Source of the DNA: Antedon mediterranea
Lineage: Eukaryota; Animalia; Echinodermata
Length of the DNA: 64,000 nt
Direction: 5' to 3'
Assembly: GCF_964355755.1 (NCBI RefSeq)
Contig: NC_092677.1
Coordinates: 1,510,101-1,574,100, forward strand
Part shown: positions 1-64,000 of the stretch, in pieces
Position numbering within the stretch: position 1 is the stretch's first letter
Layout: each line of letters opens with the position of its first letter
Translations under genes and position numbers: made by a program
The notes under the pieces: generated by a model
Database searches by the model: none
Seen by the model: only the letters and a program-made list of their open reading frames with translations
What the model was told of the DNA's origin: nothing

Positions 1-205
1 GATTTTGCTTTTGCGAAAAGAAAAAAGGGATAGCAACGGGAAGGGATATCCCCCGCCCCATCCCCATGCTCTGCATGGGTGCTTAAAAGGAAAAATAATG
101 ATGACCTTTGTATATTTGTCAACACTACATTATTTTAAACATGTTTAAAACACATGGTAACACTGATCCTTCTGTATTATTTTGTTTAAATTTTTTTTAA
201 ATACA

Positions 206-774
206 GAAGTTCCAAAAAAAGAGAATGATTGTAATTCAACTGGTCATGTTGTTGGAATGACGTTTGTTGGTGTGCTCATTGGATTCATTATAATTATGTT
301 TGATTGTGGTTTTTATCCTCAGCAAAATAAAGAAGTCACATGCACAGGTAAAGTATAATTCAGAAAGTAGAACCAAAAGCAAAAGTGCTGACTTGAAATG
401 ACCAAAGGTTTAATGAAATACCGCACACTTAAGTAATGGAAACTATTTAAACATGAAATTTGATTTTAAAGGTAGGCCTACCTACATCAAAAAATACCAA
501 CCAATCAGGGGTAAGGATGTTACTTCAACTCTAATTATTCAATTTCACTCATCATAATTATTATTATTACTATTGTCACCAATATATCAATAAAGGTTTA
601 CACGATAATTCTTTTTTTGCATGCACTAAACTGTTGTATTATTTTTAGCAGCAGGCGTATATGACTTATACTGAAGAGACAGATAAAGAAACAAACCACA
701 CATACCAAGATTTACAGAAGAAAGACGATAATCAAGCTGTATATGTAAATGAAGCAAAAAAAGACAAAAAATAA
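206..774 (+). pseudogene. 3' part of Ig-receptor unit 0 (TM exon, microexon, Tyr tail); probably a pseudogene
   Basis: TM exon (about 206-347) is homologous to the other units but has a 4-nt insertion (ttcattataattatgttt) that shifts the frame. Microexon 472-510 carries a GGCCTA insertion. Tail exon 649-774 reads QQAYMTYTEETDKETNHTYQDLQKKDDNQAVYVNEAKKDKK*. The upstream exons lie outside the window. Confidence 0.7.
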
Positions 775-1461
775 TATACATGTTTAAAATAAAAATAAAA
801 TAAATATATTATAATTATTAATGGAATATCATTACTATGGTTTGAAACTACAATCACATACATCTTGATGATTATATTATAGAAATAAAGAGAAATCATA
901 ACCTTGAAAAAGTGTTTTCTTTCTCTTGATTTAACTCTTAACGCGTACAAATTAATAACAAGGAAATGTGATGCTGCAATTTGTTTTGCATTAACTAAAC
1001 AAAATATACAGAAGTACCTAGCCCCAGAATTTATCATACGGTAAATAGGAATATGTGATGTAAAGATGAAAACCATACACATATACTTGAAACATGAAAA
1101 AAAGATAACTAACACGACTTTATTCAAAATTTTATTTCTTGTCTGCTGGCAATAAAACGTGCTTGTATTAGACCAATTTATTCGTTACTTTGAATGTAAT
1201 GTTTGACTGCATTATTGCATTGATAATGACCATTATACCAGCATAAGAAAGAAAATAAACTATACAATTATTCTTTATTAAGAATAAGTCTTTTTGAGGA
1301 GTAGTGATCGTTTAGACGGGAGAGCTTAACAACAGTGAACGTTGAGGGCGTATGTAATTGAATCAACTCGTATTAGGCCTACTTTCATAATCTCACAGAA
1401 CAAGGAAGGACAATTTCGATTTATATTCGATATTCGCTATACTAGTAATTCTGTCTTTGTG

Positions 1462-4441
1462 ATGATGACTTTTTGTTTGCTGCTATTTGTTCTTGTATTT
1501 GGTAAGTACCAGGCTTTAATGTTTTGTGGGTGCTACTATAAGTTAAGTCTTTGTCTATGTAGAGCATCTTGTGTATATGTTTGTCTTATATGTTCTAGTG
1601 CAGTATATGGAGAGCCATCTCGATAGTGCTTTGCACTCATGGCAATCCTCAGGGTGCTGCACCGCTGTGTTGTCATGTATTGTTGTGCCTGAAAATTGAA
1701 TAAAATAAAAATAAAAAATAAAATTAACATTTGATTTTCAATTTTTTTTATAAAACCATATACATGTAGGCCTATAGTACATTTCCGTCATTGTTTGAGA
1801 TACAAATAATCATCATGCATGTTATTTTCGAATTTATAGAGGTCGTTCTAACTTAGGTTAACAATTATAAAAGTAAACTATTAATTACAAAATCTTAAAA
1901 TTTGCCGGACCACTGGTTTGGTTTGTGTGAGAGCCCAGAACAGAAAACACAATAGAAAGAATGCATTCACTAGAATGTTGATTTTTTTAGTATCTTTCTG
2001 ATTTTAATACTTTGCAGCATAATGTTATCAATTAATCAAATTTATTCACCTCCCTTAGGAGAAACATATAAAAACTGTACAGCAAAATAAAACACATTAA
2101 AATAAAGATTCACACGAATCAATAGATTAAAATGGTTTTAACAAGTTAAATAAAGTGTCAAAATCATTGTGAAATAGGGCAGACTTGTTATATTTCAAAA
2201 TCAAGTTAAGTAAATTTATTTAGTTTCAGATGCAAGTGCACAAACACAAGTGACAGTGAATGCTGCTACAGCAAAAGTTGATGAAGCTGCAACAATGATG
2301 TGTACTTATACACTTGTACCAAACGATTCATTGCTGCAATTGGGTTGGACAAACGCAGATGACAGTGGTCAAGCAGTAGGAATTGCTCTTGTGATTTCTA
2401 CAGGAAAAACAAGCAATGGTCGATACAGTTTGTCCAATGATAATCTTATAATAACTGATGTTGAAAGAGGTGACGCAGGCAACTATCGTTGTGTTGTTGG
2501 CACCACTGGTGGGAATGGTGCTGAAAACTTTGCTAATCTCACAGTCTATTGTGAGTATATGTTTTGTAGCTAAAATGATTTTTTTTATATTTATTTAAAT
2601 ATGTTTATTTTAGGTACTGTACATTACATGTCAGTTAGTACAGTAATTTTAATTTCATCTTTGAATCATAAGTTTCACAATCAGAAAAAAAATGAAACCA
2701 ATAATTTGGATAAAAAGTAAAAAAGTATCATCATCTATTGTGATATTCAATGCATTTAAATTTTTCTGTTTCAGTGGTATGATGGTAATTAACTTTCCAA
2801 TTTATGTGTTTGCTTTTTAGAGTATAATGTATATAATTTACAAATTTAATCTAAACAATGTATATGATATTTAAAGAGAAAGGCAATTATAATGCAGGGA
2901 TGTTATTTACATCAGAACCAAATGAATATTCAATATCCTATGTGTTATATTGTTTGAGTACTACTAAACATTAGCAATTACTGTATTAGAATTGGTACAG
3001 TAGGCATGTCAATTGTGTAATTCTAAACAAATGATAATCCAAGAACTGTACAGTATAATTTTGCCATTTCAGATCTTGAAGTACCAGATTTAAAACCAGT
3101 AGAATTGCATGCCACATTAAATGAAACAGCGATATTTACATGTACTGAACTTGAAGGTTTACCAACACCAATTACTATCACATGGATCAAAGATGGCAAT
3201 CCACTTGGTGTTTCTAATACAGACAAGTATCCAACTTCTGATGCAACATTAACGATTAATGACGTTGATGAGAGAGATGAGGGAGCTTATCAGTGTAGAG
3301 CAGAGAATGCTGCTTACATGGGAGAGGAGGGAAAACTTAGTAATACTGCCACACTGTCAATAGGTTTGTGGGAATAAACATTTTAATAAATAATATATTT
3401 TATTAGCATCATTGTATAAGTATTTTCTGCATGTCAAATTATAAATGAAATATTCATATTACAGTATATTATGTCATGTGGTAACAAAAATAAAGCACAG
3501 CGAAAACAGCGATAACTGAAAGTTTTAGTTTATTAAAGTCATTTTTATAAAATGAACGCATGACGTGTCGGATTATTGCTTGTTTATTTTCTATTTCTTT
3601 AGCATTGGCGACAACTTCTTTTATATCCAGTAAGTCAACTACACGTAGGTTTTGTTTGTTTGCACTGCATTGTAAATTTCCGGGATTTTGAATTTGCGAA
3701 AAAAAAGGATAGCAATTAAAAGGGATATCCCGGCCCCATCCCCATGATCTGTATCATGCCTTAAAAGGGAAAATAATGTCAACACTACATTGTTGTAAAC
3801 ATGTTTAAAACACGGCATGGTAACACGATCCTTCTGTATTATTTGTTCAGTTTTAAGTACAGAAGTTCCAAAGAGAGAGAATGATTGTAATTCAACTGGT
3901 CTTGTTGTTGGAATGACGTTTGTTGGTGTGCTCATTGGATTCATTCTCTGTTTGATTGTGATTTTTATCATCAGCAAAATAAGGAAATCACATGCACAGG
4001 TAAAGTATAATTCAGAACGTAGAACCAAAAGCAAAAGTGTAGACTTAATGACCAAAGGTTTAATGAAATACCGCACACTTAAGTAATAGAAACTATTTTA
4101 ACATTAAATATGAGGTTTTATTTTGAAGGTACCGACATCGAAAAACACCAACCAATCAGGGGTAAGGATGTTACTTCAACTTTAAGTATTCAATTTCACT
4201 CGTCGTCGTCATCACCATCATTATTATCACTATTGCCACCAATATATCAATAAAGGTTTACACGATTTTCATTCTTTTTTTTTGCATGCACTAAACTTTT
4301 GTATTTTTTTAGCTGCAGGCGTATATGACTTATACTGGAGAGACAGATAAAGAAACAAACCACACATACCAAGATTTACAGAAGAAAGAAGATAATCAAG
4401 CTGTATATGTAAATGTTAAAGCAAAAAAGGACAAAAAATAA
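1462..4441 (+). CDS. Ig-superfamily receptor unit 1 (leader-V[class A]-I-stalk-TM-cyt-Tyr tail), apparently intact
   Basis: Predicted exons: 1462-1501 (MMTFCLLLFVLVF), 2224/2230-2550 (V: C..W..DAGNYRC), 3073-3363 (I-set: FTC..W..DEGAYQC), 3603-3629, 3851-3999 ([27 protein letters not shown]), 4129-4161, 4313-4441 (stop). All have GT/AG boundaries and compatible phases (1,1,1,1,0,0). Confidence 0.85.
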
Positions 4442-5882
4442 TATACATGTTTAAAATAAAATGAAAGAAATACATCACTATTATTATTCTTATTATTAAT
4501 GGAATATCATTGGTTTGAAACTACAATCACATACATCTTGTTGATTTTATTATAGAAATAAAGAGAAATCATAACCAAGAGAAAGTGTTTTCTTTCTCTT
4601 GATTTAACTCTTTAACGCGTACAAATTAAGAACAAAGAAATGTGAATGCTGCAATTTGTATTATCATTAACAAAACAAAAACCTATATGTACCTAAAGTG
4701 ACATAATCTACAAGGGGTATATAGCAACATGTGATATGTAAAGATAAAAACCACAGACATACTTGAAACATTTAAAAACAGATATGTAACTAACAATGAT
4801 ACATTTATTAAACATTGTATTTCTTGTTTTGATTTTTCTGAATTAAAACTTGCTTGTATTAGACCGAATTTGATTCGTTACTTTGATTTTAATGTTTGAA
4901 TGCATTAGTACATTGACATATAATGACATACTAGAATAGACTAGACAATCAATTCTTTTAACACGCTTGTAATTGTATTATTGTTATATAGCATTCTTTA
5001 ATTTAATTCGCCTCAGCTCGAGATGTGCTTTGGTTGCTTGCTGCCATATTTTTTCAAAGAGTTTAGTAATGATCAAATTGATTTTTAAACGTACAAACTA
5101 AATTCTAGGGACAAATTGGACGGAGGTTTTACAGTTATGTGCGATTCAGGTTCATTTCTTTTTTAGGAAAGACATTAAGAAATACCTATAAAAATAATAA
5201 GTAGTAGTTTGAACTACTTACTGTATAAATACAATTTTTAAAAGGCTAGGTGTTTTATGATTTTATTTTAAATAATTGATACTATTAAAAAAGAATAATT
5301 GTATCATCTTGATTTGGACGGAAGTACAGTGCACTATAATTATGAAGGAAGTAAAACTAATATATCACAAGTATGAATGGCAATCCAGAATCATAACAAT
5401 GACAGGAACAATCAATACTTCAGTATACAATACCGTAGAGTATGGTAGAGTGCAAGACAATAATAGTGAAATAGTCACCACCTAATAAAGCGGAACAGAT
5501 TTCCATATTTTACAGATTTGTCATGGAGGCGAAAAGTAAAAATGCGATGATTGTAAGTACAAATATTTAAAATATTTTTTCACACAATGACGCAATCGTA
5601 AATCGTTAGTAGCTATTTTTAAAAATGAAAAAAGGGAAATCTAACCATGCCAAAAAAAAACCAAACCGCAGTAAGGGGATACGCCTTCGTCGCTAACCAG
5701 GGATCGGTCTAATTGAACCCCGGTCAGTAACAGTTGTGTCTAGGTCATCCCGGACTCAGGCGCCTCCTGCCCTACAAAAATAGATCTAAAAGAATCTAGG
5801 TGGCATGGAAAAGGAGAAAAAAAGTAGATTAAAATATACTAGTAAAGTTGCATTTCCTTCTTGTAACTAGATTGCTGTAAAG

Positions 5883-8482
5883 ATGAAGAGTGTTTCCTTC
5901 TTGTTATTGTTTATTCTATATTTACGACGTAAGTACAATTCACCAAACTAACCCTATAATTAAGTATTCTCTAAGAGTTAATCAACTTCTTTGTTGATTT
6001 GAACAGTTATTAACTAAATATATTTTGCTTGTAAATTAAATATATCTCTATTTATGGTAGGTTTATGGCACACCAGGATGGACATACATAGTTATGTCCG
6101 TCCTAGCGTGCCATATAGGTTCAAACGCTAGATATAGGTTAGCTAAATACTGCATGAGGCCTGTGACATCATGACATACTCATGTTGCTTTACTGTCGCT
6201 GTGCTACTAATTGTGCAAATAGTTATATATACATATATATATATATATACATTTTCAGTATTTTTTGTTTGTATTGTTTGCATTTCCTATAATTTTGTTT
6301 CCAGAAATGACTAAAAAACCTTTCTTGACATCAACACAATGTTTAATAAATGGTAGTAGACATACAGCACATGTTTATAGCAAGCTATCTTTAAAAATGA
6401 GTAACAAGCTTTATCTTTTATAACACCAAATCAACGTAGGCCTACCCTAAACTCCAAAAACTTGCAATAAAAGTGCACAATATGCAGTATCTATAATAAT
6501 TACTGTACAGTTATTGTTTAGTTTTAGGTACACATGCACAAACTACGTCTGTGACAGCGGGTGGTGATGCAGTTAAAGTTGGTGAGGTTGCGACGATGAC
6601 GTGTAGTTACACACTTCCAAATGGAGAAGTATTGGATCGACTGGTTTGGTTCAGAGCTGATGCTGATGGTACTCCAGTATTAGGCGACCCTCTCGTGTCT
6701 ATAGTTGAAACAAGCAATGGTCGTTACAGCTTATCTAATGACAAGGATCTTATGATAAGAACTGTTGAAGTAAATGATGCAGGCAACTATCTGTGTAGAA
6801 TTGTAACACAAAATGTTCAAACTGCTGAAGACTATGATGAACTTATAGTTCAATGTGAGTTTGTCATTCCTTTGTTGTTCTTTTTCTAGTGAAAGTTAAA
6901 TACATAAACTCTGTTGGACAATCTTCAAATTACAATAAATAATTATAATCTAAAATTATCAAAATGTAAATAAAGCTGACGTTTTTATGGTATTACATTT
7001 AATAGTCAAAGTTTCTTTCCACTGCAGATCTTGATACACCCGTTGTGACTCCAGCCCAATTGTCTGTCAATATTGGTGAAACAGCACTGTTTTCTACTGT
7101 ACATGTTGGATTCCCAACACCAATTACCATCACATGGATCAAAGATGGCAAAGAACTTGATGTTTCTGATATAGAAAAGTATCCGTCTTCGGATGCAACA
7201 TTAACGATTAAGAATGTAAATGAGATAGATGCAGGGAGTTATAAGTGTATAGCAGAGAATGCTGTTTACATGGGAGAAGAAGGAAAACGTAGTAATACTG
7301 CCACACTGTCAATAGGTTGGTTGAAAAATAAACTTTTTAACTGTTGATACAAACATATCATATTTTTGAATATTTTCTGTAAGGACCAAACTGCCTGTCA
7401 TAATTAATTGGTTAATATTGCTATTATGTTATGTGGTAATAAAAATGAAGCACAGCTACACAACAAAAACTGCTTGAAGTTGGGGAAAATGTTTGGAAGA
7501 AAGAAAGGGAAATGTTTTAATACTGAACTTTTGCAAACGATAAGGTTTCTTATTTAGTTTTTTTTTTTAGTTATAGCAGGCTTTATGTGATATGACGTGT
7601 TTTAATAATATTACAATATTTCTCTATTTCTTTAGCACTGACGACAACTTCTTTTATATCCAGTAAGTCAACTACATGAAGGTTCTGTTTGTTTGCATTG
7701 TATTTTAAATTTCCGGGATTTTGCATTTGCGAAAAGAAAAAAAAAAGATAGAAATGGAAAGGATATCCCCCGCTCCACCCCAGGATCTGTATGAGTGCTT
7801 AAAAGGAAAATAAGTATGACCTTTGTATATTTGTCAACACTATATTATTGTAAAAAATTAAATTAAAACACATTGTAACACTATATCCTTCTGTATTATT
7901 TGTTCAGTTTTAAGTACAGAAGTTCCAAAGAAAGAGAATGATTGTAATTCAACTGGTCTTGTTGTTGGAATGGCGTTTGTTGGTGTGCTTATTGGATTCA
8001 TTATCTGTTTGCTTGTGGGTTTTATCATCAGCAAAATAAGGAAGTCACATGTACAGGTAAAGTATAATTCAGAAAGTAGAACCAGAAGCAAAAGTTTAGA
8101 CTTAAAAATAATGACCAAAGGTTTAATATACCGCATACTTAAGTAATGGAAACTATTTTAACATTAAATATGATATTTTATTTTAAAGGTACCTACATCG
8201 AAAAACACCAACCAATCAGGGGTAAGGATGTTACTTTAATTTAATTATTCAATTTCACTCGTCGTCCTCACTATTGTCACCAATATATCAATAAAGGTTT
8301 ACACGATTTTCATTCTTCTTTTTGCATGCACTAAACTGTTGTATTTTGTTTAGCAGCAGGAGTATATGACTTATACTGGAGAGACAGATAAAGAAACCAA
8401 CCACACATACCAAGATTTACAGAAGAAAGACGATAATCAAGCTGTATATGTAAATGTTAAAGCAAAAAAGGACAACAAATAA
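5883..8482 (+). CDS. Ig-superfamily receptor unit 2 (V class C), apparently intact
   Basis: Exons 5883-5928 (MKSVSFLLLFILYLR), 6522/6528-6854 (V), 7028-7315 (I-set lacking the B-strand Cys), 7636-7662, 7908-8056 (TM), 8189-8221, 8354-8482 (QQEYMTY..TYQDL..VYVNV..*). Phases are compatible. Confidence 0.85.
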
Positions 8483-9497
8483 TATACATGTTTAAAATAA
8501 AAATAAAATAAATATATTATTATAATTAATAGAATCATTGCAATGCTTTGAAACTACAATCACATACCTCTTGTTAATTTTATTATAGAAATAAAGAGAA
8601 ATTAACTTTGAGAAAGTGTTTTCTCTATCTTAATTTAAAATTTAATAACAAAGAAATGTGAATGCTGCAATGTGTATCATCATTAACTAAACAAAGTGTA
8701 CACAAGTACGTATAGTGACATCTACACCAATGGTATAATATAGCAAAATGTGAAGTAAATATCAAATTTGTAATGTAATGTAAAGATGAAAACCATAAAC
8801 ATATAACTTGCAAAATATGAAAATAAGATATGTAACTAACAACGATACATTTATTAAAATAGAATTTCTTGTTTTTAGTTGTTGGAATTAAAACTTGCTT
8901 GTACTAGACCAACTTTGATGATCCGTTAATGTTTGAATGCATTAGTACATTGATATAGAAATAAAAATAAACTATACAATCAATGATTTTAACACCAATA
9001 CACGTAGCGTTATTTAAATTTAATTCGCCTTCTAGATGTGTATTGGTTGAGTGCTACCATATATTTACAGAAAATTGAGTAATGTTCAAATTGATTTTGA
9101 AACGGAAAAATTAAACTCTATGGACAAATTGGACCGGGCCTTAAAGTTGGGTGCGATGCTGGTTCATTTCTGTTTTTAAAGAAAACATTTAAGAAATACC
9201 ACAGTTTGAGTTTGCGCGGTTGAACGCACTGTATAAATAAGGCCTAAAACCATGTGTTTAAATAATTGTTATTAATTAAAAAGATAAAGTACCATCTTGA
9301 TTTGGAAGGAAATACAGTGCACTATTGTGAAGGAAGTAAAACTAATATATCACAAGTGTGAATGGCAATCTAGAATCATAACAATGACAGGAACAATCAA
9401 TAATTCAGTATACAATACAGTAGAGTGTGGAAGAGTGCGAGACAATAAAAGTGAAATAGTCATCACCTAATAAAGCGGAAAAGACATATTCGATGCG

Positions 9498-12400
9498 ATG
9501 GAGGCAAGATGTACAAGTGCGATAGTCTTCTAATTGTTAAACTTTGTGGTTGTAAGTACAAATATTAAAAATATCTTCTTTTTTTTTCACAAAATGACGC
9601 AATCGTAAATCGTTATTTGTTTAATTTAGTTTCAGATACAAGTGCACAAACACCAGTGCCAATGGATGCTGCTAAAGCCAAAGAGTTTGAAAATGTAACG
9701 ATGGTGTGCACTTATACATTTCTGAAAGGAGATTTATTGTTGCAACTGGCTTGGTCAAAAACTGATGACAATGGTCAACAAAATAGGACCTGCTCTTGTG
9801 GTTTCTACAGGACTAACAACCAATGGTCGATACAGTTTGTCCAATAATAATCTTATAATAACTGATGTTGAACGAGGTGATACAGGCAACTATCGTTGTG
9901 CTTTTAGCACTAATCTTGGAAATTCTGGTGAAAACTTTGCAGCACTCACAGTCAATTGTGAGTATAATTATATACTGTGCAGAATTTGTATTTAAAACAA
10001 TAAATCTCTTAATTAAAGTAATCTTTTAACCTAAAATGTTGATTTCCGACTTTTAAAGTTACTTTAGAATTTAGTTCAGTAATTAATTAGTAATAATAAT
10101 AATAACAGTACAGTAATTTTGAATTCAAATGAACATCAGCTAGTTTAAGCGGATGCTAGTCAAGTCGCCCCATCGCAAAGTCGCCCCTTACAAAGTCGCC
10201 CCTTACACAGTCGCCCCATCGCAAAGTCGCCCCAAAACAAAGTCGCCCCGACACAGTCGCCCCATCGCAAAGTCGCCCCAACGCAAAGTCGCCCCATCGC
10301 AAAGTCGCCCTAACACAAAGTCGCCCCATCGCAAAGTCGCCCCAAAACGTTAAAAGTGCGTAAAATGTCGCAATGATACACAAAATAACACGGAACGTGT
10401 AGGCATAAAAGGGGAAGCCCCGCCATGTAGTCTCAGGTCACACGATCATCCCCCATCATCATGAGGGAGGAAGCCCCCAACTAATCACTCCGCGCGCGGT
10501 CGCACTAACGTGCTAGCTCACCACCAGAGGGAAACCCCCGTAATTACTCCGCCGTTGTCGCACTACACAACGCACCATCTGAAGATGGGGAAACCCCGCC
10601 GGAGTTTTACGATATCAGTCGCGTTCGAAATCGGTCGAGTTTAATTTTGGTCGCGATAAAATGATGTTATACGATCTAGATTATTTTTACTTTGGTCGAT
10701 AAATATTTATTATTATTAGGCCTATATATTATATTAATAATTGATTTTTGTTTCTATTTTACAGGTCTATGATGAGAAAGATGTGTGCCTTCAAAAATGA
10801 CAATTTGTAAACATAGTTTAAGATTATAGTATTATTCAGCATAATGTCATTTAACAGTACATAATTATTTAAATGTGAAATATTTTATAGGGAACGTAGG
10901 CTACGTCTGTGACTTTTATTTTATATGCAACAAATTACGTAAAACAATTTATTTATAAACATTCAGTTTACTAATAGTATTACAATGAACATTGATTATA
11001 AGCCTGGAAAGGCAATCCCATCATTATATCCATTATAAAATTGCATCATCACCACTATATGTCGTAAATGATGACGTGCGTGTGTGTATGTATTCGTCGT
11101 ACGTCCGTGTACGTACTATTCCGTGCATCTTCACTGTCTTGTTTAATTTATTTAATAAAATAATATATTTAATTAAATAAACACCCGATATGAGGATATT
11201 TATTAGGCATGAGATAATTAGAATGTTCTATAACCAAAAGGGTTGAAAAGAATTTCTTCAGTAAAATGATCATTTTGCTGTTGAATAAAAAGCGACTCGC
11301 AATCTGAAACATTCTCTGAAACCAATCGGAGCAAGCTGCGCCTTCTGGTATCTGTTTCCTCACAGTGCTACGACGTCTTTCTGCTGCCCGTCGGGGATTC
11401 CCCTTTTTAAAAAACACGCACACGATACGATGGTTTTCCATGGTCAAAATGTAGCGTACGATCATATCGGCGATGAAATCCTTTTTTTTTATTTCTTCAT
11501 TTTGAAAAGTCATAATAAAATTAAATAACAATAGACACATAACTTGTCAATAAATGCAAAGTGATCAATAAGTAGCCTATAACACTATTGTCTTACAACT
11601 ACTGTAAATCTATACGAAGGCCTATTACACATTTATACACTTATTATATTATCATAAAAAATGAGCTGGTAGGTTGAAGAAAGATTCGTAATTGTGGCTC
11701 TGGTAACTAATTTTAAAATCATATTAAATTAACATTTTCGAAACTATAAATCAGGGATAATCTTTTTAGAACTTTCAAACAAGGGACTGTTTTTTTAATG
11801 ATTTCTAAAAAGCACATCACTTCATTAAAACCTGTAAAATAAAAATAAAAAATACAAATTATGTATATAATAGGATAAACATTATAATGTAGGCCTAGGC
11901 CTATACGACATTTAGCGCGACCAAAGTAACAACGCAATCGATATCAAACGCAACCGATATGATTAAAACAGCGTACTACTAGTAATAGCGGCGGCGCTTC
12001 ATAGTCATACCGAAATAAAACCGTGGGCGACTTTGCGATAGGGCGACTTTGCGTTGGGGCGACTTTGCGATGGGTCGACTTTGCGATGGGGCGACTTTGT
12101 AATGGGGCGACTTTGCGATGGGGCGACTGTGCCGGGGCGACTTTGTTTTGGGGCGACTTTGCGATGGGGCGACTTTGTATTGGGCGACTTTGTATGGGGC
12201 GACTTTGCGATGGGGCGACTTGACTGGATCCCGTTTAAGCATATACAGGTCAAATAGCAATGTAAGTTAACAACAGTGAAAACTGATGAGACAAATTTTC
12301 CTATGCATTAATGACGTCTTAGCCAATTTTAGACGACGGCTGTATATATGGTAAGCGCATATCGGAAGTATTATATCGCAATTGTCCTGATATCATATAG

Positions 12401-13870
12401 TATGTTCATCCCTAATACATTGTCAAACTATGGTTACCGGTAAATTCTTAATACGCAGATCTTGAAACACCCGTTGTGACTCCAACCAAATTGTCTGCAA
12501 AGATGGATGATACAGCAGAGTTTTCTACTGAACCTGTTGGATTCCCAACACCGATTACCATCACATGGATCAAAGATGACGTCACACTTGATATTTCTGA
12601 CATGCAAAAGTGTCCGCCTTCTGATGCAACATTGAAGATTAATAATGTAAATGAAACGGATGCAGGAGTGTATAAGTGTAGTGCAGAGAATGGTGCTTAT
12701 AGTGGAGAAGAAGGAAAACTTAGTAATACTGCCACACTGTCGATAGGTTGGTTGGAAAATAAACATTTTAAATGTTGATACAAAAATATTATATTTTATT
12801 GATATTTTCTGTAAGGACTAAATTGCCTGTCATAATTAATTGGTCCTATTATGCTATGTAGTAATGAATCTAAAGCACTGCAGCTACACAACAAAAACTG
12901 GAAGTTGGGGGAAATGTTTGGGAAAAAGAAGGGAAATGTTTTAATACTGAACTTTTACATTGGTGCGATACGATAAGGTTTCTTATTTTTTTTTTTTAAT
13001 TATAAAAGGCTTTTTGTGATATGACGTGTTTTACTAATATTGCTTGTTTCTCTATTCTTTTAGCATTAACGACAACATCTTTTATATTCAGTAAGTCAAC
13101 TACACGTAGGTTCTGTTTGTTTGCATTGTATTGTAAATTTCCAGGTTTTTGCTTTTGCGAAAAGAAAAAATGATAGAAATGGAAAGGGATATCCCCCTCC
13201 ATCCCCATGATCTGTATCACTGCTTAAAAGGGACAATAATGATGTCCTTTGTATATTCAACATTACATTATTGTAAACATGTTTAAAACACATGGAAACA
13301 CTAATCCTTCTGTTTTATTTGTTCAGTTTTAAGTAAAGAAGAAGTTCCAAAGAGAGAGAATGATTGTAATTCAACTGGTCTTGTTGTTGGAATGACGTTT
13401 GTTGGTGTGCTCATTGGATTCATTATATGTTTGATTGTGGTTTTTATCATCAGCAAAATAAGTAAGTCACATGCACAGGTAAAGTATAATTCAGACAGTA
13501 GAACCAAAATAAAAAGTGTAGCCTTAAAATGACAAATAGTTTAATGAAATACCGCAACTTAAGTAATGGAAACTATTTTAACATTAAATATGATGTTTTA
13601 TTTTGAAGGTACCTACATCGAAAAAAACCAACCAATCAGGAGTGTGGATGTTACATCAACATTCATCATTTATTATTATTACTATTGTTACCAATATATC
13701 AATAAAGGTTTACACGATTTTCATTCTTCTTTATTTTTTTTTTAGCAGCAGGCGTATGTGACTTATACTGGTGAGACATATAAAGAAACAAACCACAGAA
13801 GATTTACAGAAGAAAGATGATAATCAAGCTGTGTATGTAAATGTTAAAGCTAAAAAGGACAACAAATAAA
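9498..13870 (+). pseudogene. Ig-receptor unit 3 (V class A), pseudogene
   Basis: The leader at 9498 hits TAA after a 1-nt deletion relative to the intact copy at 38708. The V exon (about 9630-9957) has a +1 frameshift near 9780 (split ORFs 9617 and 9765). The I-set exon (about 12460-12747), stalk and TM are present. The tail exon has a frameshifting deletion before the YQDL motif. A 2-kb TIR element sits in intron 2. Confidence 0.8.
10151..12232. mobile_element. Non-autonomous Mutator/foldback-like DNA transposon with tandem-repeat TIRs
   Basis: About 200-bp arrays of about 16-bp units (caaagtcgcccc+nnnn) at 10151-10350 and their reverse complement at about 12025-12231. The termini are ggatgctagtcaagtcgcccc / ggggcgacttgactggatcc. 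The element is flanked by direct repeat gtttaagc (10143-10150, 12233-12240; 8-9 bp TSD). No transposase was recognised inside. Confidence 0.8.
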
Positions 13871-14856
13871 ATACATGTTTAAAATGAAAGTAAATAAATA
13901 TATTATTATTATTAATATTAAAGGAATATCATTGGTTTTAAACTACAATTACATACCTCTTGTTGATTTTATTATAAAAATAAAGAGAAATCAAAACATT
14001 GAGAAAGTGTTTTCTTTCTCTTGATCTCTATAACGCGTACAAATTAAAAACAAAGAAATTTGAATGCTGTGATTTGTATCATCATTAACTAAACAAAATA
14101 TACACAAGTACTTATAGTGACATTGTATATGCCAATGTGATGTAACAACATTTGATGTAAAGATGAAAACCATAGACATACTTGAAAAATGTAAAAACAA
14201 CGATAAATTTATTAGAATTGTATTTCTTGTTTTGATTTGTTGGAATTAAAACTTGCTTGTATTAGACCAACTTTGATTTGTTACTTTAAATTCAATGTTT
14301 GAATGCATTACTAGTACATTGACATATAATTATTCCAGCATTGAAGGAAAATAAACTTGACAATCAATAATTTTAACACCAATTTTAATTTAATTTGCCT
14401 TCAAGATGTTGCTTGCTGCCATGGTTTTTCAAAGAGTTGAATAATGTTCAAATTGATCTTTAAACGGAAACAAATTAATTCTAGGGACAAATTGGACCGG
14501 GTTTGGGTGCAATTGAGGTTCATTTCTGTTTTTAAGGAAGACATTTTAGAAATACCAGTTTGAGTTTGAACTGTTTGAACGTACTGTATAAATAAGGCCT
14601 AACACCATGTCTTTAAATAACGGTAACTAATTGAAAAGATTAATTTGATCATCTTGATTTGGACGCAAGTACATTACACTATAATTATGAAGGAAGTAAA
14701 AATAATATAATACAACAATGAACGGCAATTCATCTCAATCATAACAACGACAGGAACAACAACAACAACAGTATACAATACCGTAGAGTGCGAGACAATA
14801 AAAGTGTAGTCACCACCTAATAAAGCGGAAAAGATTTCCATATTCTATAGAACTGC

Positions 14857-16673
14857 AACGAAAGCAAAATGTACAAGTGCGATAGTGCTGTTGTTGTTGT
14901 AAGTACAAATATTTAAAAAAGATTCACAAAAGGACGCAATCGTAAATCCCTATTTTTTCGGATTTTTTATTTTAGTTGCAGATAGAAGTGGTCAAACACC
15001 AGTGACAGTGAATGCTGCAACAGCCAATGTAACAATGATGTGTACTCCTACATTTCTGACAGGAGATTCATTGCTTACTGGCTTAGTCGACAGGTGATGA
15101 TAGTGGTCAACAAGAATTAAGAAGTCCTCTTGTGATTTCTAAAACCAACCAATGGTCGATACAGCTTGTCCAATAATAGTCTGATAATAATTAATGTTGA
15201 AAGAGATAATAATAACTATCGTTGCGCTGTTAATACTAATTTAGGAAATGATGGTGAAACCTTTGCAGCACTCACTGCCAATTGTGAGTAGTAGATGATG
15301 CATTTTATACAGAATTTACACTTATTGACTTTCAAAGTGAGATGATGCTTAAAAATATAAAATATAAAATCAAATGCCAATTAATTATCTGGTTGGGGTG
15401 CACTGTGAGTAAAAAATACAAATTAAGTTCAGGACAAAGTACAAAAAGAGCGAATGTGGCTGTCATAAAATATCATAAAAATACAGCTAGTTATGTGTCA
15501 TACATTTACGGATATATATTACATTTAGGTCTAATATTTGAAAAATATTTTAAAATTGGTAAATGTAAACTTTCCATACACAGATCTTGATGAACCAGTT
15601 TTTAACCTAATGTCTGTCAACGATGAAACCGCAACATTTAAATGTACTGAACCTGATGGATTGCCAACATCAATTACCACCACATGGATCAAAGATGACG
15701 TCAGACTTGAGATACTGTCGGTCGTCGTATTCGAGCAAGGGTGCTTAACTAACGGCTTTGTTGACTGTGTATGATTTTACGCTTTAGATAGCGAAAATTT
15801 GATTATATTCGTCGTCTCCTAACCGTCGTGTTTCGTAAAGTCCAAATTAACAATTAATGACGTTGATGATGCAGATTAAGGAGTTTATCAGTGTAGAGCA
15901 GATAATGCTACTTACAGTGGAACAGATGTGAAACTTAATACTGCTACACTGTCAATAAGTTGGTAGGAAAATAAACTTTCTATAACCAATTACCTGTCGT
16001 AATATGGTCCTTTATGGTTAATATTCCTATTATGCTATGTAGTAATGAATTTACACAACGAAAACAGGAAGTTGGGGAAAATGTTTGGGAAAAAGAAAGG
16101 AAAATGAATTCTAAACTTTTGCATTGGTGGGAAACGATAAGGTTTTTTATTTAGTTTGTTTTAGTAATATAAATAGCTTTTGTAATGAACGCATGACGTG
16201 TTTTACTAATATTGCTTGTTCTTTTCTATTTTTTTATCATTGACGACAACATCTTGTAAGCCCACATGATCTGCATGTGTGCTTAAAAAGTAAAATATGA
16301 CCTTTGTATGTTTGTCAACATTATACATTATTGTAAAACACATGAAAACACTGATCCTTATCTATTAACGAGTGCGGGCGTATATGCATTCAACTGGTCT
16401 TGTTGGAATGACGTTTGTTGGTGTGCTCATTGGATTCATTATTTGTTTCCTGTGGGTTTTATTATCAGCAAAAGTAACAATAAATAAAAAACAAAGAAGT
16501 CAAAGGTAAAGTATATTCTGATTCATAAAGTAGAATTACACAAAAATAGTAAAATGCTCAAAGGTTACATGAACTACGGTACACTGCACAAGTAATGAAA
16601 TGTATTTACATTAAGTTCTTGTTGATGTTTTATTTTAAAGGTATCTACATCAACAAACAGCAACAAATTAGGG
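14857..16673 (+). pseudogene. Ig-receptor unit 4 (V class A), decayed pseudogene
   Basis: Leader remnant without ATG. V exon about 14976-15283 has multiple deletions. The I-set exon from 15584 is interrupted by unrelated sequence (about 15711-15843). The TM (about 16390-16506) and microexon are degenerate, and the tail exon is replaced by a Helitron fragment. Confidence 0.75.
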
Positions 16674-16719
16674 GTAAGGATACCATACAACTTTCAATAC
16701 TAATTTTCACTCTTCATTA

Positions 16720-17150
16720 TCTATATATAAATTATTTTATGTAAGGGAAAAATTCGGTAAATCGCCCGTACTTCTAGAATTTCTACTCGATGGTATATAA
16801 AGTTGGTTCGTACTTTCGGTACTGATTTTAGCCACCTGATTTAACCCTGCTTACAAATTAAATTGAGTTAGATAATTAGTTATTGACAATTAAAAAGAAT
16901 TTAGGTTCAACGATTTGCCCCAAATAGGGGTGTTTTCCGTGGTATACATTGTGTTATGGATGTCCATCTTGAAAAATACCCGCACACAATAATACTATCT
17001 CCTTCTACGATAATTGATCAGCTCGAGTACAGCATCATAATGTTGAAGAAAGGTCGACCTTTTTAAAAAAATACTATTTGGATATATTTAATATAATTAT
17101 ACGTTTATACAAATGTATTGATTTGCGATGAATGGAACATTTCAATCTGT
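16720..17150 (+). mobile_element. 5' fragment of non-autonomous Helitron
   Basis: Begins A|TCTATATATAA and is colinear with the 5' part of the Helitron copies at 34330 (+) and 36752 (-). Confidence 0.7.
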
Positions 17151-17400
17151 TTGAAGCTTCAAATTCCTCGGCAAATAGAGGGCGCATTATTTCGTAAGAA
17201 GACAGTACTTTACAAATATTGAAAATATGCTTGTTCACAAAAAGTCATCTAAACATTGGGCCTCCGTACAGCATCATGGAGGAAGTAAACACAAATGTAA
17301 ATCAATTGGCATTCAGATCCATCAGTGTCCTGAGAGACAAGAGTGAAAGTATCATTTTGGATTTTCAGATTTTTAGGCGTGACCAGCATGTCCTTCTTAA

Positions 17401-17483
17401 TAAATAATAATAATAAATAACATTTATAAAGCGCAAGAGACAAAGGTTTCAAAGCGCTGTGTTTTCCAAGATCAGTGCAAGCG
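17401..17483 (-). mobile_element. Short 3'-end fragment of an L2/CR1-type LINE or SINE
   Basis: Absent at the paralogous site (about 31180) and flanked by the direct repeat ttcttaa (17394-17400, 17484-17490). The minus strand ends gcgctttataaat...(tat)n, as in L2-like 3' tails. Confidence 0.6.
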
Positions 17484-17498
17484 TTCTTAACAGAAGTA

Positions 17499-20400
17499 AT
17501 GGTGATATGTGAATGTGCACTAATTTTTCTGATTTTCCAAAGCGACTGTAAGTAGAAACTTAAATGTCATGCATGTTATTAGTATGGTCCTACTATTATT
17601 TTAACATAGACTATAAGACTGAAATGGCTATGGACGGTGACTGAATCTATCCAGCCTAGCATGTGCCCGCACACTCCGAAATCATGGAGTTTATGAAGAA
17701 GCTTAGAGTGGCTGACGCGATCAAACGCCTTTTTCCAGTCCAGAAAAATAGCATCAATAAGAGGATTGGCAATATCAAGGGTTTTAGCCCATTCATGGTA
17801 TAAAGAAGTAGCTTGAGTAACACATGAGTGGCCTGGATAAAATCCATGTTGAACAGGGCTAATAAAACCATTACGCTGCAAGTGTTGGAGGAGATAATCT
17901 GCCACAAAGCGCTCAAGTACTTTACCCACGACTGAACAAAGTGAAATAGGTCTATAATTCGATATTTCGTTTCTGTTACCAGATTTGAATATCGGAACGA
18001 CATTGGCTAGCTTCCAATCCAAAGGAACTCTACCCTGATCAAGAGATAATTTAAAGATCCTACACAGGATAGGAGAAATGATCGGGGCAGCCAAGCTGAT
18101 CCATTTGTTGTGATCGGTGAACGTGCAAAAAAATCATACCTTTTGTTGTTACACTATAACAGTATTATTATTATTAATATAATTATATTAATTAATTTAA
18201 AATGTCATCGAAGCGTGCGCATTGGCGATAAAGTAAAATACCTTATTTCATTGTGGGGAAGCCCTGAGTTCAGAGATCGGTTGGAAGTGAAAAACTGGCG
18301 TAAAAGCACCGGCAACAAAATGTCTGTGTTCAACGAGATGGCGGACACGAGAAGATGGGCCATCCTCATAAAGAAGGATTTAATATCCCAAACAAAATTG
18401 AAGGGGTCGTCGTATAAAGCGGCGAAAGACCGAGTAAATAAATCTGGAGCCGGTGCAAGTACGGGATTTGAACATTTTTCTGCCATATGATATTTTAGGT
18501 CATAGACCAAATATAAACCCAAACCCCAAAATGATCGGCTGGTTGGTATGCCCGACAACCAATCGATAATGCCGAGCACAAGTGTTCGGTCTAGGCCTGT
18601 AACTCCTAAACCAACCACTAATACTTTTAATAACAACGAAGGTAGGTCTATGCGTGCGTTAGAGTTTGGTCAATCGCCAGCGAGTGACATCATATCCGTT
18701 TGTAACGCAACTTCGTTGCAGTGAATCTGAACACTTTGCTCTTACGATGCTCATTAAAATATGACCGTGGCTGTGATACGAAAGCATAATTCCGTAGGTC
18801 TGAACATGAGTTTGGTTTAACACAAGTAGGTAAATTTGTGAGCTCTTGGTTTAACACATACGGTAGGTAAATATATGGGCCCTTTGAGAATAAACTTGCA
18901 ATACTTTGACAATACTGTAAATACCTATTAACTAGTTTTGGTCCTCATTTGAATCGAACATTTCTTACTTTGAATGTTCGTACTGTTAGATGTAATATAA
19001 AAATATATACAAATAAACTTTATTACTGAGATTGTGGTTATGCTCTACTTCTGTTAGATATATAAACACATTATTATATACAAATAAACTTTATACTGAC
19101 AGTTCCTTCTCAACGTTTGTATTAATTAATAATTACCAATAATATAAACGTCGTAGTGGTGTATCGTGACATGTACTTTAATATTTCAATCGATTATGAC
19201 AGTGACAGTTTTAACAAAGTATTAAATCGCAAATGTTTTACTGTATTTAGAGGTATATTATTTATAGGCCTATAAAACATGAACAAAATATTTCGTTACT
19301 GAGTGGATAAAGAATATATTTAAAAATTGTTCCTCTTTGTACCTATCCGCTTTCCCGTCCCTCAACCCTAATGTTACATACAAAACACAAATTGGGTTTC
19401 TTTAAGTGAGTCCAAATTTGGACTCATTTTGTTTCTCCTTCGGAAGTAATTCCCAGGGTGCTAATTTTAGTTGACTACATAAATCATCGTGTCTATTTAT
19501 TCGTTTCTGTAAACGACAATGTATTGTAGTCCTGTGGTACGTACATTTGAAATCGCCAGTTTTGTTACGCTGAAATTACTGTGTATTCGAGAACCATCTA
19601 GTATACATAAGTAGGCCTACATTTCCGTCATTATTTGAAATACAAATAATACAATCATGCGTTTAATGTTATTTCCGTATTATAGAGGTGGTTCAAACTT
19701 AAGTCGACAATTAAATAAAAAACTAATAATTTAAAATTAAATTCCCGTTGTCTGTGTTTGCGCGGGTGTGTCGATTTGTTATCCTGCCGGACCACATAGT
19801 TTGGTTTGTGAAACCAGAACAGAAAACGATAATAGAGAGAATGCACATTCACTAGAATTGTATTTTGTTTTTTTCGTCTTTCTGATTTTAACACTTTGCA
19901 GCACAATGTTATATTTCAAAAGCAAGTAACGTAGCGTATTGTAGTTTCAGATACAAGTGCCCAAACACAAGTGTCAGTGGATGCTGGTACAGCGAGAGAG
20001 TTTGACAATGTAACAATGGTGTGTACTCCATCATTTCTGTCAGGAGATTCATTGGTTCAACTGGCTTGGACAAAAGCTGATGAGAATGGTAAACAAGAAG
20101 GAAGTGCTCTTGTTATTTCTCCAGGATTAACATCCAATGGTCGTTACAGTTTGTCCAATAATAATCTTATAATAACTGATGTTGAACGAGGTGATGCAAG
20201 CAACTACCGTTGTGCTGTTAGCACCAATCTTGCAAATCCTGGTGAAAACTTTGCAGAACTCGCAGTCAATTGTGAGTACAGTATAGTAGAATTTTATGAA
20301 TATGCAATTATTTCTTCAAATACAATAAATAAGTGTGAGGATGATACTGTATTTTAGACATTATAATTTGTTTATGTTTAATGTAAGAACATTTGGACAT

Positions 20401-22377
20401 ACAAGCTACAGTAATTGTTTTGTGTTAACTTATTTTAAACAAGTAGTGTATTTTGTTATTGATTTCATTTGTCAGTTAATTGTGAGTATAAAGTAAATTA
20501 TGATGAATATTTGTAATTTGCACATTTCTTCAAATTATAATAAATTTTTATCAGAATTTCAAAGCGAGATGATGATGCTTAGAAATATACTTATACAGTA
20601 CTGTATTAAAAGCTTAGACTTATCAATGTTGTTGAAAAAAATAATTATTTGAAAATGTTTTGTCTTGAATGTTTAGACATACAATATTGTACTTGTCGAT
20701 AAATAGTATTGTGTAGCAATTGAAACAATTAATCACAAATTATTATCAAATTTATCATAAAAATAAAGTTGTGTTTGTGGTAATACATGAGTATTTTAAA
20801 AATTGTTATGTAAGTTTTCCATGAACAGATATTGACAACCCAGGTTTGAAGCTAATGTCTAACGATGATGAAGCAGCAACATTTGAATGTACTAAACCTG
20901 ACGGATTCCCAACACCAATTAGCATCACATGGATCAAAGATGACGTCACACTTGATGTGTCTGATACACAAAAGTATCCGTCTTCTGATGCAACATTAAC
21001 AATTAATGACGTTGATGAAACAGATGAGGGAGTTTATCAGTGTAGAGCAGAGAATGCTGCTTACAGTGGAACAGAAAGAAAACTTAGTAACACTGTTACC
21101 CTCATCACATTAGGTTGGTACGATTGGAATCAAATAGTTTCATAACTGTTAATTGATACAATGAATACATACTATATATAAACAGACATTTCATTCTTTT
21201 GGATCGTGTTTTCTCTACCACAAATAATTTTTCTTTTGTTTCTACACTGATATGGATAGCACTGGTGAGCTAACACAACAAAAATGGAACGCTTTAGTTG
21301 TTTGTTTTTTCTTATTATTATGCAGGTGTTTTGATATGAACGCTTGATACGTTTCGATAATAATGCTTTTTTATTTATTTAGAATTTACGAGTATTTCTA
21401 TATCCAGTAAAGCCTGGTTTCCATAAAATCGCTACACCGTGTCGCCGACTGCTGTCGCCGACAGAGCGTAGCGATTCTATGGAAACGCTATAATTTATCG
21501 GGGATCTAGTACGCGAGCGCTAAATATTCTTTGGTACACGCGTATACGACTCATCGCCGACAAAATCGGCAAAGTTGAACATGGTTGAACTTTGCCGATT
21601 TGTCAGCGATGAATTGGGGAGACCTCCCCGATGCGCGTCGGTGACATTTGCGCGTGTAGCGATTTCAATGGAAACGGTGTAGCGATTTTATGGAAACCAG
21701 GCTTTAGTCAACTATAAGTACGTTGATTTTTATTATAAAATTGTAAATTTCCGGGTTTCAACGAAAAGAATAAAAATAAATGAATGAAAATAAATACAAT
21801 CCGGGTTTGGTTCCAAAATAGACAAGCATGAAAATGGGACAAATCGATATGAGCATCGGTGTGTCTTAAAAGCAACAACGACAATTAGTATAAATCAGAA
21901 AAAAAAAAAGAAACTACGGTATATACAAAGGTTCCCTGGATCTGTACTGCTTACGCTCTGCATATGTATCACTTACACTTTAATATTATAAAAGGGTTAA
22001 TTTCATACAATTATGAAAACACTGACACAGTACTGATAATTGTTCAGTTTTAAGTACAGAAGTTCCAAAGAGTGAGGGCGTGTGTAATTCAACTGATTTT
22101 GTTGTTGGAATGACGTTTGTTGGTGTGCTCATTGGATTCATTCTCTGTTTGCTTGTGGGTTTTATCATCAGCAAAATAAGGAAGTCACATGAACAGGTAA
22201 AGTATAATTCTGAAAGCAAAAGTGTAGACTTAAATAGACCAAAGTGTGAATGAAATACCGCATACTTAAGTAATAGAAACTATTTTAACATTAAATATGA
22301 TGGTTTATTTTGAAGGTACCTACATCGAAAAACACCAACCAATCAGGGGTAAGGATGCTATACGTCACTTTCACTCG

Positions 22378-22411
<34 letters not shown>

Positions 22412-22613
22412 TTATTATTACTATTGTCACCAATATATCAATAAAGGTTTTACACGTTTTTCATTCTTTTTTATTTATTTTTAGCAGCAGGAGTATATGA
22501 CTTATACTGGAGAGACAGATAAAGAAACCAACCACACATACCAAGATTTACAGAAGAAAGACGATAATCAAGCTGTATATGTAAATGTTAAAGCAAAGAG
22601 GGACAACAAATAA
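17499..22613 (+). CDS. Ig-superfamily receptor unit 5 (V class A); coding exons intact from V onward, leader assignment uncertain
   Basis: Exons 19945/19951-20271 (V), 20829-21113 (I-set), 21383-21406 (24-nt stalk), 22048-22196 (TM), 22316-22348, 22485-22613 (tail). The nearest upstream phase-1 leader is 17499-17547 (MVICECALIFLIFQSD), separated from V by TE fragments. Confidence 0.65.
17641..18094 (-). mobile_element. Non-LTR (CR1/L2-like) reverse transcriptase fragment
   Basis: The ORF contains P.DWK.ANVVPIFK.G.....NYRPISL, QHGF, SC.TQ and D..KAFDRVSH..LL.KL motifs of LINE RT. Homology to the host paralog (31321-31330) breaks at about 17641. Confidence 0.85.
18200..18520 (+). mobile_element. 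Degenerate Myb/SANT-like (trihelix) DNA-binding ORF, probably a PIF/Harbinger transposon remnant
   Basis: KYLISLWG..F..RL...N.M.VFNEMA...YKAAKDRVNKSGAG...FEHF..I(*)DILGHRP resembles the Myb/SANT-like domain of Harbinger accessory proteins. Recognised by eye only. Confidence 0.55.
18806..19601 (+). mobile_element. 3' part of non-autonomous Helitron
   Basis: Near-identical to about 34794-36427 without the nested insertion. It ends CTAG|T, and the terminal hairpin has been deleted between accatct repeats. Confidence 0.7.
21411..21703. mobile_element. PIF/Harbinger-like MITE
   Basis: Perfect about 30-bp TIRs agcctggtttccataaaatcgctacaccgt / acggtgtagcgattttatggaaaccaggct with TAA and TTA flanks. 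Paralogs have an uninterrupted ccagtaagtcaact here. Confidence 0.8.
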
Positions 22614-23786
22614 TGCATCTTTAATTGTTAATGAAAAATCATAGTTTGTAAATTGTTGATTTTAATAATATAACTCAATCATTTATGGGTAAAACTGATC
22701 AATTAATTAATTAATTTAAAATAACAAGAAAAAGTGTTAATTCTGCAATTAGTTATAAAAAACCATACACTTTACTTAGTGCCATTGCCTACCAATGGTA
22801 TATAGCAATGTGTGATGTAAAGATGAAAACCATAGTGTAAATAACAAGATACATTAATTATGCGAATTCTATGTCTTGGTCATTTTTTTCGTACTGGAAT
22901 TAAAATTTGCTTGTAGTTGAATCGTTGAATAGAAAAATAAGGATTTCATACACCAATATGCGTTTAAGTTCATATTATTAGAGGAGTGTTCTTTAATTTA
23001 ATTTCTTGATTCGATTGCTTTGTTTGGTTGCTCGTTGCCATTTTTCATAACTGCATTCGTTCAAAATTATTTTGAAACGAATTTCATCGTCTTTCGTTCA
23101 AATGTAGCCTAATGACGCCTGACGCCCTCTACCTCACTCTATGTAGCTTTCATTTTCTTACAAAAGTGCTACACACTCTTTAGTCTTCACGCTCATTAGA
23201 CATTACAAGCAAGTATCGTTACAGGTTGGTTTATTTTTGTTAATATACTTAATACATAACTTGTCAAACTACTTTTTATTATTTAGCAAATTAATTGTCA
23301 CTAATAAAAACGGTAAGGTACTCAATCGATATTTGACATGGACGATACTGTATGGAGGAAGTAGACATAATATCAAAGTATGAATCCACACTCATAACAA
23401 TAACAGGAACAATCATTATTTCAATATACATTATATACAATAGTGGAATAGTTTTGCTGTATAGGCCAACTGCGTCGTATTTAAGATTCCTGCTTTAGAT
23501 TTGTGGAGATGAAGACGGATATGTCAATATGAAATGTGATTTTTTTTTCAACTTTGTGTTTGTAAAAAGACAGTTCTTTAGAAATATAGGAAATATTTTT
23601 ATTCACAAAAAATTAATCTAAACATTGGGCCACCATACATTATGGAGGAAATAAACAAAACATTTAATTCAATTCGCATTCTGACAATACAAGCGATCAG
23701 TGTCCTGTATAGTATATACTGAGAGACAAGAGTGAATGTATCATTTGGGATTTTCAGATTGTTTAGGCATGATCTTAACAGAAGTA

Positions 23787-25731
23787 ATGGCGATATGTGA
23801 GTGTGCACTCATTTTTCTGATTTTCCAAAGCGACTGTAAGTAGAAACTTAGAATATAATTGGCGTAATCAATTGTCATGCATGTTTATTAGTAGGACCCT
23901 ACTATGGTTTCAAGACTGAAATGGCTATGGAGTTTGACGGCGTAGTAACCAATTTTTATTGTATTGTATTGTTTGTATTAATTGATTTGTTTTATACAAA
24001 TACATGAATACTCATTCATTTTGTGTATATAGTTATAAATGGTCAAACTCATGTTGTCAATGTGCAAGATGCTACTGTTAAATTAGGTGAAGATGCTATT
24101 ATCACCTGTGATTACACACTCACTGGTTCAAGAACCTTTCTTTCTGCTCAATGGTACAATAGCAATTCAGACGAAAACCTTCTTGTTAATACTGCAGTGT
24201 CACATTCTAATGGTAGATATACAGTTGATACCACACAAACTGGTACAGCTACTCTCACCATTGCAACCTCAGTGTTGTCTGATGATGGATACTTTAGGTG
24301 TAGAATTGTTGATTCAACTACTGTTTCTTGGGAAAACAACGGAAATCTTACTGTTCAATGTAAGTATGTAATAAATCCACGAATGGTATACTGTAGATTT
24401 AAGTCATTTAAAAATAGGCAATCATCATTTTAATATAAAGACAATTGATTTTGTCAATACAGATCTGGAAACCCCCATTTTGAAGTCGGACACATTATCT
24501 GTCATGATAAATGACACCGCGACATTTACATGTACTCAACTTATCGGTGAACCAAAATCAATTACTGTCAGATGGACAAAGAATGATGCTACGCTAGATA
24601 TTTCTGATACAGACAAATATCCGTCTTCTAATTCAACATTAATAATTAATAAAGTAGATGAAATGGACGACGGAAGTTATCGGTGTGTAGCAGGGAATGC
24701 TGCTTACAGTGGAGATGAAGGAAAACCGAGTAATCCTCTTATACTCTCAGTAGGTTGGTTGCAATAACGCTGTTATAACTAATGATACAATAATATCATT
24801 ATTTTATTGATATCATAGGTATATTATATGGAACCAAATTAAGAGTCAATCATAATTATACAGAATATTCCAACAATATGTATTATGCGGTAACAGTTAC
24901 ACAGTTTAGTTGTAATAGGCCTTTTTACAATATAGCACAAATAATATTTAAAACCAATAGTTGCACTGACTATGTTTAAATAACATAATCATATACTTTC
25001 TATTTCCTTAGCATTGAGAACAACTTCTTCTACATCCAGTAGGTCAACTACACGTACGTTTCATTTGTTTGCATTGCACTAATAGTTTTCCATTTTTAGG
25101 CCCTATAATTTTGTGAATAAAAAATATGACCTTTGTATATTTGTTATGTCACAATCACTTGGTAACTCTGATTCTCCTGAATCTTGCGTACACAGAAGTT
25201 CCAAAGAGTGGTGAGGGCGTGTGTAATTCAACTGGTCTTGTTGTTGGAATGACGTTTGTTGGTGTGCTCATTGGATTCATTATCTGTTTGATTGTGGTTT
25301 TTATTATCAGAAAAATAGAGAAGTCAAAATCGCAGGTGAATTATAATTCAGAAAGTAGAAAAAAATAGTCGAAGGTTTAGTGAAATACCGTCACAATTAA
25401 TGGAAAATGTATTCAATTTACTTTTTGATGTTTTATTTTAAAGGCACCGACATCAACAAATGACAACCAATCAGGGGTAAGGATGCTATACTTCAACCTT
25501 AATTATTCGCTTTCACTTTGATCATTATCATCATTGTAACCAAAACACAATAAAGGTTTGCATGATTGTAATTCATCTTACTTTACTGTTGTATTTTTTT
25601 AGCAGCAGGCGTATATGACTTACACTGGAGAGACAGATAAAGAGGATAACCACACATACCAAGATTTACAGAAGAAAGACGATAATCAAGCTGTATATGT
25701 AAATGTTAAAGCAAAAAAAGACAAAAAATAA
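23787..25731 (+). CDS. Ig-superfamily receptor unit 6 (V class B), apparently intact
   Basis: Exons 23787-23835 (MAICECALIFLIFQSD), 24033-24359 (V), 24463-24753 (I-set), 25012-25038, 25196-25335 (TM), 25444-25476, 25603-25731 (tail). Phases are compatible and there are no stops. Confidence 0.85.
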
Positions 25732-26847
25732 TATACGTTTAAAATATAAAATAAAAGAAATACATTATTATTATTATTCTTATTATTAATGGAATATCAT
25801 TGGTTTAAAACTACAATCACATACATCTTGTTGTTTTGTTATAGAATACCGTATAGAATAAAGAGAAATCATAACATTGATAAAGTGTTTTCTTTCTCTT
25901 GATTTAACTATTTAACGCGTACAAATTAATAACAGGAAATGTGAATACTGCAATTAGTATCATCATTAACTAAACAAAATATACACAAGTACTTTTAGTG
26001 ACATAATATATACCAATATATAGCAACATGTGATATAGATGAAAACCACAGACATACTTGAAAAATGTAAAAAAAGATATGTAACTAACAACGATACATT
26101 TATTAAAATGTTATTTTCTATTTTTGATTTTTTTTGAATTAAAACTTGCTTGTATTAGACCGAATTTGATTCGTTACTTTGATTTTAATGTTTGAATGCA
26201 TTAGTACATTGACATATAATGACATACTAGAATAGACTAGACTATATAAATTCTTTTAACTCGCGTGTAATTGTATTATTGTTATATAGCATTCTTTAAT
26301 TTAATTCGCCTCGAGATGTGCTTTTGTTGCTTGCTGCCATATTTTTTCAAAGAGTTTAGTAATGATCAAATTGATTTTGAAACGTACAAACTAAATTCTA
26401 GGGACAAATTGGATGGAGGTTTTAAAGTTATGTGCGATTGAAGTTCATTTTCTTTTTTAGGGAAGACATTAAGAAATACCTATAAATATAATAAATAGTA
26501 GTTTGAACTATTTACTGTATTAATACAATTTATTTTAAATAATTGATACTATTAAAAAAGATTAATTGTATCATCTTGATTTGGACGGAAGTACAGTACA
26601 CTATAATTATGAAGGAAGTAAAACTAATATATCACAAGTGTGAATGACAATCCAGAATCATAACAACGACAGGAACAATCAATACTTCAGTATACAATAC
26701 AGTACAGTGTGGTAGAGTGCGAGACAATAATAGTGAAATAGTCACCACCTAATAAAGCGGAAAAGATTTCCATATTTTACAGATTTGTAATGGAGGTGAA
26801 ATGTAAAAATTAATGCGATGATTGTAAGTACACATTTTAAAAATGTT

Positions 26848-27654
26848 TTTAGTCGCGTGGAAGCGACTCTATAGTTCACTAAGTCGGTCGGTCGGTCTGT
26901 CTGTCTGTCTGTCTGTCTGTCGGTCTGTCTGTCGGTCTGTCTGTCTGTCTGTCGGTCCGGTATCACTATGCGTTTTGTCGCTTTATGACCTTATCTTGAT
27001 ATCAGTTTAATCTAGCTAAGTCAATTTTTTACAGAATATTCCTTATGGCCAGGAATCGATGTGGTTATGTTTTCACGGTGCGCAATAAAAAATTACGCGG
27101 TCTACGCACGATTTAACGAAATCACGTTTGTAATCATATCTTAACAACCATGAATCACAATTAAATAAAATTTGGTACTCATAAATTTCAGGGCATAAAT
27201 CATCATATGGCAATACAATTACGTGCGTAGCGCATGTAACGCATGCGTACGCGCGCTTAAAATTTTCAAAATTTATTTTCGATGAAATAAGAGTACGTTT
27301 CAGGCAATTTTAAGCGTTTACAAAATTGCCATGAGTGCGCAGATTTTTGCGCGCGCAGTGCGCGTTAAATGTTATTGCGCACACTTTTTGCCCGATTTCT
27401 GTTTTCTTGACTTAATTTTCAACTCGAAATTACGTTATACGAGCACGTCAAATGTGACAGGCTACGCACGTGTAAATTAAAAAAATATAAATGTTTTTAA
27501 ACATTTCAACATTTTTAAACATGTTCAGTAATTTCGGTCAGTATAGTTCACTATGTCGGTCGGTCCGTCTGTCTGTCTGTCTGTTAGTCTGTTTGTCTGT
27601 CGGTCCGGTATCACTATGCATTGTAGCACGCGACTTAATGGCTGTTGGCCTTGT
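26848..27654 (+). mobile_element. Helentron-associated (DINE-1/HINE-like) non-autonomous element
   Basis: Subterminal inverted repeats agtcgcgtg...cacgcgact, (GTCY)n-like microsatellite and a short 3' hairpin ggctgttggcc. Inserted in a T-run with no TSD (empty paralog site about 5575). Confidence 0.75.
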
Positions 27655-27712
27655 TTCACAAAATGACGCAATCGTAAATCGTTAATAGCTATTTTGTTTA
27701 ATTTATTTTCAG

Positions 27713-30446
27713 ATACAAGTGGAAAGTTTGACAATGTAACAATGATGTGCACTCCTACATTTGTTACAGGAGATTCGTTGCTTCAACTGGTTTTGTCAAA
27801 AGTTAATGTCAGTGGTCAACAAGAAGCTAGCTAGCTAGGCCTTCTTGCAGTACAGAAGTACAGAGCAAAGATCGTTAAAAACAAGGCCAACAGCCATTAA
27901 GTCTGCAAAAAAAAAAAATCTCTGTAATAATGTACTTTAATTACTGTAATAATCTAGGTATAGATTATGTTGACCGGGCCAGTGAGAGGGCGTTCGACTG
28001 TACTACCATAAGTCCTCTAAGTGTATACAACTTACTTCTTGTCTACAAAGTGTATAGTAGTATGCTAATAGTACTATTATTAGATTAGGTAGTTGGGAGT
28101 AGTTTGGAGAGATACATCTAGTACTGTATATGGAACTATCTGTGTTAGCCGCCTTTGTATTTTTAGATATAATACCAATAGGTACTATGTATTGGGATGC
28201 AATTCAACAGTTATGAATAAAAAAGTCCTATGTACTCTGTATGTTGGAGGAAATAAGCATAAGAGAAAATAAAGCCTTGACCACAGGGTGTAAGTCACTA
28301 TTTTGAATCAGTAGTATGACTTCTTACGAAATAATTTTAAAATTATCATTGTATGATCGAAAAGAAATATTATAATATCTAACTTTCTCCTTTATATAAA
28401 TATATTATTTTATCCAAGGGGTTGCTAACACAAGTGTTCACATGTCTTGTTATGTATTGCACCTTTGTCCTGTCTTTATGTTGTCTGTAATGTCACTGCA
28501 CTAACGGGTGACAGGCAAACGAGCTTCGCTCTTACGGTTATCCATCCATATAAGTTGTTCATCTCTTATGTTCAGAAATTGAAATGGTAAATAAACTGAA
28601 ACTGAAACTGTGCTTATGTGGTCCAGGTTGACGAGCCAGGAATGATGGTAGTGCCAGTATACCGTTTAGTTTAGCCTCAAGGCAATACCATGAAGCTGGA
28701 GTAGCTTAGAGAAATACAGTAGAGATTTATGAGACTTGGTGTGTGATGATTCAGTATGATAAATTTGTGCTGTGAAAGACAAAATTGTAGAATTATGAAG
28801 AAAATATTGTAAAATATAACAAGGAAATTATACTATAGTATAATTAAGGGGTAACCGTATAATATATAATTATTAATAATAAATGCAATGGCAATTACTT
28901 ATATCATGTATACATTACAATATTACAAATAAATTCATATATTATTTTATTATAAGGAAATCTGTTTTAGAATGAGAAAAAGCCATCCCAACCCAGATTT
29001 GAACCCAGCTATCAATAAGCTATAAAACAAAATAAACCATATTGTAGCCGGACTGGGTAGCGTATACTTACTTGAGGCCTAGGCCTAGTACGATTAGCTA
29101 GAAGGATACAGGTCAACCCGTACCCATGCCAACTCGCTCGTACCCAAATTTTGGTTTACTTATCCAAAATGTTTGCTTACTCGTACCCATCATGGGCTGA
29201 CTGCCTAGTAGTAGTAGTAGTAGCCTAGCCTAAGGCAGCAGGCCCGGCCCTAGCCTACTACAACTTAAGTCTAGGCCTAGCCTAGTACTAGTAGGCCTAG
29301 CTAGGCCTAGTAGTTAACATCATACATACGCTCTAGAGCTTAGTAGTAGTAGCTACCTAGTACTCTACTAGCTAGGCCTAGGTAGTAGCAGTAGTAGTTA
29401 TTGTAGTAGTATTATTGTATTGTACTATAGTATTAGTTGTTGTAGCTGTCCGGTGGTCCTTGGTCACTTGTCTAACTAGCTACGTCTAGGCTAGATCCCC
29501 TAGTAGGCCTAGGCCTAGTACGTAGTAAAGATAATTAGTTATTCTTCAACAGTCACACAATTCAGATTCTGCCGCTGATTGCTATAGTGAACAGGGGGAG
29601 GGAGAGAAAGAGTTAGAAGAACTGAAATAAGTCGTGACGTATAAAAAACATCATACAAAATAATAATATAACTAACGAATCCGTATAATATAATAATGTT
29701 GTATGTTATAAAGTAAGGTAAATGCGTTTAATATAATACAATTATATTATAATATAATGTATTTTATTAATAATATAATAGTAAATGTTCATAATAATAA
29801 TGCCAAAACCGAATAATATAATACAAATAGTCAATAATTTGTTACATTTTTCACATAATATATTAGAAATAGATATAATATAATGCTAAAACTAAGTAAT
29901 ATAATGCAAAACGTATATTTCATTACAATACAATATATAATATAATAAAACATGATATAATAATATAATATTTTGAATACTTCAGACAGCTGAGGCTTGC
30001 CATAAATCTGGGGTGGGTGCCCACATGATCTGCATCATAAATGCTTAAAAAGTAAAATATGACCTTTGTATGTTTGTCAACATTATACATTATTGTAAAA
30101 CACATGAAAACACTGATCCTTATCTATTAACGAGTGCGGGCGTATATGCATTCAACTGGTCTTGTTGGAATGACGTTTGTTGGTGTGCTCATTGGATTCA
30201 TTATTTGTTTCCTGTGGGTTTTATTATCAGCAAAAGTAACAATAAATAAAAAAAAAAGAAGTCAAAGGTAAAGTATATTCTGATTCATAAAGTAGAATTA
30301 CACAAAAATAGTAAAATGCTCAAAGGTTCAATGAACTACGGTACACTGCACAAGTAATGAAATGTGTTAACATTAAGTTCTTGTTTATGTTTTATTTTAA
30401 AAGGTATCTACATCAAAAAACAACAACAAAATAGGGGTAAGGATAC
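27713..30446 (+). pseudogene. Ig-receptor unit 7 remnant (truncated class A V exon plus degenerate TM and microexon)
   Basis: V fragment about 27713-27826 breaks at ctagctagctagg. The degenerate TM region from about 30016 onward is nearly identical to 16260 onward (unit 4). Confidence 0.65.
29075..29525. repeat. Low-complexity TAG/CTAG/GGCC palindrome-rich tract with a possible foldback TIR end
   Basis: Dense taggcctag, tagtagtag and ctagcct motifs. Near 29104, ggatacaggtcaacccgtaccc...ctcgtaccc repeats resemble the terminus of the 10151 element. Confidence 0.55.
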
Positions 30447-30482
30447 CATACAACTTTCAATACTAATTTTCACTCGTCATTA

Positions 30483-30945
30483 TCTATATATAAAATTACG
30501 TAAGGAAAAAATTTGGTAAATCGCGCCTTACTTCTAGAATTTCTACTCGATGGTATATAAAGTTGGTTCGTACGTTCGGTACTGATTGTAACCACCTGAT
30601 GTAACCCTGTTTACAAATTAAATTGAGTTAGATAATTAGTTATTGACAATTAAAAAGAATTTAGGTTCAACGATTTGCCCCAAATAGGGGTGTTTTCCGA
30701 GTGTAGTATACATTGTCTAATGGATGTCCATCTTGAAAAATACCCGCACACAATAATACTATCTCCTTCTACGATAATTGTGTTTAACAACAACAAAAAC
30801 CGTTTGAACAGCTCGAGTACAGCATCATAATGTTGAAGAAAGGCCGACTTTCTTTTTAAAAAAAAATACTATTTTTATATATTTAATATATATGTTTATA
30901 CAAATGTATTGATTTTCGATGAATGGAACATTCCAATTTGTTGAA
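30483..30945 (+). mobile_element. 5' fragment of non-autonomous Helitron (duplicate of 16720-17150)
   Basis: A|TCTATATATA start, with the same insertion point and flanks as the 16720 copy. Confidence 0.7.
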
Positions 30946-31193
30946 GCTTCAAATTCCTCGGTAAATAGAGGGCGCATTATTTCGTAAGAAGACACTTTAC
31001 AAATAATGGGAAATGTGCTTGTTCACAAAAAAAGTAATATACAGTATCATGGAGGAAGTAAAAAAAAATGTAAATCAATTTGCATTCAGAACCATCAGTG
31101 TCCTGTATATACTATTGAGAGACAAGAGTGGAAGTATCATTTTGGATTTTCAGATTGTTAGGCGTGACCAGCATGTCCTTCTTAACAGAAGTA

Positions 31194-34100
31194 ATGTCGA
31201 TATGTGAGTGTGCACTAATTTTCCTGATTTTCCAAAGCGACTGTAAGTAGAAACTTAATTGTCATGGATGTATAGGGTCCTACTATTATTTCAACATAGA
31301 CTATAAGACTAGACTGGCTATGGACGGTGACGGCGTAACCAATTTTTATTGTATTGTTTGTATTAATTGATTTGTTTCATTAAATACATTGCCACTCATT
31401 CATTTTTGTGTATTTAGTTATAAATGGTCAAAATCCTGTTGTCAGTGTACAAGATACCACTGTTAAATTAGGTGAAGATGCTATTATCTCCTGTAGTTAC
31501 ACACTCAGTGGTACTAGTACTATACAGGCTGTTCAATGGTTCAATAGTAATTCAGATGGAGATGAGTTAGACATCCTTGTTAATACTGCAGATACAAATC
31601 CAAATGGTAGATATGCAGCTGATACCTCACAACCTGGAGTTACTACTCTTACCATTGCAAACACAGTGTTGTCTGATGATGGATACTATCTATGTAGAAT
31701 TGTTGATTCATCTCTTATCCCTGGTAATCAACATGGAAATCTTACTGTTCAGTGTAAGTATTAAAATGTGTCTCAATAACTATATTTTAAATATACTTTA
31801 AATAATGCTGTATAACACTACTACTAACACTAACAAGATAAGTATCTACTATATATTTTGAAAGAAAGACCATTTATTACAGATCTAGAAAACCCTGTTT
31901 TGGAATCCAACACATTATCTGTCATGATAAATGGCACCGCAACATTCACGTGTACTAAACTTATCGGCAAACCAACACCAATTACTGTCAGATGGACAAA
32001 AGAGAATGTTCCACTTGATGGTTCTGATGCAGACAAATATTCATATTCTGATGCAACATTAAATATTAATAAAGTTGATGAAATGGATGAAGGAAGTTAT
32101 CGTTGTGTAGCAGAGAATGCTGCTTACAGTGGAGATGAAGGAAAAGAAAGTAATCCTCTCAAACTTTCAGTGGGTTGTAAGTAAAATTTATTTATGTAGC
32201 TTTAACATGGATATATTATTATTATTCTGATACAGAAAAATATCCATCTTCTGATGCAACATTAATTATTAATAAAGTGAATGAAATGGATGAAGGGAGT
32301 TACCAGTGTGTAGCAGAGAATGCTGCTTATAGTGGAGATGAAGGAAAACGTACTAGTAATCCTCTCACTATCAGTTGGTTGGTTGCAATAACGTTTTTAT
32401 AACTAACGATACAATAATATCATATTTTATTGAGAGCATAGGTATATTTTATTGAACCAAACAGTCTATCATAATTAGACGGAATATTCCAACAATTATG
32501 TATTACTAGATGGTACGCTCGCTTCGCTCGCGTACCATCTAGGTCGTGCCCACAGATGGTTCTCGAATACATAATAATTTCAGCGTTAAAAAACTGGCGA
32601 TTTCAAATGTACGTAGGCTACCGCAGGACAATAATACATGTCGTTTACAGGAACGAATAAATAGACACTGTGATTTATGTACTCAACTAAAATTAGCACC
32701 CTGGGAATTACTTCCGAAAGAGAAACTTGTCACAAAATAAGACCAATTGTTTAAGTAAAATTTAAACAAACTTAAAGATGTATTGTCCCTTTGACTAATT
32801 CCAAAAAAATAAAAAATAATAGATTTCGAAAAAAGGTGGGTCATTTTGAAGTATCATAATAATTATTAACTATCACCAAAAATTTTTCGAAAAAAAAAAA
32901 ATTTAACTGAAATACAGACGGTTTTTTGTTTAAAAAATTACTTTGACTTCCAGTCAAAGTTTTCAATCAAAACATATCCCATAATGAAACGCGCCTGTTT
33001 GGCTACTCTGTATGCATAATCATAAAACTTCCTCATGATCTGTGTGAAAATACCTTCTTAACCGTGACAAGTTGTAAACAATCCTAATTTAGCATATGCA
33101 TAATGCGTACTCATGGTTTGAAATCTTTGTTTACTTTCGCTCATGACGATTTTCCAGATGAAATGTAATCAAACTAATTTACCTGTTAATTACGTAAACT
33201 TGTTGTTTTTGGCTCAAATTTTCGACTTAAAGTGAATAACTTTAATATTAATTTGATATGGCCACTTTAAATTTAGAATATTTTGACCTTCATTTTTTTG
33301 TGTTTCAAGGGACAATACATCTTTAATTTGTGTTTTGTATGTAACATTAGGGTTGAGGGATGGGGAAGAGGATGGGTGCAAAGAGGAACAATGTTAAAAT
33401 ATATTCTTTATCCATTTAGTAACGAAATATTAATTGCTTTCATGTTTTACAAATAATATACCACTAAACACAGTAAAACATTGCGATGTAATACTTTGTT
33501 GAAACTATCACCGTCCTAGTCGATTGAAATAGTACAGCACATGTAACGATACATCACTACGACGTGTATATGTTTATAATATAATGTAAAACAATTTGTG
33601 AAAACCACCTCTATTCGGGGAAAATCATAAATTCGATTTAATCGTCAATAAATATTAAATTATCTAACTCAACTTAATTAGTAGGCCTAATGGTTTTCAA
33701 TTGTTTCTTGAGCCAATTCATACTTAAGTTGGTTCCTACCCTACCCACCAAAGTTGTTCTGCGTTTAGGGCATGTGATGTACCGTAGGCCTATTCTTAGT
33801 ACAGGCTATATGTGACATTTATCCTATGTAACCTTGAAAAAATTCTAATAAAAGGTCTTTTGGTATTTTCTTGTAGCTTTAGGTGTGAATAAATACCAAA
33901 ACATTTTTGCAGCGTTCTAGTTGCTGCTCCTGGGTTTAAAAAGACAAATGTGGTGTCTACATCTATGGTTTAGTGGTCTCTACTGGTTTTACAACGCTAC
34001 TCATGCCAGTGAGGGAAAGGTGATGATGTGGGTGGTTTAACTGCAATAATAAAGATTTGTACATAATATACGGCGAGTGAAAACGCTAGCCCATTATCCG

Positions 34101-37100
34101 TTTAAAAAAAAATTATATCCAACATCTGCAGCACAGATTGAAAACAAAAATGGATCGAATTTCGAGTATACAGTACTGTACTTGCCTTTACGACGCCTGA
34201 GGGAATAGACACTTGTGAAACAGAGATTGGAATGTTCCATTCATCGCAAATCAATAATTTTTTAAAGAAAATCGGCCTGTCTTCAACATTATGATGCTGT
34301 ACTCTAGCTGTTCAACCAGTTTTCAGCTATCTATATATAAATTTACGTAAGGGCAAAATTCGATAAGTCTCGGTTAATTTATAGAATTTTTACTCGATGG
34401 TATATAAAGTTGGTTCATACTTTCGGTACTGATTTTAACCATCTGACATAACCCTGTTTACTAATTAAACTGAGTTAGGTAATTAGTTATTGACGAATAA
34501 AACGAATTTAGGTTCAACGATTTGCCCCAAATAGGGGTGTTTTCCGATCGTGGTATACACTGTCTAATGGATGTCCATCTTGAAAAATACCAGCCACAAA
34601 AATGCGAGGAGGCTTCGCATTTTCCTACCTCCTCCTACGATAATTGTTTTTAATAGCTGAAAACTGGTTGAACAGCTAGAGTACAGCATCATAATGTTGA
34701 AGAAAGGCCGATTTTCTTAAAAAAAATACTATTTTGATAGATTTAATATACGATTATACAAATGTATTGATTTGCGATGAATGGAACATCCCAGAGTTTG
34801 GTTTAACACAAGTAGGTAAATTTATGAGCCCTTGGTTTAACACATACGGTAGGTAAATATATGGGCCCTTTGAGAATAAACTTGCAATACTTTGACAATA
34901 CTGTAAATACTTATTAACTATTTTTGGTCGTCATTTGAATCGAACATTTCTTACTGTGAATGTTCATACTGTTAGATGTAATATAACAAGGCCAACAGCC
35001 ATTAAGTCGCGTGCTACAATGCATAGTGATACCGGACCGACAGACAGACCGACAGACCGACAGACAGACCGACCGACCGACATAGTGAACTATACTGACC
35101 GAAATTACTGAACATGTTTAAAAATGTTGAAATGTTTAAAAACATTAATTTTTTTTTAATTTACACGTGCGTAGCCTGTCACTTTCGACGTGCTCGTATA
35201 ACGTAATTTCGAGTTGAAAAGTAAGTCAAGAAAACAGAAATCGGGCAAAAAGTGTGCGCAATAACATTAACGCGCAGTGCGCGCGCAAAAATATGCGCAC
35301 TCATGGCAATTTTGTAAACGCTTAAAATTGCCTGAAATGTACTCTTATTTCATCGAAAATAAATTTTGAAAATGTTAAGCGCGCTTGCGCATGCGTTACA
35401 TGCGCTACGCACGTAATTGTATTGCCATATGATGATTTATGCCCTGAAATTTATGAGTACCAAATTTGATTTAATTGTGATTCATTGTTGTGAAGATATG
35501 ATTACAAACGTGATTTCGTTAAATCGTGCGTAGACCGCGTAATTTTTTATTGCGCACCGTGAAAACATAACCACATTGATTCCTGGCCATAAGGAATATA
35601 CTGTGAAAAATTGACCTAGCTAGATTAAACTGATATCAAGATAAGGTCAGAAAGCGATAAAACGCATAGTGATACCGGACCGACAGACAGACAGACAGAC
35701 AGACCGACAGACAGACCGACAGACAGACAGACAGACCGACCGACCGACATAGTGAACTATAGAGTCGCTTCCACGCGACTAAAAATATATACAAATAAAC
35801 TTTATTACTGAGATTGTGGTTAGGCTCTACTGATATATAAACACATTATTATATACAAATAAACTTTATACTGACCGTTCCTTCTCAACGTTTGTATTAA
35901 TTAATAATTACCAATAATATAAACGTCATAGTGGTGTATCATGACATGTACTTTGATATTTCAATCGATTATGACAGTGACAGTTTTAACAAAGTATTAA
36001 ATCGCAAATGTTTTACTTTATTTAGAGGTATATTATTTATAGGCCTATAAAACATATTTCGTTACTGAGTGGATAAAGAATATATTTAAAAATTGTTCCT
36101 CTTTGTACCTATCCGCTTTCCCATCCCTCAACCCTAATGTTACATACAAAACACAAATTGGGTTTCTTTAAATTAGTCCAAATAAAAAATTTGGACTCAT
36201 TTTGTGATAAGTTTCTCCTTCGGAAGTAATTCCCAGGGTGCTAATTTTAGTTGACTACATAAATCATCGTGTCTATTTATTCGTTTCTGTAAACGACAAT
36301 GTATTATAGTCCTGCGGTACGTACATTTGAAATCGCCAGTTTTGTTACGCTGAAATTACTGTGTATTCGAGAACCATCTGTGGGCACGACCTAGATGGTA
36401 CGCGAGCGAAGCGAGCGTACCATCTAGTTAAAAACAATTATCGTAGGAGGAGATAGGAAAATGCGAAGCCTCCTCGCATTTTTGTGGCGGGTATTTTTCA
36501 AGATGGACATCCATTAGACAGTGTATACCACGGTCGGAAAACACCCCTATTTGGGGGCAAATCGTTGAACCTAAATTCGTTTTAATCGTCAATAACTAAT
36601 TATCTAACTTAATTTAATTAGTAAACAGGGTTACATCAGGTGGTTAAAATCAGTACCGAAAGTACGAACCAACTTTATATACCATCGAGTAAAAATTCTA
36701 GAAGTAAGGCGCGAATTACCGAATTTTGCCCTTACGTAAATTTATATATAGATGCGGTAATGGACATAAAGCACAACTACACAGTTTAATTATAAAAGGC
36801 CTTTTTATAATATAGAACAAGACAATATATAAAACCAATAGATGCACTGACTATGTTTAAATAACATAATCATAAGTACTTTCTATTTCTTTAGCATTGA
36901 AAACACCTTCTTCTACATCCAGTAGGTCAACTACACGTACGTTTTGTTTGTTTGCATTGCACTAATTGTTTCCTATTTTTAGGTCATATAAGTTTGCGAA
37001 TAAAAAATATGACTATTGTATATTTGTTATGTCACAATCACATGGTAACTCTGATCCTCTTGATTTGTAAATCGTTCGTAAACAGAAGTTCCAAATAGTA

Positions 37101-37633
37101 AGGATGTATGTACTTCAACTGGTCTTGTTGTTGGAATGACGTTTGTTGGTGTCCTCATTGGATTCATTATCTGTTTGATTGTGGTTTTCATCATTAGCAA
37201 AATAAGGAAGATAAAATCACAGGTAAAGTATAATTCAGAAGGTAGAAAAAAAATAGTAAAATAGTCGAAGGTTTAGTGAAATACCATCACACGTAATGGC
37301 AAACGTATTATCATTCAATTTACTTGTTGAAGTTTTATTTCAAAGGCACCGACATCAAATAATGACAACCAATCAGGGGTAAGGAGACTAAACTTCAACC
37401 TTAATTATTCGCTTTCACTTTGATCATTACCATCATTGTTACCAATACACAATAAAGGTTTGCATGATTGTAATTCATCTTACTTTACTGTTGTATTTTT
37501 TTAGCAGCAGGCGTATATGACTTACACTGGAGAGACAGATAAAGAAACAAATCACACATACCAAGATCTACAGAAGAAAGACGATAATCAAGCTGTGTAT
37601 GTGAATGTTAAAGCAAAAAAGGACAACAAATAA
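31194..37633 (+). CDS. Ig-superfamily receptor unit 8 (V class B), apparently intact, with a 4.2-kb Helitron nest in intron 3
   Basis: Exons 31194-31242 (MSICECALIFLIFQSD), 31418-31753 (V), 31883-32173/32176 (I-set), 36895-36921, 37086-37222 (TM), 37346-37378, 37505-37633 (tail). Confidence 0.8.
34330..36427 (+). mobile_element. Non-autonomous Helitron (inner, same family, opposite orientation)
   Basis: A|TCTATATATA start and hairpin + CTAG|T end. Removing it restores the outer element sequence (ttttcagcta|ttaaaaac). Confidence 0.85.
34986..35783 (-). mobile_element. Helentron-associated (DINE-1/HINE-like) element nested in the inner Helitron
   Basis: Reverse complement of 26848-27654. The empty site atataa|aaatatat is seen at about 19000. 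Confidence 0.8.
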
Positions 37634-38707
37634 TATACATGTTTAAAATAAAAATAAAATAAATATATTATTATTATTATTAATGGAATATCATTGGTTT
37701 GAAACTACAATCACGAACATCTTATTGATTTTGTTATAGAAATAAAGAGAAATCATAACCTGTAGAAAGTGTTTTCTTTCTCTTGATTTAACTCTTTAAC
37801 GCGTACCGTACAAATTTAATAAAAAGGAAATTTGAATGCTGCAATTTGTATCATCAATAACTAAACAAAATATACACAAGTACTTATAGTGTCTTATATT
37901 GTCTTTACCAATGGTATGCATAGGCCTATAACAACATTTGATGTAAAGATAAAAACCATAGGCATACTTGAAAAATTTAAAAACAACGATACATTTATTA
38001 AAATGTTAATTTCTTTTTTTCTTTTGTTTTTTAAAATTAAAACTTGCTTGTATTAGACCAACTTTGATTGGTTACTTAGAAATGTTTGAATGCATTAGTA
38101 ATTTGACATATAATGACTATACCAGCATAAGAAGGAAAATAAACTAGACTATCAATGATTTTAACACCAACACACGTGTAATTGCATTATTGTTATATAT
38201 CGTTCTTTAATTTAATTCGCCTCGAGACGTGCTTTGGTTGCTTACTGCCATATTTTTTCAAAGAGTTGAGTTATGATCAAATTGATCTCGAAACGGACAA
38301 ATTAAATTCTAGGGATAAATTGGATGGGGGTATAAAGTTGGGTGCGATTGAGGTCCACTTCTGTATTAAGGAAGACATTTTAAAAATACAACAGTTTGAG
38401 TTTGCACTGTCTGAACGCACTGTATAAATAAGGCCTAGCATCAAGTGTTTAATTAATGGTTACTAATTAAAAAGATTAATTTGATCATCTTGATTTGGAC
38501 GGAAGTACATTACACTATAATTATGAAGGAAGTAAACACAATATATCACAAGCCTAACAAAAGCAGTCTACACTAAAAAAAATAACAGGAACAATCAATA
38601 TTTAAAAGTATACAATACAGTAGAGTGTGGTAGAGTGCGAGGCAATCAAACAGTTATCTGCACATCGAAGCGGGGTTTAAATATTTCAATCATTTTACAG
38701 ATTTGTA

Positions 38708-41700
38708 ATGGAGGAGAAATGTAAAGGTGCGATAGTTCTTCTGATTGTTCAACTTTGTGGTTGTAAGTATGAATATTGAAAATACCTGCAATGATGAATG
38801 ATGTAACCAATCCTAGATAAAAATGTATATTTTTGTAATCATGTTTGAATCGAAGTTGTTGCATTTAAAATGTAGCCTGGCAATTTCGGTTTTTTATTTG
38901 TTTTATAAATGCTTTTAAGTTTGCAATCTTTTTCGTTCATAATTATTTTTTAATAATCAACGTGAACAAATACTAGTTTGGATACAACTAGATTATTTAA
39001 ACACATTTGTTTTTATTTTCTTATTTGTTAAAGTTACAAATGGTCAAACTGAGCCTGTAGTCAATGTGCAAAATGCTACTGTTAAATTAGGTGAAGATTC
39101 TGTTATCACATGTGAATACACACTCATTGATTCAAGAACACTTCAGGCTGCTCAATGGTACAATAGCACATCAACAGGAGATAGGTTAAACCTTCTTGTT
39201 AATAGTGCTGAAACGAATCCAAATGGTAGATATGCAGTTGATACCACACAAACTGGTGTAGCCACTTTCACCATTGCAAACACAGTGCTGTCTGATGAGG
39301 GATATTATCTATGTAGAATTATTGATTCACCTGCTATTGAAACTGGTGAAGATTATGGAAAACTGACTGTTCAATGTTAGTACGAATTGTTATATCATTT
39401 AACAAGACCTATTCACAATTTAAAATAATCTTAATTATTATAATATTTACTTTAAGGTTTTAGGTTAGTCCAAAAAGCTTTGCAATATACCTTATCGTTT
39501 ATTTATTTATAGAACTTGTTTTGTATCTCCATTGAGATCCAGCCGGTGATACCCATTTTTTAGTAGTTTGCCTTTTGATTTATGTTTAAATTTAATATTT
39601 TCACATACCTGTTAATGTTCGCCAGTGGCTAACGAATAATAATCAATCAATTTAAATAGTATGCATAAGCAAGAAAATAAATAGATTTGAAAAAAGGCTA
39701 ACCAGTGAAGAGAGAAATTACTATTCTTTCCTGGGCTTTCAAACAAAAGCATTAATTAGGCTAATCAAAGAGAAGTTATCCCTATTGAGGGTACATTGTT
39801 TTCAATTAATATACTGATTGTTGATCAGGTTTCATAAAACCAAACACTTTTCATACAAAATGGAAGACCATTAAAAGTACAGTACCGTACAATAAGAAGA
39901 TAAAACAAGGTCCTGTATGATAAAAGTAACCTTTTTTGTTCTTTTGCCTTTACAGATCTTGAAAACCCAGTTCTGATTCCAACAGGATTGTCCGTTAACA
40001 CAACTGAAACTGTGACATTTACGTGCTCTGATCTTATTGGTATACTGACACCGATTACCATCACATGGATCAAAGATGACGTCATACTTGATTTGTCTGA
40101 TACACAAAAGTATCCAACTTCTGATGCAACATTAACGATTAATGACGTTGATGAAACAGATGAGGGAGTTTATCGCTGTAGAGCAGAGAATGCTGCTTAC
40201 AGTGGAACAGATGGAAAACTTAGTAATACTGCCAGACTGTCAATAGGTTGGTGGGAATACATTTGTTATAACTTGTTGATACAAATAAAATCGTATTTTA
40301 TTGGGATCATTCATAGTATACAGTAGGTATTTTTTTGTAGGACCAAAGAGCAGGTCATAATTATGAATGGAATATTCAAGTTCAATGTTATGTGGTAATG
40401 ACAATACACAACGAAAACTGAATGTTTTTAGTTAACTTTAATTATAACAAGGCCATAAATACATATCTGCAGTCGCGTGCTCAAATTTGAATTAGTGTTT
40501 GCCAACATTTAATGTTTACTGACCAACTGACCGACATAGTGAGCTATAGAAGAGTCGCATTGCACGCGACTAAAAAGCGTTTTTATAATATGAACGTTTG
40601 ACGTGTTTTACTAATATTGCTTGTTTCTCTATTCTTTTAGCATCAACGACAACTTCTTTTATATCCGGTAAGTCAACTACACGTAGGTTCTCTATGCTTG
40701 CATTGTATTTATTGTAAATTTCCGGATTTGTGCATTTTCGTTAAGCATATAAATGATATAAATGGGAGGGAATATCCCCCGCCTCACCACCATGATCTGT
40801 ATCACGCATTAAAAGGGACAATAATAATAAAATAATGACCTTTGTATATTTTTGTCAACACTACGTTATTGTAAACATGTTTATTGTTTTGTTTATTGGT
40901 ATATATATAAGTTGTTACAAAGATTCTAACTGGGTAATTACAATTACATTAAAATGCATATCCTTGGTGATGAATGAATTGAAGTTTGACCGAATTATTT
41001 CCATGCAAAAGACATATTCTAAGTGCAATTTCGGTGGTTTATGCTTTGTTTGATTATTATTGCCTAATTATTTTTATAATCTAAATAAACGTGAACATAT
41101 AATAATTTAATGGATAAAACATGACTAGCTGCTGGAGGGAATGAGCTCGTCAGACAGACCGGGACCACAGCATAGACAAGAAAGAAAGGAACAACTGGCT
41201 CCAGTTGGGAGAGGCCTTTGCCCAGCAGTACGACGATATGTGCTGAGGAAAGAAAGAAATATTAGCTGTACCATTCAGTTGGATGATGGGGTTTTGCTTA
41301 ATATTGTTAGTTTTATTTGTTTTTATTTTCTTTCAGCTACAAACGGTCAAACCTCTCCAGTAGTCAATATACAAGATGCTACTCTTAAATTAGGTGAGGA
41401 TGCTGTTATTAACTGTGATTACACACTCAGTGATACAAGAACTCTACAGGCTGCCCAATGGTATACTAGCACATCAACAGGAGATCAGTTAAACCCTATT
41501 GTTGATAGTGCTGGAACAAATCCAAATGGTAGATATACAGTTGATACCTCACAAACTGGTGTAGCTACTCTCACCATTGTAAACACAGTGTTGTCTGATG
41601 ATGGATACTATCTATGTAGAATTATTGATTCACCTGCTGCTGAAACTGGTGAAGATTATGGAAAAGTTACTGTTCAATGTAAGTATCGAAAATTGATAAG

Positions 41701-44195
41701 AAATATGAGAAAAACAAAATCCCATGCAAGATCATTAATTTATTTTGCCTTTACAAACTAGTTCTGAATTAAATAGAATTCTCTGTTAGTACAACAAAAA
41801 CGGAAACTTAGTAATACATCCACACTGTCGGTAGCTTGGTTGGAATAAACTGTTTATGCAATAATATCATTATTTATAGTTTATCCTGTAATGGAAATAA
41901 AGCACAGGTACACAGTGAAAACTGGAAATTTCAGTTTCAGGTATACTTATAATAATGAATGTTTTATTATCATTGCAATTGTTTATTTTCTATTTCTGTA
42001 GCATTATCGACAACTCCTTCTATATCCAGTAAGTCAACAACATGTAGGTTTTATTTGCTATTTGCATTTTTATTTACGGGTTTATGTTTTTTATGTCCGG
42101 GTTTTTGCATTTGTGTTAACCATATAAAGGATAGAAATGGGAAGGGATATCATCTGCCCCATCCCCATGATCTGTATCACGCCTTAAAAGGGACAATAAT
42201 GATGACCTTTGTATATTTTTGTCAACACTACGTTATTGTAAACATGTTTATTGTTTTGTTTATTGTTATACATATATAAATTGTACAAAGATTCTAACTG
42301 GGTAATTACAATTACATCAAAATGCATATCCTTGGTTATGAATGAATTGAAGTTTGACCGAATTGTTTCCATGCAAAAGACATATTCTAAGTGCAATTTC
42401 GGTGGTTTATGCTTTGTTTGATTATTATTGCCTAATTATTTTTATAATCTAAATAAACGTGAACATATAATAATTTAATGGATAAAACATGACTAGCAGC
42501 TGGAGGGAATGAGCTCGTCAGACAGACCGGGACCACAGCATAGACAAGAAAGAAAGGAACAACTGGCACCAGTTGGGAGAGGCCTTTGCCCAGCAGTACG
42601 ACGATATGTGCTGAGGAAAGAAAGAAATATTAGCTGGACCATTCAGTTGGATGATGGGGTTTTGCTTAATATTGTTAGTTTTATTTGTTTTTATTTTCTT
42701 TTAGTTACACACGGTCAAACCTCTCCAGTAGTCAATATACAAGATGCTACTCTTAAATTAGGTGAGGATGCTGTTATTAACTGTGATTACACACTCAGTG
42801 ATACAAGAACTCTACAGGCTGCTCAATGGTACAATAGCACATCAACAGGAGATGAGTTAAACCAACTTGTTAATAGTGCTGGCACAAATCCAAATGGTAG
42901 ATATACAGTTTATACCACACAAACTGGTGTGGTTACTCTCACCATTGTAAACACAGTGTTAGAAGATGATGGATACTATCTATGTAGAATTATTGATTCA
43001 CCTGCTGCTGAAACTGGTGAAGATTATGGAAAAGTTACTGTTCAACGTAAGTATCGAAAATTGATAAGAAGTATGAGAAAAATAAAATCCCATGCAAGAT
43101 CATTAATTTATTTTGCCTTTACAAACTAGTTCTGAATCAAATAGAATTCTCTGTTAGAACAACAACAACAAAAACGGAAACTTAGTAATACGTCCATACT
43201 GTCGGTGGTAGGTTGGTTGGAATAAACTATTTATGCAATAATATCATTGTTTATAGTGTATCTTGTAATGGAAATAAAGCACAGGTACACAGTGAAAACT
43301 GGAGGTTTCAGTTTTAGTTATAACAGGTATATTTATAATAATGAATGTTTTATATCATTGCAATTGTGTTTTTTCTATTTCTGTAGCATTAACGACAACT
43401 TCTTCTATATCCAGTAAGTCAACAACATGTAGGTTTTGTTTTTTATTTACGTAAATTTCAGGGTTTTTTTTCATTTGTGTTAAGCATAAGGATAGAAATG
43501 GGAGGGGATATCCCAAGCCCCATGATCTGTATCAGGCCTTAAAAGGGACAATAATGATGACCTTTGTTTATTTTTGTCAACAGTGCATTATTGTAAACAT
43601 GTTTAAAACACATGGTAACACTAATCCTTCTGTATTTTTCAGTTTTAAATACAGAAGTTCCAAAGAGTGAGAGCGTATGCAATTCAACACGTCTTGTTGT
43701 TGGAATGACGTTTGTTGGTGTGCTCATTGGATTCATTATCTGTTTGATTGTGGGTTTTATTATCAGCAATATAAGGAAGTCAAAGTCAAAGGTGAAGTAT
43801 AATTTAGAAAGTTGACCCAACAGCAAGAGTATAGGAATAAAATGACCAAATGAAATACCGCCTACTTTTGGTAATGGAAACGTATTTTAACATTTAATAT
43901 GATGTTTTATTTTAAAGGCACCTACATCGAAAAACGCCAACCAATCAGGGGTAAGGATGCTATACTTTAATTATTCACTTTATTCATCATCATCATCATT
44001 ATTATTTTTACTATTGTCACCAATATATTATCAATAAAGGTTTACACTCTTTTCATTCTTCTTTTTTCATGCAATAAACTCTATATTATTTTTGTACAGG
44101 CGTATATGACTTATACTGGGGAGACAGATAGCCACGCATATCAAGATTTACAGAAGAAAGACGATAATCAAGCTGTATATGTAAATGTTGAATAA
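38708..44195 (+). CDS. Ig-superfamily receptor unit 9: fused multi-V gene (leader-V-I-stalk-V-stalk-V-stalk-TM-cyt)
   Basis: Exons 38708-38762 (MEEKCKGAIVLLIVQLCG), 39034-39375 (V, class B), 39956-40246 (I-set), 40641-40667, 41337-41678 (V), 42002-42028, 42705-43046 (V), 43387-43413, 43643-43791 (TM), 43918-43949 (32 nt), 44100-44195 (tail). There is only one leader and one TM exon in the interval. Confidence 0.65.
40446..40574 (-). mobile_element. Short HINE/DINE-1-like element
   Basis: Same sub-TIR pair (agtcgcgtg / cacgcgact) and ggccttgtt end as 26848-27654, but internally much shorter. Confidence 0.6.
40750..43490 (+). repeat. Direct tandem duplication, period 1368 bp (V exon + deleted I-set remnant + stalk)
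   Basis: ORFs 41141 and 42509 are near-identical and offset by 1368 bp. Each copy carries a short RTE-like LINE 3' end (LGEAFAQQ-encoding, about 41125-41258 and 42493-42626). Confidence 0.85.
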
Positions 44196-44220
44196 AAAAG
44201 GACAACAAATATATAATATA

Positions 44221-44817
44221 ACTAGAGGGTACTCCGAGAGTACAAACCTCCGCCTACTGTAAAATTCCCCTACATAAAATGTCCCCGGAAAATATATGTA
44301 TATATATTTTTTCATTTTTTTTATTAGTTCTAAATGTAAATAGGCTAACTGCACACTACAAAGTTGTGGATGAGAGTTGGTGTAATGGTTATGTATCCAG
44401 CCTCTCACAGTTTAGATCGCTGGTTCAAGTCCCGCTGAGGTTTTTCTTTTTTTTATTATTTTTTTATTTTTTTTTTTTTGTGGACCTTGATCTTTGACCC
44501 TGACCCTTCAAAATTTAACCACAATTATATGATGAGTCATTGATCATTGTGGCTAAGTTTGGTGAGAATCGGATAAAAAATGTGGTCTCTAGGTAGTAAA
44601 ATTTTTTTTTTTTTAGTTGTGACCTTGACCTATAATCTTTTCTCCTCAAATTCGAACTCGTCTGAGTTTTGAGGCATAGATCATTGTGTCTAAATTTGGT
44701 GAGAATCGGCTAAAAACTGTGGCCTCCAGGCTGTTCACAGACACACACACACCCATACACCCCAACACCCACACACATACAAGGGTGAAAACATAACCTC
44801 CTTGGCGGAGGTAATAA
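44221..44817 (-). mobile_element. Second HINE/Helentron-like family element, containing a tRNA-derived SINE-like segment
   Basis: The minus strand starts ttattacctccgccaaggaggttatg, has a (TG)n-like tract, and ends ggcggaggt + hairpin gtactctcggagtac + ctagt (sub-TIRs acctccgcc/ggcggaggt). A-box-like tggtgtaatgg and B-box-like ggttcaagtcc lie at about 44378-44432. Confidence 0.65.
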
Positions 44818-45481
44818 TTAAATTTAATTAAGCAAATCATATAAATACCGTTTGTCCTTCCTGTCGTCCTTGTCGTGTTTGTATTGTCGTACATGTCTGT
44901 CCCTGTCTGTCAGTAGCTAACCTTCACCTTATGCTTATTATTATTATTTTTAACTGTTTTATTCTTTCTGGTGGATCCAGGCTTAAAGCCCCTTGGGGTT
45001 TAAATGGTATTCTCCAGGCATAATTCAACTATTATTTACTTAATTTCCAACCATTTGTATCTATTATATTTTTGTATGTGTTTGCATTATGTGAATAAAT
45101 TTGAACTTGAACTTGATTGAAACAAGTTGGAAGGGTAGTTTTGTGATTTTGGGGAGCGGTGGTTGTCGAATTGGTCGAAGGGAATTGGGATGTTATGTCT
45201 ACATTTAGATACCTTAGGAATTAGTTTAGCTGGTACTATCAATATGTACTGGCCCATACTGGTCAAAAATTAGGGTTAACATAAACAGTTCCAAAACAAC
45301 GCGGTCACAGTCGGTAAAAATGACAATTTTAGTTGAGACGTGTTCGTGTTAGCTTACCAGAGGGCGCTCTTAATTCCTAATCCAGATCAAGGAATTTAAC
45401 AGTCCTTTGTCAGACTCCAGTGTGGATCATACAGGGCGTTAATACTATTTTTGCTTATTGAGTACTCCGCCGTTATAAATA

Positions 45482-48197
45482 ATGATCGGTTGCTTGCTGC
45501 CATTCTTTCTTTCACAATTTAGTAAGTATACTGAACCATCATATTATATTCACTAGCAGGCCTACATACTATTGAAAACAGTAGGTGCAGAATCAATTAA
45601 ATGTAAGGAGAATGGGACTACTCGTGTGAAATGTGCGGGGTACGATTGAGAGTAGGATTTATTTAAATCTTTGTAAGTTTCTCTTATCGAGTATGTTTGT
45701 TAATTATTACATAATTGCACTTAAGCCTCAGCGTACAAAATCAAAACTATCTCAAAAGTTACTTCTGACATAAGATTGAGATATTTAATGCACGAATCAC
45801 TTATAGCCAGCTATTCCATTTTGGTATTTTCTGAACAGTGACATAAACGTTTTAAAAAAATTACTTTCTTCAGTATATCCCTAATATCTATCTATACAAA
45901 AAAATTAGTACTTTCAGATACAATTGCAGAAACACCAGTGACAGTGGATACTGCAACAGCCAATGAGTTTAACAATGTAACAATGATGTGCACTCCATCA
46001 TTTCTGCAAGGAGATTCATTGGTTCAACTAATTTGGACAAAAGCTGATGAGAATGGTAATCAAGTAGGAACTGCTCTTGTCACTTCTACAGGACTAGCAA
46101 CCAATGGTCGGTTCATTTTATCCAATAATAATCTTATAATAACTGATGTTGAAAGAGGTGATGCAGACAACTATCGTTGTGCTATTAGCACCAGTTTAGG
46201 AAATCCTGGTGAAGACTTTGCAGAACTCACAGTCAATTGTGAGTAACATTTTGATGAATTTTCAAAATTTGCATTTATTTTTTCTTACAGTTAGTGGAGC
46301 ACTGTGGTGTGTAAAAAGTACTAGGAAGGTAAATCAGACTCGTTTTTGCGGGAGAAGTGGCGTACCCCCTACAAACATACACACTTAGTGGAGTCTGGCC
46401 CAAACGCTAAAAAATGGAGATGGGCACCACGGCCGTTAGCATTAGCTTTGGTTTCGACTTTATTTTTACCTTTTTTACCCTTTCTTACAGTAATACAGTA
46501 AATCTTTTAATAATAATGTTTCTGCACATGTAAATTGCCTGAGTTTTAGCAGAAACATTTTTTCAAACATTTTGAAATTTGCATTGTTGATATTGAAAAT
46601 AAGATAAAAAAATAACAATAATAAAATAATTAAAAACAAGATGTTTTCTGCAAAAAATAAATGATTATCTAATATTTTATGAAAATAGTTACTGAACATG
46701 TAAGGTAATTGCATTTCATAATTAGATATACTTTAACATTGTTAAATATAAATTTTCCATACATAGATCTTGACAAACCAGCTGTAAGTCCAACAAAGTT
46801 GTCTGTCAATATAGATGAAACTGTGCCATTTACATGTTCTCCACTCAATGGTTTGCCAACACCAATTACAATCAGATGGATCAAAGATGGCGAAGAATGT
46901 ATTGTGTCCGATACAGACAAGTATCCAACTTCCGATGCAACATTAAGTATTACTAATGTAAATGATACAGATGCTGGGGATTATTGGTGTGTAGTAGAGA
47001 ATGCTGCTTACAGAAGAAGGAAAACGTAGTGAGCCTGCCACACTCATAGTGGGTTGTAAGTACAAATTAATAATATTTGATTATTTCTACTATATTATAA
47101 AATATTAAAAATCATGTATTTAGTTTACTAAAATAATTATTATTTGTTTTTTTATTATGATGCAGACGTTTTATAATATGAACGCATGCTAAATTTTGAT
47201 AATAATTCTTTTTTTTTTATTTTTTAGCATTGACGACTACTTCTATATCCAGTAAGTCCACTATAAGTACGTTGCATTGTATTATTGTAAATTTTCGGGT
47301 TTGAACGAAATAAAAGTGGAAAAAACCCACAAAAGAAAAAAAAAATCCGTGCTTCGTTCCGAATTAGACAAGCATGAAAATGTTTGTTTTGCTGCGAAAC
47401 GATGCCAAAGGTTTCTTGATTTTGTTTTCTTAAAACCAATCATGTGGCATGAGTACCGAACAGCGACAATTAGTCAAAGAGGACACCAGGTCAGTTGCGA
47501 GAAGCCAAACAAAGAAAATATATACATATGGGTTCCCTGGATCTGTGTCTGCGCTCTGCATGTATCACTAATACACTTTATTATATTTTCATACAATTAT
47601 AAAAACACTGATACAGTACTCTAATAATTGTTTTAAGTACAGAAGTTCCAAAGAGCGTGTGTAATTCAACTGGTCTTGTTGTTGGAATGACGTTTGTTGG
47701 TGTGCTCATTGGATTGGATTCTTATGGGTTTTATTATCATCAGAAAAATAAGGAAGTCACATGCACAGGTAAAGTATAATTCAGAAAGTAGAACCAAAAG
47801 CAAAAGTGTATACTTAAAATGACCAAAGGTTTAATGAAATACCGCACACTTAAGTAATGAAAAATATTTTAACATTAAATATGATATTTTATTTTAAAGG
47901 TACCGACATCGAAAAACACCAACCAATCAGGGGTAAGGATGTTACTTCAACTTTAATTATTCAATTTCACTCGTCGTCGTCGTCACTATTGTCACCAATA
48001 TATCAATAAAGTTTACACGATTTTTATTCTTCTTTTTGCATGCACTAAACTTTTGTAATTTTTTTAGCAGCAAGGGTATATGACTTATGTTGGGGAGACA
48101 GATAAAGAAACAAAGCATACATACCAAGATTTACAGAAGAAAGACGGTAATCAAGCTGTATATGTAAATGTTAAAGCCAAAAAAGACAAAAAAATAA
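45482..48197 (+). pseudogene. Ig-receptor unit 10 (V class A), pseudogene or truncated secreted form
   Basis: Candidate leader 45482-45521 (MIGCLLPFFLSQF) and an intact V at 45918-46238. The I-set exon from 46767 has a 5-nt deletion giving a stop at 47029. The TM exon is frameshifted. The tail exon starts at 48068. Confidence 0.7.
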
Positions 48198-48233
48198 TAT
48201 ACATGTTTAAAATAAAAATAAAATATATATATT

Positions 48234-48266
<33 letters not shown>

Positions 48267-49202
48267 CATTGGTTTGAAACTACAATCACATACCTCTTGT
48301 TGATTTTGTTATAAAAATATAGAGAAATCAAAACATTGAGAAAGTGTTTTCTTTCTCTTGATTTAACTCTTTAACGCGTACAAAATGAAAACAAAGAAAT
48401 GTGAATGCTGCAATTTGTATCATCATTAACACAAAAACCCCTATATGTACCTATAGTGACATAATATACCAATGGTATAGCAACATGTGATGTGTAAAGA
48501 TATATGAAAACCATAGGCATACTTGAAAAATGTAAAAACAACGATACATTTATTAAAATTGTATTTCTTGTTTTTATTTGTTGGAATTAAACCTTGCTTG
48601 CATTACACAAACTTTGATTCGTTACTTTGAAATGTATTAGTACATTGACATAATAAATGACTATACCAGGAAAATAAATAAGACAATCAATGCTTTTAAC
48701 ACCAATACGCGTGTAATTTATATTATCGAGATGTGCATTTGGTTGCTTGCTGCCATATTTCTCAAAGAGTTGAGTAATGTTCAAATTTGAAACAGAAAAA
48801 TTAAATTATAGGCCTAGGGAAAAAATAAATTATAGGGACAAATTGGACCAAGGTTTTAAAATTGGGTGCGATTGAGGTTCATTTCTTTTTAAGAAAGACC
48901 ATCAAGAAAGTTTGCACTGTTTGAACGCATTGTATAAATAAGGCCTAAAACCATGTCTTTAAATAATGGTTACTAATTGAAAAGATTAATTTGATCAACT
49001 TGATTTGGACGGAAGTACAGTGCACTATAATTATGAAGAAAGTAAATACAATATATCACAAGTGTGAATGGCAATCATAACAAAGACAGGAACAATCAAT
49101 ATTTCAGTATACGATGTTAGAGTGTGGTAGAGTACAAGACAATAGTGAAATAGTCATCACCTAATAAAGTGGAAAAGATTTCCATATTCTATAGAATTGC
49201 GA

Positions 49203-49492
49203 TAGAGGCGAAAGTTCAGGGGTAAAGATGTTACTTCAACTCTAATTATTCAATTTCACTCATCATAATTATTATTATTATTATCATTGTCACCAATATA
49301 TCAATAAAGGTTTACACGATAATTCTTTTTTTTGCATGCACTAAACTGTTGTATTATTTTTATCAGCAGGCGTATATGACTTATACTGGAGAGACAGATA
49401 AAGAAACAACCCACACATACCAAGATTTACAGAAGAAAGACGATAATCAAGCTGTATATGTAAATGTTAAAGCAAAGAAGGACAACAAATAG
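49203..49492 (+). pseudogene. Orphan tail exon (unit 11 deletion remnant)
   Basis: The leader remnant is joined directly to the end of the cytoplasmic microexon (gcgaaagt|tcaggggtaaag). Tail exon 49367-49492 is still open. Confidence 0.7.
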
Positions 49493-51626
49493 GCCTAATA
49501 TACATGTTTAAAATAAAAACAAAATAAGTATATTATTATATTAATAGAATCATTGAAATGGTTTGAAACTACAATCACATACCTCTTGTTGATTTTATTA
49601 TAGAAATAACGAGAAATCATAACCTAGAGAAAGTCTTTTATTTTATTTTCTTTAATAAAAATGAAATTTAAATGCTGCAATGTATTATCATTAACAACAC
49701 AACCTATAATAAGAGTAAAGATCAAATGTGTAATGTAAAAATGAAAACCATAAATATACTTGCAAAATATAAAAATAAGATTAATAAAATTGTATTTCTT
49801 GCTTTGATTAAAAATAATATATCAAGAAGTACCACAATCAGTCCACACTCATAATATAACAGTAACAATCAATAGGTACAGTATACAACACGTTATACAA
49901 ATTAGAGTATGGTAGAGAACACTGTACCTTAGGATGCGGAAGTTAAAGATTTCCTGTTCATACTAATTCGCACCCATACATTTTTTGGCCGCAAGAAACA
50001 ATCGCAGGTAGTTAATTTCTCTGGACATTTACCGGCAAAAAGTAAGTTGTACATACTTTTAGATGCAAGATTTTTTATCAAATTATTTTCAATTGTTTTA
50101 CTGAATGTTTGGATAGTTTAAATAATTCGGGATAAACGAACAATAAGCCTACGTTACAGCATGATCTAGAGGAAGTAACAATTGCTATATCAAAATGTAC
50201 AATTCACATTCCTGACACTGTATAGGAAAAATGAATATTTTACGTGAGGTAATTTCCCGACTGTAAAATCAACGATGGGTATGATCAACTTTCCTCATTC
50301 ACATCCTTTTAGAAAGATATAACTGATAAAGAAAGCCTTTAGTGTGATAATGAGTAACTGTTATGACCCTGTATAAGCCAAATTATGATGGGTTGAATAA
50401 TTGCATTCATATTGAAATTCATTCAATACATTATTAAACGTATAATCATACATAACGAAACATTTAATAACGTTATGAATTTCAACAAATAATTTTACAA
50501 AGAGTATAGATATGGAAGAAAAGCAAACATGGACAGAAAATATTGTACAATTTTAATATAACTAATTTTACATCACAATCTAGCCCATATACAAAGATTA
50601 TTATAATAAGACATAAGACATAAGAAAAACTTTACTTGATGAGTGTCGCCATAACAATTATTGTTTATCGAAAGTTGAAGACTGTCGTTCAGATTTTAAA
50701 AATAAGACGCATACGGATCACAACTTTTGAACAGTTTGGACACTTTTGTGAAATTAAAATTTTACACGATATGACTTAAATGAAAAAAACAATCGTTACA
50801 TAAAATCAAACAACATAACATGATGAGTGTATACACGAATCTAATTCGATACGCTAGGCCTATTATAACAAATTTAAATAATGGATTACTAGGCCTATAA
50901 TATAGCATAATAGCGCGTTAAAATATGCCTCGCACCTTTTTGAAATTGTAAACTATTATGCCTCGCACTTTTGTAAATGATAAAATGATGCCTTGCACAC
51001 ATATTTAGCGTGCCCCGCTTACCTCGCTGCTTTCGCACTTTTGTCAACACTCTTCTAATAGTAACCCACACTAAAAAGAATAATAATCCAGGGTTACAAT
51101 TAGAAGATTTACGGTATGTGGGTGGGGTTCTGCCAGGCACACAAAACATTAGAATAGCATATCTCTGGAACCAGGAAGTAGTTAAAGTTTCTATAAAATG
51201 CCACAATTATGAACATTGATTTAATGTAGCAAAAGAAATAACCTACAGTGTATTAGGCCTATAAATAGAATGACTATTTTTTAAGCATAAATTGTACAGT
51301 TTATGCCTAATTGAGTTTTTTTTAATGAATTCAAAGCATTTTTTACTCATGGGTAAGTATGCTAGCTTAATACCAACGATTGTCCCCGCCCTTCTGTTCT
51401 TTAGTTCAGCATTTTTTCTTATGTTCATTTTTCATCTTCTTATTCTGTAAAAGTGGGTGGGGTTCTGTCAATTAGGTCATAGTTCAGGAACCAAGAGTTA
51501 GTTATCTCTAAAATGCCATGATTACGAACATTGATGAAGGTACCAAATCAAGAAATAAAGTGTAGTAACAATGGCTAGATAAGAATGACTAAAGCGTACA
51601 TTTTGATGTTCATGCCTAATTAAATT

Positions 51627-51745
51627 TTTAGTCGCGTGGTCGCGACTCTATAGTTCACTATATCGGTCGGTCTGTAGGTCTGTCTGTCTGTCGGTCCGGT
51701 ACCACTATGCGTTTTAGCACACGACTTAATGGCTGTTGGCCTTGT
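51627..51745 (+). mobile_element. Minimal HINE/DINE-1-like element
   Basis: Same termini as 26848-27654, inserted in a T-run. The empty site is visible in the adjacent duplicated segment at about 51315. Confidence 0.7.
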
Positions 51746-52085
51746 TTTTTAAAGAATTCAAAGCATTTGTTAATATAGACTGCCGAGTGTCTCAATAAAT
51801 AAATTCCAAATATTCAAAATATGTCTATTATACTTTTCAACTAAATTAAAGAAAAAATAAGAAGTAAAGAAATTAATAAATGTTTTAAATTCAAAAGTTA
51901 AAACTTAACAATCTATGTCATGCGTCTTTTTCCCAAGATTTTACTAACAAAACCAAGTGTCACATCACTCTTGTACTGTATATACAGTCAAACATTATAT
52001 ATTAACAATCCATGTTGTACACAGGTGTCCAACAATTATTTTTCTTTATTCCCCAGATTTATTTACTAAATTACCAAAGTGAATA

Positions 52086-55000
52086 ATGAAGAATATGAAT
52101 AGTCTTATTAAATTGTTGCTTGTTTTTATGTTTCCATCTAGTAAGTATTAAAGTGTTCACTCACTCATCTGTTATTTGTTGCCGCTACACCTCACGACTA
52201 TAATTATCTTATCCTGATTGTGTTTGTTCAGCCTATAGGCCTATTCTATTTCAGTTGATTGGAATTAAAAATGTCAAAGCGGGGATGAATTATTATTGAA
52301 CATTCTATATAGTTTATTTATTTATTTCAACTATATTTTATGGTTGTCCATCCAGTCGAGGTTCATTAGGGACTCTCAGAATAACATGTATTTTTGGTCT
52401 GTACTGCAAGTGACTCCCTGACTTTTTTCTAGATGTTTTAATGCAAGTAGTAACTGTTACACCAGCTGTTGTCAAAGAAAGCGAAACAGCTACGATAGAA
52501 TGCAGCTACACAAATCCACCCCCAGCCCTGAACTTAATCAGTTGGTACCGTAGCGACGAACAAGGCAACCAAGAAGGAAATCCACTTGCTATTACTGATA
52601 CTACTCCATCACCAAATAGCCGTTATTCTCTAATAAGTGGTACAAATAGAGGTGATCTTAGGATTTCAGATGTTGTCAAGGCTGATGCAGGGAACTATGA
52701 GTGTAATGTGGTGTTTGCTGGCGGTATTATTATGAACAAGGTTACCAATCTTACCGTTCAATGTATGTATTAAAATTGAATGACATATACGAGATATATA
52801 CAGTCTACATTGTGCCTAGGTTACCTAGACAAACCGAGAGGCCTTTCCAACTCTGTGAGTTGCACCCTCATGTAGATGACCTCACCCATACATCTGTTAG
52901 TGCTTCAGACGATCTGTCCACTGAATTAATCCTTAAGTTATAAATAATAATTAAGAGGAATGTTTATTAATTAATTTAATATTAAAATTACAGACTGCAT
53001 TTTAAGGCATATAGTATTTGCTGTTTGTATGCGAGAACAGTGTTGATTGAGGTAGACACTTAACCTCCCCCAACATACACCCCTCCCCCTCACCTTTGTT
53101 AGGAAATGTTAGTTTGCAGATTTGTAATTATTTTCAAATTAGTGTCTGCATTCAATTTTTACAAATCAGAATGAGCACTAAACCCTAAAACACACAAAGG
53201 AATTTGAGTAAATTTGGAGAATATCTCCTATAAATTAATTAAGTGTGTCAGATGTCTTGGAGACAATTACTGACGGGAGGTGAAGGGCGCCCCCCGTGGA
53301 TTTGAGATGTTGTGTGCGGATGAGGAGAACGCACGAGAGGAGAGATGAACACGACGAAGAGAGTTGGATGGACATTTCCGAGTAATGATGTTTATATTAC
53401 TTGTTAGTTAATAATTTGATGTTTAAGAGGTATAATACGACGTTGGAAATAGAATTCGAGTGTGAAGATGTTTACTGTAGTTTGAACTTACATGGATTGT
53501 AAAGGATTTCATAGATTTAGAGTAGATTACTATACGAAAAGTTTGTTAATTTGTATTCAATGTTATCAACGGATCAAGATTGTTGAAGCTTGCCATGGTT
53601 GAAGTGTTACTGATATTGGAATTGTTTTAGTTCAAGACAAAGAATTGTTGATACTGTTTTGTACTACTTATTAAACTGTTGCAAAATTTTATACTTAATC
53701 GTATTCACTTTATTTGGATTCTTTACGATCTGAGGGGCTATACTTATTGATAACTCCCACACCCCCACATTACGAGAAATGGCGACGAGGATGGGATGTA
53801 GCAGTTTGTAAGTACTGTACAATTACCATAATTGTAAACTTCTAGCATAGGCCTAGATCCCGATTACGATTATTGACATTTCCGAAAGTAAACTAGGAAG
53901 CGGTTTAGCGATTCATTTATAAAGGAAGGATTTTACGACGTGGCGTACGTGTGATATAAACGGATTGTTGTGTTTACCGTTGCAGTGTTTTTGTTTAATG
54001 ACAGTTCGGCGATTGTGAAGTGCGCCACCTAGTTATGATTGAACTATAGTATTAATTCTAATTTGGAATAAGAGATCGAGTTACGTGTGGATATACTTTT
54101 GTGCAGATATTTTGATTGTGAAGGACGCCACCTATCAAGATTTGGACTAGTAATACTGTATTGTTGAAGCTAGAACTATTTTGACTTTTAAGCACTATAT
54201 TTATGAAACATTTTTATTTGTTGATTGATTGGAATTATTTTGATTGATTGATGGTATAAGTGTAATATTTATGGTAGAATAAGGGTAAAAACAAAAATTA
54301 TATACATTACCCAATAGATGTTTTTTAAGATTTTGGTGCATTAGTACATGTTAGAGATAAGCTCAGTAGTATATAAATTGTGTAATAAGAATTTATTTGT
54401 ACTGTAAGAGCTCAGTCTGAAATTATGGCAGAAGAACCAGCTGAAGATCAAGCGTCCATGCAGGGGATGATGCAGGCTTTGACTGATGTCCTACAAGGGT
54501 TAAGAGTTCAGCAAGCTCCACCTCCGGTGAAAATAGCCAAGTATAGAGGGTCTACAAAAGCAGATGGAGATTTGTCACTAAAAGAATGGTTAGATGACTT
54601 TCAGAGTTATGCCAACCACTATAACCTGACAGGAAAAGCAAAAGCGCAGTCATTATTGGATCATCTAGCAGGTTCAGCGAAAGAAGAGATTCTTTGCAGA
54701 GAAGGAAACGTGAGAGAAGACTATGACCAAGTAGTGACAGTGTTAAAGTCTTTGTTCGGACCAATAGAAACAGTACCTTCTCTAACTCGAGAATTCCACA
54801 ACCGGAACCAAAAAGATGTTGAGTCGCTAGCAGATTTTAGCCGTGTTCTAATGAGATTATATACAAAGATGGTAAAGGCAGCTGCAGTAGAAGAAGATAA
54901 GGATGCTTTGAAGAGGCTGAGGGATTATACATTGAAGGAAAGATTTGTTCATGGTGCCAAAGAAGGTTGGGTTAGGAGAGAACTAAGGAGAATAGAAATG

Positions 55001-58000
55001 CAGTGTAAAGATAAGACATTTTTGGAAATGCGGGAGGAAGTGTTAGAATTTTTTAAGGATGAAGAGCCAAGGCATCAGGCCAGAGTTTGTGAGGTGTCTA
55101 TGGAACATTCAGTAGAAGCAAGAAGGGTAGAAGAACCAGCACTAAAAGAAGAAATTGCTGCATTAAAAAATGACGTAGCGATGCTAACGAAGAGTGTACA
55201 GAGCTTGATAAATATTCAGAGTGCTGACATGGAACGAGCTAAAGAGTTAAAGTGTTACAATTGTGGCAAAAAGGGACATGCAAAGACAGACTGTACAGAG
55301 GAGACATTGTGTTTTAATTGTAAAGGAAGAGGGCATTACAGTAGAAACTGTCCGGAGAAACCTAAAGAGAAGGAAGCTAAAGGACCGGGGACAAAGCGGA
55401 TGTCAACCACACCAATGGAAAATACAGAGTTGGTAGATCGACTGGTCGCAAAAAGTCCTTGTGGTGATGTGGAAATCGGAGGCATCATGCTGGGTTGCAT
55501 TTTCGACACGGGTGCAGAAGCATCGATTATACCATCGTCACTGTATCACGATAAACTAAAAAAGAATCTTGGTGAATTACAGCCCGCATCTGGAATATTC
55601 CTAAATGTTATTGGAGTAGGCGGGATTGAAATCCCAATTAAAGGCTACATTGAGGTACCGATTGAAGTGAATGGTCAGAACTTGATGGGAAGTTTTCTAG
55701 TAGTATCAGATCAGTCTTGTACACAGAAGGACACCAAGTATCCTCTTGTAATCGGCTGCAATATTCTTAGACATTTAGTGAATTCGCCAATACAGAGCAG
55801 TAAGGATGTGGTACCAGCTATTCGGAAATACAAAATCATACTTGCGTCAGAGGAGGATAAAATGTTATTAGCGTCGAGCAAAGTGATGAATGATGGTGAT
55901 GTTCATAACAAATGTGCAGATGCACTGAGTCGTTGTCCAAGTAATACCTGTGTTAATTCCTCGGAGTTAAAAAGTGACCTGAACGTGATCGCATCCTGTT
56001 TGATGACAAAAGTTGAAGGTGGTTCCATAGAAGTAAATTCTGTTGTACCAACAGTGTTGCCGTCATTTTCACATGAAGAATTGTCAGATATGCAAAAGAA
56101 TGAAGACGTTTTCTCTAAGGGAATCATAGACGTTGGTAGATGTGCTGTGATTTCTCACCAAATCAAAGTTACAGAAGGACCACTAATTAGATTTCCATAT
56201 AGAAGGATTAATCCATCGTTGATTCCAAGAATCGCGGTACCTTTACACGCGGTAACTACAGGGATGACCAACAAACAAACAGGGAAGGCAGCTGTTTTTA
56301 AGACGGAAGATGAACAAAAAGAGGCAGCAAACCGAGAAGCCGCACGACATGATGGTCGCACTACAGACTTTAAATTGGAGGTTGGGAATAGAGTGTTGTT
56401 GAAACGAAATGCGTTTACTGGACGTCATAAGTTATCAGATAAATTTCAAGAAGTAACTCATGTGATTATAGACATGAATGAAGAACAGGATATTTATGAA
56501 GTTAGACCAGCAATGGGTGGAATTTCCAAATGGGTAAATCGACGTCAATTGCACCTTGATCCACGTGGCCAGGAATCAGATGTCTTGGAAGATCATCTTC
56601 CTATATTTGTATCAGATGAGAATAGTGAGGGTAGTGAAGAAGAAGATGACGAGGGTGATGCTTTGTTACAATTAGTGTTTACTCCTTCTGTAGAAAACAA
56701 AGAGATAGACAATATGATTGTTTCTGTAGAAAACAAAGAGATAGACAATATGATTACTTCTGTAGAGAACAAGGAGATAGAAAATCAAGTTAAGAATATT
56801 GAAGATAGGGATAAAGGGTTGAGACGATCAAGTAGATTGAATAAAGGGAAACATGGAAATCCATGTCATTTGCCGACATCGGCAGTAGGGGTTCATGATT
56901 AAAATTGTATGCTACTCTGTTAATAGAAGATCACTTGAGTATTAGGGATTAGCTTGAATTATCTTTAATAGTTGTTATGTTGATATTGCAGATAATTTAT
57001 GAAGTTTACGTTACATAGATGATAAGTAATTTGAAATTTTTTTAAATTTGTTTTTTTGTTAAGTTTTCAGAGAAATATTTTTTTTATTTGTATTGTACAT
57101 TCGGGGACGAATGTTTTTCAAACAGGGAAATTGACGGGAGGTGAAGGGCGCCCCCCGTGGATTTGAGATGTTGTGTGCGGATGAGGAGAACGCACGAGAG
57201 GAGAGATGAACACGACGAAGAGAGTTGGATGGACATTTCCGAGTAATGATGTTTATATTACTTGTTAGTTAATAATTTGATGTTTAAGAGGTATAATACG
57301 ACGTTGGAAATAGAATTCGAGTGTGAAGATGTTTACTGTAGTTTGAACTTACATGGATTGTAAAGGATTTCATAGATTTAGAGTAGATTACTATACGAAA
57401 AGTTTGTTAATTTGTATTCAATGTTATCAACGGATCAAGATTGTTGAAGCTTGCCATGGTTGAAGTGTTACTGATATTGGAATTGTTTTAGTTCAAGACA
57501 AAGAATTGTTGATACTGTTTTGTACTACTTATTAAACTGTTGCAAAATTTTATACTTAATCGTATTCACTTTATTTGGATTCTTTACGATCTGAGGGGCT
57601 ATACTTATTGATAACTCCCACACCCCCACATTACGAGATTACTACGTACTTACTAGATGCAAACATCTGACCAATTAACAATTAATATGATATATATTTG
57701 TTCTTCATCAGATCTTGATCCTCCATCAGTGAGAGAGTCCTCTATGTCCGTACTAAGTGACAGTACAGCTACGCTTGAATGTACCTTGCCAGATGGAGTA
57801 CCAACTGAAATAAGTTTTTCCTGGTTTATATTCGATGAATTAATTAATATTGATAACAGTGAAAGATTTAGTGGTTCTTTATACAACCAGAACTTGACCA
57901 TTAGTAATGTCATGTCCACTGATGAAGGATCTTATCGTTGTCGAGCCGAGAATTCTGCATATTCTGGTAGTGAAGGAAGATACAGCAGTCGCTTTCTAGA

Positions 58001-61000
58001 TTTAACAGTAAATTGTAAGAAATTTCTTTCATTTTTTTAGATTAAATCTGAAAAGAATAAAAAATGTGTGCTGTACATGATTATATTTTGCTTGAAGTTG
58101 CTTTGTGGTATAAATTTGATTTTTGCCAAATTTGTTATATTCTATTACAGATGTAGCATTAACAACTATGGAATGGATTGGAGGTAAAGTAACATGTAAG
58201 GCAGAGGGGAATCCAACGCCAAGAGTCACCGTTCAACTCGATCAATCTGATCTTGAATCCGGTACTGGTTCGGTGTCTGCTGACATTTCATGCGATACAA
58301 CATCAGTCATAACATGTGTTATTGACAATAACGTCAATCCATCTGTTACAGAAACTTTTAATTCTTGTGATGGTAAGTTGACCTCTACGTTAATCTAATC
58401 ATGTCATATTGTGAAGACAAAATAATATATTTTTATTTAGTTATTATTATTATTATTGTACCTATACATTTCAAAAATTAGAATTTGTCATTGTTCCCAA
58501 AGGTCGTAAATGCTTGTTTGCTATTTTGTTGCCACAGTATACAATAATAATTTTAATTAAAAATCTCTGGATACATTTAATATTGTCAAAATTCAACAAA
58601 GTTTCTGTCCTTAATTCAATATCAGTCTTTTCTTTAAACTTACTTGTTCAACTGGACTGTTTACTATAAATATTTTTCACTCCTGATACAGTATGCCTGT
58701 TCCAATATAGTAACTTCCCGTTGTTACCCAGGCTTTGCATGTTATGTGTTAATATGGACCTATACATTAGGTCTATGGTGTTAATACTCACTTTTAAGCT
58801 CTTAATAACCTTGCAATGTTATGACTTAATGTTAATATTGCTATGCATGTTTGCTTTTATTTCAAGATGCATGTTCTTCAAGTCCTTGTGATAATCAAGG
58901 GACTTGTGAGATTAATGATAATGGTTTTAGTTGTCAATGTACCTCAGGCTTTGAAGGTGTTACATGTAAACAAGGTATGTAGACTAGATGCATTGACACT
59001 CATAATCAAAGGGTTACATGTAAACAAGGTATGTGAACTAGATGCATTGACACTCATAATCAAAGGGTTACATGTAAACAAGGTATGTGAACTAGATGCA
59101 TTGACACTCATAATCAAAGGGTTACATGTAAACAAGGTATGTGAACTAGATGCATTGACACTCATAATCAAAGGGTTACATGTAAACAAGGTATGTGAAC
59201 TAGATGCATTGACACTCATAATCAAAGGGTTACATGTAAACAAGGTATGTAGACTAGATGCATTGACACTCATAATCAAAGGGTTACATGTAAACAAGGT
59301 ATGTAGACTAGATGCATTGACACTCATAATCAAAGGGTTACATGTAAACAAGGTATGTAGACTAGATGCATTGACACTCATAATCAAAGGGTTACATGTA
59401 AACAAGGTATGTAGACTAGATGCATTGACACTCATAATAAAAGGGTTACATGTAAACAAGGTATGTAGACTAGATGCATTGACACTCATAATCAAAGGGT
59501 TACATGTAAACAAGGTATGTAGACTAGATGCATTGACACTCATAATAAAAGGGTTACATGTAAACAAGGTATGTAGACTAGATGCATTGACACTCATAAT
59601 CAAAGGGTTACATGTAAACAAGGTATGTAGACTAGATGCATTGACACTCATAATCAAAGGGTTACATGTAAACAAGGTATGTAGACTAGATGCATTGACA
59701 CCCATAATCAAAGGGTTACATGTAAACAAGGTATGTAGACTAGATACATTGACACTCATAATCAAAGGGTTACATGTAAACAAGGTATGTAGACTAGATG
59801 TATTGACACTCATAATCAAAGGGTTACATGTAAACAAGGTATGTAGACTAGATGCATTGACACTCATAATCAAAGGGTTACATGTAAACAAGGTATGTAG
59901 ACTAGATGCATTGACACTCATAATCAAAGGGTTACATGTAAACAAGGTATGTAGACTAGATGCATTGACACTCATAATCAAAGGGTTACATGTAAACAAG
60001 GTATGTAGACTAGATGTATTGACACTCATAATCAAAGGGTTACATGTAAACAAGGTATGTGAACTAGATGCATTGACACTCATAATCAAAGGGTTACATG
60101 TAAACAAGGTATGTAAACTAAATGCCTTGACACCCATAATCAAAGGGTTACATGTAAACAAGGTATGTAAACTAAATGTATTGACACCCATAATCAAAGG
60201 GTTACATGTAAACAAGGTATGTAGACTAGATGCATTGACACTCATAATCAAAGGGTTACATGTAAACAAGGTATGTAGACTAGATGCATTGACACTCATA
60301 ATCAAAGGGTTACATGTAAACAAGGTATGTAGACTAGATGCATTGACACTCATAATCAAAGGGTTACATGTAAACAAGGTATGTAGACTAGATGCATTGA
60401 CACTCATAATCAAAGGGTTACATGTAAACAAGGTATGTAGACTAGATGTATTGACACTCATAATCAAAGGGTTACATGTAAACAAGGTATGTGAACTAGA
60501 TGCATTGACACTCATAATCAAAGGGTTACATGTAAACAAGGTATGTAAACTAAATGCCTTGACACCCATAATCAAAGGGTTACATGTAAACAAGGTATGT
60601 AGACTAGATGCATTGACACTCATAATCAAAGGGTTACATGTAAACAAGGTATGTAGACTAGATGCATTGACACTCATAATCAAAGGGTTACATGTAAACA
60701 AGGTATGTGAACTAGATGCATTGACACTCATAATCAAAGGGTTACATGTAAACAAGGTATGTGAACTAGATGCATTGACACTCATAATCAAAGGGTTACA
60801 TGTAAACAAGGTATGTGAACTAGATGCATTGACACTCATAATCAAAGGGTTACATGTAAACAAGGTATGTGAACTAGATGCATTGACACTCATAATCAAA
60901 GGGTTACATGTAAACAAGGTATGTAGACTAGATGCATTGACACTCATAATCAAAGGGTTACATGTAAACAAGGTATGTAGACTAGATGCATTGACACTCA

Positions 61001-63119
61001 TAATCAAAGGGTTACATGTAAACAAGGTATGTAGACTAGATGCATTGACACTCATAATCAAAGGGTTACATGTAAACAAGGTATGTAGACTAGATGCATT
61101 GACACTCATAATAAAAGGGTTACATGTAAACAAGGTATGTAGACTAGATGCATTGACACTCATAATCAAAGGGTTACATGTAAACAAGGTATGTAGACTA
61201 GATGCATTGACACTCATAATAAAAGGGTTACATGTAAACAAGGTATGTAGACTAGATGCATTGACACCCATAATCAAAGGGTTACATGTAAACAAGGTAT
61301 GTAGACTAGATGCATTGACACTCATAATCAAAGGGTTACATGTAAACAAGGTATGTAGACTAGATGCATTGACACCCATAATCAAAGGGTTACATGTAAA
61401 CAAGGTATGTAGACTAGATACATTGACACTCATAATCAAAGGGTTACATGTAAACAAGGTATGTAGACTAGATGTATTGACACTCATAATCAAAGGGTTA
61501 CATGTAAACAAGGTATGTAGACTAGATGCATTGACACTCATAATCAAAGGGTTACATGTAAACAAGGTATGTAGACTAGATGCATTGACACTCATAATCA
61601 AAGGGTTACATGTAAACAAGGTATGTAGACTAGATGCATTGACACTCATAATCAAAGGGTTACATGTAAACAAGGTATGTAGACTAGATGTATTGACACT
61701 CATAATCAAAGGGTTACATGTAAACAAGGTATGTGAACTAGATGCATTGACACTCATAATCAAAGGGTTACATGTAAACAAGGTATGTAAACTAAATGCC
61801 TTGACACCCATAATCAAAGGGTTACATGTAAACAAGGTATGTAAACTAAATGCATTGACACCCATAATCAAAGGGTTACATGTAAACAAGGTATGTAGAC
61901 TAGATGCATTGACACTCATAATCAAAGGGTTACATGTAAACAAGGTATGTAGACTAGATGCATTGACACTCATAATCAAAGGGTTACATGTAAACAAGGT
62001 ATGTAGACTAGATGCATTGACACTCATAATCAAAGGGTTACATGTAAACAAGGTATGTAGACTAGATGTATTGACACTCATAATCAAAGGGTTACATGTA
62101 AACAAGGTATGTGAACTAGATGCATTGACACTCATAATCAAAGGGTTACATGTAAACAAGGTATGTAAACTAAATGCCTTGACACCCATAATCAAAGGGT
62201 TACATGTAAACAAGGTATGTAGACTAGATGCCTTGACACTCATAATCAAAGGGTTACATGTAAACAAGGTATGTAGACTAGATGCATTGACACTCATAAT
62301 CAAAGGGTTACATGTAAACAAGGTATGTAGACTAGATGCATTGACACTCATAATCAAAGGGTTACATGTAAACAAGGTATGTAGACTAGATGCATTGACA
62401 CTCATAATCAAAGGGTTACATGTAAACAAGGTATGTAGACTAGATGTATTGACACTCATAATCAAAGGGTTACATGTAAACAAGGTATGTAGACTAGATA
62501 CATTGACACTCATAATCAAAGGGTTACATGTAAACAAGGTATGTAGACTAGATGCATTGACACTCATAATCAAAGGGTTACATGTAAACAAGGTATGTAG
62601 ACTAGATGTATTGACACTCATAATCAAAGGGTTACATGTAAACAAGGTATGTGAACTAGATGTATTGACACTCATAATCGAGGTGTTACTTGTTAACAAG
62701 GAATGATTCTGAAAATATAGATTTGTATTCTTTAAAAAAAATTTGATTTCAGAATATTCATCAAAATAATATTAATAATTAACTTGAAAATTATTACTTT
62801 CATGTTGAACCAAATAATACACAATTGGTATAAATACCTTTAGTCACGTTTCGTTGACATACTGTCAACTTCTTCAAACTAATACCAATTTTGTATGTAT
62901 TTTTTGGTTCAACATCATTATTGTAAACATGTTTAAAACACATGGTAACAGTTAGCCTTCTGTATTAATTGTTTAGTTTTAAGTACAGAGGTTCCAACGA
63001 GTGAGGGTGTATGTAATTCAACTGGTCTTGTTGTTGGAATGACGTTTGTTGGTGTGCTCATTGGATTCATTATCTGTTTGATTGTGGGTTTTATTATCAT
63101 CAGCAAAATAAGAAATTGA
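52086..63119 (+). CDS. Ig-superfamily receptor unit 12: leader-V(class D)-I-Ig-like-EGF-TM with a stop just after the TM
   Basis: Exons 52086-52140 ([18 protein letters not shown]), 52433-52762 (V), 57712-58014 (I-set), 58151-58372 (short Ig-like, [12 protein letters not shown]), 58867-58974 (EGF: [32 protein letters not shown]), 62977-63119 (TM then TGA). Downstream tail exons (about 63243-63263 and 63411-63539) are decayed. Confidence 0.65.
53271..57638 (+). mobile_element. Non-autonomous Ty3/Gypsy-like LTR retrotransposon
   Basis: Two apparently identical 507-bp LTRs (53271-53777, 57132-57638; TG...GA) and a TTAC target duplication. PBS tggcgacgaggatgggat (53780-53797) is complementary to the 3' end of tRNA-Ser(GCT). 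A purine tract precedes the 3' LTR. Confidence 0.92.
54425..56902 (+). CDS. Gag (two CCHC knuckles)-aspartic protease ORF with collapsed pol remnants
   Basis: [14 protein letters not shown] and [14 protein letters not shown] zinc knuckles and an FDTGAE protease motif. No YxDD RT core or DDE integrase core is visible. Confidence 0.88.
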   Translation: MAEEPAEDQASMQGMMQALTDVLQGLRVQQAPPPVKIAKYRGSTKADGDLSLKEWLDDFQSYANHYNLTGKAKAQSLLDHLAGSAKEEILCREGNVREDYDQVVTVLKSLFGPIETVPSLTREFHNRNQKDVESLADFSRVLMRLYTKMVKAAAVEEDKDALKRLRDYTLKERFVHGAKEGWVRRELRRIEMQCKDKTFLEMREEVLEFFKDEEPRHQARVCEVSMEHSVEARRVEEPALKEEIAALKNDVAMLTKSVQSLINIQSADMERAKELKCYNCGKKGHAKTDCTEETLCFNCKGRGHYSRNCPEKPKEKEAKGPGTKRMSTTPMENTELVDRLVAKSPCGDVEIGGIMLGCIFDTGAEASIIPSSLYHDKLKKNLGELQPASGIFLNVIGVGGIEIPIKGYIEVPIEVNGQNLMGSFLVVSDQSCTQKDTKYPLVIGCNILRHLVNSPIQSSKDVVPAIRKYKIILASEEDKMLLASSKVMNDGDVHNKCADALSRCPSNTCVNSSELKSDLNVIASCLMTKVEGGSIEVNSVVPTVLPSFSHEELSDMQKNEDVFSKGIIDVGRCAVISHQIKVTEGPLIRFPYRRINPSLIPRIAVPLHAVTTGMTNKQTGKAAVFKTEDEQKEAANREAARHDGRTTDFKLEVGNRVLLKRNAFTGRHKLSDKFQEVTHVIIDMNEEQDIYEVRPAMGGISKWVNRRQLHLDPRGQESDVLEDHLPIFVSDENSEGSEEEDDEGDALLQLVFTPSVENKEIDNMIVSVENKEIDNMITSVENKEIENQVKNIEDRDKGLRRSSRLNKGKHGNPCHLPTSAVGVHD
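58958..62703 (+). repeat. 54-bp minisatellite, about 69 copies, derived from the EGF exon 3' end and splice donor
   Basis: The unit is gggttacatgtaaacaaggtatgtagactagatgcattgacactcataatcaaa. Variant positions recur with a 1674-bp (31-unit) period. Confidence 0.95.
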
Positions 63120-64000
63120 AAGTTACAGGTGAAGTATGATTTAGACAGCAAGAGTATAGGAATAAAATGACCAAATGAAATACCGCATACTTTTGGTAAT
63201 GGAAAAGTATATTAATATTTAATATGATGTTTTATTTTAAAGGCACCGACATCGAAAATCAGGGTAAGGATGCTATACATTAATTATTCACTCTACTCAT
63301 CAACATCATCATCATTATTATTTTTACTATTGTCACCAATATCGCCAATAAACGTTTACACTATTTTCATTCTTCATTATCCATGCAATAAACTTCTGTA
63401 TTGTTTTTAGTTGCAAGAGTATATGACTTATACTGGAGAGACAGATAACGAAACAAACCACACATACCAAGATTTACAGAAGAAAGACGATAATTAAGCT
63501 GTATATGTAAATGTTTAAGCAAAGAAGGACAACAAATAATATACATGTTTAAAATAAAATAAGTATATTATTATAATCAATAGAATGATTGCAATGGTTT
63601 GAAACTACAATCACATACCTCTTGTTGATTGTTTTTATAGAAATAGAAGAAGTGTTTTCTTTCATTTTCTATAATAAAAATGAAATGTAAATGCTGCAAT
63701 GTATCATCATTATCAACAACACAACCTATAATAGTGAAATAATCTACCAACGGTATAACGCAACAGTAAAGATCAAATTCGTAATGTAATGTAAAAATTA
63801 AAACCATATATATACTTGCAAAATATAAAAATAAGATTAATATAATTGTATTTCTTGCTTTGATTTTTTGGAAATAAAACGTACTTGGTTGTAGACCGAC
63901 TTTAATTTCTTTCATTTGAATTAAATGTATTAATGCATATATATATATATACGGACTATACCAGCATAAGAAGAAAAATACTACAAAAAAACTATACACA

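Follow-up and report, generated by a model that had tools for sequence, protein, structure and literature searches.

The 64,000-nt stretch of Antedon mediterranea DNA analysed here (the window) carries a tandem array of crinoid IgSF genes with the order V–I–stalk–TM–tail. With a probability of roughly 0.7, we read it as a mosaic family of tandem V-set plus I-set receptors which would have been shaped by germline crossover or conversion and whose members would be the activating partners of an ITIM receptor exchanging V domains with them. The best protein matches of the window genes are from A. mediterranea itself, and open full-length reading frames are obtained after splicing for 6 of the 11 V-bearing units, the other five being broken or truncated. 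The units and relics are arranged as follows, with L standing for leader.

207..773, +: U0, 3' end of a unit starting upstream of the window; frameshifted TM exon, C1, C2
1462..4441, +: U1, open reading frame of 329 aa, orthologue A. mediterranea XP_071959084.1; L 1462-1501, class A V 2230-2550, I 3073-3363, stalk 3603-3629, TM 3851-3999, C1 4129-4161, C2 4313-4441
5523..5552, +: relic MEAK-type leader in phase 0, with an in-frame splice to 5871 (compare A. mediterranea model XP_071958620.1)
5883..8482, +: U2, open reading frame; own leader, class C V 6528-6854, I without B-strand Cys 7028-7315, own stalk, TM, C1 and C2
9498..13868, +: U3, pseudogene; phase 0 leader with a stop, frameshifted class A V 9636-9957, I without B-strand Cys 12459-12746
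14852..16673, +: U4, pseudogene; relic leader, frameshifted class A V 14982-15283, I exon with an insertion and stops, TM relic
17499..22613, +: U5, open reading frame; class-B-type leader, repeat-filled intron, class A V 19951-20271, I 20829-21113, 24-nt stalk, TM, C1, C2
23787..25731, +: U6, open reading frame; class B V 24033-24359, I 24463-24753
26789..30436, +: U7, relic; truncated leader, 5' piece of a class A V at 27713
31194..37633, +: U8, open reading frame; class B V 31418-31753, I 31883-32173/32176, partial second I copy 32225-32378, stalk, TM, C1, C2
38708..44195, +: U9; single MEEKC leader, class B V exons 39034-39375, 41337-41678 and 42705-43046, I 39956-40246, stalks at 40641, 42002 and 43387, TM 43643-43791, C1, C2
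45482..48195, +: U10, pseudogene; open class A V, frameshifted I and TM exons
49370..49491, +: orphan C2 exon behind a leader relic
52086..63538, +: U11, divergent ectodomain 5' of an array-type TM exon; L, class D V 52433-52762, I 57712-58014, D3 58151-58372, EGF 58867-58974; stop directly past the TM, stops within C2

Block 7024-9964 is duplicated as 12455-15290 in the U2/U3 region, the region of the orphan C2 (49216-49643) is 91% identical to 505-922, and the TM relic of U7 is near-identical to that of U4.

Pfam searches matched the V-set family (E ≤ 1e-5) in six of the eight V exons scanned, Ig families in all eight, and the I-set family in all six I exons scanned, and a structure model of the U1 orthologue predicts two Ig domains followed by a TM segment. 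Fold searches returned only generic two-Ig matches at 15–27% identity, all of them generic Ig adhesion molecules. The V domain of the CTX/JAM family is split across two half-domain exons, which sets this family apart from the array, where one exon encodes the whole V domain in all 12 full-length copies.

The uniform phase 1 at exon boundaries, which the initial annotation had taken as a mark of interchangeable cassettes, holds for eight of nine leaders, but the 9498 leader is in phase 0, the TM exons run from phase 1 to 0, and both ends of the C1 micro-exon are in phase 0. Lengths divisible by three were found for 10 of the 12 full-length V exons, 9 of 10 I exons (one of these nine with internal stops), all 10 stalks (24–27 nt, or 8–9 aa), D3, and EGF. 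Phase 1-1 is ordinary for Ig exons, and because the units appear to be copies of one gene, the phase evidence would come to about seven independent intron positions rather than dozens. We therefore rejected it as a sign of a special mechanism, and the pattern in itself is of no significance. Phase uniformity has previously been described for the sponge aggregation factors, whose Calx-beta and VWA domains are unlike those of the array; that study reports a gene cluster whose introns are almost all in phase 1, taken as a trace of past shuffling (PMC5400394).

Leader, V and I types are uncoupled from one another. All nine leaders of the initial annotation are present at their ATGs and group into the six types it had named. 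A MEEKC leader indeed stands before a V of class A at 9498 and before one of class B at 38708, but the 9498 unit is a pseudogene with a 54-nt leader in phase 0 carrying an in-frame stop and a frameshifted V exon of 322 nt. Overlooked at that stage was the leader type of 17499, 23787 and 31194, which precedes a class A V in U5 and class B V exons in U6 and U8; similarly, leader MVICEC is joined to a class A V in U5 and to a class B V in A. mediterranea model P0016. The I exon described as lacking Cys does follow both a class C V (7028) and a class A V (12459), but it has lost only the B-strand Cys and keeps that of the F strand; the I exons of intact units contain one or two Cys.

The uncoupling is supported statistically by tree, clade and triplet tests. 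In AU tests, run without U4 and U7, the V tree was rejected by the I data (p = 5.7e-5, 2.2e-6 and 9.8e-6 with 9, 8 and 6 units) and by the tail data (p = 1e-37, 1.4e-4 and 4e-12), hence always at p ≤ 1.5e-4, and the I and tail trees of the six intact units did not reject each other. Clade tests, run without U11, U4, U9b and U9c, rejected class A monophyly with the I data (p = 0.0046) and the grouping of U2 with U3 with the V data (p = 0.0015), the latter grouping being weakly supported in the I tree (64/45); class B monophyly was not rejected by the I data (p = 0.31). After Bonferroni correction, triplet tests, in which uneven rates along the sequence may inflate the signal, identified two of eight I exons (exact test, without U11 and U4) and six of six tail blocks as mosaic, and no mosaic within V was significant among 60 + 60 triplets. 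Nearest-neighbour identity switches along the units, as in the 3' DNA of U6, which changes from U8-like to U1-like near C2 and the 3'UTR. Identities amount to 80–96% for TM exons and 85–98% for C2 exons, and to 43–64% between V classes.

The differing family trees of the parts thus probably reflect germline recombination. The earlier proposal that crossover or conversion shuffles modules stands as far as exchange between units is concerned, but the breakpoints lie in introns, in the interiors of I exons and in non-coding 3' DNA, which excludes shuffling confined to exon boundaries and points to general unequal crossover or conversion rather than exon-cassette shuffling. The highly similar TM, tail and intergenic blocks may anchor misaligned crossovers, by which ectodomains would be re-paired with tails. 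That merged haplotypes or chimeric joins in the assembly produced apparent mosaics is highly improbable. Two block pairs are 97–100% identical in places, and the best DNA runs contain only 55–58% of the sampled words, as might be expected of an artefact; most copies, however, are only 70–90% identical and carry differing insertions. Moreover, the combination of MEEKC leader, class B V and U9-type I recurs in A. mediterranea model P0015, that of class C V and Cys-lacking I recurs in model P0004, and a contig from the organism B run spans the V and the start of the I exon of U5, with 26 differences over 19602-20952.

The array tail contains a conserved ITAM-like motif, YQDL-x9-YVNV, behind a TM segment with two GxxxG motifs and no charged residue. 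YxxL motifs are bound by Syk-like kinases and YxN motifs by Grb2, and phosphorylation of the tail tyrosines would be expected to recruit SH2 proteins. The motif is ITAM-like only, as its final residue is V and the strict pattern reads Yxx[I/L]x6-9Yxx[L/I] in the portions available of 10.1101/2022.03.04.482883; the hemITAM pattern does not fit the array tail either. Protein predictions for A. mediterranea include a second type of TM, joined to V domains of class A as well as class B, and one of its forms is predicted to carry two ITIMs and an ITSM; the ITIM-type receptor has the accession XP_071958242.1. The predicted protein P0009, an orthologue of U1, matches U1 in the leader (12/13), I (87/96) and the rest (107/112), but in V only at 81 of 105 positions, whereas its V is identical to that of ITIM receptor P0008 at 102 of 105 positions, with 25 of 103 in the region after I. 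Informative sites join the V of P0009 with P0008 by 21:0 and its I with U1 by 13 to 3 (V 21:0 vs. I 3:13; Fisher p = 1.6e-7). In these predicted proteins, a near-identical putative ligand-binding domain is thus carried on opposite tails, and the array likely encodes the activating side of an activating/inhibitory pair. Because no ITIM-type TM or tail was found within the 64-kb window, the pairing is drawn from predicted RefSeq models of A. mediterranea, possibly mis-joined, all of which are assigned to one contig of 28,587,047 bp.

Through conversion, activating and inhibitory V domains would continue to fit a single ligand. The same paired-receptor conversion pattern as in the V domains of P0008 and P0009 is seen in Siglec-11/16, where conversion across the exon for ligand binding keeps inhibitory and activating genes alike under relaxed constraint. 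These Siglecs are vertebrate lectins, whereas the putative activating form of the array has its own tyrosine tail and an uncharged TM, in which respect CEACAM3 is the closer likeness.

The initial annotation had further suggested that read-through splicing between units could yield in-frame chimeric receptors. Such somatic combination, of the Dscam or protocadherin kind, appears quite improbable. The exon phases would permit it, models P0013 and P0018 consist of V, I and stalk without a TM, the first exon of model P0004 is a relic leader joined to the following unit, and U9 places three V exons before a single TM, with open reading frames for both modelled forms, a short one of 330 aa and an all-exon one of 576 aa. 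The many variable exons per constant region of Dscam or protocadherin genes were not found, U9 being the only unit with a 3:1 ratio of V to TM. A TM and a tail are present in every intact unit, and AATAAA or ATTAAA hexamers occur within 1.1 kb 3' of 11 of 11 C2 exons, which is weak evidence in DNA of 68% AT. No RNA run was among those listed as matching 1400-9400. Reads were compared over 1401-21400, and the probable RNA run X9 yielded a single spliced tail contig at depth 896; the low coverage of single exons in X9 and X8 was given no weight. Across the joint 3997->8187 of this contig, the end of a TM exon resembling that of U1 is followed by a C1 resembling that of U2, but the contig then reverts to the C2 of U1, which is impossible by linear splicing, and we rejected it as a splice between units. 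As the C1 exons of U1 and U2 differ by one base, this contig would be explained by ordinary splicing of a single unit, either an allele or a paralogue of U1. Each gene is therefore likely spliced inside its own unit, and a cassette reading may remain for U9 only, with one leader, three V exons and one TM.

Mostly neutral decay of a duplication-prone, adhesion-type IgSF array, in which repeats and deletions would give rise to mosaicism without any selected role, is unlikely. It would account for the five broken or truncated units, for several junctions at repeats or relic leaders, for the generic adhesion-type fold matches and for relaxed dN/dS, the whole-exon V values of 0.47–1.16 giving no clear sign of positive selection. 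On the other side, the tail is 85–98% conserved with its tyrosines kept, orthologous open models exist among the predicted A. mediterranea proteins, only V was exchanged with the ITIM gene, and the spliced tail contig reaches its high depth in the probable RNA run.

The array shares tandem genes, an N-terminal V-set domain, a further Ig domain, a TM, one domain per exon, domain-level recombination and pseudogenes with the diversified germline IgSF receptor clusters of the Alr, FF and NITR kind. As far as described in the accessible sections of 10.1101/2022.03.04.482883, the Alr genes of the cnidarian Hydractinia likewise form clusters of V-set plus I-set TM genes with one domain per exon and pseudogenes, show domain-level exon shuffling and ITAM or ITIM tails, and have a genetically demonstrated role in allorecognition, but they contain an Fn3-like spacer instead of the 24–27 nt stalk. 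Word-based searches, which have limited reach, returned no Alr protein among 6, 6 and 4 matches, and with neither an Fn3-like spacer nor detected homology, we did not assign the array to the Alr family. The Fester/FcoR genes of Botryllus resemble the array in near-identical C-terminal regions and divergent ectodomains, and intergenic recombination is reported to mix their ectodomains and tails, which carry ITIM/hemITAM motifs; they differ in combining Ig with Sushi domains, in receptor/coreceptor gene pairs and in splice-driven motif switching (PMC12582321, in the portion available). A sequence link between these genes and the array was not found. Teleost NITR genes show the same L-V-I-TM-C1-C2 exon layout (PMC2442602), and they and the NILT genes (PMC3022915) are described as multigene families that lie in clusters and comprise both inhibitory and activating members. 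The array does not belong to the NITRs, as we found no six-Cys I domain and no FGXG J motif in the alignments, and the TM is uncharged.

Recombining ITAM/ITIM IgSF clusters have thus been described before in Hydractinia (10.1101/2022.03.04.482883), Botryllus (PMC12582321) and vertebrates, as far as these sources were available, and none was found described for crinoids or other echinoderms in the accessible open-licence literature. The array represents a familiar type of system, and it lies in a lineage from which the searches yielded no description of one. A putative role of its receptors lies in immune recognition, although they may instead serve in adhesion. It is conceivable, though doubtful, that crinoids independently evolved an NK-like paired system, in which one ITIM/ITSM receptor faces an array of activating receptors with tyrosine tails that gain matched V domains by germline conversion, with somatic choice among the three V exons of U9, and which serves allorecognition or the recognition of pathogen counter-decoys. 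If true, the paired system would fill a gap among deuterostomes and provide candidate self/non-self receptors of feather stars, as well as a testable instance of V-exon conversion between opposing receptors outside the chordates.

Exon mapping over the whole window revealed a single gene type arrayed on the + strand, consisting of exons for a leader, a V-set domain, an I-set domain, a stalk of 24–27 nt, a transmembrane segment (TM), and two cytoplasmic parts, namely C1 (33 nt) and the tyrosine-rich C2. The array comprises eleven V-bearing units (U1–U11), the tail of a preceding unit (U0), and an orphan C2 exon. Six units (U1, U2, U5, U6, U8, and U9) have open full-length reading frames after splicing, while U3, U4, U7, and U10 are disrupted; U11 contains a stop immediately 3' of TM. 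Ig and EGF domains were confirmed by Pfam. Protein searches with three queries yielded 6, 6, and 4 matches, all from Antedon mediterranea except two weakly matching, unrelated Ig proteins; one A. mediterranea V was 95% identical to a V of U9. The structure predicted for the orthologue has a pair of Ig domains and a TM helix, with the tail modelled at low confidence, and its structural neighbours were generic Ig proteins only.

The initial annotation had proposed that the module types are uncoupled and that the modules are shuffled in the germline. Identity between the V classes (A–D) is only 43–64%, as opposed to 80–96% for the TM and 85–98% for the C2 exons. The V tree was rejected by the I data as well as by the tail data in AU tests (9, 8, and 6 units; all p ≤ 1.5e-4), and the I and tail trees of the six intact units did not reject each other in the same test. 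The uncoupling is real, and clade tests agree in part: the I data rejected the monophyly of class A (p = 0.0046) and not that of class B (p = 0.31), and the V data rejected a grouping of U2 with U3 (p = 0.0015). Homology blocks illustrate how the module combinations arose. One block, shared by 7024–9964 and 12455–15290, begins just 5' of I and stops just 3' of the next V, which explains why a Cys-lacking I is now found behind two V classes. In U5, repeats separate a class-B-type leader and 94 bp of its intron from an intron resembling that of U1 and a V of class A, and the I exon of U8 is adjoined downstream by a partial U6-like copy.

Exact triplet tests, whose results can be inflated by rate variation, detected mosaic tracts within two of eight I exons (the tract in U9, labelled U9a, covers 40059–40228; p = 1e-5) and in all six blocks spanning TM to the next leader, while no tract within V passed correction. 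The tracts inside I exons and TM-to-leader blocks rule out that exchange was restricted to exon edges. U6 resembles U8 until about C2 and U1 further 3' (93–97%). The dN/dS values of V (0.47–1.16) are relaxed and not clearly positive. Germline shuffling is thus supported by the AU, clade, and triplet tests and by the homology blocks, and the pattern is consistent with unequal crossover and conversion of the ordinary kind, both of which preserve phase automatically.

All nine leaders of six types are present where they had been annotated. The assertion that every boundary is in phase 1 holds for eight of them and fails for the leader at 9498, one of two key examples, which is 54 nt long, contains a stop, and precedes a frameshifted V exon. 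Exon lengths are divisible by three in 10 of 12 V, 9 of 10 I, and all 10 stalk exons. For Ig domains, symmetrical exons are generally the rule (PMC8274849), and almost all introns of sponge aggregation factors are reported to be in phase 1 (PMC5400394). Because the units are copies, the pattern should be worth only about seven independent positions; it is ordinary and no sign of a special mechanism. The I variant described as Cys-less does lack the B-strand Cys, but the loss is limited to this residue.

Read-through splicing between units had also been considered. No run recorded as RNA was found to contain the stretch searched; four runs were compared over 1401–21400, and of the 369 joints, 15 were listed. 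Among these, a contig of X9, a probable RNA run, connects the end of a TM resembling that of U1 with a C1 assigned to U2 and then with the C2 of U1, at a depth of 896. Because the second joint runs backwards and the C1 exons of U1 and U2 differ by one base, the contig is compatible with splicing inside a single unit, an allele or paralogue of U1, and was rejected as proof of read-through; it suggests that the tail is spliced as predicted. We regard splicing of exons from different units as improbable. The sole place with a cassette geometry is U9, with one leader, three class B V, three stalks, and one TM, and both of its modelled splice forms are open. U9 (38708–44195) is a candidate for alternative V usage or for a 576-aa multi-V receptor. 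Two V-I-stalk models without TM are present in A. mediterranea.

Further features of the array are as follows.

52086–58974, + strand: U11 ectodomain (V-I-D3-EGF), a different gene type placed 5' of an array TM
53271–57638: LTR element in the V-I intron of U11, 507-bp LTRs 100% identical, TTAC target-site duplication
58954–62705: 54-bp minisatellite, 69.5 copies, derived from EGF-exon 3' end sequence
5523–5552 and 26789–26823: truncated MEAK-type leader relics
3363, 7315, 12746, and others: weak I-exon donors (GTTGGT/GTTTGT)
10145–12238; 21405–21705; 26843–27655/34985–35788: intronic elements that have inverted ends or are present as inverted copies
TM 3851/3863, C2 4313/4319, and equivalents: tandem alternative acceptors, frame-keeping

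The D3 exon of U11 (58151–58372) had no Pfam match. The LTR element contains a gag-like ORF matching PNMA and zf-CCHC and is a recent insertion, and the minisatellite contains 69 copies of the EGF exon splice donor. Since the relic leader at 5523–5552 splices in-frame into U2 and occurs in an A. mediterranea model, it suggests promoter capture. Read-through of the weak I-exon donors would lead to a stop within a few codons and hence to secreted V-I forms, as in the predicted protein P0004. One of the inverted elements sits directly at the U5 stalk donor, and micro-variants like those of the tandem acceptors occur among A. mediterranea isoforms.

The array tail carries the motif YQDL-x9-YVNV, which is ITAM-like, not canonical, and a motif search found no ITIM in it; the array TM contains GxxxG twice and lacks charged residues. 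A second TM type is present in A. mediterranea predicted proteins with either a class A V (P0008) or a class B V (P0017). The predicted tail of P0008 contains two ITIMs and an ITSM (VTYAQV, LTYVEV, and TTYSSV), a tail type absent within the window. The predicted protein P0009 represents the U1 orthologue (leader 12/13, I 87/96, rest 107/112 identical), but its V is identical to U1 at 81/105 and to P0008 at 102/105 positions, and informative sites favour P0008 by 21:0 in V and U1 by 13:3 in I (Fisher p = 1.6e-7). Another predicted protein, P0016, equals U6 in TM (46/46) and C1 (11/11), but only at 80/108 positions in V. In the inhibitory/activating pair Siglec-11/16, conversion spans the ligand-binding exon (PMC5701461), and the P0008/P0009/U1 pattern, known here from predicted A. 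mediterranea models, is the same.

With a probability of roughly 0.7, we interpret the array as a cluster of receptors diversified in the germline: the conservation of the tail blocks would promote misaligned exchange between units, this exchange would re-pair ectodomains with tails, and V exons would be kept matched to an inhibitory partner. The receptors would presumably have a signalling and immune role. Hydractinia Alr, Botryllus FF/FcoR, and fish NITR/NILT work in a similar way. The array does not show the features by which membership of Alr or NITR was judged. In Botryllus FF/FcoR, recombination between genes brings ectodomains and tails into new combinations, and no sequence link to the array was found. 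The available parts of PMC3632108 and PMC11999971 add nothing specific. No description of such a cluster in crinoids was found among open-licence works judged from their listings, and it is the paired-receptor signal in an echinoderm that gives the array its interest.

Follow-up and report, generated by a model that had tools for sequence, protein, structure and literature searches.

According to the accessible text of the studies cited here, Ig-type receptors balanced by ITAM and ITIM tails are known from cnidarians, tunicates, and vertebrates; in the oyster, an Ig receptor with an ITAM has been described (PMC11999971). In its strict form, the ITAM consensus consists of two YxxL/I motifs separated by 6-8 residues (PMC5112662). 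Extended definitions allow spacers of x6-9 or x6-12 (10.1101/2022.03.04.482883, 10.1101/2022.03.25.485889, 10.1101/198986), and the Y934/Y949 ITAM of Drosophila Draper recruits the kinase Shark (10.1101/198986). ITAM-bearing Xenopus Ceacams retain YxN sites (PMC5112662), and the consensus ligand of the Grb2 SH2 domain is Tyr-x-Asn-hydrophobic (PMC3694890). A literature search by title and start of abstract, in which subscription journals were mostly uncovered, returned no description of a paired Ig receptor family from an echinoderm or crinoid; supplements of genome papers may list such crinoid receptor genes.

The window, that is, the whole stretch of 64,000 nucleotides analyzed here (GC content 33%), holds a tandem array of Ig-type receptor genes of the crinoid Antedon (Table 1). 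It carries 11 copies of a terminal exon encoding a short cytoplasmic tail, every one on the + strand. A preliminary description of this DNA had cited eight positions, each of which does carry a tail copy; three further copies lie at 13746, 48068, and 63411. Six of the 11 copies belong to genes in which the reading frame stays open across the joined transmembrane (TM), mini-, and tail exons (A, 4313; B, 8354; E, 22485; F, 25603; G, 37505; H, 44100). The other five (649, 13746, 48068, 49364, and 63411) are broken or orphaned: the TM exon preceding the copy at 649 is frameshifted by a 4-base insertion, for example, and the copy at 63411 contains two internal stops. The copy at 44100 is three codons shorter and stops at YVNVE. 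The earlier statement that the tail is almost unchanged thus holds for the copies at 4313, 8354, 22485, 25603, 37505, and 49364, but not for those at 649 and 44100.

The tail exon of gene A (4313-4441) is directly preceded by a polypyrimidine tract and an AG. It encodes LQAYMTYTGETDKETNHTYQDLQKKEDNQAVYVNVKAKKDKK followed by the stop codon, and both other forward frames are closed by stops. The amino acid sequence quoted previously was borne out apart from one position, as the copy at 4313 reads KKED and not KKDD. The tail acceptors (4311-4318 and others) are tandem and in frame, so that one or two residues are gained or lost at the start of the tail.

Table 1. Features of the receptor array; positions are those of the window
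Feature	Position	Strand	Basis or remark
Tail copy ending YVNE (terminal Val lost)	649..774	+	Gene cut by window start; looks broken
Gene A leader (signal peptide) exon, coding part	1462..1501	+	ATG, hydrophobic run, GT donor
Gene A V-set Ig exon	2230..2550	+	Pfam ig/V-set; open, phase 1-1
Gene A I-set Ig exon	3073..3363	+	Pfam I-set, E 1.4e-13
Gene A 27-base Ser/Thr linker exon	3603..3629	+	Sequence
Gene A stalk (one Cys) and transmembrane exon	3851..3999	+	Second acceptor 3863; phase 0 end
Gene A 11-codon cytoplasmic mini-exon (VPTSKNTNQSG)	4129..4161	+	AG/GT boundaries
Gene A terminal tail exon	4313..4441	+	Acceptor, splicing, selection, open frame
YMTY upstream tyrosine pair, kept as YxxY	4322..4333	+	Both Tyr invariant in aligned tails
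YQDL-x9-YVNV, ITAM-like pair; second half is a putative Grb2-type YxN site	4367..4417	+	
Gene B, intact-looking	5883..8482	+	Open exons
Gene C, broken	9498..13869	+	V frameshift, altered mini-exon donor, 5-base deletion in tail 13746
Gene E	19951..22613	+	V, I, TM, mini, and tail (22485) exons open
Gene F, intact-looking, second V lineage	23768..25731	+	Tail 25603; 3' part corresponds to database protein P0002
Gene G, intact-looking	31173..37633	+	Tail 37505
Gene H, leader-V-I-V-V-TM-mini-shortened tail	38708..44190	+	Tail 44100, ends YVNVE
Gene J, broken	45482..48193	+	I, TM, and tail (48068) exons frameshifted
Orphan tail copy without own TM exon	49364..49491	+	
Gene K, leader-V-I-Ig-like-EGF-TM	52086..63539	+	Stop just past TM; tail copy 63411

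Gene A is composed, in this order, of leader, V-set domain, I-set domain, linker, stalk/TM segment, mini-exon, and tail, with at least six introns. Its leader nearly equals the N-terminus of protein P0001, which contains the 11-codon mini-exon as well. This 33-base in-frame exon (4129-4161) had been overlooked in the preliminary description, as had the YxxY pair in the upstream part of the tail, which is conserved equally. Splice joints were observed in two sequencing runs, X8 and X9. The V-to-I joint (2550>3073, GT..AG) was seen in X8, and contigs of both runs contain 27 linker-like letters between 3363 and 3851. The mini-exon joints were found in X9 (3997>4127, GT..AG, and 4159>4315), where one contig joins TM, mini-, and tail exons in frame, with two differing letters over 4315-4414. 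X8 contains the joint between TM and mini-exon and, in addition, a loose end running from the mini-exon into the tail in frame. Neither run is recorded as RNA; we call them RNA-like on account of the GT..AG joints and of the missing intron cover, which is zero in both runs in the bins 4018-4095 and 4252-4290. Because some of their letters deviate from gene A, the contigs show splicing of the family rather than expression of gene A itself, and their cover gives no ranking of expression. We conclude that the tail exon is a spliced, protein-coding part of this receptor family. The alternative that it is read in another frame or represents UTR is answered by this in-frame splicing, for the family and not for gene A alone.

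Both X9 and X8 also revealed a second form, in which TM and tail are joined two bases out of frame (4000>4324). Since the same letters occur behind an acceptor in a DNA-like run, this form looks like an expressed paralog, from which a receptor lacking the tail is predicted in two organisms. At its upstream junction, the paralog is similar to P0018.

The remaining genes vary in completeness. Gene B has its leader at 5883, V exon at 6528-6854, I exon at 7028-7315, TM exon at 7920-8056, and mini-exon at 8189-8221. For gene E, no leader exon of its own was found in the window; an insertion with inverted-repeat ends (about 21410-21710) lies at the donor of its linker exon. Gene H is best read as one gene, because a single leader and a single TM exon are available for four phase 1-1 Ig exons, the joining of which we infer. 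The V-I-V-V set at 38708-44200 may represent a longer receptor or alternative use of V exons. The TM exon of gene K is of the array type, and P0163, a protein of Anneissia similar to gene K, differs from it in the TM segment and has a tyrosine tail; the 3' end of gene K may have been swapped. An LTR element resides in a gene K intron (53271-57638), with an 837-codon open frame from 54389 that gave zinc-knuckle and PNMA matches. Its two 507-base LTRs are 100% identical, and thus the insertion is recent. At 58954-62705 lies a minisatellite of 54 bases in 69.5 copies, the unit of which corresponds to the 3' end of the gene K EGF exon, splice donor included. The I domains of genes B (7028-7315) and C (12459-12746) lack the first canonical Cys; as this residue is missing from P0003 and P0012 too, its loss is a lineage trait. 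In two decayed gene copies (14966-16715 and 27651-30478), the TM exons are broken and near-identical to each other, and a tail exon is missing.

Database annotation of the window genes is limited to fragments or to names such as lachesin-, JAM-, or hemicentin-like. Three A. mediterranea models are encoded in the window letter for letter over long stretches, namely P0002 (3' part of gene F), P0095 (part of gene B), and P0031 (gene K). The window accordingly belongs to Antedon, most likely to this species, and its receptor genes are annotated in part only. In view of this agreement, we dropped the interpretation that P0001, P0003, and P0004 represent alleles, on another haplotype, of genes in the window; they are more likely paralogs located outside it.

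The closest proteins belong to the crinoids Antedon mediterranea and Anneissia japonica. Of 31 proteins examined, 17 contain Y[EQ]D[LI] and a second tyrosine motif exactly nine residues on. They fall into 11 clusters, five from Antedon, one of which is the window's own gene F, and six from Anneissia. The nine-residue spacer is present in all 11 clusters, whereas the neighbouring spacer between YxxY and YxDL ranges from 8 to 11. The tails end in Y[VIM]NV in ten clusters and in YNTV in P0004. All four tail tyrosines are invariant across the two genera and so is, outside P0004, the Asn two positions after the last of them. The tail module is attached to dissimilar ectodomains, including those of the A33-like P0029 and the three-Ig protein P0010, and the Anneissia V domains form a separate clade (98/96). 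Several Anneissia members and a gene K-like protein apparently share one contig, which suggests an old cluster. Anneissia P0076, named adhesion GPCR-like, has an array-type V-I ectodomain at its N-terminus, either as a real fusion or through a merged model.

A profile of the TM-tail region found 14 proteins among 7,993 scored candidates, all of them from crinoids. In a profile search of 1.84 billion representatives, 138 of the best 150 proteins were new, and the 13 new ones that were looked up came without exception from Antedon or Anneissia; multi-Ig proteins dominated, the TM pattern occurred in one of the 138, and the tail pattern in none. Neither the TM-tail profile nor the best 150 of the representative search, both limited in reach, yielded a non-crinoid tail carrier, which weakly suggests that the tail module is limited to crinoids.

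The tail gave no Pfam match. As claimed previously, the tyrosine pair of gene A has a spacer of nine residues and a final Val. Measured against the strict ITAM, the pair deviates in both respects, as the spacer exceeds 6-8 residues in all clusters (11/11) and every tail-bearing cluster has Val in place of the terminal Leu/Ile. The extended definitions accommodate nine residues, so the spacer, earlier termed non-canonical, is so relative to the strict form and lies within the ITAM definitions used for invertebrates. The terminal Leu/Ile belongs to the extended form, too. Only in Anneissia P0013, and there within an internal repeat, does a second motif end in Leu: the first pair of the repeated unit reads YEDL-x9-YEDL and conforms to the extended ITAM. 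Since the gene A pair departs from the strict form in both spacer and last residue, and from the extended form in its terminal Val, we class it by its sequence as ITAM-like and not as an ITAM. Tyr-x-Asn-hydrophobic, the Grb2 SH2 ligand pattern, is present in ten of the 11 clusters, in line with the earlier assignment of YVNV as a putative Grb2-type site. In 100,000 residue shuffles of the tail exon, a broad ITAM-like pattern arose in 0.65% and YxN-hydrophobic in 0.28%, values that lend weak support, as the patterns were picked after the sequence had been seen.

The likeness of the tail copies, which the preliminary description took as conservation, does reflect a selected tail, but much of it is due to recent copying that includes the introns. 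Between genes A and B, the V exons are 68% and the I exons 81% identical, compared with 95% for the two introns flanking the mini-exon. Across genes A, B, E, F, and G, dS amounts to 0.81 for V and 0.46 for I, but is lower in the 3' exons, with 0.14 for TM and 0.20 for the tail. Thus, a 3' block from TM to tail, introns included, was recently copied between older ectodomain lineages. One might go further and ascribe the likeness to recent duplication alone, with the motifs being incidental, since intron identity around the tail reaches 92-95% in some gene pairs and the five broken or orphaned copies are nevertheless alike. The tail, however, has diverged by 17% at synonymous sites, similar to the introns (18-21%), but by 3.5% at non-synonymous sites, and the motif is kept in Anneissia although the remainder has diverged. 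The tail dN/dS is 0.19 (95% bootstrap 0.07-0.41, six copies), compared with 0.69 for V, 0.60 for I, and 0.79 for TM. When every variant is counted once in the five full-length intact tails, there are 10 synonymous variants on 24 sites versus 6 non-synonymous variants on 96 (p 2.5e-4). We conclude that the tail is under purifying selection. Duplication alone is already contradicted by these data, and we give this explanation hardly any credence. The V domains of the array genes differ by 9-78% at the protein level, and V dN/dS reaches 1.09 in one lineage (A, E, J).

Outside the window, P0001, which bears the tail, and P0008 of A. mediterranea share 104 of 108 residues in the V domain and 77 of 96 in the I domain, i.e., 96% versus 80% at the protein level. 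P0008 has a TM segment unlike that of P0001, and its own tail contains VTYAQV, LTYVEV, and TTYSSV, which correspond to two ITIMs and one ITSM. In P0068, a V domain of the F/G lineage (91/110 to P0004) is found on a P0008-type TM segment (35/47), in a model without tail. P0001, P0008, and P0068 lie on a record that equals in length the one carrying the window's own database proteins. They are automatic gene models, which can be chimeric in this family, as illustrated by P0007, which starts with a stray TM piece. An ITIM-type exon was not found within the window. Paired receptors are recognized by a near-identical ligand-binding-type domain on two genes, as seen for P0001/P0008 and P0004/P0068, and by opposite tail motifs, here putatively ITAM-like/YxN versus two ITIMs plus an ITSM. 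Such pairs are also marked by V-restricted gene conversion, on which the protein-level values of 96% (V) and 80% (I) for P0001/P0008 bear, and by a shared ligand with opposite cellular effects.

In-frame splicing, purifying selection, motif conservation, and the match to the Grb2 consensus argue for the SH2-recruiting tail proposed in the preliminary description. That description had left activating versus inhibitory function unresolved; given the separate ITIM-bearing paralog, the balance now leans toward activation. The tail is probably the activating arm of a paired immune receptor family and would bind both a Syk/Shark-type kinase and Grb2. In such a system, binding of a ligand by the variable V domain would cluster the receptors, possibly aided by the stalk Cys and a GxxxG motif in the TM segment, and a Src-family kinase would phosphorylate the tail tyrosines. 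Y[EQ]DL-x9-Y[VIM]NV would then dock a tandem-SH2 kinase of the Syk/Shark type, and its second site (YxN) could also bind Grb2, leading to Ras/MAPK signalling. The outcome may be phagocytosis or another defence response, with ITIM paralogs that see the same ligands restraining the activating receptors.

The two tyrosine motifs might instead activate without acting as an ITAM, each as an independent docking site for a single SH2 domain, comparable to a built-in LAT-type adaptor in which YxN would bind Grb2 and Y[EQ]DL a partner of the Src family or of the hemITAM type. Leu/Ile is absent from the last position in all clusters, the Asn (+2) and Val (+3) do not vary and agree with both the Grb2 consensus and the LAT sites, and an atlas comparison gave the adaptors SCIMP and LST1 as weak leads (scores 0.80-0.85, with all scores below the 0.9 threshold). 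The fixed spacer of nine residues next to a variable one better suits a tandem-SH2 binder, however, and we consider independent docking unlikely. An inhibitory tail or a switch, in which the two tyrosines would recruit a SHP-type phosphatase, is less plausible still. The last tyrosine motif fits the ITIM [ILVS]xYxx[ILV] in five of the six Anneissia clusters, which counts against activation, and SHP2 accepts pY-I/V-x-V. None of the five Antedon clusters, on the other hand, has an ITIM or an ITSM (TxYxx[IV]) in the tail, position -2 being Ala or Pro, and textbook ITIMs plus an ITSM are already found on the separate paralog.

About equally improbable, in our judgement, is a role in adhesion or self-recognition (CTX/JAM-like or Hydractinia Alr-like), with the tyrosines serving YxxL endocytosis and growth signalling and not anti-microbial defence. 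The V-plus-I architecture would suit such a role, as would automatic names such as JAM-, CADM-, and A33-like, and Hydractinia Alr1A/E/F/G are described as carrying a common TM segment and ITAM-like tails under different ectodomains, as here. JAM/CTX proteins have a hydrophobic PDZ-type C-terminal end, whereas the crinoid tail ends in KDKK. The many broken copies, the genus-specific V clades, and the V dN/dS of 1.09 in one lineage rather resemble birth-and-death immune families.

Beyond the activating arm, we tentatively put forward a wider scheme that is possible but less well secured, in which recombination exchanges the V lineages of the crinoid family between two signalling cassettes, the activating Y[EQ]DL-x9-Y[VIM]NV and an inhibitory ITIM/ITSM one, with tailless forms in addition, and the activating cassette unites an ITAM with a LAT-type Grb2 site. 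If true, one hybrid ITAM/Grb2 motif would provide a receptor that does not need a separate adaptor.

In their available descriptions, the CEACAMs (CEACAM1/CEACAM3 and Xenopus Ceacams) resemble the crinoid family as clustered V-plus-constant Ig receptors, some with ITIM/ITSM and others with ITAM-like tails, whose V domains are nearly identical, and their ITAM-type tails contain YxN Grb2 sites (PMC5112662). The crinoid motif, however, lies within one exon, whereas the CEACAM YxxL is split by a phase 0 intron (PMC5112662), and the crinoid pair has an x9 spacer and a terminal Val. Orthology to CEACAM is not supported, as Robo2, titin, Robo1, and Dscam ranked above CEACAM1 in the profile comparison; the PDB matches were generic Ig domains.

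Hydractinia Alr, too, is a tandem cluster of IgSF genes in an invertebrate; it has V and I domains, shuffled exons, and ITAM/ITIM tails (10.1101/2022.03.04.482883; 10.1101/2022.03.25.485889), in which several members share one TM segment and tail under differing ectodomains (10.1101/2022.03.25.485889). The crinoid receptors differ in having no Fn3-like membrane-proximal domain (no Fn3 match); in gene A, only a nine-codon linker and a short stalk separate the I domain from the TM segment. Furthermore, the crinoid tails are more conserved than the ectodomains, whereas the Alr tails, as far as the accessible Alr reports go, are overall more divergent. The role in allorecognition is a feature of Hydractinia. 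Botryllus FcoR resembles the array in being an expanded Ig receptor family of an invertebrate deuterostome, whose members carry either ITIMs or tyrosine motifs of the activating kind (PMC12065747). In the accessible FcoR account, a sushi domain, hemITAMs, and pairing with fester are described (PMC12065747), none of which was seen in the crinoid array.

Draper shares the long-spacer ITAM(-like) pair, which in its case recruits a tandem-SH2 kinase for engulfment, but is a non-Ig protein encoded by a single gene, with a motif given as ending in I/L (10.1101/198986). YVNV resembles the sites of LAT in fitting the Grb2 SH2 consensus, in which Asn at +2 is essential (PMC2194190, PMC3694890). LAT is a separate adaptor without ectodomain, whereas the crinoid site is located on the receptor itself. 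Thus, the type of system is known, and what is apparently new is the crinoid family and its putative ITAM/Grb2 hybrid motif. Such a family would fill the echinoderm gap among deuterostomes, and its small motif would lend itself to tests of the coupling between a non-vertebrate receptor and Syk and Grb2.

Follow-up and report, generated by a model that had tools for sequence, protein, structure and literature searches.

Within a tandem array of V-I-stalk-TM (transmembrane) genes in the crinoid Antedon mediterranea, one gene carries two further V domains behind its first stalk exon. This locus raises the question of whether it encodes a receptor that has gained binding domains, and of how such a gene was put together. 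Crinoids are the earliest-branching living echinoderm class. Here we describe the gene within the window, the whole stretch of 64,000 nucleotides that was analysed, following up a sequence-only reading that had proposed a newly assembled triple-V receptor.

Eleven exons, all with AG/GT ends, join into a frame of 1731 nt that encodes 576 aa plus a stop (Table 1), in agreement with the earlier suggestion that one long open reading frame is possible. The predicted order is SP-V1-I-stalk-V2-stalk-V3-stalk-TM-tail (SP, signal peptide). All junctions had been read as phase 1, which holds from the signal peptide up to the entry of the TM exon; the junctions beyond are phase 0. Two 1368-bp repeats, each with an intact V and stalk, were confirmed: the V2 and V3 starts lie 1368 bp apart (stalk spacings 1361 and 1385), all three V domains pass the Pfam V-set model PF07686 (V1 38.5, V2 38.3 and V3 39.1 bits; cut-off 26), and the stalk (spacer) exons S2 and S3, of 9 codons like S1, are in frame. 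The B/F cysteines C26 and C93 and the C-strand tryptophan W41 are invariant in 8/8 V domains of the window. V2 is predicted to adopt a V-type fold (mean pLDDT 91.6), and the best fold matches of the V-domain model include CRIg, TCR V-alpha, PD-1 and Dpr/DIP domains. An RNA-type contig of a paralog joins the I end, 27 letters and the TM start, which agrees with a 27-nt stalk exon. The reading we lean towards is that of a fusion gene with a doubled V-stalk module, whose open frame is predicted to be spliced into a single-pass three-V receptor.

Table 1. Features of the fusion gene (window coordinates)
Feature	Position	Strand	Remarks
Signal-peptide exon, gene A	38708..38762	+	N-terminus and SP-V join as in RefSeq model P0001
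V1 exon (V-set)	39034..39375	+	95% identical to P0001 V
I1 exon (I-set type Ig)	39956..40246	+	93% identical to P0001 over 85 aa
Ser/Thr-rich stalk exon S1, 27 nt	40641..40667	+	Frame; RNA-type paralog contig
Fusion breakpoint J	40872..40883		Stalk-TM intron homology ends here, at a perfect 12-bp palindrome
Short insertion	41126..41268		6-bp direct repeat at ends; present in both repeat units
V2 exon (gene-B type)	41337..41678	+	Frame, Pfam; V-type fold model
I-exon remnant 1	41745..41840	+	Acceptor deleted, donor GT changed
Stalk exon S2	42002..42028	+	Joined frame
Putative unequal-crossover interval	42202..42212		S2 intron S3-like before, S1-like after
V3 exon (gene-B type)	42705..43046	+	Frame, Pfam
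C-C' tract of V3	42823..42867	+	Common to V3 and a distant P0004-type paralog
I-exon remnant 2	43113..43217	+	Acceptor deleted
Stalk exon S3	43387..43413	+	Joined frame
Transmembrane exon	43643..43791	+	Joined frame, array comparison
Cytoplasmic exon 1	43918..43950	+	Frame; paralog joints in X5 run
Cytoplasmic exon 2	44100..44195	+	Frame; YMTY, YQDL-x9-YVNV

The gene shares homologous V, I, stalk, TM and tail exons with a crinoid V-I-stalk-TM family (P0001, P0003, P0008, P0012), and its nearest relatives are Antedon proteins. XP_071958680 (P0001) of A. mediterranea matches SP-V1-I at 93-95% and shares the SP-V1-I joins, but has 234 aa and ends inside the I domain. The V and I exons of the array are ~60-95% identical to the nearest RefSeq Antedon protein, and a gene at the array edge matches at 99-100%. 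Family architectures vary and include V-TM (P0013), three I-type domains (P0011) and V-I-Ig-EGF (P0014, P0032). More than one V domain was detected with our own profile in 0/33 retrieved family proteins, a set that under-samples distant relatives; the V2-based homolog searches covered proteins of 199-2000 aa, and a shorter annotated V2/V3 product would fall outside this range. The literature search returned no description of the crinoid cluster.

The earlier claim that the first TM exon is missing and that the sequence switches near 40880 into a V intron proved correct: the match to the stalk-TM intron runs out at 40883, ~37 nt short of the expected TM exon start, and V-type intron follows. 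At this breakpoint the TM and tail of gene A and the 5' end of gene B are absent. The structure, with B's V-stalk-TM-tail behind A's SP-V1-I-stalk, is present in the window, and a single deletion at J (~40883) would have produced it, as the second of the steps proposed here. Breakpoint and short insertion are identical in the two units; as the insertion is in both units and not in the V1 intron, it predates the duplication. This insertion may be LINE-like. Loose ends elsewhere in the contigs carry sequence similar to it. The I-set exons of the repeats had been described as deleted and without acceptors; each retains ~75 nt and has lost its original acceptor AG to a 10-nt deletion, but there is a cryptic TAG a few bases 3' of the lost site. 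Cryptic use of the remnants was rejected, as a stop or frameshift results with 12/12 GT donors examined. As the deletion is common to both remnants, paralog B had lost the I exon and its acceptor before the doubling; this is the first step.

The third step would be an unequal crossover between homologous stalk introns (42202-42212), doubling J-V-remnant-stalk. The mosaic itself is plain: of the informative sites in the S2 intron, 25/33 are S3-like up to 42201 and 4/4 are S1-like in 42202-42250. An assembly artefact is unlikely as the source of the duplication, with both contigs and crossover mosaic against it. The four DNA runs X1-X4, from one sample that is possibly the source of the window, yielded difference-free contigs specific for the S1 intron, V2 and V3. 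The S1 and S2 introns merge at 40835 = 42202, where X1-X4 contigs break, and contigs from this point cross J; the breaks in four runs imply two different predecessors of J. The two units could also be alleles of two haplotypes set in tandem by the assembler, as a heterozygous animal could carry alleles that differ by 3-6% and no X1-X4 contig holds both units; the depth of the V2- and V3-specific contigs, near the single-copy level, fits either reading, contig depth being a noisy measure of copy number and a hint only. We regard this as very improbable, because the S2 intron, which differs from that of S1 and from that of S3, runs into J, whereas a simple allele pair would not show this adjacency, and because of the merge-point breaks and the further module variants beyond the V2/V3 pair found among contigs. 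The proposed domain-number innovation is supported, at the DNA level, as fusion plus duplication. Fusion and unequal crossover are textbook mechanisms, and their combination here probably reflects the usual reshuffling of a fast-evolving cluster.

V2 and V3 differ at 20/342 exon positions (5.8%), their upstream introns at 13/447 (2.9%) and their downstream introns at 15/291 (5.2%) plus 4 indels. The upstream introns are thus near-identical, as had been noticed, but the downstream intron is as diverged as the exon (Fisher p=0.73; exon vs both introns p=0.11; vs upstream intron alone p=0.03, uncorrected). The residue differences quoted earlier (QLNPIVD/ELNQLVN, DTS/YTT, SD/ED) are correct, and 12/18 coding changes are replacements, although this lies below the selection-free expectation of 76% (p=0.40). 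Positive selection on V2/V3 was rejected, dN/dS being 0.61, not >1, and replacements not in excess. Fast V divergence is likewise not supported, given this ratio, the equal divergence of exon and downstream intron and the lack of significant clustering on merged events: raw substitutions are clustered, with 17 of them in 150 bp (p=0.003), whereas nucleotide differences are not after merging adjacent changes (p=0.34), nor are V2/V3 residue differences (p=0.08; merged p=0.29). The longest low-divergence stretch gave p=0.05. Constraint between V2 and V3 is not significant (p=0.39); relative to V1 their dN/dS is ~0.47-0.49 (p ~0.03). The two exons have 0 indels and 0 stops, and their flanking introns 5 indel events in 738 bases (weak, p ~0.10).

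Conversion, the other process suggested earlier, is retained as a short conversion-like patch. The C-C' tract of V3 is identical over 45/45 nt to an X5 contig that reads on as P0004, and V3 agrees with the distant P0004-type paralog at 15/15 aa inside the tract and 56/96 elsewhere, so that a short conversion patch probably lies in the V3 C-C' strands. At 86-87% nt identity to V1 (dS ~0.23-0.25), V2 and V3 are not V1 copies and come from another paralog; in the tree they pair (99/98 support) within a clade of V1, P0001-P0004, P0006, P0007 and P0013 (100/100). As a fourth step, the copies would have diverged by 3-6% through ordinary mutation under mild constraint, probably with the C-C' patch converted.

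The V exons had alternatively been read as mutually exclusive cassettes; V2 and V3 would then be cassettes of the Dscam type, with a stalk in each. They are equal-length tandem duplicates, exon skipping keeps the frame in 16/16 combinations, and tandem exon duplication frequently gives mutually exclusive exons (excerpt of PMC6071210). We nevertheless consider alternative or exclusive use highly unlikely, given introns of 323-676 nt, the stalk exon that separates the two V exons, and strong splice sites: V2 and V3 have GTAAGT donors and acceptors with 15/17 pyrimidines, equal to or stronger than those of the other 8 V exons examined (7-14/17). Exclusion cannot be enforced by frame, and, scored on Watson-Crick pairs alone, 0/15 intron pairs were complementary above shuffles (lowest fraction 0.10); the longest inverted intron matches were 12-15 nt with E of 1.5 or more. 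For the three-V fusion gene, the fifth step would be default inclusion, giving V-I-V-V-TM; any skipping would give shorter in-frame forms, phase-1 exons keeping the frame either way. X5, one possible RNA run, has zero depth over V1 and paralog pieces alone on V2/V3, and has no bearing on expression. Among the matches listed there is no RNA of the fusion gene. X5 also joins the 3' part of a V (41632) to a stalk start (43387), which may represent V-to-stalk splicing in a paralog; this joint was not counted because the letters in between are not known.

The tail motif YQDL-x9-YVNV occurs in 15/33 family proteins, including Antedon and Anneissia relatives; the fusion gene has it in common with P0008, P0009 and P0012 (Anneissia japonica XP_033100826). 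The tail fails the strict ITAM pattern Yxx[I/L]-x(6-9)-Yxx[L/I], as defined in an excerpt of PMC9546547, and is ITAM-like, the last residue of the motif being V; the ITIM pattern [I/L/V/S]xYxx[I/V/L] has 0 matches in it. As the sixth step, judging from the motif, the tail would act like those of other clustered Ig receptors and recruit SH2 proteins. Motif and genomic behaviour together suggest a putative receptor role, for which immune or self/non-self recognition is the likeliest setting.

Compared with paralogs, the frame closes a few codons early, at a stop overlapped by an AATAAA, and 3' UTR homology ends at ~44215, ~20 nt past the stop, at a high-copy repeat. This cut 3' UTR, a downstream neighbour that is headless and frameshifted, several broken, frameshifted paralogs in the window, the non-significant V2/V3 constraint and the lack of a multi-V protein among the 33 relatives would all suit a real fusion and duplication that is a neutral by-product, silent or with the extra V exons mostly skipped, and pseudogene-bound; with so many array members broken, intact-looking by-products are to be expected. 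We judge this rather unlikely, as 11/11 exons are intact with strong sites, the V exons have 0 indels vs 5 in introns, the AATAAA is in place and the upstream region 38015-38733 is homologous to the 5' regions of other array members.

Several known systems resemble the crinoid locus. In the primate leukocyte receptor complex, deletion and unequal crossing-over make KIR fusion genes that mix binding and signalling parts (excerpt of PMC7516082). The likeness, a head-to-tail Ig receptor cluster with fusions made in these ways, is an analogy with no homology implied; unlike KIR, the crinoid fusion adds V domains in series, and in an echinoderm host. Rodent pregnancy-specific glycoproteins (PSGs) of the CEA family have 3 to 8 tandem IgV-like domains through recent exon duplication and shuffling (excerpt of bioRxiv 10.1101/2023.02.21.529360). 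Recent exon duplication has changed IgV-like domain number in both, but PSGs are secreted with N(n)-A order, whereas the crinoid gene has a TM and tyrosine tail, V-I-V-V order, each module being followed by a stalk exon. The Alr genes of Hydractinia have a role in allorecognition, with allele-specific binding. They form a cluster of single-pass V-set and I-set genes that includes pseudogenes; the tails carry tyrosine motifs, and splicing alters the architecture (excerpt of PMC9546547). Alr shares with the crinoid array the invertebrate V-set/I-set single-pass organisation, broken members and tyrosine tails; the crinoid V domains, unlike those of Alr, are canonical enough for Pfam, and the crinoid gene lacks the extracellular Fn3-like spacer that Alr has next to an I-set domain, with no Fn3 match in 5/5 exons scanned. 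Teleost NILT genes are tightly clustered and have one or two V domains, a connecting-peptide exon, C-C' loop variation, phase-1 Ig exons and phase-0 tail exons (excerpt of PMC3022915). Exon phases, C-C' variation and a short spacer exon are alike, but NILT domains are anciently diverged (26-32% in that excerpt), whereas V2 and V3 arose by a recent doubling and share 91% identity.

With its two breakpoints mapped, the fusion gene offers a young and readable case of binding domains being added to a receptor. Of greater interest is the cluster, whose ITAM-like tails are conserved and which differs strongly from the RefSeq set. Tentatively, and with less than even odds, it may be an undescribed haplotype-variable Ig receptor complex of crinoids, in which V-stalk modules are moved and multiplied, C-C' patches converted, and different multi-V receptors expressed by different individuals. 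Such a complex would be to echinoderms what the KIR/LRC or Alr complexes are to their hosts and, if expressed in coelomocytes or epithelia, a candidate polymorphic immune or self-recognition receptor system.

The triple-V receptor anatomy that the sequence-only reading had proposed was borne out, since the eleven exons of the focal gene, when joined, keep the frame open for 576 aa and V1, V2 and V3 all pass the Pfam V-set cut-off. The structure model of V2 has a pLDDT of 91.6 with a V-type strand pattern, with TM-scores of about 0.7-0.8 to domains of CRIg, TCR V-alpha, PD-1 and Dpr/DIP. The signal peptide, V1 and I exons are joined in the same way in the RefSeq protein P0001 (XP_071958680), which terminates within the I domain. 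The family exon plan is supported by joints in X5, a possible RNA run, in which one contig joins the end of a paralog I exon, 27 letters and the start of TM, and further contigs connect TM with the tail exons. At the DNA level the focal gene is a real, young and mechanistically ordinary domain-number variant.

V2 and V3 derive from a second paralog, B, because they are closer to each other (94.2% nucleotide identity) than either is to V1 (86-87%) and pair together in the tree. The I-set exons, described earlier as deleted and without acceptors, have indeed been reduced to remnants, with loss of the original acceptor, by an identical deletion in both repeats. One short insertion and the fusion breakpoint J are likewise common to both units, and all three events therefore arose once, before the doubling. 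J lies at about 40883, where the stalk-TM intron homology stops on a 12-bp palindrome. Up to 42201 the intron around stalk 2 resembles that of stalk 3 (S3), at 25 of 33 informative sites, whereas within 42202-42250 it resembles that of stalk 1 (S1), at 4/4 sites; an unequal crossover at 42202-42212 would yield such a switch. Similarity at 42051-42165 of this intron is only 81% to S3 and 75% to S1, which points to some third source of sequence here, or else to a patch prone to indels.

An assembly artefact was assessed with contigs from X1-X4, four DNA-type runs of one sample, which is possibly the source of the window sequence itself; the runs contain 53-59% of the sampled words. Contigs crossing J start at one merge point (40835 = 42202), and 30 letters past that point the contig from the S1 side stops, which implies two distinct sequences leading into J. 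Among the matches listed, the J-crossing contigs carry unit-2 letters and the S2-side predecessor of J is not present, and no contig in X1-X4 spans both units. Over 40600-43720 the runs also contain versions of the V end, of the I remnant and of the stalk that belong to neither unit (e.g. at 41689, 41716, 41941 and 43132), as well as one V-intron copy preceded by different upstream sequence. B-type modules therefore outnumber the two in the window, with extra copies on the other haplotype or elsewhere. At 39127 the DNA runs show a second letter encoding the P0001 residue, and a P0001-like allele of gene A, the donor of the 5' modules, thus coexists with that of the window.

V2 and V3 are separated by 12 replacement differences over 258.5 sites, against 6 silent ones over 80.5 (dN/dS 0.61, p=0.39). 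The near-identity of the upstream introns noted before held (2.9% against 5.8% in the exon) and did not extend to the downstream intron (5.2% plus 4 indels). Polarised against three outgroups, 8 changes fall on V2, 11 on V3 and 1 is unclear. Of the 10 residue changes, five are located in the C-C' strands, and the B-C and F-G loops have none; this clustering is not significant once neighbours are merged. Fast adaptive V divergence, as proposed from the sequence, is unsupported. For gene conversion, the other proposal, one conversion-like signal stands: the C-C' tract of V3 equals the distant paralog P0004 at 15/15 residues, as against 56/96 elsewhere (p=0.001; the tract was picked post hoc), and matches its sister V2 at only 11/15. 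One X5 contig equals V3 over 45 nt of C-C' and then reads on as P0004 (hand translation). The tract is fairly conserved (V3 against V1, 13/15), and the match may be a retained ancestral state. V2 has several private changes there, with no donor in hand.

No tested sign of mutually exclusive V cassettes (mechanism: PMC6071210) was seen. The acceptors of V2 and V3 are strong, their donors read GTAAGT, and the introns measure 323-676 nt. Each of the 16 possible skip combinations keeps the reading frame, and Watson-Crick complementarity between introns did not exceed that of shuffles for any pair. The cryptic acceptor of the I remnants yields stops or frameshifts only. Default inclusion of V2 and V3 is the simplest prediction.

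The tail, YMTY...YQDL-x9-YVNV, falls one residue short of the strict ITAM pattern and likewise of the strict ITIM pattern, and a YxxL-spacer-YxN module occurs in 15 of 33 relatives, Anneissia included. YxN binds Grb2-type SH2 domains. From this motif, the clustering, the pseudogenes and the divergence we infer a putative immune or self-recognition role. Several features count against function of the focal gene itself: its stop is slightly early, its 3' UTR homology runs out about 20 nt past that stop, and its downstream neighbour is headless, lacking both the conserved 5' region and a signal exon, with the frame broken in I and in TM by frameshifts. The 3' UTR homology stops at a high-copy repeat (about 44215).

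The window is a head-to-tail array in which genes follow the plan signal peptide, V, I, 27-nt stalk, TM and two tail exons, and broken copies are numerous. TM and tail are near-identical among members, and the V exons come from several subfamilies. With V2 as the query, 5 of 306 candidates came back, each an Antedon mediterranea protein; with a full-length member the yield was 15 of 1602, the species being A. mediterranea and Anneissia japonica; and of 7990 proteins scored with the V profile, 16 were retained (11 from Antedon, the other 5 being long proteins unrelated to the family). The V and I exons of the array are about 60-95% identical to the nearest RefSeq Antedon protein, and the gene at 52.4-63.1 kb matches P0014 at 99-100% in most exons (89% in one). 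The window thus comes from Antedon, with a cluster version that departs from the annotated one. By the V profile, 0 of 33 family proteins have more than one V domain; domain content is already variable among them. The P0014-type gene (V-I-Ig-EGF-like) ends in the TM exon of the focal family followed by a stop, and is likely another fusion; P0032, its close paralog, has a TM and tail of another kind. The inverted repeats of about 700 bp probably represent a single mobile element present twice.

Coordinates of features in the window
Feature	Position	Detail
Tandem array	1-63600	about a dozen V-I-stalk-TM-tail genes and fragments
Inverted repeat pair, ~700 bp	26887-27601 and 35035-35748	95-96% complementary
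Second copy of I-exon 3' half	32196-32360	directly behind intact I exon 31885-32172
Contig without differences	40660-40864	X1-X4
Contig without differences	41339-41545	X2-X4
Contig without differences	42838-43114	X2 (X4: 42838-43000; X1 with 3 differences)
Contig without differences	43412-43565	X2, X4
Next gene downstream	45918-48175	
P0014-type gene	52433-63161	
54-bp repeat array	58792-62800	about 70 copies, 95-98% identity, in intron of P0014-type gene

The focal gene works like KIR fusion genes (PMC7516082) and the rodent PSG V-domain expansion (bioRxiv 10.1101/2023.02.21.529360), and the crinoid cluster is similar in plan to Alr (PMC9546547) and NILT (PMC3022915); by membership tests it belongs to none of the four. 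No account of the family turned up in the paper listings searched. The focal gene sits in a fast-changing and apparently undescribed cluster of crinoid Ig receptors, which merits study of its own.
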